Shown piece by piece: positions 1 to 64,000 of a DNA stretch of 64,000 nucleotides. Source of the stretch: Bispira polyomma (Eukaryota); NCBI GenBank assembly GCA_965649765.1, contig OZ287756.1, positions 38,440,001 to 38,504,000 of the forward strand, given 5' to 3'. Numbering within the stretch: position 1 is the stretch's first letter; every line of letters begins with the position of its first letter. The notes under the pieces were generated by a model, which did not search any database, was not told where the DNA came from, and saw only the letters and a program-made list of their open reading frames with translations. The position numbers and the translations under genes were made by a program.

Positions 1-7
1 TAAGGAA

Positions 8-688
8 ATGTGTAGGTTACTTGACATAGAAAAGACTAGAACATCATGTTATAGACCACAATCAGACGGACTGGTTGAGAGAATGAATAGGACAATTAGA
101 CAGTTACTAAGGGCTGTAGTGAGTGATTTCGGGAGTGACTGGGATGATCACTTGCCGTACATACTCTTAGCCTACAGATCGACTATACAAGAAAGTATAA
201 ACTTTACTCCAAACTTTCTTATGTTTGGAAGGGAGGTAAGGTTACCTGTAGATATCCTGTACGGGGACAGACAAATGGGTTCTGAGGTTTCCACATGTCC
301 TGTTGAGTATGTAGAATGGATCAGGAACTCCATGCAAACTGCCTATAGGATAGCTAGAGACAATTTACACAAAAGTGCTGTCAGACAAAAACGGACATAT
401 GACATGAACACTCAGACACGAAGCTTCAGGCGAGGTGATTGGGTGTGGGTCTTTTATCCACCTGACAATAGGGACAAATTTGGTCGGGGTTGGAAAAGTC
501 CGTACTTGGTGATTTCTAAACTAGGAGAACTCAATTATCAAATACAAAAAGAGGAAAATTCTCAGCCTATTACTGTACACATAGACCACATTAAGAACTA
601 TTCTCACAGTGATACTCCGGTTAGCTGGTTATCACAGGGTGACCATAGTGATAAATCAGTTCAAGTCAGTTTAGGGCAGGAATATTAG
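8..688 (+). CDS. Gypsy integrase, C-terminal part (end of rve core plus GPY/F-SH3-like tail)
   Basis: YRPQSDGLVERMNRTI (catalytic E region), WDDHLPYILLAYRST, TPNFLMFGRE, and WKSPY...VHIDHIK. The ORF is open from the window edge. Confidence 0.93.
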   Translation: MCRLLDIEKTRTSCYRPQSDGLVERMNRTIRQLLRAVVSDFGSDWDDHLPYILLAYRSTIQESINFTPNFLMFGREVRLPVDILYGDRQMGSEVSTCPVEYVEWIRNSMQTAYRIARDNLHKSAVRQKRTYDMNTQTRSFRRGDWVWVFYPPDNRDKFGRGWKSPYLVISKLGELNYQIQKEENSQPITVHIDHIKNYSHSDTPVSWLSQGDHSDKSVQVSLGQEY

Positions 689-749
689 GGCGCAGGTGTA
701 GTACCCAGCCTAATATTCTTTTCTGTATTATGTTTTTCAGTAAAACAAA

Positions 750-1644
750 ATGTCTGTCAACGAGTTCGTATTCGATTTGGGAGCCTTTGAGGATGAGATG
801 GATGAGGAAGGTGGAGGGGCCGAGGTCATCGCCAAACGAGGCTGGAACAAGAGTGGAGGAAGGTACAGCTGTTTGGTACCGGACTGCCTACGCTGTAATA
901 CGTCCTTTGGACAGAAGTTCGCCTTAAGCAGGCACTGGGCTGATATCCACTCGCCCTTCATTACCCTGTACAAGTACATCACAGGCACTTCTTGTAGGAC
1001 ATTCAAAAGGCCATATGACCTGGAAAGACATCTGGTCAAAATACATCATTTAAATGTTACTGAGGCCAAAGTTTCGAGCTCAGGGGAGAACCTTAGAACG
1101 AAAATTGTAGCAAATAAAACATATCTTAACCCAGGAGAATTTGTGGGTCCGACGCCAAAGTCGGTGGCTGGCACTGACAAGCCGATCATTTCGGAGACAG
1201 TGCCATGCCAATCCGTTATGGATATCGACCCCCAATTTGTAAAAGTCGAAATTACAAAAGAAGATGTATTAGAAACAGATGTGGAAGTCCACCTTGAAGA
1301 ACAAGACCACCCAATGTTGCCAGATGTCCCAGAGCCACGTGCCGGGAGAGTAGAAGGTGCATGTCTGAGCACAGCAGAAACAGAAGAAAAAAAAAAGCTG
1401 ATCAGAGACATTTTGTTGGCCAAGGAAAAAATCAAAGAAGCTGGAGGTAAAAGAACAAAGACTAAGGGAGAAAGGATTGACAGAGCAACTTAAGGGAGAA
1501 CGTTCTGAAAGACGGAGGATGGAGGAGGAGATCAGGAAGTTGAAAGGACAAATGGTAAAGGGCAAGAGTGTTTTGGACGATGTCGATATTTTTAGTTATC
1601 AGGAAATGGTTTTGGGAGACTGTCTTAATTTGGGGGAAGAATAA
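750..1644 (+). CDS. Gypsy accessory ORF3: C2H2 zinc-finger plus coiled-coil protein, one frameshift near 1435
   Basis: CLVPDC...FGQKFALSRHWADIH and CRTFKRPYDLERHLVKIH. A 1-nt shift continues KKLEVKEQRLREKGLTEQLKGERSERRRMEEEIRKLKG...GEE* (TAA 1642-1644). A pyrimidine tract and CAG acceptor at 716-740 precede the ATG. Confidence 0.7.
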
Positions 1645-2198
1645 ATTTTGTTAAATTTTGGGGGCGATTTATATTATTTTCTTTCACTTCTAAATTGGCG
1701 TATTTACCAAAATTTCAAAATTCATGTCAAGTATTAATGTTTTAAATGTCAAGTTACACTTTTGACAGATGTCAAAAGTTTAACCTTTTACAGTGTCACA
1801 CGAGGACACTTATTTATCACTTATTTTATTCCAAATTTTGCATTTTAACAGTATTACTATGTTGTCAGTATCTGTATTTCAAGAGAACAGATAGTGATGT
1901 ATTCCAAGTCATTAAATGCCTTATAGTGCAGTTGTATAAAGGGTACTTTACATATTTTAATGATTTATTGACGTGGATTAAGTCACGTTTTTCTTTTTCA
2001 AATTTAATGGACATTTTACAATTTTTAATTGTGATTTATGAACTTTTATAAACAACTAAATATCAGTATTGATTATGTTTTAATGATATATATATATATA
2101 TGTAGTACATAATGTTTTTATGTAATTATAGAGGTGCCACTTTGGGCATGTAGTCAGCTGTTTTAGTGAGTTATTGTTATGAGGGCATAACAGAGTGT

Positions 2199-2211
2199 AA
2201 GCAGGGGGGAG
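2199..2211 (+). other. Polypurine tract (PPT)
   Basis: AAGCAGGGGGGAG lies immediately before the TG start of the LTR. Confidence 0.85.
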
Positions 2212-4297
2212 TGTGATGACCCAGTCATTGCGAGTACTAATTGGGGACTCGTGCTTACGATATATCTCTTATTAATGGAAGTTATGAAGCGAGAATTGGT
2301 CAATTGCTAGTATGTTAGGTATATACTAGTATTTTACTTCAAAATAAGGCTGTCATTCACTAAATTCGTAGCATTTTCATCTGTTTTACAATATTTTCTC
2401 AGAAGCGAGATCCGCCATCTTGTGATGACGTCATCACCTTATATATACACTGGTCGGTGTTGTTTACTATTAGGGCGGTGTGTTCCGAGCGGTGTTCGGG
2501 CCATTTCGGGAGCTGAGTGATGCATTGTGGGGACTTTTTCTTCTGGAAACAGCCGATTCACATCCCGAAGCTCGTCGTTTGGTCTCTATATAAGACTCGG
2601 TGTAGTTATTATTCAGCGGTGTTCTAGCCGGGGCCAACGGAAGGTACATCCATTTCTCGGATTTATTCTTATAATATTCTAATTTATTCCGGTTCGGTTC
2701 ATTCTTTTCGGATCCAAATCTCTTAATTTATATCATTAATGTATTCAAATATAGTGTGTAACTTTTATCCAATTTAATTGAGGTTTTGCTATTTATCTGC
2801 TAATTATTGTCAGATTGGGGGTTTTCCCTCCCTTTTTGTTGATCAACAAAATCTCATGTTTTTGACAGTTCTTACAACTTGTGGTATATTTTAGTTGTGA
2901 GATATAGTAATTGATAATTACTCATATAGACACATGTAATTTGCTGCTTTGCATCGCCGGTCTAGGTGTTTATTATAATGTAACTTGAATATTTGTCAGG
3001 CGGTATGTTTTTGTCAGGCCTAGCTTGTTGAACTATATAGACTGTAATTAAATAGGTTGACATTAATTGTAGAATATATAGTGTTGTTCTTGGTATTTTT
3101 CCACTGCCACCTAGCTGTCTTAAATTTTATATAGACTGGTGCATTTATATTGTTGTTTTTCCGGGTTATTGTACCGTATAATTATATGTACACTTTTTGA
3201 TTTATAATATACATATTGAAGTTAATTTTGTTGTTCTTAATTTGTAATTAAAAGTCATCTTGTGAGTTTATTGATCCAGGCTTCAATAACCCCCAGCTTA
3301 TTCGGTGACCTTGCCTATACGAATCTGTTATCTGGCGACCTGCCTACTTGAACACAACACGAACTGATACTTTATTGAGACTTATATCTTAATTTGGTCA
3401 GCTGGGCTAAACAGAATTTTGGTGCCGTGACCAGGATAGGCAAACTTAAATACAAATAAATATATTTTAATTTTTTTTTTTTTTTTTGGTATAATTGTAA
3501 ATTGCTGTTGACATTTGGCGATGACACATGGGTGTACCGCCTGGTGATGTATTAGTAATTGTACAATAACACAGAGGTGTACATGGTGAATGTACAGTAA
3601 ATATAGTGTGCATGTATATGTGTATGTGTCACTGTTAACACTAGTATTAACACATTGGTGTATTATAATTGGTGATATAAAACAGTGATTGTTTAAATGT
3701 GTCTGACTGGTCCCTCAATACACACATAACAAATTACCCAGGGGTGTTTGTGGTTGAATGTTATTACCGTTAACACATAGTATTCATAAACCAAAAATGG
3801 TATTTACATGAGGTGAATATTATGGTGGTATAAAACAGTAATAAACTGTGTCTGTGAATTGCTGCTGTTAACAGGAGTATTTAGTCAACCAAAAATGGTA
3901 CTTACCTGAGGTGAATACTTGGTGGAATAAAACAGTGGTTGATTGTGAACATTCCCTACAAATAACTTACATGTGGAATACACACTAAGGTGACATCACA
4001 AAGGTTATTAACCAAGGTGAACACTGGTGTGAACAATTTCTGTCCTGGTCATATCTAAATTTTTACGCTTTTACGCATATAGCATTGACCGGAATCATAC
4101 GGAGATAACAAGGCAACATTTGAGCTACATTGGTGTTGCAAGCTAGTATTAACAGTAGGAAATCTAAAAGCTGGATCCAGGTTATGTCGGACTGGATTCC
4201 TAAATGGCCAAAAAGACAGTCAGGCGACCGATTAATTACATCCGGTCTTGAGACTTATATCTTAATTTGGTCAGCTGGGCTAAACAGGGTCGTTACA
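2212..4297 (+). repeat. Long terminal repeat with unusual internal structure
   Basis: Imperfect terminal inverted repeats TGTGATGACCC / GGGTCGTTACA. Also a 16-bp palindrome with a CRE core (GTGATGACGTCATCAC, 2422-2437), TATA-like motifs near 2439 and 2587, and a 40-bp direct repeat at 3375-3414 and 4248-4287. Confidence 0.75.
3420..3437 (+). promoter_or_regulatory. Primer-binding site complementary to the tRNA-His 3' end
   Basis: TGGTGCCGTGACCAGGAT is the reverse complement of the invertebrate tRNA-His 3' end (ATCCTGGTCACGGCA-CCA), recalled from known tRNA sequences. Confidence 0.85.
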
Positions 4298-7230
4298 CTT
4301 ACAATGGAATAGAATTAGGTGAAATCACATATTTCGAAAATTGTTTTGAGGTAAACGTTAACATCTTTGATAAAAAAATTCATAGTATTGTGCAAATAAT
4401 ATATTGTTCAATGGAAAAATATAACGATACAATGAACTTAAATTTGCATGAAAAGCATCTAAGTTACATTGATAATATGTCTTTAATTGCTAATAAGTAT
4501 CAATGCCTACAATGCGAAAAAAATTTCAAATCCAATTATCAACTGAAAAGACATGTGGCTGTATGTTACAACAGAACGAAGTATGATTTATCCGGAGGCT
4601 TTTACCATATCCTTAAAAATATCTTTTAGAAACTAGAAGATTACGGTATTAAGAGCAAATTACAAAACTACCCATACTTTGCAGTTTTCCATTTTGAAGC
4701 TATGTTACTTACTTATGATAATCCTCGGCCAAATGCTAAATTAAAGTATACTAAGATTCATTAGCTAATTAGCGTCTCAATTTGTTCTAATGTAAGGGGA
4801 TTTACAGAACCTAAATGTATTATAGATGAAGACATTAATGCTATGGTAAGTGAAATGGTTGATTATTTAATAGATATGGCCAATGAAGCCTTTATACAGG
4901 CTCAGGACAGATGGAGGGATACTATAGAGCAGATTAATACTGTTAAATATAGTTTTCAACTAGTAAATGAAGAACCTCTTCATTAATTTGAAACATAGGT
5001 TTCTGATTATATGAATCAATTACCTGTTCTAGGTTTCAACAGTGGTAAATATGATATAAAGTTGATTAAGACTCACCTTGCTAAACATCTGGTCAAAAAT
5101 AGCGAAAAAGATCAATACACTATTAAAAGGAATAACAACTAGTTATGTATTAGTACTAAGCACCTACATTTTTTGGATAAAACGAATTATATAGGACCAG
5201 GTTTTAATTATTCTAAATTTTTAAAATGTTATGAGGCTGGCAAGTAAAAAGGAGTTTTCCCTTATGATGGTTGGATAGTATTGAAAAATTGAATCATCCA
5301 AAAATACCACCACATGAAAGCTTTTATTCAACTCTTAAAGGACATAATGTATTAGAAAATGAAAAGAACTACGAATACATTTTAAAAGTATGGAAAGATA
5401 ATAACATGAAATCATTTAGGGATTATCTGATTTGGTTTAATAATCTTGATGTAAAACCTTTACTACAGCAGTATCTAAGATACAAAAGCATTATTTTCTA
5501 AAAAATATTGACATGTTTAAAAATTACATATCTGTCCCTGGAATAGCGCGTAACTTGTTATTTAAATCTACCAATAAACAATTTAGCCTATTAACAAAGC
5601 TAATATTGATCTATATTATACTTATAAGAATGGGATTGTTGGGGGCCCATCCATAAATTTCCGGAGATATCATGAAGTTAACAAAACTTATATACATGAT
5701 AATAAACTTAAAATTGTAAAAAATATAGAAGGACGGGACACAAATGCTTTATATGTTTGGGCAATATCTCAGAAAATCCCAACAGGTTTATTTGTTAGAC
5801 ATAGATTAGAAAGGAATTTTGCACCTGAAGTACTAATTACGTATCTAAAACAATACATATGGCTTGACTATCTGGCAGAACTAAAAGGTATTAAAATTCA
5901 ACATAAACTAAATTGTGGACAAGAATTTAAAATTGGACCTTATTATGTCCATGGATATGATGCAGAAAACATGAAAGTTATGGAATATTTAGGCTGTTAT
6001 TTTCACTATCATGATATTTGTCCTCTTATTAGGAACATAAAAAATCCAAAATGGCATGCACGTAAGAATAATGAACCAAAGATAGAACTTAAAAGGAAAA
6101 ATTTTGTCAAGTCGCTTGGGTATAATGTTATTAAAATGCATGAGTGTCTGTATCTTAAAGAAATTAAACCACATGTTAGCCATGTAAATGATCATTATTT
6201 GCCACCATTTTATAGAAAACATAAAGGAGAAGTTTCATTCAAGACGTTGATAAAAGCTATAATAAATGAAGATATTTTTGCTGTTTTTGAAATTGATGTA
6301 GAAATACCAATTACTGATGTAACTTATGATGCTATTGGACAACATATGCAGAAATATGTTATTAGATTTAATGTAAAGCAGAAACAGCGATATTTACTGA
6401 TTGGTGGAGTAAAAGCCAAACAAATCTTATTGGCTAGTTCCTTGGTAAAATAGTACTTAGAGCACGGATTGACAATACCTCATATTTATCAAATCATAAA
6501 ATATGTGCCTAGCACATGTTTTTATAATTTTACTCAAAAAATATGTAATGAACTTAGGAGCGGTGATGCCCTAGCTGATAAAGCTTTATTGGCTGAGGTT
6601 GCAAAATTAACGGATAATTGTTCATATGGTTGTACAATTATGTCTAAAGAAAAACATCTTAATATTAAGTACATTAAAGGTGAATTAGAGGCAAAAAAAG
6701 TTAACGTACCAACATTTAAAAACCTAACTGAACTTGACGATGAAATGTTTGAAATTGAGAAATATAAGAGTAAAATTAAATTAGATATTCCAATTCAAAT
6801 TGGTTACTTTATTCTGCAATATGCTAAATTGAAATTATTAGTGTTTTATTACGATTGTTTGGATTATTTCATTGATCGTTTAGATTATGATAAAAAGCGA
6901 TACTGACATTGAAAATTATGCTTTAAGTATTGCAGGACAAGTGGACTGTTTAAATTAGAAAAGGAATGTACCAAAATTATTTGTCTGGCTTCTAAGACTT
7001 ATATCATGAGTCAACATGACAATACAAATAAAGTATCTTGTAAAGGAATTAGTAAAAACAATCTATCTAATAGTATGGAGTTATTTAACCAAGTCTTAAA
7101 TGTAGGTTTTCGGTTACATGATACAAATATCTTTACCTATTTACTAGAAAATAATGGTTTTTCGTATTATTATGTTAAAAGGGAAGTTATCGATGACGGC
7201 ATCAGAACAAAACCTTTACAAATAACATTA
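4298..7230 (+). pseudogene. Protein-primed family B DNA polymerase (pPolB), many stops and frameshifts
   Basis: N-terminal C2HC finger (CLQCEKNFKSNYQLKRHVAVC); exonuclease GFNSGKYDIKLIK and GVFPYD/IEKLNHPKIPPHESFYSTLK; IVGGPS; DTNALY; KLTDNCSYG; IGYFILQYAKL; GLFKLE; SCKGIS. The DTDS motif appears deleted near 6890. A VSR-like insert lies at about 5850-6200. Confidence 0.93.
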
Positions 7231-7637
7231 AATCCTTGGAAAGACCTAATTAATGTGGTTGAAAAAGATCACAATCCCTTAGCTAATACATATATTTATC
7301 CACTAAAAATTAATGATATAACTTTTAAAAAATATTCATATTTGTTTTAACTATATAAAAAATAAATACATTAATATAAAAACAATGCAAGAATGGTATG
7401 AAATTAGATATGCAGTAATGTATGAAATGCTATATAAGAAACAAATACAATGTTCCTCTTTTAAGAAACTTTTAAGAGAAAGCCAAAGGGAATTATATAT
7501 CTTACAACATTGATACTGATTTATATTGAAACACTGGCCTGTTTAAAAACATACTGCAAGTACTTGACAAGAGATCTTATGCTGGACAAAATCAAATGGG
7601 AATACTGTTAATGAAATTAAGACAGCATTTCTTCTAA
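7230..7637 (+). pseudogene. NADAR-like domain, starting in frame with the pPolB C-terminus
   Basis: HNPLANTYIYPLKINDITF ... EWYEIRYAVMYEMLYKKQIQCSSFKKLLRES ... DTDLY*NTGL ... YAGQNQMGILLMKLR, read across two frameshifts and two stop codons. Confidence 0.7.
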
Positions 7638-8283
7638 TGATTCATTGAATAATGATTCAATTTGGGATCCTGCAAGCATATTAATATCTGGTTGTAGTAA
7701 TTCAGGTAAAACAAATTTTTTTGTGGAAATTACTTGATTTCAAAAATTACTTATTTGTTAATCAACCCCCCAAAAAATTATATTGCTACCGCATATGGCA
7801 ACTAAAATTTAACGAATTAAAAAAAGATCTAAATATAGTATTTAAACAAGGTCTGCCTGATGAAACTGATGGCCATACATTAAATGATAAAAATCACACT
7901 ATCTGCATTATTGATGATTTGCAAAATGAAGTAGCTAATAGTAAGTTTGTGGAAAAAATATACACTGCATATTGCCATCATTATCATATCTCAATAATCA
8001 CTGTCTTACAAAACCTTTTTATCAGCGGAAATGTCTACGCACTATCAATCTAAATAGCCATTAAGTTATACTATTTAATAACCCTAGAGACATAAACCAA
8101 ATCAGATATTTGAGTCAACAATTAGGAATGTGTGAACTTTTAATGGAGGCATTCAAAAACTCTAATGAACAAAAATATAACTATCTCCTAATAGACTTAT
8201 AACCTCATTTCAATTGGAAGTATAAATTAAGAAGTCACATATTACTGAATGAAGATACTATAGTATGTATATCATCGAAGTAA
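7637..8283 (+). pseudogene. A32/FtsK-like packaging ATPase
   Basis: Walker A ILISGCSNSGKT, Walker B ICIIDDLQ, HHYHISIITVLQNLF and FNNPRDINQI. The start overlaps the upstream stop (TAATG). Confidence 0.9.
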
Positions 8284-8590
8284 ACTGTCGAGGAACCTAA
8301 TTTAAAACGCAAAATATATAAAACAGCTGATACAAAGGGATAAAAAAGTAGCCTATACTAAACTAAATAATGCAACCATTAAACAAAGTAAAGCCATTAT
8401 AGAGGTGCTATACACTATACTTGAGTTAGGTCATTTAATGAAATATAAAAGTAGAATAAATAATAACAGATTTTTATCTAAAATTGTTACACAAGTATCC
8501 TTACAGAAAAGTAAGAAGTTTATAAAGAAATATATAATGCAAATAATAAGACTATTAAAATTATTGGTGATGATCTATTACAGTTTCAAA

Positions 8591-9030
8591 ATGAATAAAT
8601 TTGTTCTTGTATCATATGACAGATATTTAGAATTAAATAATAATTCTAAAGCAAAGATTTGAATATTCAGTTGATGAAACAAACTGAACCTAAAAATAAA
8701 TTATTAAATTCGAAAAGTGCAGAAATTGAACCCGACACTGAATTAGATATTCAGTTAATGAAACAGACTGAACCTAAAAATGACTTATTAAATTTAAAAA
8801 GTGCTGAAATAAAATCTAACACTGAAATTTATGAACTCCCAAAAAATTTATCAATACAAACCAGTCAAAGAAACAATCAAGCAAGGATCAAAATGACATC
8901 AAGCTTTATAAGAACAATTTATTAAATCAAATAAGTGATAATCAAATACCTCCCCCAGGGTTACCAAATATTATAATAAAAGACTTTCTGCATTAGAATA
9001 TTGGACTCATAATTGGATTATACAAATTAA
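8591..9030 (+). pseudogene. Polinton hypothetical protein (MNKFVLV...PPPGLP...W) with an internal 84-bp duplication
   Basis: Frameshifted ORF between the ATPase and the integrase; IQLMKQTEPKNxLLNxKSAEI occurs twice. Confidence 0.5.
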
Positions 9031-9041
9031 CTGAAAAAAAC

Positions 9042-10058
9042 ATGGTAGACAAAAAAAGGAATTAGGTAAAATTAAAGAAGATTATTTACAAGAACTATAC
9101 TTTAACCCTGATCACCCAGCATTGTACAGTGGTTTTAACAAGTTTTAATTTACAAAAAAATATAATAAACATAAGTTCACAATTAGGAAGATAAAAGAAT
9201 GGCTAGGACAGCAAGATACTTATACTTTATATAGAGCAATTAAAAGAAAATTTAAAAGGCCAATCACCATAGCTGTAAAAAAGATCAACAATGGATTTCA
9301 GATACAGCCAACATGATCTAATAAGAGAAACACAATAAAGGATTCAAACATTTTTGTGTTGTCATCAATACATTGACTAGATATTTATGGACATTTTTAA
9401 TGAAGACAGTAACAGGATTAGAAATGAAAAAGGGATACAACAAATCTTAAATGAAACAAACCCAAATTTTTATTCACTGACCGTGGGTCTGAGTATAATG
9501 GTAAAATCTTTAAAAAGTATCTGAAAGAAAACATAATCATAATTTTATGACTAACAATGAAACGAAAGTATCAATGGCCGAAAGGGTAATTAAAACCATT
9601 AAATTAAAACTAATTAAAAGAATGTCTTATAATAATAACCTTATATGGTATGATGGTTTAAAGGATTAAAAAGTTCACCACTGCATATAATAGTTCTAAT
9701 CATAGAATACTAAAACAATCTCTTAAAGAAGCAAGGAAAGAAGATGACTATGACCTCTGAGAAAAACTATGTATAAAAGAAAAAAATAGTTTCAAAGAGA
9801 ATATGACGAACGATTTTCAGGTGAAAATTTTTATGGTTGCTGACAGACAGATTAATCAAGGCAAAGCCAAGTATAAACTAAAAGATCTCAATAACGAATT
9901 GATAGGTGGTTATTTTTAAAATCCAGAATTACAAAGGGTATATCGGAAATACCACATATTGTATAGAAAAAATTATAAAGAAAAGAAAAAGAGCAGGAAA
10001 TACAGAATACTTAGTTAGATGGGAAAACTGTTCTTCTAAATTTGATAGCTGGACTAGA
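9042..10058 (+). pseudogene. Polinton retroviral-like integrase with C-terminal chromodomain
   Basis: LQELYFNPDHPA, WLGQQDTYTLYR, TDRGSEY, MAERVIKTIK; chromodomain IEKIIKKRKRAGNTEYLVRWENCSSKFDSW. Confidence 0.92.
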
Positions 10059-10074
10059 ACAAAATGTAACAGAC

Positions 10075-10480
10075 ATAAATTTCAAAGACATATTGTTTTA
10101 TATATATTTACAATCCACAAATTCTAAAGATTTACATCCACAAAATCACGCATGGGACTTCACAATTGATTCACTTATTTTAGACGACACATGGTACACG
10201 TGGTACACATGGTGGGCTAGCAGAAAATATTCTATGATAATAGTATTGATAGTGAGGATGTATATGTATATGCTGATCTCATACAAGAAAGTTTAGTTGA
10301 AGATTGTTATAGACCAATACTACGGATAGTTAGACAGAATATATCATTTATTATAGTGTACTTAAAACCAATAGGAAGAGAATCAATTAACAGAATCAGA
10401 ATATATATAAATAGGAAGAATTAAACTGATCCAGCTAGTAGTAATAAGACTACAGTATGTGTACTATATTTTACTAAGAT
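10075..10480 (+). pseudogene. Minor capsid (penton) protein
   Basis: FYIYLQSTNSKDLHPQNHAWDFT matches the Polinton penton N-terminal pattern (FY..L.S..S...P.N....F). It lies between the integrase and the major capsid gene. Confidence 0.7.
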
Positions 10481-10488
10481 AAATAAAA

Positions 10489-10716
10489 ATGGTTAATTGG
10501 GAAGACATATGTAACAGCATTAGGGGGGGAACTGAGCCATTTAAAAACACTATATATAGTATGGAATCAGACGAGGGAGGGACAAGTAATTTTGAGAAGA
10601 AGGTTACTATAGTATCACCTAGTGAACAACAGGTAGATATGGCTAAATCACAAATAAAGAAAAAAAAGAAACGATCACGTCATATCATTAAGAAAAAACA
10701 AATTGGAAAAAGATAA
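10489..10716 (+). CDS. Small basic, putative core/DNA-binding protein
   Basis: IVSPSEQQVDMAKSQI followed by a K/R-rich tail, directly upstream of the major capsid gene. Confidence 0.55.
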   Translation: MVNWEDICNSIRGGTEPFKNTIYSMESDEGGTSNFEKKVTIVSPSEQQVDMAKSQIKKKKKRSRHIIKKKQIGKR

Positions 10717-10836
10717 AAAAAAACACCCAAAAAACAAATTTGAAAAAGATCCAGTAAAAAAACAAAATCCAAAAAAATCAAAGGAAAAATAAAGAAAAAA
10801 GCAAGTTGAAAAAATAGGTATATATATATATAAGAA

Positions 10837-12170
10837 ATGATTTTATATTATTTAAATCAGAAATATTTAAATCAGAAACAGGAATGTAATACAAGAAAAA
10901 GTAGCATTATTTCAACCACCTTTGGTTGATCCTTCAATTGACCATATTGATTGGGTCGAGTACAGACCAAGTGGGCAAGTGAAAGACGATAGTGTTATTG
11001 AAATTAACGTCCCTGGTGATGGTGCAGATTATATTGATCTGAAACGCAGTCGGCTTCGTGTAACTTTTAAAATTGTAAAAGCTGATGGGTCTCCAATTAC
11101 AGATGCAGTATGGCAGTAGGCCCAGTATATCTTACCCTACAATCATTATTTCACCAAATGGATATATCTCTACAACAGATAAATCTATCGGCTAGAGTTG
11201 GTATTAATTACCCATACAAAAGCATTCTACACGTTTGGCTTCATAGTGGGTATAGTGATACTCTAACCTTAATGAGAGGAGAGTTATTTATAAATGATCA
11301 GGCTGGATATTATGACAATGTAACTGGAAATACCAGATTTCAATATAGACGAATACGCTGTAGTTTAAGTCAAGAAGTTGATTTATATGGCCCTTTAATG
11401 CTTGACTTAGCACAAAAAGATAGGCTTATTCTAAATGGTGTTCAAGTTAATTTCAAACTATATCCGAGTCACCTATGTCTGCTGCTACTGATACTGAAAA
11501 ATTGAAATGTGAATTAACACATGTCAGCATTGATTTATGCCAGGTAAAACTAAAACCAGAATTAGTTTTACCTCATGCTAATGCATTAAAAAGAGGTCCA
11601 GCTCTATATCCCTATGGGTGTAGCGAATTTAAAGGTTTTACAATTCCTAAAGGAACTAGAAATTGGAGTAATGATGGTACTTTTCACGGATCTGTACCAA
11701 GCCAATTAATCATACGATTTGTCCCTGGTGAAGCATATGGCGGGACATATCATAGAAATCCTCTAAATTTTGATCATTTTAATTTAAGCTTTCTAGAATT
11801 CACTGTAGATGGTATATCTGTCCCAGCTAAGCCATTCAAACCAGTATATATTACAAGAGGTGATTCTAGCATGACTAATAAAGCTACTAGTGGAAAATAT
11901 ACAGAGGCCTATAATTGTCTCTTCTTACATAAAGATGTCAACAATATGACTACTCTAATTGATTTCGGAGACTACCCAAATGGTTTCTGCTTGTATGGTT
12001 TCAATATTGACAGCAATATTGTTGGTGACCTACATAGTCATGTTAAAAAAGGTCATATCCGATTAACCGTAGATATTGGAAAAGATTTAGGTGAGAGTAT
12101 AAATGCTATTTTATACGCCAAATTTCCAGCTATATTAACTATTGATGAGGCTAGAGTTGTAGAAACATGA
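10837..12170 (+). pseudogene. Double jelly-roll major capsid protein, frameshifted
   Basis: LFQPPLVD...WVEYRP...IEINVPGDGADYIDLKRSRL, LQSLFHQMDISL, YPYKS, RLILNGV, NPLNFDHFNL, YPNGFCLYGFNI. Confidence 0.92.
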
Positions 12171-12609
12171 ATACCATTGAATTAAAATGAATTATGTTAA
12201 ATGATCCCCATATTATAATTTTATGGTGGAGTTTTAGCAGCAAATGAGTTACTATATAAAATTGCTGATACACCAAAGGCTTTAATTGTTAACACCAAAC
12301 CACATCCTCATGATGGTGAACATTGAATTAGTATCTTCATATTTAACAATTATATAGAATATTTTGATTCAGCAGGTAATAATGCCCCCAAAAACATTTG
12401 AAAATTTCTTATTAAGACATCAGGATAAATATTATAAAAACAAGGATAGATTACAAAGCTACATAAGTTCAGTATGTGGTGAATACTGTATTTTCTACTT
12501 GTATCATCGCTCAAGCAGCAAATCGATTGAGAATCTTTTAAAACATTTTACTTATACTTATCTGAAAAACGACAAAATTATCATAAAATTTAAGAATGCG
12601 TTGAATTAG
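12167..12609 (+). pseudogene. Adenain-like cysteine maturation protease
   Basis: IVNTKPHPHDGEH*(W), EYFDSAG and RLQSYISSVCGEYCIFYL (H/D/Q/C). ATGA overlap with the capsid stop codon. Confidence 0.9.
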
Positions 12610-12773
12610 AATAGGTAAGAAATTATATGAAAATTTATTCTTGCACATTACCCAATAGATTTTATTATGAAACAATGTTCTATATTTGAAAATGACCTAA
12701 TATATTTATGTGTATATAAATATTTGTTTTACAAGGTTTCCTACACTCAGTAAGATGGATTACCAATTTGTAA

Positions 12774-13440
12774 ATGATTTTGTACCATACAGACTTTCAA
12801 ATAGTAAAAAGTTTCCAAGGTGGCAGACAATGTCAATGTTTTGATCATAACAGAGTGATCTGGATTTGCATAGAAGATTTCAATAATTATAATACAAATT
12901 TACATCTGGGATCAATTATCACAGTTAAAGATATACTTCAAGCTATAGATATAATGAATAATATTTTTGAACTTAAATATAATATTAAACCTCGTAATTT
13001 ACAAGACATCTGCTTAAAAATACAAACTTGATATTGTTGACTCAGATAATCTACGATGATGCAATTGATCGTTATTATTAGGAAAAAAGTTAATTCTAGA
13101 AGAAGTCATTAATAAAATACAAATTTCCATTCGTTCACACATACCTTCAAATCAAATGGAATATCATTTAGTAAATGCAATATCAAATGGTCTAAAATGT
13201 TTATGTTTTGACCATAATCGAGTATCCTAGAGTTACATAGAAGATTACAATACTTATGATCTAAATTTAAAACCAGGCTGATCATTACTATTAGACATGT
13301 ATTACAAGATATAGATATAATAAAATCGATTTTTAAACAGCAATGTAATATGGAACCTCATACCCTGAAGAGTATTTAGGTTGAACAGATTTACTACAAT
13401 GAAAATTATGATCTTGATCTCCTACCTAACATCTAAAATT
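12774..13440 (+). pseudogene. Two tandem paralogous small accessory ORFs of unknown function
   Basis: CQCFDHNRVIWICIEDFNNYNTNLHLGSIITVKDILQAIDI versus CLCFDHNRVS*SYIEDYNTYDLNLKPG...IITIRHVLQDIDI. Confidence 0.6.
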
Positions 13441-13576
13441 GTACTGTATAAGTTACCATGAAAAGGAATAACCCAGATGGTTTAACATCTGAGATGTCCC
13501 ATCATTCCTATTGAGACATAAAGGTTATGTTAATATTATGAAATCTATGAAAAAAGTTTACACAATAACAATATGA

Positions 13577-13920
13577 AGTTAGGTAATTAGTCATTTATTT
13601 TTTAAAAAATGACATCAGATTATACAATAACAGTTTGATGTAACCAGTTATTTTTAAATGTATGACATCACTTGAATGTTTTATTATAGAATATACCATA
13701 GAAAAGGTTAGGTATGTTTTTTTTAAAATGACATCAGATGAAATTATGCAATAACAGTTGATGTAACCAGTTATTTTAAAAAATATGACATCATTGAAAG
13801 TTTTATTGTACAATATACCATAAAAAGGTTAGGTAATTTGTTATTTTAAAAAATGACATCAGATGAGATTATGCAATAACAGTTGAGGTAACCAGTTATT
13901 TTAAAAAGTATGACATCAGA
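13577..13920. repeat. ~120-bp tandem repeat (about 3 copies) with six TGACATCA motifs
   Basis: The unit GTTAGGTA...AAAATGACATCAGAT...CAATAACAGTTGATGTAACCAGTTATTTTAAA...ATGACATCA recurs. Confidence 0.85.
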
Positions 13921-13988
13921 GGGTCCTATATTAATTGGACTAGGACTATCAAGACAATCAGTGCCTTAGCTACAGAGATTTGATCAAC

Positions 13989-14753
13989 ATGGCAGAACCA
14001 ACTATTACTCAGAAAGGAGACCTGATTCTGGTATCCAAAAGAAATGAAGACGCTGTATCGGGGCTTTTCAACAATGAGATGTGTCAAGCTGCTTTCAGTG
14101 TCAACCAAACCAAGGCAGAGGCAGAACAAAAAAAAAGGAACTCCAGAAAAAAATTCAAGATATTCACAATTGGGAGTACAATAGAGGGATGGGTCTTAGT
14201 TGGCTGGACTATGAACTGTATGACAACAGCCTGGAGAGCTCCCGGACTTGGCCCAAAGCCTTGAGTGTACAACCAGATGATTTGGCTAAAGCTGGATTTG
14301 AGCACAGTGGAAAAGGAGACAGATGTAACTGCAGTTGGTGTGGCTTAGTCCTCCAGTCGTGGAACTATTTTGATGAACCATTGACTCTACACAAGAAAAA
14401 CAATCCATACTGTGAGTTTATACAAATGGTTCAACTAACCAGAGAGCACTGCACAGACTGGGAAGACATGAAGAAATATACATGACAACAGATTGGCCAG
14501 CTGTAAATCATGGTCTGATCGCAAGGGCTTGAAACCTGCACAGTTAGCAAAGGCTAGATTCCTCTACACTGGATTCGGGGACAAGGTGAAATGTGTGTGG
14601 TGTCAAGTTACGCTTGATTGTTGGGAATATTTTGATGATCCAATCACAGAGCACCAAAGGCATAAGAAAAAGAACTGTTGATATCTAGATATGATACGCC
14701 CAAGCGGGAAGGTTAAAATAAAGCAATCGAGCAATAAATTTCTTGAGCAATAA
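13989..14753 (+). pseudogene. Intronless inhibitor of apoptosis (IAP), 2 BIR domains, no RING
   Basis: LAKAGFEHSGKGDRCNCSWC...HKKNNPYC and LAKARFLYTGFGDKVKCVWC...EHQRHKKKNC. ATG at 13989; frameshifts near 14135 and 14485; AATAAA downstream. Confidence 0.9.
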
Positions 14754-14849
14754 ATTTCTATGTAATTTATTATGGAATATTGTATAATAGTATGTGATGT
14801 ATAAAATTAGTATATTGTGTAAAATTATTATATTATGAGTAATCAAGAT

Positions 14850-15096
14850 GGGCCGCCGTGGCCTAGTGGTTAGCAAGCATTGCGCTTCACAATCACTGGT
14901 CTCTCACCTCTGGGCGGCGTGAATTCGAATCCCGTCGATGCCTATGTGGAAAAGGTGGTAGTTCCTTACTGTGGGCCGCTGGTTTTAGTGCAGAACCTTG
15001 ACTGACTGTATGCAGTGTTTCCTCCATCGTTTCCAACTAGCCGTCCCAATATAACCTACTAAAGATACTAGAGTGGACGTTAAATATCCAAATTCA
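14850..15096 (+). mobile_element. tRNA-derived SINE with 12-bp target-site duplication
   Basis: A box GTGGCCTAGTGG and B box AATTCGAATCCC. TSD AGTAATCAAGAT at 14838-14849 and 15097-15108. Confidence 0.9.
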
Positions 15097-15113
15097 AGTA
15101 ATCAAGATATTGT

Positions 15114-15360
15114 TTATTATTATTATTACTATTATGCATTTTTAATGCGCTTTATTGATGCCAGGCAACTTCTAAGGCGCAACAGCAGAATCAGTGATCA
15201 AATCGTAAAGTCCATGGGCATAGCAAGGTCGTAAGGGTAGGGGGGTTAACAGCTGGTTAATCAGCAAGCAACCAGACTCGGTATTAACCCACCCCGTAGC
15301 ATCCGGCGGCAAGGGGCACAACTCCCTTTCACGCTTCACATGGTGAAGGGTGCAGTAGCC
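15114..15360 (-). mobile_element. 3' fragment of an L2/CR1-tailed SINE or LINE
   Basis: On the minus strand, a GCGCCTTAG...AAAGCGCATTAAAAATGC stem is followed by a (TAA)n tail. Confidence 0.45.
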
Positions 15361-15699
15361 ATACTTTTATATTGTTTCATTCTATATCTTGTTAAATTTA
15401 TTTGGCGACGTATTATAGATAATATACATATTCTATATAGGAAGTTTAGATTTAAAGGAAAAAAAGCTTGAAATTTACAAGATTAAAGTTTGTTTTGGTT
15501 TATATTAGATTAAGTTATAACCTCTGTATATATATATGTATCTGTATATATGTGTTGTTTGTGAAATTCACTTTTTGGTAATATAAAAAAACTGATTTTA
15601 ATTGATTTCATTTTACTGATGACTAACCCCTAAGGAGGGGGGGCCTGGCCCGCCAGATAAAATGCCCCTAAAACATATATTGGTTGGCACATGCGCAGA

Positions 15700-16083
15700 C
15701 GCCATCTGCGCATACGCCCAAAGGCTCCCAAAAAATAAGGAGTGGTCAAAGTGGACTACATATACTACTTGTATGTATTGTAAAAACATTTTTATGTCTT
15801 GTTATGCCAAATAAAATACTAAAAAAAAATTTGATATTTGAACAAGCGAAATCTATTTTCAATCTGCCACCTCCCGTTACCACAGCAGAGGTTAAGGACT
15901 TTATGAAATCTGTGTGATAGGTGGTAGAGTTGGCTCGGGGTCGAGTTGATCCTCGACCCATGTGACGGTTGGTTTCTACTCTCATATACTTGCCCTTGGC
16001 GCCATCTGTGTGTGCGCCCAAAGCGCCCAAAAAATAAGGAGTGGTCAACGTGGACGACATATACTACTTGTATGTATTGTAAA
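15700..16083. repeat. Duplicated Polinton right terminus
   Basis: About 80 bp, GCCATCTG...CCCAAAAAATAAGGAGTGGTCAA.GTGGAC.ACATATACTACT-TGTATGTATTGTAAA, at about 15700-15785 and 15999-16083. Confidence 0.7.
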
Positions 16084-16085
16084 CT

Positions 16086-16280
16086 TAGAACTGTTGTCAC
16101 CCATGTCTCCATACAACTGAATCTCTTTTTTAAAACTTTGACCAGCCCAATATGCTGGAGAAACACATGCAGTATTAACTTTTCCTTGTTTAATGAAACC
16201 AGTGGCTGTGTCAGCGATCTCATCTTAAGTTAACTGAAGACACAACTGACACAGTTGAGATTGTAGCTGTTCTTCCAAAA
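16086..16280. repeat. Dispersed repeat X, second copy at about 22689-22925
   Basis: TAGAACTGTTGTCAC.CATGTCTCCATACAACTG...AGCTGTTCTTCCA is shared; the second copy has about 40 extra bp. Confidence 0.85.
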
Positions 16281-16294
16281 CTGAGAAAAATTTT

Positions 16295-17356
16295 ATCAAT
16301 GTATCTTTACATATATGTGTATATATTTGCATCCTGCGAAATGTAGTTTTTTGTAAAGCCCCAGTTTCAGGGTTGAAACCTCTCCCCTGTGTATTGTTGG
16401 CTAAAAAAAGGTTTCAATATAGGAAATAAACCAAAAAAAAAGAAAAGTTTTCTAATTGAATAGCTTGATCACTGATATTATTATGACTAGACCTGTTGGT
16501 GGTGTCACTGAATTGATTTGACTGAAGCCCACCATTATTACTTTGTGAAACAGATGCTTTTTACTGACATTTTCTACTTAGTTGTTTGACTGCTACTAAA
16601 AGTAAAAATAACATGTCAACTGCTAAGTTGACCAACCCTGTTAGCAAAACTACCTCAGTTCAGAATGGTTGCCCTGTTTAACTAGAACGTCATTTTAAAT
16701 TTTACCTTCTATAATTTCAAGAGGTGTTTGAGTTTTTAATTTTTTTTTTTTTGGGGGGCACGATTTCTCAGGATGATTCACAGTTTTCCTAGATGTATGG
16801 CAGCTGCTGCAGGTATGTCTCAATACCATGAATTTAAAATCATGAACCTGAATTGGTTTTATTGAATAAAGAAGTAAAAATACCTTATGCCTGAGGGTAA
16901 TTGTCATTGACAAGTTGGTCAAGCCTGTCATCTATCTGCTAGAGTGATGCTGAAGATGGCAGGCCCTTTAATGAAGCAGGTAGGGCACGATCACTGCCAT
17001 CAGCAGTGGTTGCTGTGTAGCCACAGGGAGTTCACAGTTTTCAAACTAGAAACATTCACATTTGACACTGGCATGATTGGTACCCGAGTAACATTACCAG
17101 CGTTCTGTGCTTGAAGTTGGAGTCTGAATGACAAGAAGATAGGAGGCAACTCCATTAAGGCAGGCAGATAGCGTGAGGGCTGTAATATTGTAGAGGAAAG
17201 TGTAGGTCTGGTCGCCACCAGCATAGATGGAGTGTTTAGTAATTGAGTTGCCGTGGACATATGTGACATCGTATTGATCACTGAAGGAGCTACATGGTTA
17301 GCACTATGGACTACTGAGACCACTGGGAGTCGCGATGTGGACGTGGCTGCTCTAAT
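16295..17356 (-). repeat. Dispersed repeat Y with an S/T/V-rich gag-like ORF remnant, second copy at about 33456-34970
   Basis: ATCAATGTATCTTTACATATATGTG... through GCTCTAA aligns with 33456-34781. The minus-strand ORFs 17000-17443 and 34678-35010 share PVVSVVH.ANH. Confidence 0.8.
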
Positions 17357-17449
17357 GCCATTTGAAACTGACTTCAACTCAGCCAAAACAAGAGCAATGT
17401 CATTATAAAATAAAAATGAAATAGAACATTTGTTATAGCGCACTTATAC

Positions 17450-18150
17450 AACGCCGGGCCAATTCAGTTGCACTTCCTCATGGGTAGCCACTATGGGTGC
17501 TGAGGCTTGCTTGAGGATGGCCATTTATTAACGTCCTCAAGGATCATTAATCTGCCACTGGAGATATTACTTAGTAATAGGGCCAACCATTTTAGGTGGT
17601 CATCCGAGCCACTGAGCAAACTTGTGTTCACATCTTGCCCAAAGGTGTTATCCCACCAATTGATGATAGTAGTCGGTACTGGGAATAGAACCGAGGACCT
17701 TGTGATTATCAGACTAACACCTTAACCTGGCTAGTTCCAATTTGGAGGCAATAATAAGCAGACCCAATTCCTCCAATAATTCACGCAGAAATTGGTAAGC
17801 TAAGGTGACCTTAACAGGAAGCTTAGATCTGATTATATCCTTGACGTATGTATGAACAAAGAACTGATGCTTGCAAATTGAATAAGGATACTGTCCTGCG
17901 CCTTAGAATCCCCTAAGAAGGAGAGATTAAGCTATATATCTGACCACGTCTGTGGTCCAGATACAAGATAAGGCTCCGAGGCTGAGATAAGGGGGAGATA
18001 ACTATCAACCGAAAAGTCGTGCGGCCAGCTAAGGTCTATTATAACCCATTATGTTGAGAGTCGTTCTTAGGCCTAGTTATAAATGGTGAACAATGAAGAT
18101 AAGAAATAGGTGAGTTTTTGAAGGGGCCATATATGGCTTACTTTTTAATT
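17450..18150 (-). pseudogene. DIRS/Ngaro reverse transcriptase fragment
   Basis: Minus strand reads YGPFKNSPISYLHCSPFITRPKND, VIIDLSWP and AYQFLRELLEELGL. Confidence 0.7.
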
Positions 18151-18619
18151 ACTACCTGCAAATAAAACCAAAGCAGTATGCATTGCCATTAAACTCGCAC
18201 AACATTATTTTCTTATAATGTAGCATTAGAAAATAATGTAGTGGTAGCGTTTTTCTACCATTTAATAAAGTAAATATTTAAAGAAGCATTCTTAATTTAA
18301 TTTTAATTAATGTTATTTTAGTTGGGTTGGGTTTTATAATAGATAAACAGGCCCTCTTACACCATTAAGTTTACATAATGTAGTACCACTTGGTTTTTTT
18401 CTCTATAATAATGCCAAATATGGGAAGGGTGTTGCTCGGCAGAAGAGTGGTTTTCATGTGAATTTTTTTTCGTAACCTTCAGAGGGAAAATCTAGTGGAA
18501 AACCACATGAAATTAGCTGTCAATCCCATTATTGTTAATCCTATTTTGTGTACTTGCCATGGCCATTCAGAGGACATTGGTTGTAGAAGGGGTTTTGTGA
18601 ACATTCCTGATACTTTAAT

Positions 18620-20910
18620 CATATTAAATGAATAAAGCCATCAAATCCATTGGACTGTTTAAGCCAATTTTGGAAATCTGAATTGGTAAAATCTGTTGTT
18701 TGCAACTCTTTTTCAATGACATTCTGGTGATAATTAATTTTGAGTTTTCGACATAAACTAAATTCTGGCAGATTTTGGTATGGCCTAGAAGTATCATCAA
18801 GTACTCAGAGACTATAAATTTTGAGAAGCCAAGAGGCAAGATTTTCAGCTGGAGATGCAACTACTGGACTAAATTGACTTGTTGTTCTTGGAAATTTACC
18901 AACGAAGCTGAGGGACTGTTATTACTAATTGTCTGTTTAACTTCTGGATGTTCGGGTGTGGATTAGACCTATCTTCAGAACTTTATGAGACTACAAAATG
19001 TCCTAATCTCTATCCATGATGCTAACTCCAATCGTTCTCAACTCCCTTTGAGCCCTGTTTTACGGATGACAAATTCTATTCAACAAAACTTAGAAAGTGT
19101 TTGGTATTCTGAAGCAGAGAGATGCAACTACTTGACAAAATTGTCTTTGTGTTTCTGGAAGCCATAAGCCTGTAACTGCTCAGATTGAGTTGGATGCTTG
19201 CCTAACAGAGATGGGAGGAATCCACGCCAATCAAGTATATAAAATCGAAATACCCAGTCACATACAAAATGACAACATTGCATACTTGGAAATGTTAAAT
19301 ATTGTAGTCGCTCCAAAGTTATGGGCTAAACTTGGCAGGGTCAGAAAGTGCTGGTTAAATGTGATAACCAAGCAGTGGTTAGTGTGTTACAGAATGGAAA
19401 AACCAGGAACCCAATTTTGGTGACATATGCCAGAAACATATTTATGCTGGCTAGTCAGTCAGATATTGAATTGAATGTGGTTCATAACCTGCTTAAAAAA
19501 GAACAACATTGCAGATTTGCTGTCCAAATGGACTGAAAATACAAATAATCATGCACTTTTGTTATAGTTAGAAGGACCAGTAGAGTGGCTGGCCACGCAT
19601 GAAAGTATGCTAAAAGTGAATCATAATATTTAGTCACCCATGTATTGTGTATTAATTGGAGATGCCAATGGCTTGGACACAATGCTGACCAAGCATGCTC
19701 TTGAGAGACTGAGACATGCCTTTGCACCTTTAACCACCAAGGCTTACCAGAGAATGCATAACTTGTTCTTAGCCTATGGGTTTTCATGTCATGGCCTGCA
19801 TCTAAGGTGAACTATTGTCATATCTAGAGTTTCTAGTGCATAATGCAATCTCAGTCTCCTAAATTGCTAATCATTTGTCTGCCTTTAAGGCTCAATGTAT
19901 CTTGTTCAATATCAATGTGGATGCTTTTGCTGATCCCAAGATTGGGTATTATAACAGAGCTTTGCTAATTAACAGACCTTTACAAGTAAAACTAAAGCGT
20001 TTATTTAATATCCCTCTTCTTAAAGAGTTGGTACAAAAAAGTGACCTGACGTATATGGGCCAGCCAGGTGTTCAAGACAGTATATGTAACCAGTTTCTTC
20101 AGTTTCCTCAGAATGTCTAACCTGTGCCCCCACTCAGCAAGTACTTTTTCACCATTAAAGCACTTGGCCAGGGCGGATGTTATATTTAAGCCAGGATACG
20201 CAATCATAATGGTAAAATGGTCAAAAACATTACAAACAAATGATGCAATTAGATTACTTACTCTTCCAACCATCCCGGATTTGGTGCTTTGCCCAGTCAA
20301 AGCCTTAAAAACATGGTGGGTATAACACCAGATAGCAAAAAACATGCCTCTTTTCCAATACAAAATGGTTCAAGATTGGATTCTTCTAACGGACACCTGT
20401 GTCCGCAAGAATCTGAAAAATGTATTTCAAATGTTGGGCCTAACACAATCCGGTTTGACCTTTTCACGATTTGTGACGTTCAGGTGCCACGCTTGCTTTT
20501 AATAATAATGCCCAGATGGTAGACTGCTTAAAACGGGTTCTACAGACTACCTAGTATCTGGTGTTTGGTGGGCTGACAAACCAGATTTGTCAGTCAAGTA
20601 AAGAACATAGTCAAATTGAATTAAAATTTATTAGTGGAAATATACAGTAAAATAAAATATTACTGGCTTTTGGGCATAAGGCTGCCTCTAAATTTTCAAA
20701 ATTTGTAAAACCAATTTCATCTAAGGTCACCCGAACCAAAAACTTTACTATCTTAAACTTAATATAGGGTGACCTTAAACTCAGCTAAAAGGGAACCTTA
20801 ACCTTCAACTAAGGTGACCTTATGCCCCTTTTAAAACAACTGTATATACATCAAGAATAGTTTTAACGTAGTACTAATAAAATTTGTAACCGCACTTTCT
20901 GACTTGTCTT
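18620..20910 (+). mobile_element. DIRS/Ngaro element remnant: RT/RNase H plus tyrosine recombinase
   Basis: RNase H: LDACL...NIAYLEMLNIVVA...VKCDNQAVVSVL...IADLLS. Recombinase: FFSFLRMSNLCP...VKWSKTLQT...LCPVKAL. Confidence 0.85.
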
Positions 20911-20949
20911 GGTAAATTAGTATATCATGATATCTGAAACCCATGGGGA

Positions 20950-22648
20950 CTAAGCCTTTTTTACCAAATTATATACAAATGGCAATAATATATTTCCAAA
21001 TCAAGAATGTGATGAACATAATAAGGTAAACTTTTTGAATATTTCTGATAGCACTAATGATATTTGTGAAAGAAATATTATTTTAGAGAATGTGAATAAA
21101 GCAGTAAATGAATTAGCCAGAAATCATTTGCTCCGGGTCCAGATGGAATCCCTTGGAAATTCTTTTGGAGTGAAATATCACATTTGGTTCATCAAAAGTT
21201 TCATTAATGCCTTTGATTATAGTGAACTCTTCCCTGGTCAAAAATAAGGTGTTATAAGCTTGATTCCTAAGAAGAATAAAGATTAAATAGAATTAAAATT
21301 GTGGCATCCACTATCTATCTTAAACACAGATTACAATGCTAATATTCTGTCAAACAGACTAATATCTGCACTGAATGAAGTAATAAATCCTGACCAAATA
21401 GGCTATATGGAGAATAGATTTTGTGGTGAAAACACTAAACTATTGCAGATGTAATGGATTTTTGCAAGGTGTATCAAAAGCTAAGTATTGTTCTTCTTGC
21501 AGATTTTGACAAAGCTTTTAACACAGTCAGCTGGGACTCTGAAAAAATGTACAAAAATAATGGATTTTCATTATTTATACAGATATTGAGAGCTGTGTCG
21601 CCAATAATGGTCCTCAGTCTGCTTATTTTAAGCTAGTAAGAGGTATTTAACAGGGTTGTCCGATGAGTGTGTTGTTGTTTTTTACTTATAGCCGAAGTAG
21701 TAGCCATATTTCTATGCACTACTAATACTGTTACTGGTGTATTAGTTGACAATATTAATATTAAGCTATGTCAGTTTGCTGTCAATACAAAAGATTTGTT
21801 TAGAAAATATCTTGTAAAAATATTAAACATATCAATAGATCTCCTTTTTATGAAGATTTATGTTCCATTTGGTTAAACTTTACCACAGTTGAACCTATAA
21901 ATTTTATAGATTTCTTGGAAGAACCATTATTTTATAATGACTTGTTGACTATTAATTAGAAATACATTTCATATGAATTTGCAGAGTGGTCTGCTTGTGG
22001 TATTGAAAAGGTTCGTAATATTGTAAAAAAAGATGGTACATTTCAAAGTATAATATATCTAAATGAAAAAAAATAACCTCATTACAACTGATATGAAGTA
22101 TAATCAAATTGTTAGTGTACTTCAAGGGAAAATGCATACATTGGCAAAAATAGAGAACCTTGTTTTGATGGGAAAGTACCTAAGCAGTGTATTATAAACA
22201 TTTATAAGGTCAGCAGCAAACAACTGTTACGACATTTTAATAGGTTGCATTATGTGATCCCCACCAGCCAAAATAAATGGGTAGAATACTAACCCTTTAT
22301 GGATAAAGTTAATTGGAAACATATATGTTTATTAGCATTTAAAATAGTTCAAGATACATACTCGATTACTTTCCAATACAAGATAACTCATTTTTTTAAT
22401 TTTAAAAAATGCAGACCAGCCTTTCTTTACATCAAGTGGACAAAAGTTTGGCAAATTACTACGTTTAATTTAGAGTGTCATATGAACATTGCACAGTTAT
22501 CAGTATCAGTATCACAATTTAGTCAAATATACACTACTGTAAATGATTCACCTGTATGAATGGCAGTTTCTATATTATTTTGTACTTTGCATAGACTATT
22601 TTGTAACTTATGTCATATATGTAAAAACAAATAAAATAAGAAAAAAAA
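20950..22648 (+). mobile_element. 5'-truncated, decayed Tx1/L1-like LINE with A-rich tail
   Basis: PGPDGIP, ISLIPKK, WHPLSYLNTDY, NPDQIGY, ADFDKAFNTVSW, QGCPMS, LCQFA; AAATAAAATAAGAAAAAAAA at about 22628-22648. Confidence 0.85.
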
Positions 22649-23571
22649 CCTTTATCAAGTAGCACTGCGTCCCACAAAGGCATTGAACTAGAACTGTTGT
22701 CACTCATGTCTCCATACAACTGAATTTGTTTTTTGAAACCTTGACCAGCCCAATATGCTGGAGAAACACATGCAGTATTACCTGCATTTGACTGAGATTG
22801 ATCCAGATTAATGGCATTATTAACTTTTCATTGTTTAACAAAACCAGTGCTTGTGTCAGCGACCTCATTTTGAGTTAACTGATGATGCAACTGACACAGT
22901 TGAGATTCTAGCTGTTCTTCCATAACCAAATTTTCTAATTAATTTAAGTTTTTGGGTTGGTCCCTCCACATGGCCACAAGTTGATTTAAAATGTGGTTGT
23001 TCAGTGAATTGTTTTTATGTTATATGTTTAAGAAGAAGATTGTTAAAATAAATACATGTATGGATAATGCATAGAGTGTATTAGAGATCAAAAAGATATA
23101 ACTTTTAGATTACAATGATTCCTAGAAATGTTTAAATAGAGGAAAAAATGTTGGGGAGCCATATTAACAGGAAACTTTGGTAGTATAGTATCGTCGCACT
23201 TCCTGTTATCGATCAATTTCTATTATCGATCACGAACAAATCTTCCGTTTTACTTGGTCATGTGACACGATTTTTGGGTCGAGCGGTTGTCATTCGAAAG
23301 TAAACAATATTTACGTAAATTCTACTAAAAATCAAGAAAAATAAGGTCCAAACAGGTATAAAACTTTAAAAATACAGTAAATATATGCCGAAATTGATAT
23401 AGATGCTAATGTTTATTTTTTTATAACTTTAATTTTATTATAATTGATATAAATTACCTTTTAATTATACTTTTTATAATATTCGTCTGCTGTGCAGCTC
23501 TATTTGCGCCTATCCCAAGCCAATAAATGGAAGTAAACTGTACTGTTAAATGTATCAGGACCCTGAGAAAA

Positions 23572-23681
23572 CATGTAGATTTTTAGCAAAGTTCTCCCCC
23601 CCCCAAAAAAAAAACATAGATTTTTAGCAAAGTTCTCCCCCCCTCAAAAAAAACATGTAGATTTTTAGCAAAGTTCTCCCC
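23572..23681. repeat. Short tandem repeat (3 copies) in the transposon 5' region
   Basis: CAT(GT)AGATTTTTAGCAAAGTTCTCCCC(n)A(n) occurs three times. Confidence 0.85.
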
Positions 23682-23744
23682 AATTTTTTTTATAGTTGTT
23701 TTAGTTATTATTGTTTATTGAGAGATAAAGGTGTATTATTGCAG

Positions 23745-25524
23745 ATGCATCCTGATCATATTCTGAAAAAGCGCATGCAGTATGATGCTGAACACCTAAC
23801 ATTTGCTTTAAGGGCAGTTTTAGAAGAAAGTCATTCAGTTAGAGGTTTTGCAAAGCTGTACAATGTACCTTACACTACCCTTTCTGATAGAGTAAATGGC
23901 AGAGTACCAATTGATAGTACAGGTCCAGGCCCAGCACCAGTATTAAGTCAGCCAGAAGAAAGTAAACTTGCAGATCATATTTTACACATGTCTAGCATTG
24001 GTTATGGTTATACCCGCTCTGATGTTATGGGTATTGCTGGAGAATATTTGTGTAGCATGGGTAGGCGTGAAACTGGCAAACCATTATCTGACAAATGGTT
24101 TTATAATTTTATGAAACGGTGGCCAGAGTTGAGGGTGATCAAACCAAGTGGTTTAGAATTGATTAGGGCTAGAAGCACAACTCCTGATATCATTACTAAG
24201 TACTATGTTGAACTTCATGATATGTTTGACAGACAAGCCTGAGTGTCTGTACAACATTGATGAAAAGGGTATTAACAGTGAGCATAAACCTCCCAATGTT
24301 GTCGGTGGCCCAAATTCGAAACCCCAATCCCTGATTTCACCTAAAGGTACCACAACTGTCATTGCATGCGGTAATGCAAATGGCATGTCAATTCCGCCGT
24401 TTTTTGTTTTCAAAGGTGTCAGGTTTCTTCCTGAACTTCTAAACAATTCCCTTTCTGGTTCTGATGGAACTGTATCGGATGGCCAAACAGGATGGTCAAA
24501 CAGTCAAATCTTCAAGACCTATCTTGATCACTTTTTAAGGTACAGCCAGGGTCAGGGTACAAAGCTCATACTTTTTAATGGGCACAGATCACATGTAAAC
24601 CCAGACACAATAGCCTGGGCAAAGAGTCATGACATTGTTCTTTTTGTTCTCCCCCCACATACTTCTTGGGTATTACAGCCATTAGATGTTGCCTGTTTTG
24701 GTCCCTTTTCACGCCAGTACCATCATGAAGCAAAGAAATTTATGGCAGAACATCCAGGTCAAATTATTACAAGGTACAATGTTGCAGAAATTTCTTCTAA
24801 GGCATACAGTGTAGGTCTTTCTGCTACAAACTTGAAAAGTGCTTTCAAGAAATGTGGTATTTTTCCATTTAATCCAAATGCATATGACTCTGATAAAACA
24901 CAGTCACACACTCTCTTTAGCACAGACAACTGTGAATCTGATCAAGAAATGGCAGAAATAAATGTCCCACAGAATGATGACCCAGTACCAGAAATCTCTG
25001 TTGATTCTTTTTTGAATCAAAAGGTGATTACTGCTAAAACAGTCAGGAGTAAATTTCTGCCACCAAAACCTAGAAACACTTTGAGTAGAGTCATCGCAGG
25101 TAAGGCAGTTACTGAAGATGATGTTGTGACAGACATTACCACTCATCTGTCACAACATAAAGTGTCTTGTAAAAAAACAACTGATGTCACCAAAGAAAAG
25201 GGTAAAGGAAAGGGTAAAGGCAAAAAACCTAAGGCAAAATTTGTCCCTCCATTAAAAAATGTAACGTCAGCCACTTCTGGTCCTTCAAATGTTGAAAGTC
25301 CACCAGAGATCGAAGAAGATGGCGACATTGAAGAAAGTGAGTGTTGTTGTATCTGCAAAAGTTTCTACCCCCCAAAAAAATCAAATTTGGATCACTTTTT
25401 TATTGTTAACTGGGACCAATGTAACCAGTGTTCACATTGGACACATTTGTCCTTCTGCACAAATATTAGAGTTCTCAGGAGGCATAGTGTGTTTCTATGT
25501 CCTCACTGTAAAAATGAACAATGA
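23745..25524 (+). pseudogene. DDE_1 transposase: HTH-psq, CENP-B HTH, DDE and C-terminal PHD finger
   Basis: YNVPYTTLSDR, SDKWFYNFMKRWP, YNIDEKG, ILFNGHRSH (catalytic D reads as N), LQPLDVACF, and CCICK...WDQCNQCSHWTHLSFC...CPHC. Frameshift near 24230. Confidence 0.9.
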
Positions 25525-27169
25525 ATTACATGAAATATTTTAGTTAAGCTATAATGTTAAATATGTATAGTATTAGAATATTGTAAGTTTAATGTTACTG
25601 TAAGTTTCACTAAGAGTAAGAGTAATATTTTGTACCCAAAACCCTGGCTGTACAGTTAATTTTCCTTTCCATCATTTGAGAACTCTTTAAAATTTCCATT
25701 GTTTATAAAAACCTTAAATTTGTCACACCTGGGCCGCCATATATTGGGGTTAGTACACCATTGATCACATGATCGCAAATAGGAAGTAGAATCTTGAGAA
25801 ACAAATGGTTGGATATAAGTTAAAATAGTGATACTTTAATGGCAAATTGGATAGAAAAACATGTGTGAATCAAACAAATGAGTGAAAGAGCAACTAAAGA
25901 AGACATTGAAGTGGATATCTCAAAACGGTAAGCATTTGCGTTATATTTATCGGCGTTTCGCGGCTTACGTGATCGATAATAGGGGGCGTGGGGATAGTAT
26001 AGATTTAATACTGAAGAGAAAGGTGTGGATATTAAACACTGTTGGTGTGGCATATACTTCTGTTGTTGTTATGACTTTTGTGTGTGTCACCTGTTGTGGA
26101 TATACTCTGTAAGAATAAAGTTAAAAGTAGATTGTTCCCCAAAAGAATAATGCTACACTTATATAGGTTATGCCTCTACTTAAACAAAGAAGGAAGTTTA
26201 GGAAGAGTGGAGAACTAAATACATTTTCTAAAGTAAGTCCAGAAAACCAAAAACAAAAGTCAGTGTTACAGCTCCTGGAAAACAGTAAAATGGATACAAA
26301 GAAAAAAATGGCAGAGGATCAAAGCAAAAAAGTAACTGAAGAGCCCAAAAGTCACACTGTCAATGTGAGTAAAAAACTCTATCAGAAAAGATTGCTCCGA
26401 TTATTGAAAGTATAAACAGGAGCTTGAAGACATTAACTAGCAAATTTGATGCTGTTTGTGAAACTGTGTCTTCCCATTCTACAAACATTGCAGAACTCGA
26501 GCAGGCAGTTAGTAGCACCAGCCAAGAGATTTATGCTGTTGAGACTGAAATACCAGTTCAAAGCTCTCGTCAAAAAGGGAAGACAGTCACCTTACAACAA
26601 GGCTGTTGAAAAATAAATGTTCTGAATTAGAAGCAGCACTACAAAGACAGGAATCTTTCTCAAGAAAGAACAATCTAATTTTTGATGGGGTACCGGAGAT
26701 GGAAGATGAGGTTGATTCAGAGGTTATTTTTGAGATCTTAGAATGTAAACTTTAGATTATAGATGCACAAAAAAAGGTTCAAATTTGTGAGTGTCTATCG
26801 ACTAGGCCGAAAACCAAAAGCAAAAACTTATGCAAAAGCTGCTAATAAAGATCCTCTTCATCCAAGATCCATTATAGTGAGATGTTCCAACACTGCAGAG
26901 AAACAGAGATCATGTTGTAAAACATTGCTGGGATTCAGTGCAACGACCAGAGCAGGAGAGAAAATATGGATAAACCATGATTATCCAGAAAAGATCCATA
27001 AAACAAGAAGATCGTTTCAGCCTATTTTGAAGTTTGTGAAATTTAAGGGACAAAAGTGCAGTCATTAGTGGAGACAAATTGTGATATAAAAACCAAAGCT
27101 ATTCATAAAGCGAATGTTTTGACTTGGATTTAGATATTACATCACTGAGCATGAAAAATACTGGAGTCT

Positions 27170-27605
27170 CTGTACTGTTCTATAAAGATACACCTCAGCA
27201 ATTTTTATCCAGTTAATCTCAACATAGATGGAGTGAAGTATAGTTTGGTTGAACAATACTACCAATATCAAGAAGCTCTTTTCTTTGGTAAAAACTCAGT
27301 GGGAGACGAAATCTTGTTGGCCAGCGGTCATGAAGTCATTGAACAAAAATCTGAAGGGAAAGGAGAATGACTGATACGTTACTCGAGCAGAGGAGGTTAC
27401 GAAGTTGGCTCTATTGTGTAAATTTGGACAACCAAGATTTTAAACCTTTTAAAGAACAATTAAGAAATGTTGCTGGTAGAGGCAAATAAATATGACACAT
27501 ACTTTGGAATTGGACTATCCCAACAGATCCAAGAGCTCTTATTTAAAACATGTGGACAGGGAAAAATGTGGAAATCTAATGATGCAAGTAAGGGCTGAAG
27601 CTTAG
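27170..27605 (+). pseudogene. NADAR domain at the C-terminus of LINE ORF1
   Basis: LSNFYPVNLNIDGVKYSLVEQYYQYQEALFFG...ALLCKFGQ...LLVEANKYDTYFGIGLS...WTGKN...GNLMMQVRAE, read across frameshifts. Confidence 0.88.
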
Positions 27606-28519
27606 AGTAATGCAACTATGAATATTGTTTTCAGGTATATAATGATTATCTTAAATTGTATGCTACACACTAATTAGAAAAGATATGACAATCTTAGTAA
27701 TTAATTTACTACATAATATTGTTAAAATTTTAAGAAATGTAACATGTTTTGATTAAATAATTATTTTTATAGCTTAAGAATGTATATCTTGTAGTAAAAA
27801 CTTGTTTTTGTAATTCACTGGAAAAAATATTCAGATATGTTTTTGGACACTAAAGTCTCAAGGAACTTTTGTTTTTGTTTTCTTTCTTTTAATCTTTATT
27901 TGATATAGTCAGATCATTATTATCTTTATAGCTTTAGAAATCATTCTTGAACTACAAGTACATGTTATGACTGTATTTTTCATGAATTTAAATTCACTGA
28001 AAACATTCAACAATGTTTTCTGTTATAGTAAATTTTAATTGTTATATTTTTTATGTTGGCCAGAGAAATGTTGAGAAGACCCCTTTACTTGTTTTAAAAT
28101 AGTATTTTTTTCCAATACACACCACAGGCTCTTGTCCTTTTGATACATATTGTTTTGTGGGTCAAGAAAAAGTTGGCCAGTATTCTATGAATGGCCTAAA
28201 TGACACCTTACTTTAGTATTTGACAGCAACGGTTGCCCATAGTATAAATGGACTAGTTGACACCTCACATCAGTATGGGGATAAAAGGTTGGGAATGTAC
28301 TGGGGCATAATAGCTCTTTATGAAGTTTTGTCCCTCTGTTTATTAATAAACATAACAGTGGTTTTTATAACCCTCATAGGAGTTAAATCAAAATACATTT
28401 ACTTGCCTTGGTGTTCTGGAAATATTGTAATGTTTATTTTAAGCTCTGTAAATGGTATAAAATACCTAATAAAATTCAATTTAAACTGTTACTGCTTGCT
28501 TATGGCCATTTTTGTTAAA

Positions 28520-31500
28520 AATGCCTGTCAGCTTATAAATTAGCAGAAAAATGTGCGCGGTTTGACTAATAAATCCAAGAGAGTAGATGTTTTCAAATGG
28601 TTAAAGCAAGAAAATTGTGGTATATATTGTTTGCATGATGTACATATTGGACCTGAAAATTTAAATTATTTTAACAAGATTGGGGATCTGAAATTATAAT
28701 CAATATGGTTTCTACAGAATCTCGGGGAGTAGCTGTACTCTTTAATGATAATATCAGTTATAAAATACTATAGTGTAGAAAAAGATAGAGATGGCAACCC
28801 TTTAATTGTTGAACTGGAAATATATCAAAAGAACATAATTTTAGTTGTTCTGTATGGACCGAACAAGGACACACCTGAATTTTATAGCCATATATAATCT
28901 TTATTAATGAACAGAGACGACTATTTAATAATAATTTGTGGTGACTGAAATTTAGTTTTGGACTTTAATCTTGACACATATGGTTATGTTAGGGAAAACA
29001 ATAAATATGCAAAAGAGAAAGTTTTGGAATTGATTTCTGTATTAGATTTGTATGACACTTGGCGCTGTTCTTATCCAAATAAAAAAAAAACAATTTTCAT
29101 GGACAAGTGGTAAAAGACAGACACAAATAGCAAGATTAGACCTTTTTTTAGTTTCCATTGATATACATGCCAATATAACAAAGCAATGTATTAAACCTGG
29201 ATACAGGACTGATCATTCTTTGCTTTTGATTTACTAGAATTAGGGGAAGTGACAAGAGGCAAGGGTTTTTGGAAATTAACACCTCTCTCTTACATGATGC
29301 TAAATACATACATGTTGTTAAAGAAGAGATTAAAAATACTGTCAGGGAATATTCTTTTTCTGAAAATGATAATTTAGCACCAGAAATGTCAATATCACAT
29401 CAAACACTTTTGAAATGATCAAACTCAAAATTAGAGGTTAACTATTCCATATTGTCCACGCAAAAAGAAAGAAATGCTCAAACAAGAAACAACTTTAGAA
29501 AAAAAGAGGGGTTAGAGAGTAAAATATTAGAGGAATTAGGTAGTGAAAACAATATAATTGATTCATTAAAAACTGAAATCGTTAAATCTAGGCAGGACTT
29601 GCAACTATTAAGATAACTGAAATGACAAGCTACTTTAATGAAAAGTAAGGTAAAAATATAGGAACAAAATGAGAAGCCTTTAAAATATTTTTGTAATTTG
29701 GAAAAGAAAAATTACACCAATAAGCTCATTACATGTATTAACACGGGTTCATAATTATTGACTGATCAGACATCAATCCTAAAGGAACTGCAAACTTTTT
29801 ATAAGGATTTATATGCATCCAAAAGGTCATTCAGGAATAGTGAACTGAATAAATTTTTAAATATAAACAAGAGGAGAATGGCCTGGAGGCCATATCATGA
29901 TAATGCCACTACAAAGCAAAATTCAAAGTAAAATCTAAAACATATGTATAAACAACCGAATCACCTTAAAAATGTTTTGATAATTTATTTTTCACATAAG
30001 TTTGCTTTAAAACCTGATAAAAACAATTTTTTATATATCTTGATAGCTCACAAAAGTTGGTTTGTTTACCTACAAAATTACCGGGTTTATTGACAGCTCT
30101 AGAAATGACCAAACCATAATTTTTTTTTCCAATTTTAATATTTTTATTTTTAGCTGTTATAGCTTGCAAAACGTCCGAAAAAAGTACAGTCCGAAGATAG
30201 TGAACCACTAGTTACTATCCCTATAAACAAAAGAAAGTACTAGTCATCAGTACAGAAGCCACTATAGCACCCCAAACAAATCTATCACTATCAATTAATT
30301 CCTTGCTAATCAATGCCCATGGTTAATCTAATTACAGGTGTGTTTTTTTAATAAACTGTCACTGTTCTATACACAAACATTTTACAAATCACAAAAGGTA
30401 TACATAGATTAATTATTTTAGTCACACTTACTTGAATCCTTTAATAATCTAAATCACAAAAGGTAAATAAAATAGCACTCAGCTAAAATGGCTTATAAGT
30501 TTTAAGCTTATAAATATAATACAGATATATAAATAGTTAGAGAATAAATTTATTTGTTTCCAGGGGATACCTTATTTTGCAAGGGGATACAAAAATTTGG
30601 CAAGCCCCCTTGCCATATTTTGTTTCCCCACACACCTTTTTTTATGCGTTACACTGGTACACTTAGTTCTATTATAATTGTTACCAAACAAAAAAAATAT
30701 ATTTCCTGCCATCAAAAACCATCCATTTCTGACCCCATATGGTTTATTTCTATTGTGACACATATAGCTTCTGTAATTTTTATCCTTTAAAATGTTCCAG
30801 TTAACCTTATGCAATATAATTACGACATATATCTTGTAATTACGACTTATATCTCGTAATTATGAGATAGTGTTATATCGTAATTACAACATAATTTTTT
30901 TTAAAAACGAAAAACAAATTTTTTTTAAAAACAAACTTTTTTTAAAAACAGAAAACCAATATATGCTGTGTCGTAATTTCAACATAGTACTATGTCGTAA
31001 TTTCAACATAAGGCTATGGTCGTAATTTAAACATAAGGCTTATAAGTTTTAAGCTTATAAACGTAATTTCAACATAAGCTTATGTCGTAATTTCAACATA
31101 AGGTTATCTCGTAATTTTAACATAAGGAAATCTTTCTCCATAATACAAAATCCATCCCAAAATGTAGGTATTTTTATTTATCTTTTTTATTTATTAAATA
31201 AACATGGATGTTGTAATCATAAGAAAGCCTCATCTCTTAAATACAAGACAGTCTTATGTTGAAATTGCAACAAAGCGCTATGTTGAAATTACGACATAGC
31301 ACTATGTTGAAATTACGACATAGCATATGATTTTTTTTTATGACCTGTATAGGCTTCCGTAGAAATGGGCTGTAATGGAACCTTCAATCAAATCTGAAGA
31401 TCCCCATATTTAAAACTTAAATAACTTCTACTATACTGCATATAATCACACCAAATTTATTTTGGACCAACTAGAGACCAAAAAGTGTATATATACCAAA

Positions 31501-33186
31501 TATAAGAGCACAACTCTTTACAGATTCAGAGATTACCATGTTGAGACGTTGTAACCATGCTTAACCAAGGTTCTTCAACTATTTTCTTTCTCCAGGAAAG
31601 CATGATTATGCCAATGAGCATTGCAATAATATAACACAACTAAACAACGAGCCCAAACAAAGTTGTGAACATTTGATAACAGAAAAAGAAATAAAGCTTG
31701 TTTTGAAAAATATGCAAAATGAAAAATTGCCTGGAACAGATGGTTTTCCAGCTGAGTTTTATAAATTCTTTTGGAATGATCTTGGTCAATATGTCCTAAA
31801 TAGTTTAACAAGGCTTTACAAATTCATGGGGAACTTTCTAATACCCAGAAACAGACGATAATAACATTGATCGCCAAAGGAAAAAACCTAGGGAATTTAT
31901 TAAAAATTGGTGACCGATATCGCTATTGAATGTAGACTATAAACTTCTTTCAGGTGTGCTTGCAGGTAGGCTTAAACACATATTACCTAATATTATAAGT
32001 CCTGAACAGAAAGGATTTTTAAAGGGCAGATATATAGGAAAGAATATCAGAATTGTCCATGATATAATTGACTGTTTAAATAAAACAAATAAGGCAGGTC
32101 TACTCCTTTCACTTGATTTTGAAAAGGCCTTTGATTCCTTGGAATGGGATTATTTCAACAGGGGTTTAAAAGCTTACAATATTGGTCCACAGTTCATATC
32201 TTTGTTTAACTTGTTGTACAAAAATTCTTGTAGTACTGTTATTAACAATGGTGCATTTACAAGGTTTTCCAAATATATAAATCCTGCAGACAAGGAGATC
32301 CGCTTAGCCCCTACATATTTATATTATCTCTTGAGCCTCTTGCGATTACAAACAATAAAATGATTAAAGGGATTATCATCCAAAACTTTGAGGTAAAGAT
32401 AGGACAGTATGCTGATGATACGTTCCTCTTATTGGATGGAACTGAACATTCTGTTAGAAGAAGTTTTAAAATGATAGAGATTTTTGAACATTGTTCAGGT
32501 TTAAAGATTAATATTGAAAAATCTCAAGCAGTTGGGTTAGAAAATTTTAAGAATACAAACATGTGTAAAGATTTAAACATGCAATGGGTGAAACAATATA
32601 CCTTCTTAGGATTACACTTTGACACAAACTTAGTAAATATGGTTGAACTGAATTATACATCTAAAATCAAAACCTTCAAGAAACAAAAATGTAATATGCT
32701 CACACATAAGGAAATGGTCTACCATATTTAATGAAGAAATAGACCAGGACAGCTGGAAGATTTTTTATTCAGTAAATTTTCAAAGTACAATTGAAAGCAA
32801 AATAAGAAGCTTCCAGTACCAAATACTGCATAGAGCAGTTGTTACGAATAAATATTTAACGCAATGCAAAATAAAAAAATTTGAATAAATGTTATTTTTG
32901 TCAAGTTGAGGTAGAAACTATTGAACATCTTTTTTTGTATTATCCAGTAATACAATTATTCTGGAAGGAGGTTGAAACTTTTATGGCTCCATTCTTGAAT
33001 ATTAATTTTTGTATTAAACCCAAAACTGTATTATTGGGTTATATTAGTGTTCAAAACAACAGATTAATTAACCATCTGTTAAATATTATTAAACGATATA
33101 TTGACGTTACAAAATGTAGAGAAAATATGTTAAGCATTACTGCTTTAAAGAGTACACTTTTATACACATACCAAATAAAGAAATAA
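28520..33186 (+). pseudogene. LINE ORF2 (APE endonuclease, RT, zf-RVT)
   Basis: NVRGL, SRGVAVLF, LYGPNKD, ICGD*N, ARLDLFLVS, TDHS; PGTDGFPAEFYK, LDFEKAFDS, RQGDPLSP, QYADDT; CYFCQVEVETIEHLF. Confidence 0.9.
29866..31630. mobile_element. Helentron-like non-autonomous element inserted in LINE ORF2, containing an inverted array of ~21-bp repeats
   Basis: ORF2 reads through when the segment is removed (NKFLNIN|NITQLNNEPKQSCEH). It starts AACAAGAG and ends in an ATTATGCCAATG/CATTGCAATAAT hairpin. TCGTAATTTCAACATA repeats (about 30870-31125) are inverted at 31255-31325. The same end is found at 46935-47198. Confidence 0.65.
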
Positions 33187-36100
33187 CTAGTAGAAAAGTC
33201 AAAAAGGAAAAAAAAACACTCTTTCTAAATAGCATAGTAAAGCTTAATAATTTTTCAAGATAAACGTAGGGTCTCTGAGGTGTATTTGTGTTTTATTTTT
33301 TTATTTGAAAAAAAATGTTTATTCCCACTACTCTCTGTTGAATTTATAGATTTATTGTAAATTTTATGTATAGTGTCACACTAAGTGTGTAATTTCTATT
33401 ACAGTAAGATTTATTTTCTTTTAATGTGACATCACAAAAACTTTAGTTAATTTGATCAATGTATCTTTACATATATGTGTATATATTTGCATCCTGCGAG
33501 ATAGACTTTTTTGTTAAGCCTCAGTAACAGGGTTGAAACCTCTCCCCTGTGTATTGGTGGCTAAAACAAAAGGTTTCAATATAGGGAATAAATAATAAAA
33601 AAAAAGAAAAGTTATCTAATTGAATAGCTTGATCACTGACATTATTCTGACTAGACCTGTTGGTGGTTTCAATGAATTAATTTGACTGAAGCCCACCATC
33701 ATTACTATGTGAAACAGATACTATATAGGGACATTTTCAACTTGTTTGACGGCTACTAGCAGTAGAAATAACATGTCAACTGCTATTTTGACAAACATTT
33801 TTACAAAAGAATTTGACAGTTCGAACTAAATACATTGCATTTTTTTGCAAACTGATCTGATGTTTTAGGTTGACCAACCCTGCTAGCAAAACTATCGCAC
33901 CTCATTATCGACTTTTCGACTTGTTTGATGGCTACTAGCAGTAAGAAATAACATGTCAACTGCTATTTTGACTAACATTTTCACAGACAGTTCGAACTAA
34001 ATGCATTGCATTATTTGCTAACTGATCTGATGTTTTAAGTTGACCAACCCTGTTAGCAAAACTACCGCACCTCAGTTCAGAATTTTACCTGCTAATTTCA
34101 GAGGGTTTTATGAGTTTTTAAATTTTTATTGGGGCCCGATTTCTCAGGATGATTTGTAGTTTTATGAGATGTATAACAGCTGCTGAAGATATGTCTCAAT
34201 ACCATGAATTTAAAATCATGAACCTGACTTGGGTTTATTAAATAAAGAAGTAAGAGTACCTGATGCCTGAGGGGCATTGACAAGTTGGGCTAGCCTGTCA
34301 TCAATCTGCTTCTGGAGTGATGCTAAAGATAGCATGTCCTGTAACGAAGCAGGTAGGGGCTCTACTCACAAAGTTGATGTCATCATGAGTGGTGTAATCA
34401 TCGATTTTGATGCTGCCATCAGCAGTGGCTGCTGAGTGGCCACAGGGGGGTTCATAGTTTCCAAACTAGAAACATTCACATTTGACACTGACATGATTGG
34501 TACCTGAGAATTATTACTAGCGTTCTGTGCTTGTATCCCTCAAGTTGGAGTCTGCATGACAGGAGGATAGGAGGTAACCCCATTACTGGTTAAGGCAGTC
34601 GGATAGTGTGAGGGCTGTAACATTGTAGAACACAGTGTAGGTGTGGCCGCCACCAGCATAGATGCAGTGTTTGGTAATTAAGTGGCCGTGGACATACGTT
34701 GCATCGCATTGATCACTGAATGGTTAGCAATATGGACTACCGAGACCACTGGGGGGTCGAGATGTGGACGTTGCTGCTCTAACACTCTAACAAGAGCAAT
34801 GTACCTGGATAGTACCTGGATTAATGTACCGTAAATAGCTGCGCCCAACACCTGGCTTGCAGAAATCACCGTCGATGGGGAAACCACAGCCGAGCTTATC
34901 ACCGGGGCTTGTGTAACACTGCACGAACCAACGGACGAGAGAACAGCAGAACCATCAGTCGTCGCCATTCTTCTCCCCAGGACACCCGGGCAATTCCTCC
35001 CCACCCTCAATTGAATTGAAATTTTTTTTGATCAAATTGAATAAAATCCCCAAGCTTCAATTGTAGGTGCAGCAACTGAAAAGAAGTAGAATTCATCAAA
35101 CTGGGCACTAAGCTCACCAGTTGCAGGGTATTTTATAAAACACAAATATCTTTCAATAAAATAAAAATAATCTGAAAAATTCTTTGAGCAGATGTTGCTC
35201 CTGTAACAGTCGAAATAGAATGACAAAGGGGGAAATGTTTGAACCCCAAACGGAGTAAGAACAAAAGATAGACAGACGGACAGGAGTGTTGTAAAGGTAA
35301 AACCAGGGCTGACTAAGGTGCATATATAATCTTGAGGCGACTGACACATAAAGCATGTACACGCCTTTCAATCAAAGCCCCTCTACCATAGGACAAAGTC
35401 CCTCCCCATATTACAAATATAGGCAAGAAGTAAATTTTGACTTTTTTATCAATTTATTTATTTTTAATAACAAATTAAGAAACATAAGAACAGAAAATTA
35501 TAGAAGTACATCTTTACATAAATGTGCCTTTCCCTCAGATCATTCCTATCTTTATCTTGTAGGTTTTGTAGCTATCTTGGTATAAAGATATCTTAATCCC
35601 TCATTTCTGATTCTGTAGAACTTCCATGTTGAATCTAATGATGTTTGTATGATTGTCCACTTTGTCCACTGTCTTTAATATAGAGAGGTAGTACTTAATT
35701 GCAATTTTACAAAATGCTATTTAAACTAATAATATAAAATGTTAACTTAAATATATACATACATATATACTAAAAGAAGAACCAGAAGTAAAAAATATAA
35801 ACAGTGTTTCATAGATTATTATATACATACATGTATATTAAAACAATAACTAAATATAAAAATGATTTACCAATCTGAAACTGTAAGGGGGGGAGGGGGT
35901 CCTATACCTTGAAACTAAGGGGGGGGGACTTATGCCATACGCTTTCAAAAAGGGGCTGTCAAGGGGGGATTGTGTCCGTCTACCATTCCGACTTTCCCTA
36001 ATCGTTAATTTTCTAACCTATCAGTAATGCTGCAGTAAGTGATATACATTCAACTTTGATTAGTTAATATATTGTTGTATCAGTAAAAACCAATAAAGCA

Positions 36101-36567
36101 TACATGAGTCTGTAAATCTTTTAAAGGTTCACGAGTATTCTGATAATTCCTTAATAGTACATAAGTTCTCTGTGCGGCCAAGTGTTTTGTTATCCACTTA
36201 AAACAACTGTTGTACATTATGCAACGTCGAAAAAGGTATTATGGAGGTAGAATAGTATTTTCTGTTGAAGTACTCATGAGAGGCCGTTAACAAAGTTCAG
36301 AATATTCTAGCAAAATAAGTATTGTCAATAAGAACTCTGAGATCTCAGTAAAGATTATTACAGACGATAGAAGAATAGAATGATCTCTTATTGAGTTTTT
36401 ATTAAGAGCTTTTATGGCCTACAAATCCAGGAAAATCCAATCATCTATTATTGGTAATTTCATTGAGCATATCTGTTTGGAGAGGTTTATTTGATATGTG
36501 TTGCGGGTAAATAGTTGTGGAGTGAGTGGTGTGTAGTTGTATAGTGGTAGCTAGTTGTGGTCACAGG

Positions 36568-39500
36568 ATGAACCTAGCACACCCCCCAGGTCACATCTTC
36601 TGGAAGACGGAGCCCCAGGTGGATCGATTGTCTCTGTTTATTGAGAGGGTTCTCAGTGGTAGTACTGAAGGCAGTCACAGCTCTCAAGACACACATACCA
36701 CATCAGGGTGCAGTCAAGCAACCATCCAAGCTCTAGTAAACAACCTCTACAACCAACTCTTTACCAATGATTTGATGTTTGCCAGGGTGTTTGAGTTACC
36801 CCCTAAAAACCTAGTCTCTGAAAATGGACTCCACTTCAACAAGATCGGAGAAAAGGAATATGAATGCCGCCTATTTTTACGGAGATTTATAGATCAAACA
36901 TGTTGCCAGGTAAGACAATTCTCCTATTGCTTGTATGGATTAAAAAAGTGATATAATTTTTGCTGAAATATTTGATATATTATGACATTTAATGTGCCAA
37001 AAATAAATGAAACCACAAGTGGTAAAGACATTTTGATTTGTTTGTAGCACTGAAAGGTTTCAATGTTTTATTGGTTGTCGGAAGGGGGAAATCTAATTGT
37101 TTTCAATGTTTTATTGGTTTCAATGTTTTTTTCAAACTAGTTTTATTTATGATTGATATTAAAGTCATGAAATGTTTTGTCTAAAAATAAGAACATACAA
37201 TAAAATATTCCCTTAAATTTTCTAGAGTAATTCAGTAGAGACAAAGATGTTGTTTTTCTATTGAATTAAGTCATTCGGCAAGTTTAAGGGGTCTATAAAA
37301 AGTTAAGGCCAGTGGACAATGACAAAGTTTTGACACTTTACCATTGTATTATAATTATTTAAGTACTTCTCAAAAGTTCCATTAATTAGTTGGTATATTT
37401 TTCTTGCCTGACGGAGTTGACTTTTCTTGTTTTAATTTTCAAGGTGGTATATGGAGCTCAGCATGACATTCCTCCTGGAATGGCTGTCTATAAATTAAAT
37501 TCCCGCATGACCAATGAACAAAAGGCATTTGTCAAAGATGAATGGGGACCATGTATGGACGATGAAGGATTCATGTCTCCAGCAAAGATGTATCCATGGT
37601 TTGCGATGGGTACGTCATTTTTAATCAACATTGGCACCCACACTATGTTAGGCAGTTACAATTGAAAATTGCACCTAAAAGACAAAATTCCGACAACCAG
37701 TAAATAATAACATAACTTATAGACTGATATTGTGACTAGATGTAGATAGTAATTTAAAACACCGTAAAGAGTAACAATATTTGTTTTAATATGGTATGAT
37801 TAAAATAGACTATCTTTAATTTTTGGAAATATGCTTTAATAAGAGTGGAGATAATACAACTGACTTCCTTATTATAATGAGAATATTTTTTTATGTGAAT
37901 ATAAGAATGTGAGGTTAGAGAGTAACTTTAAATCGATTTTAGATTTCCCCCTTCATCCTAACGTTGTTAGATTCACATAAAATTAATAGTCTTATTTTTA
38001 TTAAAATGTTTAGTCACTAATTGGGCGGGGTGTAATATAAACTGGGGTGTGTCATTTGAAATCAGGTTAATGTTACCCCCTAAATCAATATAAAATCTAT
38101 ATTAAATTACCGGGGGGATAATATAAAATGGGGTCATTTAAATGCTACACCAAGATACCAAGTCATATCCTTATACCCCTTTTGCACTTTGCCTATCGAA
38201 GCCCCCGAGCATTACGACTATGCATTTGAGTCAGACTTGGGGACATAATCGCGGGGTCCTTCGGGTTGAGTAGTTTATATAATAGACAGGAGTGCCAGTC
38301 ATTTTCAGCACATTCAGTTCTAGCATCAAGAGAGTTCCCATCTACTGGCAATAAAATATATAATATAAAAACTTTTTATACTGAGACAGGGTCTTTGTTT
38401 TTGGTTTGAGTGATAAATTAAAATGCCACCAAATAGAAATGGACAAAAGAGGAGGATAGAGACAATGGAGGAGGAGAGCAGGGAATTCCATGTGGGGGAG
38501 AAGCTTCAGGAAGTCATTCCGGAGACACAAATGGGTGTTGTGACGCAGGCTTTTGAGACACAGAATGTTGAGAACAGAATGTTGAGACACAGGAGACAGA
38601 GGGGGCAGTGAAGTGGACATTTTGTAAGATCACAAGTGGTTGTACAACAAGAGAGACCCCTTGTACAAAGACACACAGAAGAAAGATATGCCTTTGGAAG
38701 ATTTCTGCTTCAGCAGAGGATTAGATGCACATGTCTGCCCAAGCTCCTCCTGAAATGACAGAAAGGCAGAGAGGGGTGAAAGGGACATTTGCCTTTTTGA
38801 AGCCACATATCATGCGTCTTGTTTCCAAAATGGCTGGGTTCAACCCCATTCCATCAGCATTCGTTGGACCAACTCCAATTCCTTTACCGACACAAAGTGG
38901 ATCTCAGTCAGACACTGACTAAGGAGATGGAGTCTTCCATGACCATCGGTTAGCCTGGCAGACACTCCATGCAGTCATCCACATATGGAGCGACAATCCC
39001 TACCCCATTTTGAAGGAGGCCACCAAGACAAAGACAGAGGGACCCAGAGATGCTTTCCTGAATTGGTTGACTCTGGAATCAGAGAAACTTCCTGACCAAT
39101 ACTTCACCTAGTTCAGAAGAGAAGCTTGCAATCTACAAGACAGGGCTTTTTCCTTTCAACAGGTGGTGTCACAGTTTCAAAGCCAACTGTTTCAACCAAA
39201 GCCTTGATCCCACAGCAACAACAGCAACCATGACAGTTTGTGTACCACAAACAACAGTCCGGACCACAGACACCCCAGCAGTCACTCGTCAAGCCATAGC
39301 AGTCCATTCAGGTTGTCCACCAAACATCAGAAATCCTAGCTGGAAGTATGATGGCCAGCACTAGTGGTCTTCAGTACTACAACCCACCCTGAGCGGAGTC
39401 TGACATCCTCAACACCTCATCAGTCTCATCACTTGTGAGAGGATTTGAATTGGCCACAGGGGACATCAGCTACCACAGTGTTAACACTCCTTGACCTTTC

Positions 39501-42500
39501 ACTTCTCAGCCAGACTCTCAGCAGACAGATACATATACAACCACTTCCACCACAACCACTTTGTCACCAGCCAGCAGCAGCACCACAACAACAGACCAGT
39601 ATACAGTGGCCACTCCTCTCCTTAGCCATTGGTCCTTATGAGGACCAATCTAAAAGGCCCTTTTCAGGGCCACCCAAAACTTCCTAGAAGAGATTTTGTT
39701 GTTCTTTCCCAATTTGTTTTTAAAAAGCCCTCATGACAAAAAGCAAACTGCCTCCACAAATAACTTACCTTAGGTACACACAAAACATAATACTGGCCCC
39801 CTACATACATAAATGAAAATAAATTTATAACTTTAAATTTGTAAATTTTCCCTGGCTTGTGAAACCCCTTTAAGTAGAAATCTGTTAACTCAATTTCTTT
39901 CTTATTTGGAGACCAATCTGAAGCCCCCACAACAGCTTTTTCTTTTGAAATGTACCCTGTTAAGTGGAAATCATGCTTAAATAGTGGCACTTTTCCCGTT
40001 CCCTTGAGGTTCGACTTAAAGAGGTTTAACTGTATTATATAAGTGTTTGAGGGTTAATGTTATTTACCTTAATGTTTATGTCTTAATAACAAACTCTCTA
40101 CAGTAAAATGAGTTTGATAGTTATCTTTTGTAACAATTATTTATTACATTTTTCAAATGTTTACAATTTATTTTTATTTATTATGTGGGTGGGTGGCAAG
40201 TCGTTTTTGTTTTGTGAGTATGTTAGTTAAGTTATTTGTGGGGCCAGTTTGCTTCTTGTCATAAGGGATTTTTTGTAATTTTTGAACGAAACACAGACTC
40301 AGGGCCTTTTAGGTTGGTTCTCACAAGGACCAATTGGTTCTTTTTACAGACTCAGGTGTAGGCTCAGGGTAGAGTTCATACTCATTCATTCTGCGAAGGC
40401 ACTGCCCCCTCGTTCAGGAAGTAGCCCATGAGTGTGTCTCTCTGTTCCTTGGCTGCCCTGCTGTCCTCTTCGTGCTTTGGGTGCTGTATTGCCAGGTTTA
40501 TAGTAGCAGTTCTGATCATATTGTGTATGATGACACAGGTTACGGTGGCTACCACTGGTGGTTCTTGCTGCATGGTAGAGTAGAACCCTGAACCTCTGCA
40601 CTAGTATCCAATATGAATTCTCTACCACCCTTCTCCCCCAGGAAATCCTGTAGTTGTAAATCCTCCCATTTAGGCCCCTCTCTCATTTGGAGAGGGTTTC
40701 ATGAGCCAGGTCTTCAGTACAAAGGCATCACCTTCAAGGATAAAGTAGAGGACAGGGTGCCTAAAATGACTTATGGGTGCAGGATAGGGGAAGTTGATAG
40801 ACTGATATTCTATCTTCTCCTTCAATTCTGACTTATTTAATATCTAGGAATCTGAGCAGGACCCACTAGATCCCAGATCGACAGACAGGAACCTGTACTC
40901 TGCGTCCATCCACCAAGGCCAGTATCACTATGGAGTGGGATCCCTTGTAGTAAAAAATATTCTCTGCCCCCTCTTATGGGATGTCGAATGGCAATATGTT
41001 TCCCATCTATGGCCCCAGGGCATTTAGTATATTCAATGTTTTTCTGAAGACAGACTCAACCTTCTTCCAGTCCTCTGGGTTGGTGGGGCAGGACAGAAAT
41101 TCTTTCTGGAACTCATCTCTATGATGGCCTGGCAAACCTGTGGCACAAAGGTGATGGTTGACCTGCCCATTACAAAAGAGTACTGCAGTGATGTGTTTGA
41201 CTCCCCAGTTGCCAAATGCCTCAAAGTGATAGCTATCTTGAGTCCATGGGACAGTGGTTTCCTGAACTAGGTGGTCTGTTTCTGTATCCTGTGCCCCACC
41301 CTTCTCTCCATTTCCTGGAATAATTCAGGGGGCATCCTGAAAAATCCTGTAAAAGTGGTCATCTTGCATCTCTAGCTGTGTATTGACCATGTTCTTCCCT
41401 TCCCGTAAGCCATGGCCCGACCCAGAACCTATTTTTTGCTCTTTCTCTTCTGCCCATCTTTCCTTGAAGATCTGGATTCTCTGCCTCTCTGAGACTTCTT
41501 CTTCTTCCCTCAATGTCTATATTAGCCATAACTTAGAGTTGCATGTATGGTCTCAACCTCTTTATATATGTTTTTTTTTGGACAATATAGAGGTTTTGAG
41601 GTCCCCCCCCCCCCCCGAGTGTTAATTCCCAGGAGTTGATCGGGGACAGTGAGAAGGGGGGCCGAGTTATCATAGGTCGAGGTGTGGGGTGTGGTTACAA
41701 CTTTTTTTAGGTCGTTACCGGCTGGAGCAACTTATTTTGGTCAGTCGAGGAAGTCGGGGTCAGACACACATCGGACCAAAATACCCACGATTGACCCCTA
41801 TCACATTATCGAGGCCTGTCCCTGACTAGTCTTGATAGTAGAACAGTACCATTAGCAGTTTTCCATGTTATAGCTCACCCGTCTAGATACATGTGTCCTA
41901 TTTATATATGTATATGCAAAGCTCAGTATATCTGAGTCATAGACGGTAACTTTTTCACACTGGAAATGTATTGGTAACACAAAGGATACACGCTTTAAAA
42001 TGTAGGGATATAGACATTGTACAAAAGTACAAAATCACTTCAAAATATCAGTCCATCCCAAAAACAAAAATGTTCCAAATAAGTACTTTTGTTACAAACA
42101 GGTGTAGTCAATGCAGTACAAACCATTGTGGATAAGAATAATGAAGATGCCAAAACAACAGAGGAACTCTTTGAAGGTAATAAACAGTGTTATAAACCCA
42201 ATAACAATCTTAAAGTATAGTTGTGGTAATATATATTCCCCTGATTAGCATAATCATTATTGTCAATATTTTATATATCATAGCCTAATCTGAATGGTGT
42301 AAATGGCTGCATAAATAGCTAATGAAAATAAATTGATAATTAAACTATACAAACCATAATACCTCAATTACTCAAGTTTAGACAAAGACTCATAATCTAG
42401 ATTTACACAGCTCATACATGATATTATCATATCATTATAGACAGAAGTTGAAGGTTATAATAAGGTTAATATGAAAAACTTGGCATTTCTAAAAAATATT

Positions 42501-43741
42501 AACCTCTCAAATAGAAAATCATATTTCTGAAAAATTAAACGTGTTTTGAATTTAACAGCCTTTTAAAAAAGTCTAAAAGCATTGGTGAGTTCTTCTGAAA
42601 GAAATTAAAATTCATACATAACAATTAATATCAACTGTTTTTAAAAGATATTGTAGTTGCTGGGGAATATCCTGTGGTAAAACTCGTCATACCTTCTAAA
42701 AAGGAAGATCCAAACACTCAACATTATAAAACAAGCAACACCAATTTATCTAGCCTTCTGAACAGCAACCTAAGTATTTCTGGTTTAGTGAAAAATGAAG
42801 ATATCCCAACACCATGCGAAGATTTTCATAAAGAATCAAACACAAAAGGTTTAGAGTTGTGTTCTAAGAAGCCACTGACAAGAGCACAATGGTATCCCAG
42901 AGGAACCGAGGTTCAAAATAAGCCAAACTGTAAGCAAAGTAAACACACACCAATAACAACACCCAGGAGTTCTGTGATGAGTGACCCTAACTCAAGCAAG
43001 ACCTTCTCTAGTTTTTCTCGCGAAGTGGAAACCATCCAAGAAGAAATAAAAGAAGAACCATATGTCATTATAATAAAGCCGGCTATCAAAGGCTATGGAC
43101 TACCTTCAGGTATTAAACTGCAGCATGCTCTACCAAAGCAAAAACCATTCTGTGATACTGGGAAGGAGTGTCTCAAATCAATCCAAGAGAAGTTGGAAGA
43201 TGGACAATCCTTGTGGTACTTAGAGGCAGCTACATTTAGAATGACACCCAATGTCGAAAGTTCAGCCAGATTTAAATCCATGATGAGAAAAATTGGCCAA
43301 GAGTCCAAATTGTGGAATATCAACTTTACACCAATAACCAGGTTAATTGAAAAAAATATGACTGAAACATTTAATGCTACAGAATTTTCTGTTGATCTTG
43401 AGAAAGTAAAACGATGTATCAACATTATGAAAACCTACCATGGGTGGAATTGTATGAGTGATTCTTTGGTGAATATTGCTTTGATGAATGTAGTAAAGAA
43501 TAACATGCTAACTGCGAGATCATTGGGACAAATCACTGTAAAGATGATACAATTTCTTCAATATATTGCAGAGAACCAATCATGTCCTGCTTTTCTGCAA
43601 CCGAATGTGAACGTAGCACAGGATATGAATAAAGAAGAAGGAAAGTGGGTGGCTGCAGAAATGAAAAACGTTGTGAGAGAAATCGAAAAAGATCCCGGTT
43701 ATATACTGTTTTATATTGGATACCAAAAGAGAAATGATTAA
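36568..43741 (+). CDS. Candidate 4-exon gene (36568-36909, 37444-37609, 42102-42176, 42657-43741), ~555 aa, unknown function
   Basis: All junctions are GT-AG and phase compatible (0, 1, 1). The last exon is a 1085-bp open frame, with AATAAA near 44123. Confidence 0.5.
38423..39650 (+). pseudogene. Harbinger Myb/MADF-like DNA-binding ORF, decayed
   Basis: HKWLYNKRDPLYKDTQKKD, EMTERQ...FAFLKPHI and a Q/P/T-rich tail; convergent with a Harbinger transposase. Confidence 0.65.
40375..41530 (-). pseudogene. PIF/Harbinger DDE_Tnp_4 transposase, decayed
   Basis: FRKPLSHGLKIAITLRHLATGES, GAIDGKHIAI, YYKGSHSIVILALV, DAEYRFLSVDLGSSGSCSDS, VENSYWILVQRFRV, CVIIHNMIR. Confidence 0.9.
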
Positions 43742-44422
43742 TCTCATATGGAGTATAATCTTGTGCTTATTCAAGATTACTTTTTGTTCCAAGCTCAAAA
43801 TTATTGACATTGACCAAAAGGTGAAAAATGACATTCATTTCAGATGTTTGTGTGTGTTTAATTCTATTTGTAATTGTTATTTTTTAAATCAAGATAATTT
43901 TGACAAATAATTCTAAACCAATTGACTGTATAAATAACTAATGTGACATTGATTATAAAGACCGTTGAATGAACTAATTCCCTGTTTGAGCTGCTTATTC
44001 TTTTAATATATGAAGAATTGTATGACACCAAAGTTTATGTGCATCAAACTTTCCTCACTCTTCACAAATGATTTACACATGCAAATGTTTCCTCTGTAAA
44101 CTCTTTACCTGCCATCAATTCCAATAAATTAAAACAGGATTCCATTGAATCCTACATTTCCTACATAGGGAATCCTACATAAGTCTACATTTCTACCTCT
44201 AGAGCCTGACACCTTATAGAGAGAAAGTAACTTACTATAGTGCCACCTGTAATCACAGTGTTATATACATCAAATGAAAACATTAAAAAGGACAGCCAGC
44301 CCAATAGTTGGGTTTATAAGGCACTTTTTTAACAATCTATACCACGTATTTGCTACATGTGCATACAAATTACAATTATAAGGTAAAATACATTTAAGAA
44401 ATTTGAAAAATTTGGACAGCAT

Positions 44423-47256
44423 GCCAATGGGGGCACAGTAAGGTAACCCTTACGCCAAGAGGGTCATGTGATCGCTTGTTTACTTCAATATTTTTGTTCG
44501 TAAAAGAATTACGTGCAGGGTAGGTGGAGGGACTCCAAGTATTAGGAAATGGTAAGTATTTCTAATAAAAATTTAAATTAATAATTAAATTTTTCAATTT
44601 CAATTTTTTCTTGTAAAGAATCGATGTGTTTCTGGGTTGGAAAGACTAGACCTTGCTTTAAGTCGAACCGATAACCTAGGAATTCTGTGTTTTTGGGATG
44701 GTGTTAATTCCGATTTCTTAAAATTTATAACCCATCCTAACTTTTGTACCAAATCTACCAGTTTTTGAATGTCGAATCTGCTTTGAATTTCTGTTTTTGA
44801 TCTCAGAAGCCAATAGTCTATATATTAGTGTATTCTAAAGCCCTGAGCCAGAGCCATGAGTTTCACTCTTGTGAACTCCAATGGAGCTGTAGTGATTCTG
44901 AAAGGTAGTGAAGTAAACTGGTAAGACGTTTCGCCTACATTGAATCTCAGGAATTTTTGGTATTTTGGATGTATGGGGATGTGAAAATATGCATCGGTCA
45001 GATCTAACGATGTTAGCCATTCACCCTTTTGTAACAAATTTTGAATCGTTTCCGCCGTTTCCATCTTGAAAGTCGGTACATGTAAATAGTGACTGTACTG
45101 AAATACCTGACTCAAATCTATAACTGGAAGCCATTTGTTTCCTGCTTTTGGAACCACAAACAGACGACTGTAAAATCCTAGGGATTTACACTTCCTGACA
45201 AGAAGTATTGCCTTTTTCTTGATCATTTGATCAAAAATCTGTTTCTCCCAACCTAAATATTTGCTCTTTATCACTGGATAATATGACAATGGTGGAAGTA
45301 TGTTGAAATTCAGGCAATACCCCTCTTTCAGAATTTGCACAACCCTTGGATGTGCATTTAAATTTTCCCATATCTGCCAATAGCTGGACAAACAGCCTCC
45401 TGGTGATTGGTTGTCACTTCCTCCTGTTGCCTCTAGAACCTCTAAAAGAAGCTCTGGTTGAGGGAAAGTGACCTCTGCCTCTAGGTGATGGTTCAGATGT
45501 ACTGGAGAATCCCTTATAGGGACGAAAAGACCCTCTACCTCGTCCTCTATTGTCTTTGGACGTATCCGAATATCTGAAGGATGCCCTCTTTGGTCTGTGT
45601 GTAGATCCAGAGGAGTCCCTAGATATTCTAGACCATTGGATGAAATTTTGTTGAACCTCTGACAGTTTGTCCCCTGGAAACAAATCATTTGTTGTAAAAG
45701 ATGAGTTGCTCAACTTCTGCAAGTCATCTTCATTGACGTCCTTAGAACACAACTTGAAATAATTGTCTCTCCTATTCAAACACAAGTTGGCAGTCAATGT
45801 CATAGAAAAATCCATCAAAGAATCCATGGCCTTTTCCACTGAAGCTTGTAGCTGAACATAATCTTGCATCACTTCTAAAGCACTATTAAAGTCCTCTTCC
45901 GAATCAGCTTCCCTAACTTTAGCCATGCACTTTTCAATCTTTGGTGTTGCTTTGCTATTAGCCGAATTAAACAAATAAATATGGCTTAAGACATTGATGT
46001 TTTCTCTGGTAACAGTTTCCCATTGATGATACTACCCTTTGGGAGTAGAAAAACTTGTAGGTGCCCGATAATGAGATGAGGCAATGCTTTTAAAACTGTC
46101 CTGCAAACTAGGTGAGGCAATAGCATGTGACTGAGGACTAACCTGATACCACTTCATGGTTGGTCTATCAAACTTAATGAAGTGATCTTTCTGTAGAGCG
46201 TTCTTCCTTTGACCTCTTGAAGCTACCAAATCACCCTTCTTAGGCACTCCTGAAGCTTGGAATTCTTTAAAATCCCAAAGCTTGGCAAGGTTTTCCACTG
46301 GGGGTGGAGCCAGGGAAGCTTAAGATGTTTTCTCAATCTGTGACCTCTGAGAGAAAAGAGATGGGGCAAAATTTGTCCAGTTTAAAAGATATTTATGTTG
46401 TGTTCAAATTAATGAAAAGAACCAACGAAGAAAAAAATAAACCAACCATGACCTGGACACACATTGTGACCATCAGTGTATGCATATGAGAAGGGAGGTG
46501 TTTGTCTTTGCCTTACTTTCACAGCGGTACACTGAATGTCAAAATTATGTTTTGTTATAACTGCTTCAATTTTAAAGACCAGTTTTTATAGTTAGGGTAG
46601 AAGTAAATATTTGTGTTGTTGTTTTAAACATACACCAATAAAATGATTGCTTTAAGCTCAAAGCCTTTTTAATATATAAATATATATATGATTAGATTGT
46701 ATGAAATTAATAAAAAAATTATCAAAACAGAAAAAAAATTAAAGAAATTATAATCAAGCCAAATATTGTGACCAGCAGCAGTATATGTAGGCGAACTGAG
46801 TGTAAACCCCAATCACATACACACACACACACTTTTTGATCTCTAGGCTTTGATGTCATCCACTTGTTCTACCAAACAGTGTATACAGACACACACACAC
46901 ATACTATGCCAGTCATGGTGTTTAGTGTGGTAAAGGACCCTTCAATCAAATCTGGCAATCTCAATATATAAAACTTGAATAACTTGTACTATACCCAATA
47001 TAATCAAGCCAAATTCATTTTGGACCAACTACAGACTAGAGAGATTATATATACCAAATATAAGAGCAAAACTCCCTACGGATTCAGAGATTACCCTTTT
47101 GACAGGACGTAACCATGTGTAACTAAGAGTCTTCCACTGTACACTTTGCTATCTCTAGGAAAGCATGATTATGCCAATAAGCATTGGCATAATCATGCAA
47201 CAAGCGATCACATGACCCTCTTGGCAGGAGGGTTACCCTACTGTGCCCCCATTGGC
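44423..47256. repeat. 58-bp inverted repeat pair (44423-44480 and 47199-47256) bracketing the DIRS fragment
   Basis: GCCAATGGGGGCACAGTAAGGTAACCCTTACGCCAAGAGGGTCATGTGATCGCTTGTT and its near-perfect reverse complement. Confidence 0.85.
44600..46298 (-). mobile_element. DIRS1-like retroelement fragment (gag-like ORF plus RT)
   Basis: GFYSRLFVVPK...VIDLS, FKMET, SLDLTDAYFHIPI, YQFTSLPF, LGWVINFKKSEL. An overlapping gag-like ORF carries LNRRDNY and an RG-rich end. Confidence 0.9.
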
Positions 47257-48105
47257 CGATTAAGTTATCTTAAAAAATGCGCATGTCTGTGTTGGCCAAT
47301 GGGGTTGGATGGCTCCAACAAGTAGCTATATTAGGAAATGGTAGTAATATTTCGCTATAACAAATAATAAATACTCATACTATACCATAATCATATTTTC
47401 AAGTATTTTCAAGTATTTTGAAAATTTCCGAAAGACATCCGCTGAAGTTAGAGATATTTTTTTTTATATATATTAATTTTCTTTTTCAAATACTTACAAG
47501 TTATCTCATGTTCGATATTTTGCTTCACAATATTTTCGATAGTTTTCGGGTTTTTAAATTTCATTTCCAACATTGAGACAACATAGCTTGCATATTCTGT
47601 TTTTGGCTGGGGTGTTATGCCATCGACCTATTTCGTTTTGTAGGGGGAGAACACCAGCTTTAGATTTTGCCAAAATCGATCTTTATAATATATGGTCCAT
47701 GTAGTCATACACCAAATTGTCTCCGCCTAATTTTCACAAATCTGGCAGATGTTGTCGGGTTTTCTCAATCTAGTATATGTTGAACAGTAACAGTTGCAGA
47801 TAATTTGATTCCTGAGGTGAGAAAGATGTGTATGTCCCAACTGACACTTCCAGTGCTATGGATGCTTCTCTGTAACCTTGAAATTGTTACTTGATTGCCA
47901 TTTAATTAACTTGGAACTTGCTGCTGGTTTATTCCACGCATAAATATTAATAATGGCTTTATTTTTGTTTTCTTGCAGCTATGGTTTTTTAATGATTTGC
48001 CAAACCCCAAATGTGATCATTTTTATAACCACAGTTTAAGTGTAGGGGAACTGTCCAGAATCAGGAGTTTCTTTAAAATTAAACACCCATTATAGACATA
48101 AATTA

Positions 48106-48499
48106 TACGGAGCCATGATAGATATTTTTAACCAGTTTTATTCATGATTAATAACAAACTGTACACACGGTTTAGAAACAATGCGCACAATTTAATAAAC
48201 TATGCTCACAGTTTATAATTCGTGAGCACAGATTATAAACTGTGCGCACAGTTTGTAATCTGTGAGCACAAATAATAAATTGTGTGCACGGTTTATAATC
48301 TGTGAGCACAGTTTATAATTTGTGCTCACAGATTATAAATTGTGTGCACAGTTTATAATCTGTGCTAACAAATTATAATCTGTGCTCACAAATTATTAAC
48401 TGTGCTAACAAGTTATAAACTGCGCTCACGAATTTTAAACTGTGAGCACAAAATATTCTGGGTAATAAATATTAAAAATGTCCCCTCCAGGGCTCAGTA
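48106..48499. mobile_element. MITE with internal ~20-bp palindromic repeats
   Basis: TACGGAGCC ... GGGCTCAGTA ends; repeated TGTG(A/C)GCACA and TTATAA units. Confidence 0.75.
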
Positions 48500-51400
48500 A
48501 AATTAAGATAGGGCAATAAAATTTTATGTTAATATAATTGATATAATAATTTTGACGAATAAATGTAATATATATTTTAAAGTTACTGAATATGATGTAC
48601 CAATGTAAATTTGAACTAACTAATTTATTAAACAAGGTCATTCATTAAATTAACTAATAGAAATGCACTGATAAAAGGCACAGAAATGGGACAGGACATT
48701 ATTTAAACAATACAAGTGGTTTTAGTGGACCCTCTAAATGATTGAATGGTTGAAAAACAGTACCTTCTTTAAACAAGGAATCAGTGGACTGGTGCCCACG
48801 TATCGGAGCTGTTCAAGTTATGGACGGTCTTGAGACGGTCTTGGGACGGTCTTGAGACAGTCTACTTTGGTTGCAATGTGTTGTAGTGTATGTGTAACAA
48901 GAATGAAGTGACCATTGAAAAGAAGATGTTACTTTATAAAATATATATTACCCTAATTAAACAGTACTTTTACAAAAGCCATTTTATTTCATATTTTTGA
49001 CAACTTCATTACAGTCCACCATGGCAACAGGCTTATTTTGTTGACAGCAGAATGCGTAGAATCTCTATTTTTTTAACTTTGGTTGGAAGCTTCTGGCTAG
49101 TGTATAGTCATGGGATACAATATTTTGGTCACAATTATGACAAAAGTTCAATGGAAATCTCACCCTTTAACAACAGAGTAAATATTTTTACAAAGAATAA
49201 ATACTTTTGCATCTTCAAAAACTTTTGCAAATGTAAGGCCATTATTTAAATTAATAACTGTGAAATAAAATATTTTATATTATTGGTAGCTCACAGAAGT
49301 TGCTTTGTTTACCTACAACTCCATCTTGGTTGTTGAGGTCAATATTTGTTTGTATAGAGCGATTTCATTGGTTACTGTATCAGCAATTCTGATTGGCTGA
49401 TCACATACACGTGATGCTTCACAATAATTATTGCGTAATTGGGAAGCACATGGATTTATTTTGAATGCAAATTGAAGGGAATAATGGACGAAAGGTAAAT
49501 TTTTAGAAATGTTATTGCGGTTAAAAGACAGAATATATATATATCTATATATTAGGGAGTATATATTTGTATGCAGTACCATTTCCTGACATACATTTTC
49601 GTTTAAGAAGCAAATTGAAGGAATTAATATGAGACGAAAAGCAAATTTTAGAAATGCTATATGTATTTGTATGACAAAATAAAGAGTTTATCTTACTTGT
49701 GTTCCGAAATGTCCAGAAAAGGTCTTGCTTGTTTTAATAATAATAATCTGTGAGTATTTTCAATAATAATAAAGCAATTAGTCAGTCACGGTACCCCAAG
49801 TAACCAAAAGTTTATTTGAAGTGTAGAAATGGTGTACAACGAGGCAGGGTTATTTAGTTAATTATATTAAAAAATAAAATGTTATAAAACGAGTAATATA
49901 TATTCTTTCATATGTCTATATACTTTGCCAATACCTTCAAATTTGTTTATATTCGCAGTAACCAAAGTTGTGTGGTAAGTACACAGATAAACACGTGTTG
50001 ATGAATCTTATAATATACTTGCTGTCTAATACTTGGCATCGCTTTAAAGTAAAAATAATGTCTCAGATGGGACGAGTTCCTGATTGGCCGATTATAATAT
50101 AGATATATATAGCATAAAATTAGTCTGCCTTTGTAACGGCCCATTTGTATGTACTGCTGGTGTATATGGAATATGGTATTTTAATCTCCTCAATCATTGT
50201 TGCCGTTTCAATAAATGCTATGATTATAAACACAGACATACTTAACTCACATATTCAAACTACAATAAACTTGGATATCCATCTATTAATACTAAATGTC
50301 GAGAAAACAATATATATTTGAATGACGATTCTCAATATATTCTATCTATTTAGATTTCAATTTATCTTACTTTCCTAATAATAATAAAGCATTTCACCAT
50401 CGTTCTTCCATGGTTATATATACACACAGTATTGTCAATTTCGGGTGAAGGTCGTTGAATAATAGTAAACAACACGTTCATATCCATCTGTGTAGCTATG
50501 TCGTTGCATACCATTTCTACACTTCAAATTTCCTGGAATGGATTAATATACAGGTAAATTTTTAAATGCTATATGTATTTGTATGACAAAATAAAATATA
50601 TGCATTTGAAGCACATACTCTACTTTCAATCACAATAAAAACAAACAAAAACTATCCATCAATAAAACAGCTGATTAGGTTCCTTTAAATATCATACACT
50701 AATATATGTTAGTGTTATATATACTTTCTAATCCATGTGCTTCAAATGTATATACACACAATATCCTTATATTTAAAAATGATGAATTTCTTGTGCTTCA
50801 AATGGTCACTGAGTATCTATATACTGACAGACAAGTACACAGATGAAGTAAAAAATTGTTACAGATGGGAAGAGTTCCTGATTGGCCGATTAAAATATAG
50901 ATATATATAGCATAAAATTAGTCTGTCTTTGAAACGGCTCATTTGTAGTTACTGCCTGTGTATATCAACAGTTTAATATCCTTATATGGAAGTTGGTATT
51001 TTAATCTTCTCTCTCTAAGAGGTCTGGTCTTTGACCCGATACAATTCAGTTACTGAGCAAGCGCATTGGAAACGGCCCAGATTTTCAGCCAACCACCACC
51101 TCGCGTGATATAATGAGGTCGGTCGCCATCTTTGATCATCTGTTTACTAGTATTTAATTATTATTATTTAATAACCACAAATATGGTGGTTTTGAAGTCT
51201 CGCAAACTAAAGAAATTTTAATGGATTAAAGCAACTATATGTGCATATAAGGTGATTATTTTGTCAAACTTTCATATAATATTAATATTGTGATTGAATA
51301 AAGGCAATTTGGTTTCTATTCGCCACTTCTTACCCATCATTTTGAAAAATGGTATCTATTTTCTGTTTGATGTCTTCTAGTTTACAAAAAATCACACTGT

Positions 51401-53699
51401 AGTGTGGCGCCATGTAGCAGTCCAAACCAAAGTTAGAAGGGGTGCGTTCTCGCAAGTTACAAGAAATTACATAAAAATTACAGATATCCTGTCGGTATAA
51501 TATACATATATATTAGCAAACCCATGCTTATCCTTGTATATCTATCTGTGTTGACATGTCCATTGAATCGAGGAAAGATATAAGGAAAAATGTGGTAATT
51601 ACGAGACCAAAGTACTGAACGTATTTAACAAACAAATTAAAAAAAAAATAGATATAATATAAAATGGTCCTCGTCTTTAGTACCAAACAGTATTAAGTAA
51701 GAAAAATGAAGTACAAATTATATAAGGAGATGGTAGAAAGTACTGTCCCCAAAATTCAATTTTGTTGTTGCATAATCTACGATGTAAACATCTCAGATAA
51801 AAGAGAAACTCCCGTTTTACAGAAAATTAGGTGTTTCTTTAAAAGGAAAGATCTGTTTTAAACAATAGGTATCACACTAACAAGAGTTTTAACAATCATA
51901 ATTGACTAAACCAAGTGAAATCAAGGAAATACTTCAAATATTGGGCCAAGAAACCAGAAAATATACAGCATATGCTGTATGCATGTAACAGAATTAAAAA
52001 TATTTCATTGCAGTTAAGCCTCGTCTACTCCACCTTGACATTAAACTAAAGCATATCATCCTTGGATTGATAAATGTAACTCTCCAAAATGTGAGAATAT
52101 TGTAATAGTTATAGTAATGTATGCCATATTGTACATGGGTAAAGTGTAATATCAAAAAGATCAGTTGCAATGAAATTGAGATCAAACATATTGTAAAGGA
52201 ACACATTATTGTTTATAGCAACGTCTTCAAACTTGTATTCACAGACAAATGTTAATTAAACTTACTTACAATGTACAAAGAAAAAATCTGCAAATTACAG
52301 TAATTATTTATGGTCTCCTTAAATCATAACTTTGAAAATGGTAAATTTTTCTAATGTGATGGGACACAAGACCTTCTGAAGCAGTATCAAGTAAAACACA
52401 TAAAAACGTATTATTGTTATATTTGTAACTGACAGTTGTTGTTATCAATTATGATTAATGTATACAATCATGTATTTATAAAGTAAAAAAAACTTGCATA
52501 TATCAATGGGTTATTTTGCATCAATGATCAAAGGGCTTATAGTGGGCCATATTTCAGGTTCAATAATGGACTCCTATTTAGACGAAGTAATGTTTCCGTA
52601 TTTGCTTGTTTGGACTTTAAACATTGCTGATTGTATATTATGATATCTTGTTACACACAGTAATAGTGTATTGCTTATGTATTATAAATATCACTAGCTA
52701 ATATTTGTAAATATATAGATATAGGTAGATTATTGTATCTTTAATGTCTTAGGCTTGGATACCGCTACTGCCTCAGACATCATGTTTGGCCAATCCTGCT
52801 GATGTTTCGAAGGACTGGGTCAAGCAATAGTGTCATTTGCCTCTGTGACTGTCGCCTCTGATTCAGAAGACGACATGGTATGTTCTGCCATTTTCATTTA
52901 CATACTTGCCCTGCCGGAACAGTGAACGGATTTGCTAACCAAACATCATTCACATTTGTTGCTCCTGGTGTTGTGCATGTTCAGTCCCATAGTGGATTAT
53001 GCAGTAGATATCCAGTCTAAAACGATGTACAAGTGAAACAAAGACTTAAATATCAAACACTTTAAAATTCCTGGTTTAAAATACACGGTATATAGTCTGT
53101 AAAATCTTTACATTAGTTATCACCAAATAATTTTCGTCCTACACCCACCAAGGCTGAGTTTAATATGAAGCCTCTTGGGGCTTGTTTACTAGAACTGGGT
53201 GTTTTGGGCCATTGTGTTGCCCTAATTACATGCTAATGAGCAAAAGTGGGTTGCTTGTCCCCATTTGTGGGCGACAGCTTGTTCACCATAGTGCCCTCTT
53301 ATAGATTTGATATGACATGTAAAGTCAGCTTGGGTGATGGAGACCTGATGGTGCTCATACTTTACACATTCAACTTATTGTCACAAATAAATTCAATGGA
53401 ACTTCTCTTTGAAAAGAGATGGATATCGTGGATTAAGTTATTCAATGGACATCAAATCAACATCTATCTTAACCCTTCTAAAAATCGAAAATTAACTAGA
53501 AATAGGACGCCCTGTTAAGAGTAGCTGCAACATATGAAAAGAAACAGGATAGCATAGAAGAACACACATTACCATGTGTAATGTCCACCCCATGAACCTT
53601 TTGGAACAATTGCACAGTAGTCTTACAGGCATGTTTTGTTTGTAAAATATATTAACGATGCTCCAAAATTTATTAATAGGCATGTAAATTATTTCAACT

Positions 53700-53990
53700 G
53701 CACGGACAAAATGTAGTCGGACAAAATACCGAGGGGACAAAACGGCAGTCAAAATTGCAAGGGGGACAAAATGCTGTCTAACTAAATGGTACATAACACA
53801 TTTACACAAGCACTGCCTAGTAGTGTACACCATGTAACAGATTCCTGAAAAAAGCCCAGGAAAAATGTCCATCAAGTGAATCCCATCAGCTCAGGAAAAT
53901 TGTCCATCAAGTGAATCCCATCAGCAAAAAATCCCATCAGGAAAATTGGCCATCAGCTAAAGTGATGGGTGGAAAAATTGGCCATCAATT
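53700..53990. repeat. Subterminal-repeat arrays of non-autonomous DNA elements
   Basis: GGACAAAA x4 and CCATCA-containing repeats. A similar GGACA.AACCC.ACT array lies at about 63640-63740. Confidence 0.5.
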
Positions 53991-54095
53991 TTGCAAAATT
54001 TCTTCACAACAGATAATTTAACTATTATTTATAAAAATCTGATGTAAGGTAATGATAAACGACATTTACAATTGATTAAGGTGTGTGAGAGTAAT

Positions 54096-54870
54096 AACAA
54101 ATTGCTCTATCTCGCACGATTCAGGAGATAGAAGCAAATTTGTGTTTTTCCAGTTTTGGCAAAAATTCCAAATTTCAAAATGGCCGCCTTTTTTGGGGAG
54201 AGGAAAATTTTTTGAAAATTGCCTATAGTACATTTTTAGATACCCTGTGGGTCAAAAATTTCGACGAAATCACTCTATCTCGCATGGTTAAGGAGATAGA
54301 AGCAAAATTACGTTTTTCCATTTTCGGCAAAAATTCGAAAATTCAAAATGGCCGCCATTTTTGGGGAGAGTAAAATTTTTTTCAAAATTGCCAAGAGTAC
54401 ATTGCTTAGATACCCTGAGGGTCAAAAATTTCGACGAAATCGCTCTATCTCGCACGGTTTAGGAGATAGACATATTTATGTTTTTTGCTATGTAGCTATT
54501 ACTACTAAAAGTAGCTAAGTAGCTATTGCTGAGTCAGTTATATAGCTATTATCACTAAAAGCAATCCCAAGCAAGCTATTGACCTAACTATTGGTCATAC
54601 CAAATTTGGTAAAGATATGTCAAATATTTTTCCTTAAAATGCACGGAAACAAAAGAAGTATATAAAAGTAAGTAAGTAGCTATTACTCAGTTAGCTATGG
54701 AGCTATCTTCAATCCCATGCAAGCTATTAACCCAATAAACACCCATACCAAATTTGGTAAACATAGGAGAAATACTTTTCCTTGAAATGACCGGAAACCA
54801 AACGTGACGGACGGCGGACGCCGGAAAAAGCAAAAATAATATGTCCACCCCCCAATGGGGTGGACATAAA
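54096..54870. mobile_element. Helentron-like non-autonomous element with ~170-bp internal satellite units and terminal hairpin
   Basis: CTCTATCTCGCA.G...AGGAGATAGA units at about 54103, 54272 and 54442. Hairpin ATGTCCACCCC/GGGGTGGACAT at 54841-54868. Confidence 0.65.
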
Positions 54871-57800
54871 TATATCAAAAATGGCCTTTTATTTTCTTTA
54901 CATTGTAATCTATATTGTATGTCTATCTTATGTTTTGTTAAACAGTTTACTATATTGTATTTTGTCTTAAGATTCTTTTACAGATGTGCTGTATATATTG
55001 GGCTTTGTTAAATGCTTTACTGTGTTGTGTTTTGGCTTTAATTTTGTAAAATGTAACACATGTAAAACTTTATATATGTATATTATAGTTTTAAAAAAAA
55101 ATATTCCATCATTAGATGTATAGCCTACGTTCGGACTCTCGCCCCAAATTGCTAAGGGAAGTTGATAAAATTGCGTTGAAAAGATTGCAGTGTGGGTGAA
55201 AGTCCCTTTGCAGAGTGGCTACCCACGTCTCACATTTCAAGGACATTACACTTCAATTAGAGACTTTATTGCCTCCCAATTACATTCAGAATTAAACTTC
55301 TTTAGTTTCCTAGGTTTGATAAAAACATCAACAAATCAGCAACAAGCAGACCCATTAAAATATCCGAGTGACTTTATCAACTGACAAAAGAAATCAGTAA
55401 GTAATAAGGTTTTTGCGTTTCTGGAATTCGTCTGTTTGGTGTTAATATAGTCTACATCATCAGACTCTTCAACAGGAGAGGTGCAGCTTTCTGAGCTGTG
55501 CTTATTGTATGTCAATTTTGTCTTGGTAAACCCTCAAAGTCAGCTTCCAATCAACTAGAGTTGAACAAGTAAGCCAAAGATTATGGAATTCGTTTGCATT
55601 GCATCCCACAGTTAAATCATGGCTCCCCTTTTAATATACGATGTAGCTTTTCAAAGTGCCGACTCGATAGGGGCATCAGAAATGGGTCATACTTCGATGC
55701 AGACTCTCAGAAACAGGAAATTAATTTCCATGGCAAAAAATGTACACATTATCGTGTGTGAATGTCCCCCACCTGAGTCAGCCCATACCCACTATTTAGA
55801 ACGGACCCAAATTAATCCCATGCAAACTATAGCCATATTAAACACATGTATTAAATTTGGTAAAGATAGGTAAAATACTTTTCCTTCAAATGAGCGGAAA
55901 CCATTTTCACAATAAACGTCATAAAAGTATATGTGTAACAAAAATGAAGTGACCACGGAAAGAAGATAGTGTATAGTCATGGGATACAATATTTTGGTCA
56001 CAATTAGGACAAAAGTTCAATGGAAATCTCACCCTTTAACAACAAAGTAAATATTTTTACAAAAAATAAATACTTTTGCATCTTCTGTCAAAATGTGAGG
56101 CCATCATTAAAACATATTTTATATCTTTTAGTATTTCACAGAAGTGGCTTTGTTTACCTGCAACTCCATCTTGGTTGTTGATGGTCAATGTCTGTTTGAT
56201 GCTTCATAACAATAAATATTGCGTAATTGGGAAGCACATAGAGATGAAGTAGCTGGGATATATGGAATGCAAATTGAAGGGATTAATATGTTTAAGTCAT
56301 ATAATTGCAACAAAAACTGTGTAAGCAGGCCTAATATACATAAGGTAAATATTATTTACGTTTTATTTAAGGAAATTACATACTACAGTCTTTTTTTATT
56401 AATAGCTTTTTATATTGAGTCTGGGATTTTTATTAATGGCGAACATACATGACGATCATAAGATGCAATATATATCAGGGTCTGTATAGTAAATTCCTTT
56501 AATTACAGTACCAGGTAAGATATTATTTTCTCGACATATACCTGGACATAATTCACATTTTTAAACTACATATATTCTATCATATATCTATATACCTTGG
56601 AAGTAAACAATATACGTATCTATATTAGACGGAACCAATTAACGAAACTTCCTGATAATGGCTTTGACTCGGGAATATATATTAGTGTATGATATTTGAA
56701 GAATAAGAATAAATGGAGCGTAGAAATGGTGTACAACCAGGCAGGGTTATTTAGGTAATTATATTAAAAAATAAATTGTTATAAAACAAGTAATATATAT
56801 TCTTTCGTATATCTATATACTTTGCAAATACCTTCAAATGTGTTTATATTCGGAGGAACCGAAGTTGTAGTAAGTACACAGATAGATAAACACGTGTTGA
56901 TGAATCTTGTAATATACTTGCTGAATAATAGTACTCAGTATCGCTTTGAAGTAAAAATAATGTCTCAGATGGGGCGAGTTCCTGATTGGCCGATTATAAT
57001 AGATATACATAGCATAAATTAGTTTGCCTTTGCAACGGCCTATTTGTATGTACTGCTGGTGTATATGGACAGTTTAATATCCTTATATGGAAGTTGGTAT
57101 TTTAATCTCCTTGATCATTGTGGCCGTTTCAATTAATGCTGTGGTTATATATGCAGATATACTTCACTCACATATTCCCGACATACGTTTTTGTTTAAAA
57201 AGCAAATTGAAAGGATTAATATACAGGTAAGTTTTAGAAATGCTATATGTATGACAAAATAAAGAGTATATCTTACTTATGTGTGTCCAGTAAGGGGCTT
57301 GCTTTTATATAATTTTATTTTCACTATGTTTCTTCCTTGTATATATTCTTGTATGATTGTTGCCATTTCAATTAACCCGCCTGAGAGGTCTGACCTTTGA
57401 CTCAATATGCTTAAGTTAATGCGCACACGCATTGGAAACAGCCCAGATTTTCAGCCAATCACCATCTTGCATGATTTGATTAGGTCAGTCGCCTTATTGT
57501 GATCATTTGTTTACAAGGTATTTATATACAACAAAGATGGCAGTTTCAGAAGCTATCGAAGTCTTGCAAACTAAAGAAATTTCAATGTTAATACATTAAA
57601 GCCACTTTTTTGAGCATATGAGGTGATATTTTGTCAAAGTTTCATATAATAAAAATGTTTTTATTGAATAAAGGCAATTTCTTCTCTTTTTGCCACTTCT
57701 TGTACATCGTTTTAAAAAATAGAATTACACAAATAAAAGACTGTAGTGTGGCGCCGTCTAGCAGTCGAAACCAAAGTTAGAAGGGGTGTGTTCTCGCAAG

Positions 57801-60800
57801 TTACAAGAAATTCCTTAGAAAATAAGATATCCCGTCGGTATAGGTATATATATATCATATATACTTGCAAACCCATGCTTTTCCTTGTATATCTAACTTT
57901 GTTGACATGTCCGTTGAAGCGAGAAAAGATATAAGGAAAAATGCAGTAATTACGAGACCAAAGTAATAAAAGCATTTAACAAACAAATTTAAAAAAATAG
58001 ATATATTATAGGATGGTCATCGTCCTTAGTACCAAGCAGTATTAAGTACGAAAAATGAAGTACAAATTATATAAGGAGATGGTAGAAAGTGCTGTCCTAA
58101 AAATTGAAATTTTGTCCTAACCTAATCTACGTTGTAAACAACGTCGATAAAAATAATGACTAAAAAATGTGACAGACACGTATGCACCACAATACATTTT
58201 ATAATCAACTTGTAAAATGTTACATGTTAATGAAGATAAGAGGGCTGTGTTCTTATTTTTTTGTAAAAATGGGCAAATCCTTTAGGGAGCCAGATTCTTA
58301 TTTTCGGTCATCTATAAACAAAATAACAAGAGTTAAATTTATTATAACTATGTACATATATAATTGCATATTTATATATTACAATTTTAATTATATTGTA
58401 CACTCAACCAAGCTATGCATTAATTCCATAACAAGAAGAGAGTGGGAGTGGCCCTGGGGGACCACATCAGCCGATAACCTTGTATCAGAACAGACATATA
58501 TAATAGTTGAATGTTCATCTAGTGAGTGACTCCTTTCAAGGTATTTTTATTTTGTAAAATGTATCAAAAAGTATATGTATCTAGCTTTTTAAGCATGCAA
58601 TTAGCAGATCTCTATCAACTTTACCTACTGTGATATGAGTATTTAATTAATAACACAGACTCTTAACAGTACTGTCACAAATCTAGATTTAGACGTCGAA
58701 AAGTACGAAAATAGTGGAAGAGAAGATGAAGTTGTATTGCCCAACTAGTTTCTACAAAACATGTTATATTTTCGCTCACCCTAATTAAACAGTACAAATG
58801 CCATTTTATTTCAATATTTTGGTCACAATTATGACAAAAGTTCAATGGAAATCTCACCCTTTAACAACAAAGTAAATATTTTTACAAAGAATAAATACTT
58901 GTGCATCTTTTGTCAAAATGTGAGGCCATTATTTAGATTAATAACTGCGACACAACATATTTTATATCTTTTGGTATCTCACAGAAGTTGCTTTGTTTAC
59001 CTACAACTCCATCTTGGTTGTTGATGGTCAATGTCTGTTTGTATGGAGCAATTTCATTGGTTACTGTATCAGCGATTCTGATTGGCTGTTCAGTCACGTG
59101 ACGCTTTATAACAATAAATATTGCGCAATTGGGAACACATGGAAAAAGTTGAAGACAATAATGGACGAAAGGTAAATTTTAGAAATGTTATTGTATATTT
59201 GTCTGACATAATAAAGAGTTTATTATGTTATTAGATTACGCTTTCTTGTGTTCCAAAATCTTGCTTTTTTACTTCGAAATCAGAAATTAAAGCTTATTTA
59301 GGTTATTTAACAAAATCGAATTGTGAAGCCATATTTTCTAAATTGCGCACATATCAGCTGATATTCTGAGCGGCTAGAAGACAGATCATATATATCTATA
59401 TTCTTGAGAGTATAATGAAAATTAGGTCGATCGAGTTATGGAAATAACATGAAGATATAAGGTAAAGTATTGTTTCTTACTTTTTTTGAGATTTACATCC
59501 ATTTAATATTTGTTGTAAACAATGGCTCGATATATCGTTGGGTATTGTTGATTCGAGGGTCTTGTAAATTTGATATTTGCCATTTTTCTTCAAAAACCAG
59601 ATGTGTTTTATATCTCTTACATTACAAAATAATATTTTAACAACTCAAAATACAGCTTCAAATTTCGCAAAGAACGATCTTTTTCAATGTGAAATAAACC
59701 CATGAAGAAATGGTTAGAACTGGCGAATCTACCAGACACAAGGCTATATACTTTCTATTTGTCAAATGGTTTATGAAACGTCATAATGATGTCAACAGAA
59801 CTACTCCGCCATTAGCATTGTCCAGTAAATACCACGTGTATATCTATGCACTTCTTTTTTTATTAATGGATATGTATATACTTGGGGTTTAAAAAAAAAG
59901 GCGAATATTAAACAGTGTATTATAAAATGAAAGGGATATCAAGTAAGTAGTTACTGTATATTTATTCCTTCAATTTTCGTTTTAAACAAAAACGTTGAAG
60001 CGTAAAAATGGTATGCAACGACACGTGTTGTTTACTATTCTGCAACGACCTTCACCCAAGTATTTCCATCTGTGTACTGCATGAAGTATGTCGAGAAAAC
60101 AATATATATTTGAATGACAATGCTGTCTGCATATTGCCCCTGATATATCCTTCTATTTTCGTTTTATTTGTAGTTGTATACAATTAAATATAGTTCGTGG
60201 ACATCTTACTTCTTACTAATTCGACAAAAATGCCCAACATATATTACCTTGATACGTAGAAATGGTGTATTATGACGTCTTTATTAGAAGGAAGCAATTA
60301 ACAAAACTTCCCTAATGAGGCTTTGATCTTTTGACTTCAGAACATATATTAGTGTATGATATTTGAAGGAAGCAATTAACAGAACTTTTCACTGAGATAT
60401 ACAGGCAGGGTTATTCAGTTAATTATATTAAAAAGATTGTTATATAAAACGAGTCACATATATTCTTTCGTATATCTATATACTTTACCTTTTAAATCTG
60501 TTATATTTGCAGTAACCGAAGTTGTGTAGTAGTAAGTACACAGATAGATAAACACACGGTCCATTTGTATGTACTGCTGTTTTATATGGGCAGTTTAATC
60601 TCCTTATATGGAAGTTGGTACTTTTCTTATGCTTCAATTAACCGGTCTGAGAGGTCTGACCTTTGACTTGATATGCTGAAGTAATGTGTATGCGCATTGG
60701 AAACAACTCAGATTTTCAGCTAATCACATGATATAAGTAGGTCAGTCGCCATATTTGTTTGTGTGCAAGTATATTTATTAACAACAAATAATGGCCGTTC

Positions 60801-62610
60801 CCAAAGCTATGGAAGTCTCGTAAACTAAACAAATTGTGATGGATTAAAGCAACTATATGTGCATATGGGGCAAGATATATATACATACATTTAAGGGTAC
60901 ATCTATTGAGATTTCCATCCATCTTGCTTTCCTACTAATAATGAAGCATTTTTAAGTTTTTGCTACGCACGTAGTTGAAATTTATGTACTAGTACTGAGT
61001 ATCTGAATACTAAAATACCAATAATAAAAAAAACACTGTAGTGTGGCGCCGTCTAGCGCTCGAAACCAAAGCAAAAAAGCGTGTGTTCTCACAACTTGGA
61101 GCAAGTTACATGAAATTTACAGGTATCCCATCGGTATAGGTGTATATATATCATATATATATCTTCAAACCCATAGTTTTCCTTGTATATCTAACTTTGT
61201 TTACTTGTCTGTCCAAGCGTGGAAAGATATAAGGAAAAATGCGGTAATTACGAGACCAAAGTACAAAACGCATTTAGCAAACAAATTAAAAAAAAAAATA
61301 GATATATTATAGGACGGTCATCATCCCTAGTACCAAACAGTCTTAAGTACAAAAAACGAAGTAAAAATTATATAAGGAAATGGTAAAAAATGCTGTCCTA
61401 AAAATTCAATTTTCCTTATGGGATAATCTAGATGTAAACATCTAGATAAAAATTGGCATTTAGCAATTTGGAAATACAGTCATAATTTAGTTAAGAAAAT
61501 TATCATCACTTTTTTAATAGAATTGAAATTGGTAAAACCTATCATAAAGTACATACAAAGAGCTTTTTGGTCATACTAAACCAAAAACTTTAGGTTAAGT
61601 ATTTGTCTAGATACAGTCATTAAATCAATTTTCAGGCATAAAATAAGAGGTTTTGCGCGAATGTCAAAGTTTTAGTTGTAACCCACAACATCTGGGTCTC
61701 ACAAACTTTAAAAGTTATACGAATGAATTTGTAAAAAGGAACTGTTATTAATTTCTACGTGGAAAAAAACCCCCAGAAGTGCACTAATAAAAGTTTCTGC
61801 AATTTGATATCTAACTCAGTCCCATATATTTTAAGAAACTCGGCCCCATATATTACCCAAACTAGACACTTACTTACATCTTCTTCAGTTTCAAAGTACT
61901 CACTAGATTGTGGTGTGATTATTAGATTGTCTGCGAGTAAAAAAAAATATGTAATAATAAAAATGTGTACCTAGCTGTATTTTTGTTACGTATATAAATA
62001 TGACTAAACTCTCCAGTTTTCCAAAAAAAATTAAAAGATTTTCTCTTTGTAGTAGAAGTAATACAAAAGTAATAGATTTGCTGAAGTTTCAAAGTAATAG
62101 TAATTGATTTGAAAATTTTAAATGTAATAGTAATAGATTGCAAAGTAATAGATTTTATCTATTACTTTCATTGTTTTAATATGAAACATATTTTATCTAT
62201 TACTTTCATTGTTTTATTATGAAACATATTTTATTAGGCACAGAAATTGTGACACTGTATGAAGAAAAAAAATTCTAAGATTTACACTTACAACACTCAC
62301 AACACCAAGATTTGAAGGATATTTAAATAAATCCTTTTCATCATCTACCTCATGGACAAGGGACATTTGCCAAAGTTCATTCACCTTTTCAAAATTATTT
62401 CATGTTAAAAACCCATATAGATCTATTTGGATTTTTCACAACTTAAAGGATCTTTTATTTTTTATTTAGTACATTAGAAAACACTTTTTAAAGACAAAAA
62501 ACCTTATATGAACAAGATAATAATGTTTACATACTATTGATAAGTAAATGTTTGTCTTTGTTGCTACCACATTTTTTTAATGTAAGCCTTTTAAAAGATG
62601 TCCATTTAAG

Positions 62611-62613
<3 letters not shown>

Positions 62614-62656
<43 letters not shown>
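62614..62656. repeat. (AT)n microsatellite
   Basis: About 21 AT units. Confidence 0.95.
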
Positions 62657-62658
<2 letters not shown>

Positions 62659-64000
62659 AACCAATGAGAATTACCTTAATACTTTTTCTGACTTTTTGTT
62701 TGTGCAAAGGACAATGAAAATGACAATGATGGGTACCTACTCATAATTGTGACATTTTTTTGGTACATGCTACTTTTAGACTTAGACCTAGGATTACCTG
62801 TTAATGTAAAGAAAATTTTGAAACAATATTGCCTGTGACAGACTTAGAATCTTAGACTGTATTTTACCAGATTTATTATACCTTTCGCAAATTTTATTTT
62901 AGTAAATTTATTTTTTTATTTTCTTTATTATAGTGACATGTGTATACATTTTTACATACAAAACAACACATCAATTATTTTACACCCAGCTCCTACAGGC
63001 TTATATGTAATTGTTTAATACATATCACTAAAACTGTGTGTTAAGAGTATACTATTGAAATAAAGCTTCAGTACATTAAGTTAATTATTAATATTAATTT
63101 TATTTTGACCTAATTTTATTTCTATAATCCCACAATTCTAAATGGAAACCAGCAAGAAGACGAGTATGGTTAGTAACAATATACACTAATTTACTTCCGT
63201 TATCTAGGGTAATAAAGGCGCAATACTTACTTTCATAACTCGAATAATATCTATCACGGATACATTTAAATTTTTTGCATATACATAAAAAGTGAAGTTC
63301 ATTTTCAATAGAATTACAAACTCTGTTTTCTAAAATTACATTGGTATAACGACCTGTTTTAAAAGCTAATGAAAGTGTACCACTTCTTAGTTTGGCTATT
63401 AAAGACCTTTGGTATTTCAGTAACTACAAATATTCTTCTAGCACATCTTTTCTTTAAACAATTTAAATGTACGCAATTTTGGTTTTCATATCAGGACGGT
63501 TGTCCAATTTACCTGCATATATTGTACAAATAGTTTTTTACATAAATGTAAATCCACTTTTTTCTCTCATTAAAATAGGACATGAGATTGATTGACTTAA
63601 ACACTTGCTTGATTTTGCTGACCCAGGTGTTTCTCTTGGTAAACGGACAAAACCCAACTGGGCATAACAAGACTCAGACCAAACCCCACTGGACATAACC
63701 CCACTCACATAAATGAGAATTACGACAAAACCCCACTATTCATTTTAAAACAAAATATTTTGTTTTATCTTTTATTTTAAACACCACAATTAACAAATTT
63801 TTCTTTTATCTATGTGAAATAGACATATTTACTGGAAATATTAAATGTTCATTTCCATCTAACACACAGTCCTAAACCAAGGCTTTGGCATTTATCCTGA
63901 ATGGCAGTAAAAAGTACACTTCAAACACTAGCATATTTTAAAGCTCCTATAATCATGAAAGCCTAAGCAGCTAGTAGAATTAATAAAAAGCACACTTCAA

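Follow-up and report, generated by a model that had tools for sequence, protein, structure and literature searches.

In HIV-1, 7 of 395 deleted proviruses had a junction in U5 and were read as products of premature first-strand transfer, internal sequence from behind the primer-binding site (PBS) having been joined inside the U5 of the right end (Hardy et al. 2025, PMC12657518). As described there, these products are deleted proviruses without an intact R. Template switches of reverse transcriptase (RT) are also reported to yield duplications, with non-homologous switching about 1000-fold rarer than homologous switching (PMC3187697). A second group of related structures is formed by the three-LTR complexes, in which an internal LTR stands between a polypurine tract (PPT), to its left, and a PBS, to its right (Sabot and Schulman 2007, PMC1950507; Cassandra in pear, PMC4079214; PMC7215508).

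Unusual arrangements around the PBS itself have likewise been reported. Drosophila Gypsy has two tRNA-Lys2 binding sites, of which the second is described as an 11-nt family feature that binds another portion of the tRNA (Gabus et al. 2006, PMC1635307). The Helenus TRIMs are short PBS-bearing units, some of them using tRNA-His, that are described as having two LTRs, a PBS, a PPT and a tRNA-like LTR promoter (PMC10886601). Finally, the oyster element Gypsy-39_CGi, from a mollusc, is depicted with a tRNA-His PBS behind a 5-nt spacer (Kojima 2024, PMC10886601).

Here, we analyse an LTR on contig OZ287756.1 of Bispira polyomma; 'the window' denotes the whole 64-kb stretch of DNA, whose sequence contains no N. 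The features that matter for the argument are as follows, all on the forward strand.

2..688, + strand: C-terminal part of the integrase, the 3′ end of a Ty3/Gypsy pol, open at the window edge (Pfam)
750..1493, + strand: additional open reading frame (ORF) behind pol, encoding a C2H2-like zinc finger and interrupted near 1430
2199..2211, + strand: polypurine tract (from the sequence)
2212..3414, + strand: body of the 3′ LTR, 1203 bp, minus the last 10 nt present in other copies
3375..3414, + strand: first 40-bp repeat of the LTR tip (exact-match and self-search)
3415..3419, + strand: spacer between LTR and PBS, 5 nt (6 nt counting the G at 3414)
3420..3437, + strand: tRNA-His PBS, 18 of 18 positions
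3438..4251, + strand: non-coding 5′ leader of the same family, cut off at 4251
4248..4251, + strand: TTGA microhomology at the junction of leader and LTR tip
4248..4297, + strand: terminal 50 bp of the LTR, comprising the second 40-mer and the integrase attachment end (...TTACA)
4298..14700, + strand: decayed Polinton-like element, host of the insertion (right boundary approximate)

The original prediction had been made from the letters alone, and its description of the layout held up throughout. A purine tract at 2199–2211 is followed directly by TGTGATGACCC, which begins the LTR at 2212; lying behind a PPT, this is a 3′ LTR. Nevertheless, a perfect PBS starts at 3420, 6 nt past the ...GGGCTAAACA that ends at 3413. 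The longest exact match between 3300–3450 and 4200–4310 is the predicted one of 40 nt (3375–3414 = 4248–4287), which a blastn self-search of the window also returned (E 2e-14). The 40-mer stops 5 nt short of the PBS and contains the G that follows ...AAACA. Only its second copy runs into an integrase-type end that mirrors the LTR start: the reverse complement of the end at 4297 agrees with the LTR start at 9 of 11 positions, that of the end at 3413 at only 6 of 11. The element has a TG...CA LTR with a terminal inverted repeat and a PPT ahead of it, and its LTR ends at 4297, giving a right end of 2086 bp (2212–4297) with 873 bp of extra DNA. The DNA that this end abuts is, as had been claimed, Polinton DNA, with decayed sequence resembling a protein-primed DNA polymerase B directly following. 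The junction between leader and tip lies 50 nt from the LTR end, and the acceptor is the leader; ATTAAA occurs upstream of this junction, at 3047 and 3247, the border between R and U5 being a presumptive one. No further copy of the LTR or the leader was found by self-search of the 64-kb window. Identity of the two 40-mers neither dates the event nor discriminates between explanations, as identical 40-mers are expected in 45% of cases at 1% divergence.

The LTR also contains two perfect palindromes, at 2422–2437 (16 nt) and 2834–2851 (18 nt). The former includes TGACGTCA, which we take to be a CRE-like motif, just upstream of a TATA-like run at 2440.

Compared with the described systems, the copy shares with the HIV-1 products the joining of internal post-PBS sequence to the right end, here within the presumptive U5, yet a full PPT-LTR precedes the PBS here, and the element is an invertebrate Gypsy. 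With the three-LTR complexes it shares the PPT to the left and the PBS to the right of an LTR; however, what would be the second 'core' is 837 bp of leader rather than a full core, the third LTR is 50 bp long and the middle LTR lacks an attachment end. Unlike the second site of Drosophila Gypsy, the PBS here is a full acceptor-end PBS followed by leader, and it is found in one copy. The 873-bp segment resembles Helenus as a short PBS-bearing unit for tRNA-His, but of the components that a TRIM combines in about 1 kb (two LTRs of its own, a PBS and a PPT) it has the PBS only. A tRNA- or 5S-derived LTR part of the Helenus, Ajax or Cassandra type was looked for and not found (ARAGORN, 0 genes; Rfam, no match at the gathering score), with the proviso that a degenerate box A/B would escape both searches. 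Gypsy-39_CGi has the same tRNA-His PBS and 5-nt spacer, a likeness that, in Fig S2 of PMC10886601, concerns the PBS region alone. Word searches of the open-access literature, judged from result listings and hence a weak guide, listed no LTR retrotransposon for which precisely such a layout is described.

The element itself is ordinary. The ORF at 2..688 is closed by Integrase_p58_C (Pfam E 2.6e-08), and RVT_1, RNase H and rve domains are found in its longer homologs (identity up to 60%), in keeping with the Ty3/Gypsy order in which the integrase ends pol. The best homologs are RT-RNase H-integrase polyproteins; the RT of this copy lies beyond the window edge. The closest named homologs are bivalve proteins (47–49% identical), and no relatives of the integrase were found in viral contigs. 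Named Gypsy clades of molluscs include the C-clade, AB, MolGy1-16 and Cigr-1 (PMC6238403). The zinc-finger ORF behind pol has two homologs (P0003, 420 aa, and P0004; 49% and 47% identical), and its break near 1430 is a short deletion relative to deep contigs of the family. In the protein atlas, this ORF gave only weak matches to zinc-finger clusters. Within 717–1493, a pyrimidine-rich stretch ending in CAG at 740 lies ahead of the post-pol ORF, where it might act like a splice acceptor for a subgenomic RNA.

Also typical of Ty3/Gypsy is a PBS complementary to the 3′ end of a tRNA, here tRNA-His-GTG: all 18 positions pair with the 3′ end of the Aplysia tRNA shown in Fig S2 of PMC10886601, and the 12-nt end of the PBS is labelled His_GUG in supplement 1 of PMC13524379. 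The identity of the tRNA was taken from these papers because none of the 54 viral loci carrying a 15-mer of the PBS (54 of 54) contained a tRNA gene. The 18-mer occurs once in the window, counting both strands, with about 0.001 matches to its 12-mer expected by chance. In viral contigs, neither the 18-nt PBS nor a 20-nt pattern of the LTR tip had a match; the latter had one match in genome contigs, on a bacterial scaffold, which we took as chance.

Metagenome contigs frequently carry this 18-mer: at least 120 loci were listed, and full flanks were compared for 80. None of those listed resembles the window beyond PBS and spacer. Among the loci listed, which form 108 distinct upstream contexts, ACA stands 0–4 nt before the PBS in 71, 5 nt before it in none and 6–10 nt before it in 9 (exactly 6 nt in 2), and 28 have none within 10 nt. 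The ...AAACA followed by 6 nt at 3413 is accordingly an unusual but possible LTR end, and at most hints at a second functional one. Thirteen of the metagenome loci listed repeat their pre-PBS sequence downstream; in none of them is the repeat a short LTR tip about 0.8 kb on, many of the loci being too short for this to be seen.

Second PBS-like sites 133–201 nt from the first were seen in 4 of the 120 loci listed (L010, L116, L078 and L115), of which L115 resembles a 200-bp tandem unit with one PBS per copy. Five others (L047, L048, L066, L076 and L111) have LTR pairs of about 180–190 bp with a gap of about 80–100 bp between PBS and second LTR, and by this arrangement appear to be TRIM-like elements primed by tRNA-His. 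Three GC-rich tRNA-His elements that are otherwise unrelated to the window (L019, L058 and L070) have, a few bases after the PBS, 13 letters in common with window 4246–4258, a match that is probably due to chance.

Whether the extra DNA belongs to the family or to this copy can be judged from other copies. To this end, three public runs (X1, X2 and X3, from two samples of one study) were compared as contigs. No RNA data set was among the runs listed as containing the sequence, which says nothing about expression. They contain 57–63% of the sampled words of window 1–6000, and their contigs were aligned to window 1–5400 at 85% likeness; the comparison lists 40 of 502 substitutions, 12 of 73 indels, 15 of 44 joints, 18 of 433 loose ends and 24 of 2249 pieces. 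At least seven X2 contigs pass into differing flanks ahead of 2212, placing the LTR start firmly at that position. On the other side, at least four X1 contigs continue past 3414 with the same 10 letters as 4288–4297 and then run into disagreeing flanks. In other copies, the LTR therefore has its end right behind the first 40-mer and is about 1213 bp long.

The segment behind the first 40-mer follows the internal part of the element in its depth. The median summed depth of 3601–4140 relative to the coding region is 0.79 in X1, 0.76 in X2 and 0.58 in X3, and the LTR exceeds 3601–4140 in depth 7.6-, 7.5- and 23-fold, respectively, summed contig depth not being equivalent to copy number. A segment carried in most LTRs would not drop to such an internal level, and most LTR copies were accordingly not found to carry it. 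Moreover, a contig of 414 letters (depth 178 in X1 and 172 in X2) covers 3853–4251 with three differences and continues beyond 4251 with 15 letters found nowhere in the window. Among the 15 of 44 joints listed, one low-depth contig per run joins the leader (93 letters up to 3945) to integrase DNA at 2–539 (about 85% alike), one contig joins the LTR (up to 3286) to the leader (from 3566), and a deep X3 contig joins the PBS end at 3437 to 3629. No long ORF exists on the plus strand of 3438..4251. Together, the depth, the X1 ends, the 414-letter contig and the joints show that 3415–4251 behaves as the family's ordinary 5′ leader, with PBS spacer and PBS. Relative to family contigs, coding region, LTR and leader differ by 0.8%, 1.1% and 0.8%, respectively (among the 40 of 502 substitutions listed), and such similar divergence fits a single insertion age.

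The leader also contains an imperfect duplication, 3769–3839 matching 3867–3936 at 85% over 72 nt, and part of a third copy lies near 3665–3694. Two features of the contig data were set aside. The joint of 3437 to 3629 was rejected as a view of the normal LTR-PBS junction, its 'side 23' being compatible with either side, and the almost complete lack of X1 cover over 3421–3600, where one low-depth contig accounts for what there is, was rejected as evidence, 3448–3496 having been skipped and some records filtered. Among the pieces listed (24 of 2249), none shows the normal LTR-PBS junction of the family and none crosses 3414/3415, 4247/4252 or 4297/4298; the two-tip structure of the copy is thus that given by the assembly.

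It is highly probable, whichever route produced it, that we are dealing with one copy of an ordinary Ty3/Gypsy family primed by tRNA-His, and that the anomaly is a rearrangement of this one copy. The TTGA at 4248–4251 also opens the 40-mer at 3375–3378, and the deep contigs diverge after 4251, so the copy leaves the leader for the LTR tip at this tetranucleotide. At a random join of sequences of such composition, microhomology of at least 4 nt has a chance of about 2%. Something would also have been lost: as other copies end in a full attachment site, the normal LTR-PBS junction should contain that site, and this copy would lack 10 nt of it beside the PBS or, should G be the first letter of the normal spacer, 11 nt with a 4-nt repeat. 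Other short deletions private to the copy lie near 1430, where a 4-nt repeat marks the breakpoint, and near 3130.

The explanation that we favour, with a probability of about 0.47 and thus tentatively, is that premature first-strand transfer added 873 bp from the 5′ end of the element itself to the tip of its 3′ LTR. During reverse transcription, both LTRs derive their U5 from the RNA beside the PBS, and the right end of the integrated copy is made first, in minus-strand synthesis. In the proposed sequence of events, tRNA-His would prime as usual and RT would copy the spacer and about 50 nt of U5, whereupon the short nascent strand would use TTGA to jump into the leader, landing about 830 nt past the PBS. 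RT would then copy leader, PBS and U5 once more, with the 10–11 nt beside the PBS being lost in this pass, perhaps because RNase H had nicked the RNA during the first one, or at a later point. A normal R-to-R jump and the remaining cycle would follow and, the right end being intact, integrase could insert the DNA, the target in this case being the polymerase gene of a Polinton. The order in both LTRs would then be U3-R-U5-PBS-leader-U5 tip, with the same 873 bp of extra DNA expected in the 5′ LTR.

A single jump of this kind would explain both the PBS behind a 3′-type LTR and the doubled tip, and would do so without a tandem precursor. It would also place the junction near the right end of the LTR, whereas a random deletion would need to strike the last 50 bp. 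The read-through and the second, normal jump go beyond the HIV-1 cases, and the roughly 1000-fold rarity of non-homologous switching counts against the model. So do, to a degree, the private deletions near 1430 and 3130, which suggest that microhomology lesions in this copy are not specific to RT and may have arisen at the DNA level. RNA pairing between U5 and leader near the landing site ranked first of 38 windows, but was equalled by 34 of 500 and 30 of 500 shuffles and is not significant.

Those deletions lead to the main competitor, a rearrangement of the DNA after insertion, which we consider possible although somewhat doubtful. In one version, a microhomology deletion removed most of the second unit from a three-LTR tandem whose middle LTR was shared. 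In the other, a break near the tip of the 3′ LTR was followed by synthesis-dependent strand annealing (SDSA), which copied from a 5′ LTR through PBS and leader before it was aborted and closed by microhomology end joining. An internal LTR between PPT and PBS is the very signature of three-LTR complexes (PMC4079214, PMC1950507), for which a report on barley gives about 4600 BARE1 structures (PMC7215508), and aborted SDSA closed by alternative end joining is documented in Drosophila (PMC8951532); PMC2895639 contributes classes of microhomology junctions only. The contig evidence fits such an origin just as well as it fits premature transfer. However, the tandem version needs two or three separate events (tandem, deletion and loss of 10 nt), the SDSA version a break that by luck lies just 50 bp away from where the 1.2-kb LTR stops, and nothing in either version accounts for the lost 10 nt being exactly the attachment end beside the PBS.

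An assembly misjoin through the 1.2-kb LTR is improbable. It would have connected the 3′ end of a normal element to a different copy with an internal deletion, consisting of 5′ LTR, PBS, leader and LTR tip, and the highly repeated LTR, together with the absence of a spanning piece among the 24 of 2249 listed, would allow for it. Yet the junction at 4248–4251 with its 4 nt of homology must be biological either way, the assembly runs through the region without N and divergence from the family is similar to the left and to the right of the LTR. The original prediction had named other copies lacking the segment, together with reads exposing a chimera or a one-off deletion, as the observations that would speak against it. 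Other LTR copies do lack the segment, while a chimera or one-off junction was not directly seen.

If premature transfer took place, the resulting 2086-bp LTR, present at both ends, may in principle have spread as a small sub-lineage masked by contig assembly, for which we see only a slight chance. Even less likely is the first option of the original prediction, according to which a double U5/PBS and two alternative right ends would characterise a family or a sub-lineage. In its favour, the first end has CA 6 nt before a perfect PBS, a spacing of ACA shared by the 2 of 108 listed contexts mentioned above, and rare variants are dropped by contig assembly, so that a small sub-lineage could hide. 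For the bulk of the family, however, this option is contradicted by the X1 contigs that close after the first 40-mer with a full end, by the internal-level rather than LTR-level depth of the segment and by the deep leader contig of 414 letters, which bypasses the second 40-mer; the poor mirroring of the LTR start at 3413 likewise speaks against it. The option of a parasitic PBS-bearing module riding in the LTR is hardly credible, since the 873 bp, despite being flanked by a direct repeat and containing a PBS, have no PPT before the second 40-mer, no TG start of their own and no tRNA- or Rfam-like part, and the continuation of the sequence past 4251 in deep contigs and its link to family integrase DNA elsewhere mean that the segment has no ends of its own, which along with the X1 ends and the internal-level depth contradicts the option for the family bulk. 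Of the three options, the data support the class of template switching or recombination in the last, although the tandem element that it invoked as precursor is only one of the possible routes.

As for the insertion site, the DNA after 4297 encodes a stop-riddled protein-primed DNA polymerase B (score 0.97; DNA_pol_B_2 in 34–72% of cluster members), and the insertion interrupts the N-terminal part of this Polinton gene. Fragmented frames extend across the Polinton-like element up to a BIR (IAP) gene at 14078–14680, with the BIR domain at 14078–14482. Pfam gave no match for the polymerase, ATPase and capsid-like fragments. From motifs recognised by eye, we presume that ATPase, integrase, capsid and protease are present. 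The element also holds tandem repeats of 84 bp (8663–8826) and 125 bp (13600–13918).

Further along the window, an HTH_psq plus DDE_1 transposase occupies two overlapping frames at 23661–25524, and RVT_1 reverse transcriptase fragments lie at 31914–32731 (+) and 44825–45709 (-). An Rfam histone 3′ UTR stem-loop at 39651–39697 falls within a set of inverted repeats spanning 39628–40334 (39628–39661/40301–40334 and 39722–39790/40205–40273). A 20-bp near-palindromic satellite at 48152–48490 is followed by a region (49100–61430) that is repeated about three times at a spacing of 3–7 kb and 70–95% identity.

There is nothing unusual about the parts of this copy, and events of its class have been described in retroviruses and in plant retrotransposons. 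If it arose only here, the structure is of modest interest, an accident in the replication of a retroelement or in the repair of DNA that has been preserved well. It does carry a warning for structure-based LTR annotation, in which one copy may suffice for an LTR end to be misplaced or for a spurious 'dual PBS' family to be called. Should the 5′ LTR contain the same extra DNA, the locus would constitute a clean non-retroviral genomic case of premature first-strand transfer whose product still integrated, and would point to one way in which LTRs can gain length and internal copies of the PBS. Were the sub-lineage real, it would offer a snapshot of LTR growth by capture of an element's own leader, leaving the LTR with two usable priming sites and two possible right ends.

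Follow-up and report, generated by a model that had tools for sequence, protein, structure and literature searches.

The window, as we call the whole 64,000-nucleotide stretch of Bispira polyomma DNA analysed here, carries a decayed Polinton, all of whose recognised genes lie on the forward strand. Its polymerase gene, a pPolB–NADAR pseudogene at 4089..7637 that was delimited by frameshift-aware alignment to an unbroken relative, is followed by broken genes for a packaging ATPase (7652..8274; Walker A motif and synteny) and an integrase (9062..10055; tblastn E = 7e-42, syntenic with the unbroken C2 element), names that we assigned by motif recognition. Next come two small conserved genes (10096..10713), the first of which we take to be, probably, a minor capsid protein gene, then a gene that presumably encodes the major capsid protein (10886..12164; tblastn E = 7.5e-141) and one that we label as an adenain-like protease gene (12231..12591). 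These genes are also broken, and the small genes and the protease gene were matched to the C2 element. The broken set of pPolB, integrase, ATPase, capsid and protease genes is syntenic with that element, and the fold of the pPolB matches that of adintovirus PolB. A BIR/IAP anti-apoptosis cargo gene with two repeats (14051..14750; PF00653, E = 7e-16) is likewise shared with the C2 element.

Two of three relatives that we extended have terminal inverted repeats (239 bp at 100% identity and 158 bp at 99.4%) with AGT repeats at their ends, and the flanks of the extended relatives agree at five of the six bases expected of a 6-bp target duplication. For the window copy, which is syntenic with one of them, a search of positions 1–24000 found no terminal inverted repeats. 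The element also holds short tandem repeats at 13596–13918 and 8656–8823 (units of about 124 nt and 84 nt, respectively), and outside the Polinton there is a DDE transposase ORF of 453 codons (24163–25524; PF03184, E = 2e-12).

The polymerase gene in the window

The window copy is a broken fossil of a Polinton pPolB–NADAR gene, with 17 breaks in the polymerase gene. These breaks were counted in a frameshift-aware alignment of positions 4089–7622 to the ORF of an unbroken relative (L066), which gave 614 identities over 1,279 columns and spans the residues of the relative from about 381 onward, leaving out its N-terminal part. The C-terminal motif of the polymerase, VKREVIDDGIRTKPL (7174–7218, forward strand), lies in a frame (6913–7350) that meets no stop before HNPLAN (7270–7287) and reads on into HNPLANTYIYPLKINDITF, as the preliminary description of this DNA had said. 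The broken NADAR-fold domain that this frame enters (7240..7637, forward strand) was recognised by Pfam fragments and by frameshift-aware alignment to relatives. Its two later pieces, in other frames, each match NADAR (PF08719) as their sole Pfam family and stand in the correct order, also as described, at profile positions 82–117 (E = 0.04) and 141–161 (E = 0.054); each match is weak alone, and the fragments by themselves score under the curated cut-off. Two frameshifts and two stops had been counted in this part. Alignment to two unbroken relatives retained both frameshifts (near 7327 and at 7475–7490) and only one stop (7527–7529).

The TAA at 7635–7637 had been said to overlap the ATG of the ATPase gene. 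It does overlap an ATG, but a stop comes three codons after that ATG; in relatives, the ATPase start aligns with the ATG at 7652, which overlaps a second in-frame TAA of the NADAR frame (7650–7652). An identical stretch of 40 nt occurs twice in direct orientation, at 3375–3414 and 4248–4287 (873 bases apart), close to the gene's decayed 5′ part, and probably marks a past insertion or duplication.

Unbroken copies and the predicted fold

A polymerase with a C-terminal NADAR domain is made as one protein in a large group of Polintons, and the fusion is genuine. A search of the 1.03-Gb, animal-type genome with the junction peptide yielded 319 candidates; 150 of these were scored, and every one of the 150 matched. 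Eight copies are single ORFs of 1,256–1,823 codons with the domain at the end, which bears out the expectation of one continuous PolB–NADAR ORF in intact copies. When seven unbroken ORFs from the genome were scanned with PF08719, all scored between 27 and 55 bits and five exceeded the cut-off of 35.1; all six database proteins scanned also exceeded it. We surveyed 60 genome loci, a few of them overlapping and one of them the window itself. At 32 loci the frame was open from the polymerase end motif to the last NADAR motif, and at 19 the first break came 30 codons or more inside NADAR. Two loci stopped within 30 codons, both with flagged internal stops, and seven were left unscored because the pattern used did not find the end motif. 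Chance resemblance to NADAR is ruled out by the unbroken single-frame copies and their PF08719 scores, and later insertion into the window copy by the unbroken genome copies that carry the same fusion.

Polymerases of other subfamilies (L067–L070, L072 and L106) lie tail to tail with the protease gene and still end in NADAR, which assigns the domain to the polymerase. It cannot be part of the ATPase gene, as it lies in the polymerase frame also where the protease gene adjoins. Gene overlap had been offered as proof that the domain is native, an argument that fails in these tail-to-tail subfamilies, which keep NADAR without that overlap; that the domain is part of the viral gene layout nevertheless holds, given single frames in unbroken copies, the profile scores and the predicted fold. 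Separately, two identical polymerase–NADAR C-termini lie inverted about 2.4 kb apart at C9:50141463–50147045 (L042/L043), either a palindromic Polinton derivative or an inverted duplication, and similar inverted pairs occur at C11:52.81–52.84 Mb and C11:26.19–26.20 Mb.

Outside this genome, PF08719 was already annotated on 6 of 15 matches. Together with the 150 best results of a profile search, those matches make up a set of 164 database relatives: 57 have a NADAR tail by a motif rule (not a frequency, because the search profile favours fused proteins), 75 end at most 40 residues past the polymerase motif, tails of another kind occur in 9, and 23 were left unparsed. A pattern scan of IMG/VR produced 40 matches, none of them a relative. 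The polymerase motifs are intact in most rows that cover them (PolB in 49 of 52, PolC in 54 of 59), and an insert with a DG motif follows Pol A, with a weak match to REase_MTES_1575 (E = 5e-4) in one of seven ORFs. In most relatives a short linker of similar length follows the polymerase end motif, and the NADAR tails of P0025, P0033, P0047, P0049, P0077 and P0084 are heavily shortened. By eye, P0032 has two tandem partial NADAR-like repeats after the polymerase. An extra Cys-rich (CxxC...CxxC), zinc-ribbon-like tail extends beyond NADAR in P0005, P0007, P0029 and P0040.

We modelled the C-terminal 332 residues of one natural, unbroken copy with AlphaFold2, using an alignment of 46 sequences, and obtained a model of the polymerase end and NADAR with pLDDT 90 and pTM 0.56. 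The model shows the fused tail as a YbiA-like alpha+beta NADAR fold, in keeping with the fold first proposed. Its only Foldseek matches in the PDB at E ≤ 0.001 were YbiA and 8BAU, and VIA-align placed it on the Phytophthora NADAR 8BAU over 133 residues (Z 13.8, rmsd 2.3 Å) and on E. coli YbiA (2B3W; Z 11.1), with the N-terminal half matching phi29 polymerase (Z 5.7). An ESM Atlas feature search likewise returned NADAR clusters at 0.92. Predicting the polymerase and NADAR domains as a complex, without an alignment, gave a score of 0.00 and no verdict. When one fused domain was compared with PDB sequences by phmmer, the NADARs were missed and only chance matches to ribonucleotide reductase appeared; active-site numbering was therefore transferred through a LINE NADAR aligned to 8BAU.

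Active site, selection and ancestry

Residues are numbered as in 8BAU (excerpts of PMC11543638). Among 69 fused domains (57 from databases and 12 from the genome), the E125 column, where active NADARs (YbiA, BC4488/DarG1 and phage gp30.3) have a catalytic Glu, Asp or His in the last strand, holds Glu in 1 (P0080), Tyr in 25, Phe in 15, Asn in 12, other residues in 15 (His once, in P0030) and a gap in a single misaligned domain. The catalytic Glu is thus absent from 67 of the 68 scorable domains. The ribose-binding E43 is kept in 19 of 69 and the phosphate-binding K50 in 21, and the lid residues K75 and G78 in 1 and 4, respectively. W89 (58 of 69), R93 (31), D130 (38) and W133 (38) form the pocket floor and bind phosphate in the solved structure (excerpts of PMC11543638). 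The segment that stacks the adenine and caps the phosphates, which bears K75, G78, R79, Y84 and D86 of the Phytophthora NADAR, is deleted in the window's clade. The window NADAR itself lacks the adenine-binding lid, carries Tyr where the catalytic Glu would be and keeps equivalents of K50, W89, R93 and D130, with the Lys at K50 and a His at E43 adjacent to a frameshift. Mutation of D171 (D171A/N) or K95 (K95A), the latter corresponding to K50, impairs the activity of the E. coli C7 NADAR (same excerpts).

Apart from D130, no substitute acid is conserved in at least 45% of 61 rows. The mean net charge of the fused domains is +1.0 per 100 residues, not above that of LINE NADARs, and so gives no sign of a gained DNA-binding surface. 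The best-kept positions lie chiefly in the hydrophobic core or are Gly or Asn residues of turns, and retention of W89, W133 and G-x-N-x-x-G may reflect folding alone. Host LINE NADARs served as a control, and 31 of the 32 retain the catalytic Glu motif; the sample is biased in consisting of top-scoring Pfam matches. Judged by these residues, NADAR is predicted to be catalytically dead in nearly all fused proteins, and ADP-ribose binding in the window's clade is doubtful because the adenine lid is lost. The exception, P0080, retains E43, K50, K75, W89, E125, D130 and W133; its closest relative, the sister protein P0165, is an unfused NADAR of 171 amino acids with Glu at the E125 column. The active base de-ADP-ribosylase of the preliminary description is not supported for this lineage or for nearly all the others, with one catalytic Glu in 69 domains and a lid segment missing from the window's clade, and its own caveat, a divergent or binding-only domain, is the better reading.

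The NADAR tail is under purifying selection. In five chosen pairs, dN/dS of the domain was 0.43, 0.15, 0.22, 0.13 and 0.30, with the upper 95% bound below 1 in all five (the widest interval, for the L065/L066 pair, reached 0.93); the adjacent polymerase gave 0.10–0.20 in four pairs and was saturated in one. All 36 pairs among nine ORFs were compared for identity and divergence, and NADAR diverges faster than the polymerase core (identity of 85% versus 93%, and of 49% versus 71%). Fusion is clustered on the polymerase tree (FastTree, 150 rows), with 10 changes between fused and unfused states compared with about 50 when labels were shuffled. On the NADAR tree, of 75 rows after 8 short or misaligned rows were dropped, the 61 fused domains and the unfused P0165 form one branch (SH-aLRT 100) separate from 11 LINE and 2 bacterial rows, a single-origin branch that long branches may inflate and that has just those two rows as its bacterial outgroup. 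The simplest reading of the trees is a single capture of NADAR followed by several losses; a second capture is possible, because most neighbours of P0080 on the polymerase tree are unfused. Few free NADARs came out of the searches for them (1, 1 and 2 sequences), so the outgroup is thin and the donor is not named by the NADAR tree. As to LINE ORF1 as the donor, only forks with weak support place the fused branch among LINE rows.

Possible roles and known systems

On balance, we lean slightly towards the fused NADAR being a catalytically dead module tethered beside the polymerase, likely gripping nucleotide or DNA. An ancestor of this pPolB group would have acquired an active NADAR on a single occasion, its probable use being the removal of ADP-ribose from guanine of the viral template. 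Catalysis would then have been lost in most lineages, mostly with an aromatic residue in place of the acid, while the core was kept and the pocket floor (W89, R93, D130 and W133) was kept more often than not. The domain might now help to retain the template, the product or a base that carries ADP-ribose, or else shield it from host readers, and would be useful yet dispensable, because several lineages shortened or dropped it. Here we infer the ancestral activity, the use of a ligand and the benefit. Counting against a binding module, the changes of state on the polymerase tree (at least 10) and the heavily shortened tails fit slow decay.

A bolder version, which we offer tentatively, makes the domain a dedicated defence against ADP-ribosylation: an active eraser in the P0080 lineage and, elsewhere, a reader or decoy of ADP-ribosylated guanine that shields the template or lets the polymerase pass. 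If this were true, invertebrate hosts would turn DNA base ADP-ribosylation, through CARP-1-like enzymes, on DNA viruses and transposons, and the mass of LINE ORF1–NADAR elements in the same genome would also be explained. A Scabin-like family search found no match in the host genome and none in the control genomes either, and is thus uninformative about a host writer enzyme.

It seems unlikely that the tail is instead a structural or protein-interaction appendage, stabilising the thumb or recruiting a viral or host partner with its pocket unused. The hydrophobic core and turn residues that dominate its best-kept positions would suit such a role, as would the deleted lid in the window's clade, the short linker of similar length and the precedent of a NADAR repeat without catalytic residues in C. 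elegans SNA-3 (excerpts of PMC9303266). However, 31 of the 61 fused domains have retained R93, a position where the LINE and bacterial NADARs (13 in all) mostly have another residue, D130 is often kept too, and a two-domain pTM of just 0.56 makes no fixed orientation evident.

An active glycohydrolase that strips guanine ADP-ribose from the template ahead of the polymerase, countering host enzymes of the pierisin/CARP-1 type, with divergent members using other chemistry, is improbable as a general account. The catalytic Glu is missing from 67 of 68 scorable domains, and even its replacement by Asp or Gln abolishes the activity of SCO5665 (E167D and E167Q; excerpts of PMC12945103); K50 is missing in two thirds, a conserved substitute acid was not found and the window's clade has no lid. 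The residues of P0080 (E43, K50, K75, W89, E125, D130 and W133) and the Glu of its unfused sister P0165 argue the other way, as do the His at the catalytic position of P0030, which phage NADARs also have (excerpts of PMC11543638), the CARP-1 homologues found mainly in bivalves (excerpts of PMC12945103) and the NADARs of nidovirus replicase polyproteins (excerpts of PMC9503650). For the ancestor and for P0080, an enzyme remains plausible. Very improbable, finally, is a near-neutral relic kept merely to fold harmlessly and vanishing lineage by lineage: recurrent losses and truncations and evolution faster than that of the polymerase core (85% versus 93% and 49% versus 71% identity) fit it, but a single stop codon would delete a C-terminal domain cost-free, yet dozens of clusters less than 50% identical keep it, and its dN/dS in three pairs (0.13–0.22) is near that of the polymerase (0.10–0.15).

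A catalytically dead module beside the polymerase, our preferred reading, would make these proteins a NADAR family that is selected yet disarmed, with an active-looking natural member for comparison. In searches for NADAR or YbiA together with polinton, maverick, adintovirus or protein-primed polymerase, none of which took in subscription papers, Repbase annotations, figures or bioRxiv supplements, we found no paper on a pPolB–NADAR fusion, and the earlier remark that none had been described agrees with this. NADAR has no occurrence in PMC8502044 or bioRxiv 2026.10.13.758929, and NADAR and YbiA are absent from the text and one supplement of PMC10748475. The pPolB architecture has so far comprised TP-vOTU-EXO-PALM and nuclease inserts, to which NADAR is an apparently unreported addition in a widespread subgroup. 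The Polinton pPolB2 with inserted VSR that Jeong et al. (2023, PMC10748475) describe in molluscs and a marine nematode shares the protein-primed PolB with its Exo and Pol motifs, the Polinton gene set, inverted repeats and, to judge from the weak REase_MTES_1575 match, a nuclease-like insert after Pol A; HNH and VSR inserts are described there without NADAR, the comparison being by description rather than alignment.

The Polinton domains share the fold of YbiA-subfamily NADARs (8BAU, 2B3W and S. coelicolor SCO5665) and often keep W89, R93, D130, W133 and the terminal G-x-N-x-x-G, but they are Glu-less in 67 of 68, have mostly lost K50, have a diverged or deleted lid and are attached to a DNA polymerase. 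Nidovirus replicase polyproteins likewise place NADAR inside a viral replication protein in invertebrate hosts, but nidoviruses are RNA viruses and their polyproteins are cleaved; the NADAR survey that reports them covers phages, NCLDVs and RNA viruses, and its passages concerned name no Polinton or DNA-polymerase fusion (excerpts of PMC9503650).

NADAR is also found on mobile-element proteins, in Ectocarpus Gypsy Pol and oyster Tx1 ORF1 (excerpts of PMC12477816), and the LINE ORF1–NADAR layout of the latter is abundant in this genome. A genome-wide search gave 2,147 LINE NADAR candidates, and all 150 that were scored lay above the cut-off. In elements such as L008:613–1950, L020:1498–2823, L073 and L074, ORF1 ends in a canonical NADAR and is followed by an ORF2 with an APE endonuclease, and at least 10 variants under 80% identity occur among 32 loci. 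With the oyster Tx1 precedent known (excerpts of PMC12477816), what stands out here is the scale and the intact catalytic set. The LINE NADARs keep that set, whereas the Polinton domains form a separate branch. Polintons and LINEs, which are unrelated, thus each carry NADAR on a replication-linked protein in one animal genome, and this two-element pattern opens to testing a long-standing question, the purpose of animal DNA-ADP-ribosylating enzymes and animal NADARs.

Follow-up and report, generated by a model that had tools for sequence, protein, structure and literature searches.

The stretch of DNA analysed here (the window) spans 64,000 nucleotides of Bispira polyomma (GCA_965649765.1, contig OZ287756.1, positions 38,440,001–38,504,000, forward strand), and contains a Polinton and a LINE, 20 kb apart, that both carry a NADAR domain. 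The first-pass annotation had read this pair as two unrelated mobile elements that independently captured an eraser of host ADP-ribosylation, and the question raised by the locus is whether the two domains do the same work. The reading I favour, with a probability of roughly 0.55, is that they share a fold but exist in two states: the LINE domain is a predicted N-glycosidase, the Polinton domain is likely a non-catalytic accessory to the polymerase, and the two elements are neighbours by chance.

Two decayed elements in the window

The Polinton occupies ∼4.3–14.8 kb on the plus strand and carries, arranged as in unbroken relatives, a protein-primed DNA polymerase B (pPolB), packaging ATPase, integrase, predicted capsid gene, protease and BIR gene (Table 1). 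The pPolB is interrupted by several stops and frame changes, and shows 43–51% identity (tblastn) to the unbroken ORF of the relative L098 over residues 456–1566. The gene set of Polinton/Maverick elements (pPolB, retroviral-like integrase, ATPase and cysteine protease) is present. Terminal inverted repeats of ∼210 and 160 bp bound two relatives of 22.3 and 19.5 kb, within the 15–25 kb range of such elements, and none were found in the decayed window copy. The integrase ORF of L099 matches rve (E 1e-5) and Chromo (E 1e-11). Neither the small conserved ORF nor the 440-residue gene matches any Pfam or PHROG family; the latter lies at the expected place, and its size and position in the usual Polinton layout make it a predicted major capsid protein gene.

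The LINE belongs to a small family of copies at 76–89% DNA identity. It is of L1/Tx1 type as judged by domain content, namely an ORF1 and an ORF2 with APE, RT and zf-RVT; an unbroken copy, L191, has ORFs of 446 and 1272 residues, and L199, a close copy of the LINE in the window, contains zf-RVT.

The NADAR domain is real in both elements. The window copies are decayed, and the arrangement is seen in unbroken copies at other places in the genome, NADAR forming the C-terminal end of pPolB in Polintons and the end of ORF1 in LINEs. That each element had attached NADAR to a core replication protein is correct for the polymerase, but not for the LINE, where the carrier is the RNA-binding ORF1p and not a replicative enzyme.

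Table 1. Features of the two NADAR-bearing elements and of the intervening sequence (window positions).
Feature	Position	Strand	Basis
Polinton protein-primed DNA polymerase B, decayed, divergent type	4297..7269	+	weak PF03175 match; short linker at end
NADAR-like domain, C-terminal on pPolB, shortened type	7270..7637	+	in frame with pPolB end
Packaging ATPase remnant	7666..8274	+	tblastn 51–68% to L098 ORF, which has weak AAA matches
Retroviral-like integrase with chromodomain, decayed	9068..10055	+	tblastn to L099 ORF
Small conserved ORF	10096..10478	+	tblastn 40–47% to relatives; putative minor capsid protein from position only
Conserved 440-aa gene, predicted major capsid protein	10886..12164	+	tblastn 54–72%; size and position
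Cysteine protease remnant	12231..12591	+	tblastn to relative; Peptidase_C48 E 0.002 in L099
BIR (inhibitor of apoptosis) gene remnant	14051..14750	+	common to relatives; BIR E 3e-33 in L099
Pogo-like DDE transposase remnant, unrelated, between Polinton and LINE	23661..25524	+	DDE_1 E 2e-12
LINE ORF1 front, decayed (coiled coil, RRM, CTD)	26300..27190	+	likeness to unbroken ORF1s
NADAR at LINE ORF1 end, decayed	27191..27604	+	PF08719 match of 41 bits (E 3e-10) with stops treated as X
LINE ORF2 APE endonuclease remnant	28544..29083	+	35% to L004 ORF2 over 184 aa
LINE ORF2 reverse transcriptase remnant	31914..32728	+	RVT_1 E 3e-15 and 3e-13

The NADAR domain of the Polinton polymerase

The window's Polinton NADAR is interrupted by two frame changes and by stops near 7348 and 7527, and matches the Pfam model in two pieces only (E 0.037 and 0.049). 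In five long unbroken pPolB ORFs (1659–1821 aa) the region scores 32.6–55.1 bits against PF08719, four of the five passing the cut-off of 35.1 bits, and the relatives L095, L098 and L104 score 39.8–45.8 bits. A structure model (pLDDT 91.8, pTM 0.88) has a NADAR part that matches both the P. nicotianae NADAR 8BAU (Z 16.3, rmsd 2.6, 157 aligned for residues 644–800) and E. coli YbiA, 2B3W (Z 14.6), with a Foldseek probability of 1.00 for each; fold and profile match together place it in the NADAR/YbiA superfamily. The predicted fold sits ∼25 residues past the polymerase thumb. The polymerase itself fits that of phi29 when modelled (residues 1000–1616 of the relative L101; Z 21.5, rmsd 4.0, 334 aligned), and among viral structures it comes closest to an adintovirus polymerase (E 4e-24). 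These elements share with Polintons and adintoviruses of the divergent 'Beta' pPolB type (PMC8502044; bioRxiv 2024.03.18.585575) the bounding terminal inverted repeats, pPolB with phi29-like fold, ATPase, integrase, protease, predicted capsid and BIR genes, but differ in the extra C-terminal NADAR domain.

The fusion is old and widespread, with more than 100 matches in the Bispira polyomma genome and 78 protein clusters among the best 150 hits. Related pPolBs that lack the domain are known as well (70 matches in a set of 121 proteins, some being cut fragments). PF03175 is a poor detector of these polymerases (63 matches, the best at 2e-20), and therefore gives no unbiased share of NADAR-bearing Polintons. 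A scan of IMG/VR with the fusion alignment gave 26 pattern matches, none confirmed; the ESM Atlas held no usable match for the C-terminal part, and for an 800-residue part only pPolB leads under 0.9; a sequencing-run search identified no RNA holder among the runs listed. No prior description was found in the literature searched; papers containing both 'nadar' and 'polinton' were rejected as earlier mentions, since the string is used as names there. Preprints from 2024 and 2026 that deal with such polymerases do not use 'NADAR' in their main text. NADARs sharing one polypeptide with a viral polymerase are described in RNA virus polyproteins and NCLDVs (PMC9503650), and the available text of that survey contains none of the strings 'Polinton', 'adintovir' and 'retrotranspos'. 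The fusion is an apparently undescribed domain addition to the best-studied Polinton protein.

The Polinton NADAR domain is under purifying selection (dN/dS 0.15–0.49 in seven non-independent pairs); pPolB values for L136/L135 and L139/L141 were excluded because they include out-of-frame stretches. The catalytic residue has nonetheless been lost. Published mutagenesis shows that NADAR activity requires a glutamate (PMC11543638, which also supplies the residue roles used here), located in a register fixed and checked on 8BAU. At this position, E125, a Glu is found in 0/62 (six lacking a residue there), 0/20 and 0/50 loci, in overlapping sets mainly from this genome. Every Polinton copy inspected in the genome lacks it, including that of the window, which has a Tyr (7503–7505) as do its unbroken relatives. 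Whereas YbiA and 8BAU are stand-alone active enzymes, the polymerase-fused domain of the same fold is without E125 in 76 of 78 outside clusters, one of these being a gap. The replacement is mostly Tyr (Y31 N10 F9 V7 Q5 I3 H3 E2, other 7, gap 1), and of the 75 residues other than Glu, 56 are either Tyr or reachable from it by a single base change. The E43 and K50 of an active hydrolase are found in only 23 and 31 of the 78, and the helix region bearing them is largely deleted in the window's clade. Residues of the fold are kept (W89 in 63/64, the closing G-x-N-x-x-G in 61–62/64), D130 is retained in 43/64, and K75 (kept in 7/64), G78 (kept in 7/64) and the Y84 aromatic are lost in most. With the Glu missing, the Polinton domain is unlikely to be an eraser, and an explanation by erasers shared against host ADP-ribosylation consequently fails for this element. 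Judged by its residues, the Polinton NADAR is likely a pseudoenzyme, a non-catalytic accessory domain; kept by selection after catalytic residue loss, it is a candidate NADAR pseudoenzyme, and a mobile element that matches Pfam NADAR does not necessarily encode an eraser.

Under the favoured reading, a NADAR would have been captured once, anciently, onto pPolB, and the Glu replaced early, probably by Tyr, with loss of the adenine-binding loop. The domain may have been retained for gripping DNA near the thumb, or for bracing the enzyme in protein-primed strand-displacement synthesis. Net charge does not differ from that of active NADARs (median +3 vs +2), and so lends no support to the DNA-grip idea. 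Two Polinton lineages outside this genome, P0085 and P0089, retain E43, K50, E125 and W133 and, in the polymerase tree, do not group as sisters, so that a single early Glu loss would need a reversal, or else many losses occurred. They are natural relatives, catalytically intact by their residues, for direct comparison. Position E125 can be Glu, Asp or His among active NADARs, and the Polinton domain may therefore use Tyr-based or other chemistry.

It is also possible, though unlikely, that the domain is a relic of conflict, a former eraser that now binds ADP-ribosylated guanine, or the transferase, without cleavage, and helps the polymerase pass or shield a marked template. P0089, with all catalytic residues, is the first branch among Polinton domains if the root lies outside (83/80), the pyrophosphate contacts seen in 8BAU (W89, D130, W133 and often K50; PMC11543638) are partly kept, and an aromatic residue is common in the ribose pocket. 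However, most domains have a degenerate adenine-binding loop (K75, G78, R79, Y84), the helix region largely deleted in the window's clade is the one preceding this loop, and nothing points to a mark that could be read.

The LINE NADAR domain and its possible opponent

In the window copy, Glu is found at the E43 (27251) and E125 (27479) positions; that of K50 is also a Glu, and is Lys in the near copies L157 and L158. E43 and K50 are present in 30/30 and E125 in 29/30 LINE loci (Asp in one), these loci being the top scorers against the Pfam model, a choice that favours intact motifs; a more diverse set including decayed copies gives 24/26, 23/26 and 25/26 for E43, K50 and E125. The LINE domains thus resemble YbiA-family NADARs, with the YbiA-type Glu rather than the Asp of DarT1-linked (BC4488-type) or the His of phage enzymes. 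In seven ORF1s, NADAR is more conserved than RRM-CTD in 17 of 21 pairs, with synonymous sites near saturation. By these motifs, the LINE NADAR is a predicted working N-glycosidase.

NADAR on oyster Tx1 LINEs has already been published: the ORF1 of Crassostrea gigas Tx1 and the Pol of Ectocarpus Gypsy carry, as here, a YbiA-family NADAR on a retrotransposon protein, and processing of RNA intermediates was proposed (PMC12477816). In Bispira polyomma the domain ends an L1/Tx1-type ORF1, and the ORF1-NADAR module also accompanies a second ORF2 type, 25% identical to the first. No mention of Polintons was found in the available text of that paper.

In the favoured reading, ORF1p would deliver an active NADAR to the RNA or cDNA of its own element; removal of ADP-ribose there, from guanine (or cytosine), would clear bases that obstruct reverse transcription. 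The search for a transferase behind such a mark was negative: the guanine transferase profiles PF22596, PF14487 and PF01375 gave 0 matches in the genome, a count to be read with the 0 matches in the control genomes, which leave it without a positive control, and with the possible loss of genes split by introns. The genome has 44 PARP matches, which are not an obvious opponent, as NADARs are inactive on the phosphate-end marks of PARP14/TRPT1.

A reading without any defence, which I regard as quite unlikely, has both domains acting on small molecules or on intermediates of the elements themselves, such as NAD-derived adducts or RNA ends, with the Polinton active site changed for another substrate. 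The published Ectocarpus proposal (PMC12477816) points this way, as do the cleavage of riboflavin intermediates by YbiA and the role of C. elegans SNA-3 in trans-splicing, and for YbiA and a phage NADAR the guanine-ADP-ribose activity in vitro did not predict rescue of cells. The 13 kinds of replacement residue at E125 are, however, unlike a new conserved active site. Retrotransposition is not known to involve such a substrate either, which counts against this reading.

Less probable again is that invertebrates possess an unrecognised base ADP-ribosylation defence directed at mobile DNA and RNA, answered by LINEs of at least two clades with an active ORF1p eraser, and that Polintons once towed an eraser, which two lineages still do while the rest carry a reader or decoy for ADP-ribosylated guanine. 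The logic of a mobile element with a NADAR is common to DarT1-NADAR (DarTG1) and to the counter-defence by T4-like phage gp30.3 (PMC11543638; PMC11257639), but the LINE and Polinton NADARs have no linked transferase. If true, animals would have an equivalent of the contest between DarTG1 and phage NADARs, documented by thousands of genomic copies. The LINE domains in any event provide many intact animal NADARs, whose activity on ADP-ribosylated RNA and DNA would bear on why invertebrates have NADARs and CARP-1-like enzymes.

It is very improbable that both elements carry working erasers against a host CARP-1- or pierisin-like guanine transferase that marks invading nucleic acid: the LINE domains are intact and conserved, P0085 and P0089 keep the full residue set, viral NADARs have been proposed to counter host ADP-ribosylation (PMC9503650) and a mainly bivalve distribution is reported for CARP-1 homologues (PMC12945103), but no Polinton inspected in this genome has the Glu (the best match to P0085 is only 44–45% identical), the transferase profiles and PARP-type marks offer no obvious opponent, and Gypsy elements of a brown alga carry NADAR too (PMC12477816).

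Origin and spacing of the two domains

The two domains were said not to be recent copies of each other, and this is borne out: the best matches within the window pair have E 0.27 (blastn) and 0.12 (tblastx), and near relatives are 26% identical over 118 residues, on which recent copying between Polinton and LINE was rejected. Independent capture is the best tree, in which a branch (90/56; recovered in 88% of bootstrap trees) sets 47 Polinton domains apart, but a common origin is not rejected by the AU test (p 0.124). Named bacterial NADARs are absent from this tree, as a GTDB scan with the LINE NADAR gave one weak locus.

The 20 kb between the two elements carries no meaning. With 2147 NADAR candidates (unscored) in 1.035 Gb, each Polinton has a chance of ∼8% of lying within 20 kb of one, and nearness of this order is expected by chance. 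Two further close pairs, 11 and 23 kb apart, occur on C4.

NADAR carriers in the window and the genome

The window holds two decayed elements, a Polinton and a LINE. As the first-pass annotation described, each carries a NADAR domain, and the two are not recent copies of each other, with DNA and translated comparison finding no meaningful similarity. The domain stands at the end of the protein-primed polymerase (pPolB) in the Polinton and at the end of ORF1 in the LINE. Each gene of the Polinton remnant matches unbroken relatives, in the same order; two such relatives have terminal inverted repeats at their bounds (spans of 22.3 and 19.5 kb). From genome density, the chance of a NADAR candidate lying within 20 kb is ∼8% per Polinton, and two more close pairs occur among the loci listed for the genome, so the adjacency is uninformative.

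Features of the window (positions in the 64,000-nt stretch)
Feature	Position	Strand	Description
Integrase C-terminus	1–1493		LTR-retrotransposon integrase, then zinc-finger ORF
Polinton remnant	4.3–14.8 kb	+	pPolB, ATPase, integrase-chromodomain, small ORF, 440-aa gene, protease, BIR gene
NADAR-like stretch	7270–7637	+	Continues the pPolB frame; broken up by stops and frame changes
LINE remnant	from 26.3 kb	+	ORF1 with terminal NADAR (41 bits), then APE and RT remnants
Tandem array	48152–48490		20-bp palindromic unit, ∼14 copies
Multi-kb repeats	49100–61450		3–4 diverged copies, spacings 6.1–6.9 and 2.8–3.5 kb; possibly a local gene duplication

A Pfam NADAR search of the genome (1.035 Gb, 75 contigs) gave 2147 candidates; 150 were scored and all exceeded the cut-off, and the top 30 loci, translated and judged by eye, resemble LINE ORF1s or pieces of them. 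Three overlapping Polinton-query searches gave matches, as scored over candidates, of 150/309, 150/1322 and 146/1920. The LINE arrangement is known, as NADAR is described in ORF1s of oyster Tx1, and in Pol of Ectocarpus Gypsy, in the available portion of PMC12477816.

The ORF1-NADAR module occurs on two unrelated ORF2 types. In L200 (ORF1 at 6665–7990(−), ORF2 at 2282–5734(−)) and L192, the ORF2 shares just 25% identity with its L1/Tx1-type counterpart in the LINE locus L191 and has a DIETNPGP motif, a 2A-like sequence typical of CR1-group LINEs. Their ORF1 is 51% identical to that of L202 (L1/Tx1-type), which suggests that ORF1 was swapped between LINE clades. Separately, two short viral contigs (L183, L187), by eye resembling picorna-like RNA viruses, have NADAR at the end of the first ORF, directly followed by a capsid-like ORF.

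The pPolB-NADAR fusion

That polymerase and NADAR are truly fused is shown by five unbroken ORFs, each 1659–1821 amino acids long and ending in a NADAR domain. The last 800 residues of one, from locus L101, were modeled from an alignment of 65 sequences (pLDDT 91.8, pTM 0.88). Residues 1–617 of the model superpose on phi29 polymerase (Z 21.5, rmsd 4.0, 334 aligned), and residues 644–800 on the NADAR structure 8BAU (Z 16.3, rmsd 2.6, 157 aligned). Outside this genome, the pPolB end is joined to NADAR in 78 clusters (50% identity) among the best 150 of 8856 representatives, and the fusion is apparently ancient. NADAR is optional for this polymerase family: a set of 121 proteins includes 70 matches to related pPolBs that lack it, some of which are cut fragments. 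The only organism name among the listed protein homologues is pearl oyster, for three pPolB pieces without NADAR.

No report of the fusion was found in openly accessible papers and the main text of preprints, Repbase reports aside; in the accessible portions of PMC9503650 and two preprints on these polymerases, the terms NADAR and Polinton are not linked. The fusion is thus apparently undescribed, although an earlier mention is possible. The L101 pPolB (P0337) also bears an endonuclease-like insertion inside the polymerase domain, at residues 142–211 (MTES_1575, E 5e-4; PHROG endonuclease; I-Bth0305I fold).

Catalytic residues and descent

The available part of PMC11543638 names E43, K50 and E125 in the P. 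nicotianae NADAR, and reports that mutating their equivalents in the E. coli C7 NADAR led to a loss of activity or rescue. With the residue register set on 8BAU, LINE NADARs chosen by Pfam score retain E43 in 30/30, K50 in 30/30 and E125 in 29/30, and a more diverse set retains E125 in 25/26; the LINE domain is probably an active enzyme. In contrast, none of 62 Polinton NADARs (58 genomic, 4 outside; 6 lacking a residue there) has Glu at E125, nor do any of 20 further loci or of another 50, all these sets overlapping, and the window Polinton has Tyr. In the outside clusters Glu is found in 2 of 78, namely P0085 and P0089, pPolB-NADAR fusions on short public contigs that also retain E43, K50 and W133, and which could serve as natural controls for assays. 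Tyr accounts for 31 of the 75 other residues, and Tyr with its one-step codon neighbours for 56. The adenine-binding loop decays while fold residues are retained. In this genome, as in nearly all lineages, the Polinton domain has therefore likely lost its catalytic activity, but two observations count against a clean loss: K50 is kept in 31/78 clusters, and active NADAR families vary at E125 (Glu, Asp or His) in the portion of PMC11125620 available. Seven large proteins (P0084, P0163, P0132, P0134, P0197, P0198, P0222) carry 3–7 tandem NADARs, mixing Glu-bearing and Glu-less repeats, a putative parallel case of NADAR pseudodomains.

The Polinton domain is nonetheless maintained, as indicated by dN/dS of 0.15–0.49 (Nei-Gojobori, 7 non-independent pairs). 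LINE NADARs are 36–60% identical to each other, with near-saturated synonymous sites, and exceed the RRM-CTD in identity in 17/21 pairs.

A NADAR tree was built from 104 of 130 distinct rows (146 columns), leaving out 26 near-duplicate, frameshifted or surplus rows. One branch (90/56; 88% of bootstrap trees, in a bootstrap that had not settled) places 47 Polinton domains on one side, a grouping that long branches may have helped, and a 99/90 branch splits the LINE from the Polinton domains. The tree thus better supports independent capture, as first proposed, but an AU test on 48 rows rejects neither a joint Polinton and LINE clade (p 0.124) nor a single LINE clade (p 0.182), so that independent capture is favoured rather than established. 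In a polymerase-only tree (76 rows) P0085 and P0089 lie apart, the former within Glu-less relatives on starred branches, the latter near NADAR-less polymerases; an early single loss of Glu with reversal and many losses both fit.

Possible roles and the host side

I consider the Polinton NADAR to be a non-catalytic accessory domain beside the polymerase thumb (probability about 0.55), where, judging from its position, it would grip DNA. A role as a reader or decoy is possible though unlikely, and chemistry outside defence is slightly less likely still. The first-pass annotation had proposed that both elements carry erasers of host DNA ADP-ribosylation; its two NADAR carriers stand, but with Glu at E125 absent from the Polinton copies inspected here and from all but 2 of 78 outside clusters, the double eraser is highly improbable.

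For the supposed host opponent, Scabin-like, DarT and Enterotoxin_a profiles matched nothing in the genome, nor in the controls, and genes split by introns are possible. CARP-1 homologues, in the part of PMC12945103 available, are found for the most part in bivalves and show the lowest similarity to ScARP; a CARP-1-like gene could therefore have escaped these searches. PARP gave 44 matches; phosphate-end marks are not reversed by NADARs, according to the accessible text of PMC11833690. At 70.79–70.86 Mb on contig C1 lie three apparently intronless open frames in tandem (1640, 1988 and 2326 amino acids), each with two PARP matches, one strong and the other weak.
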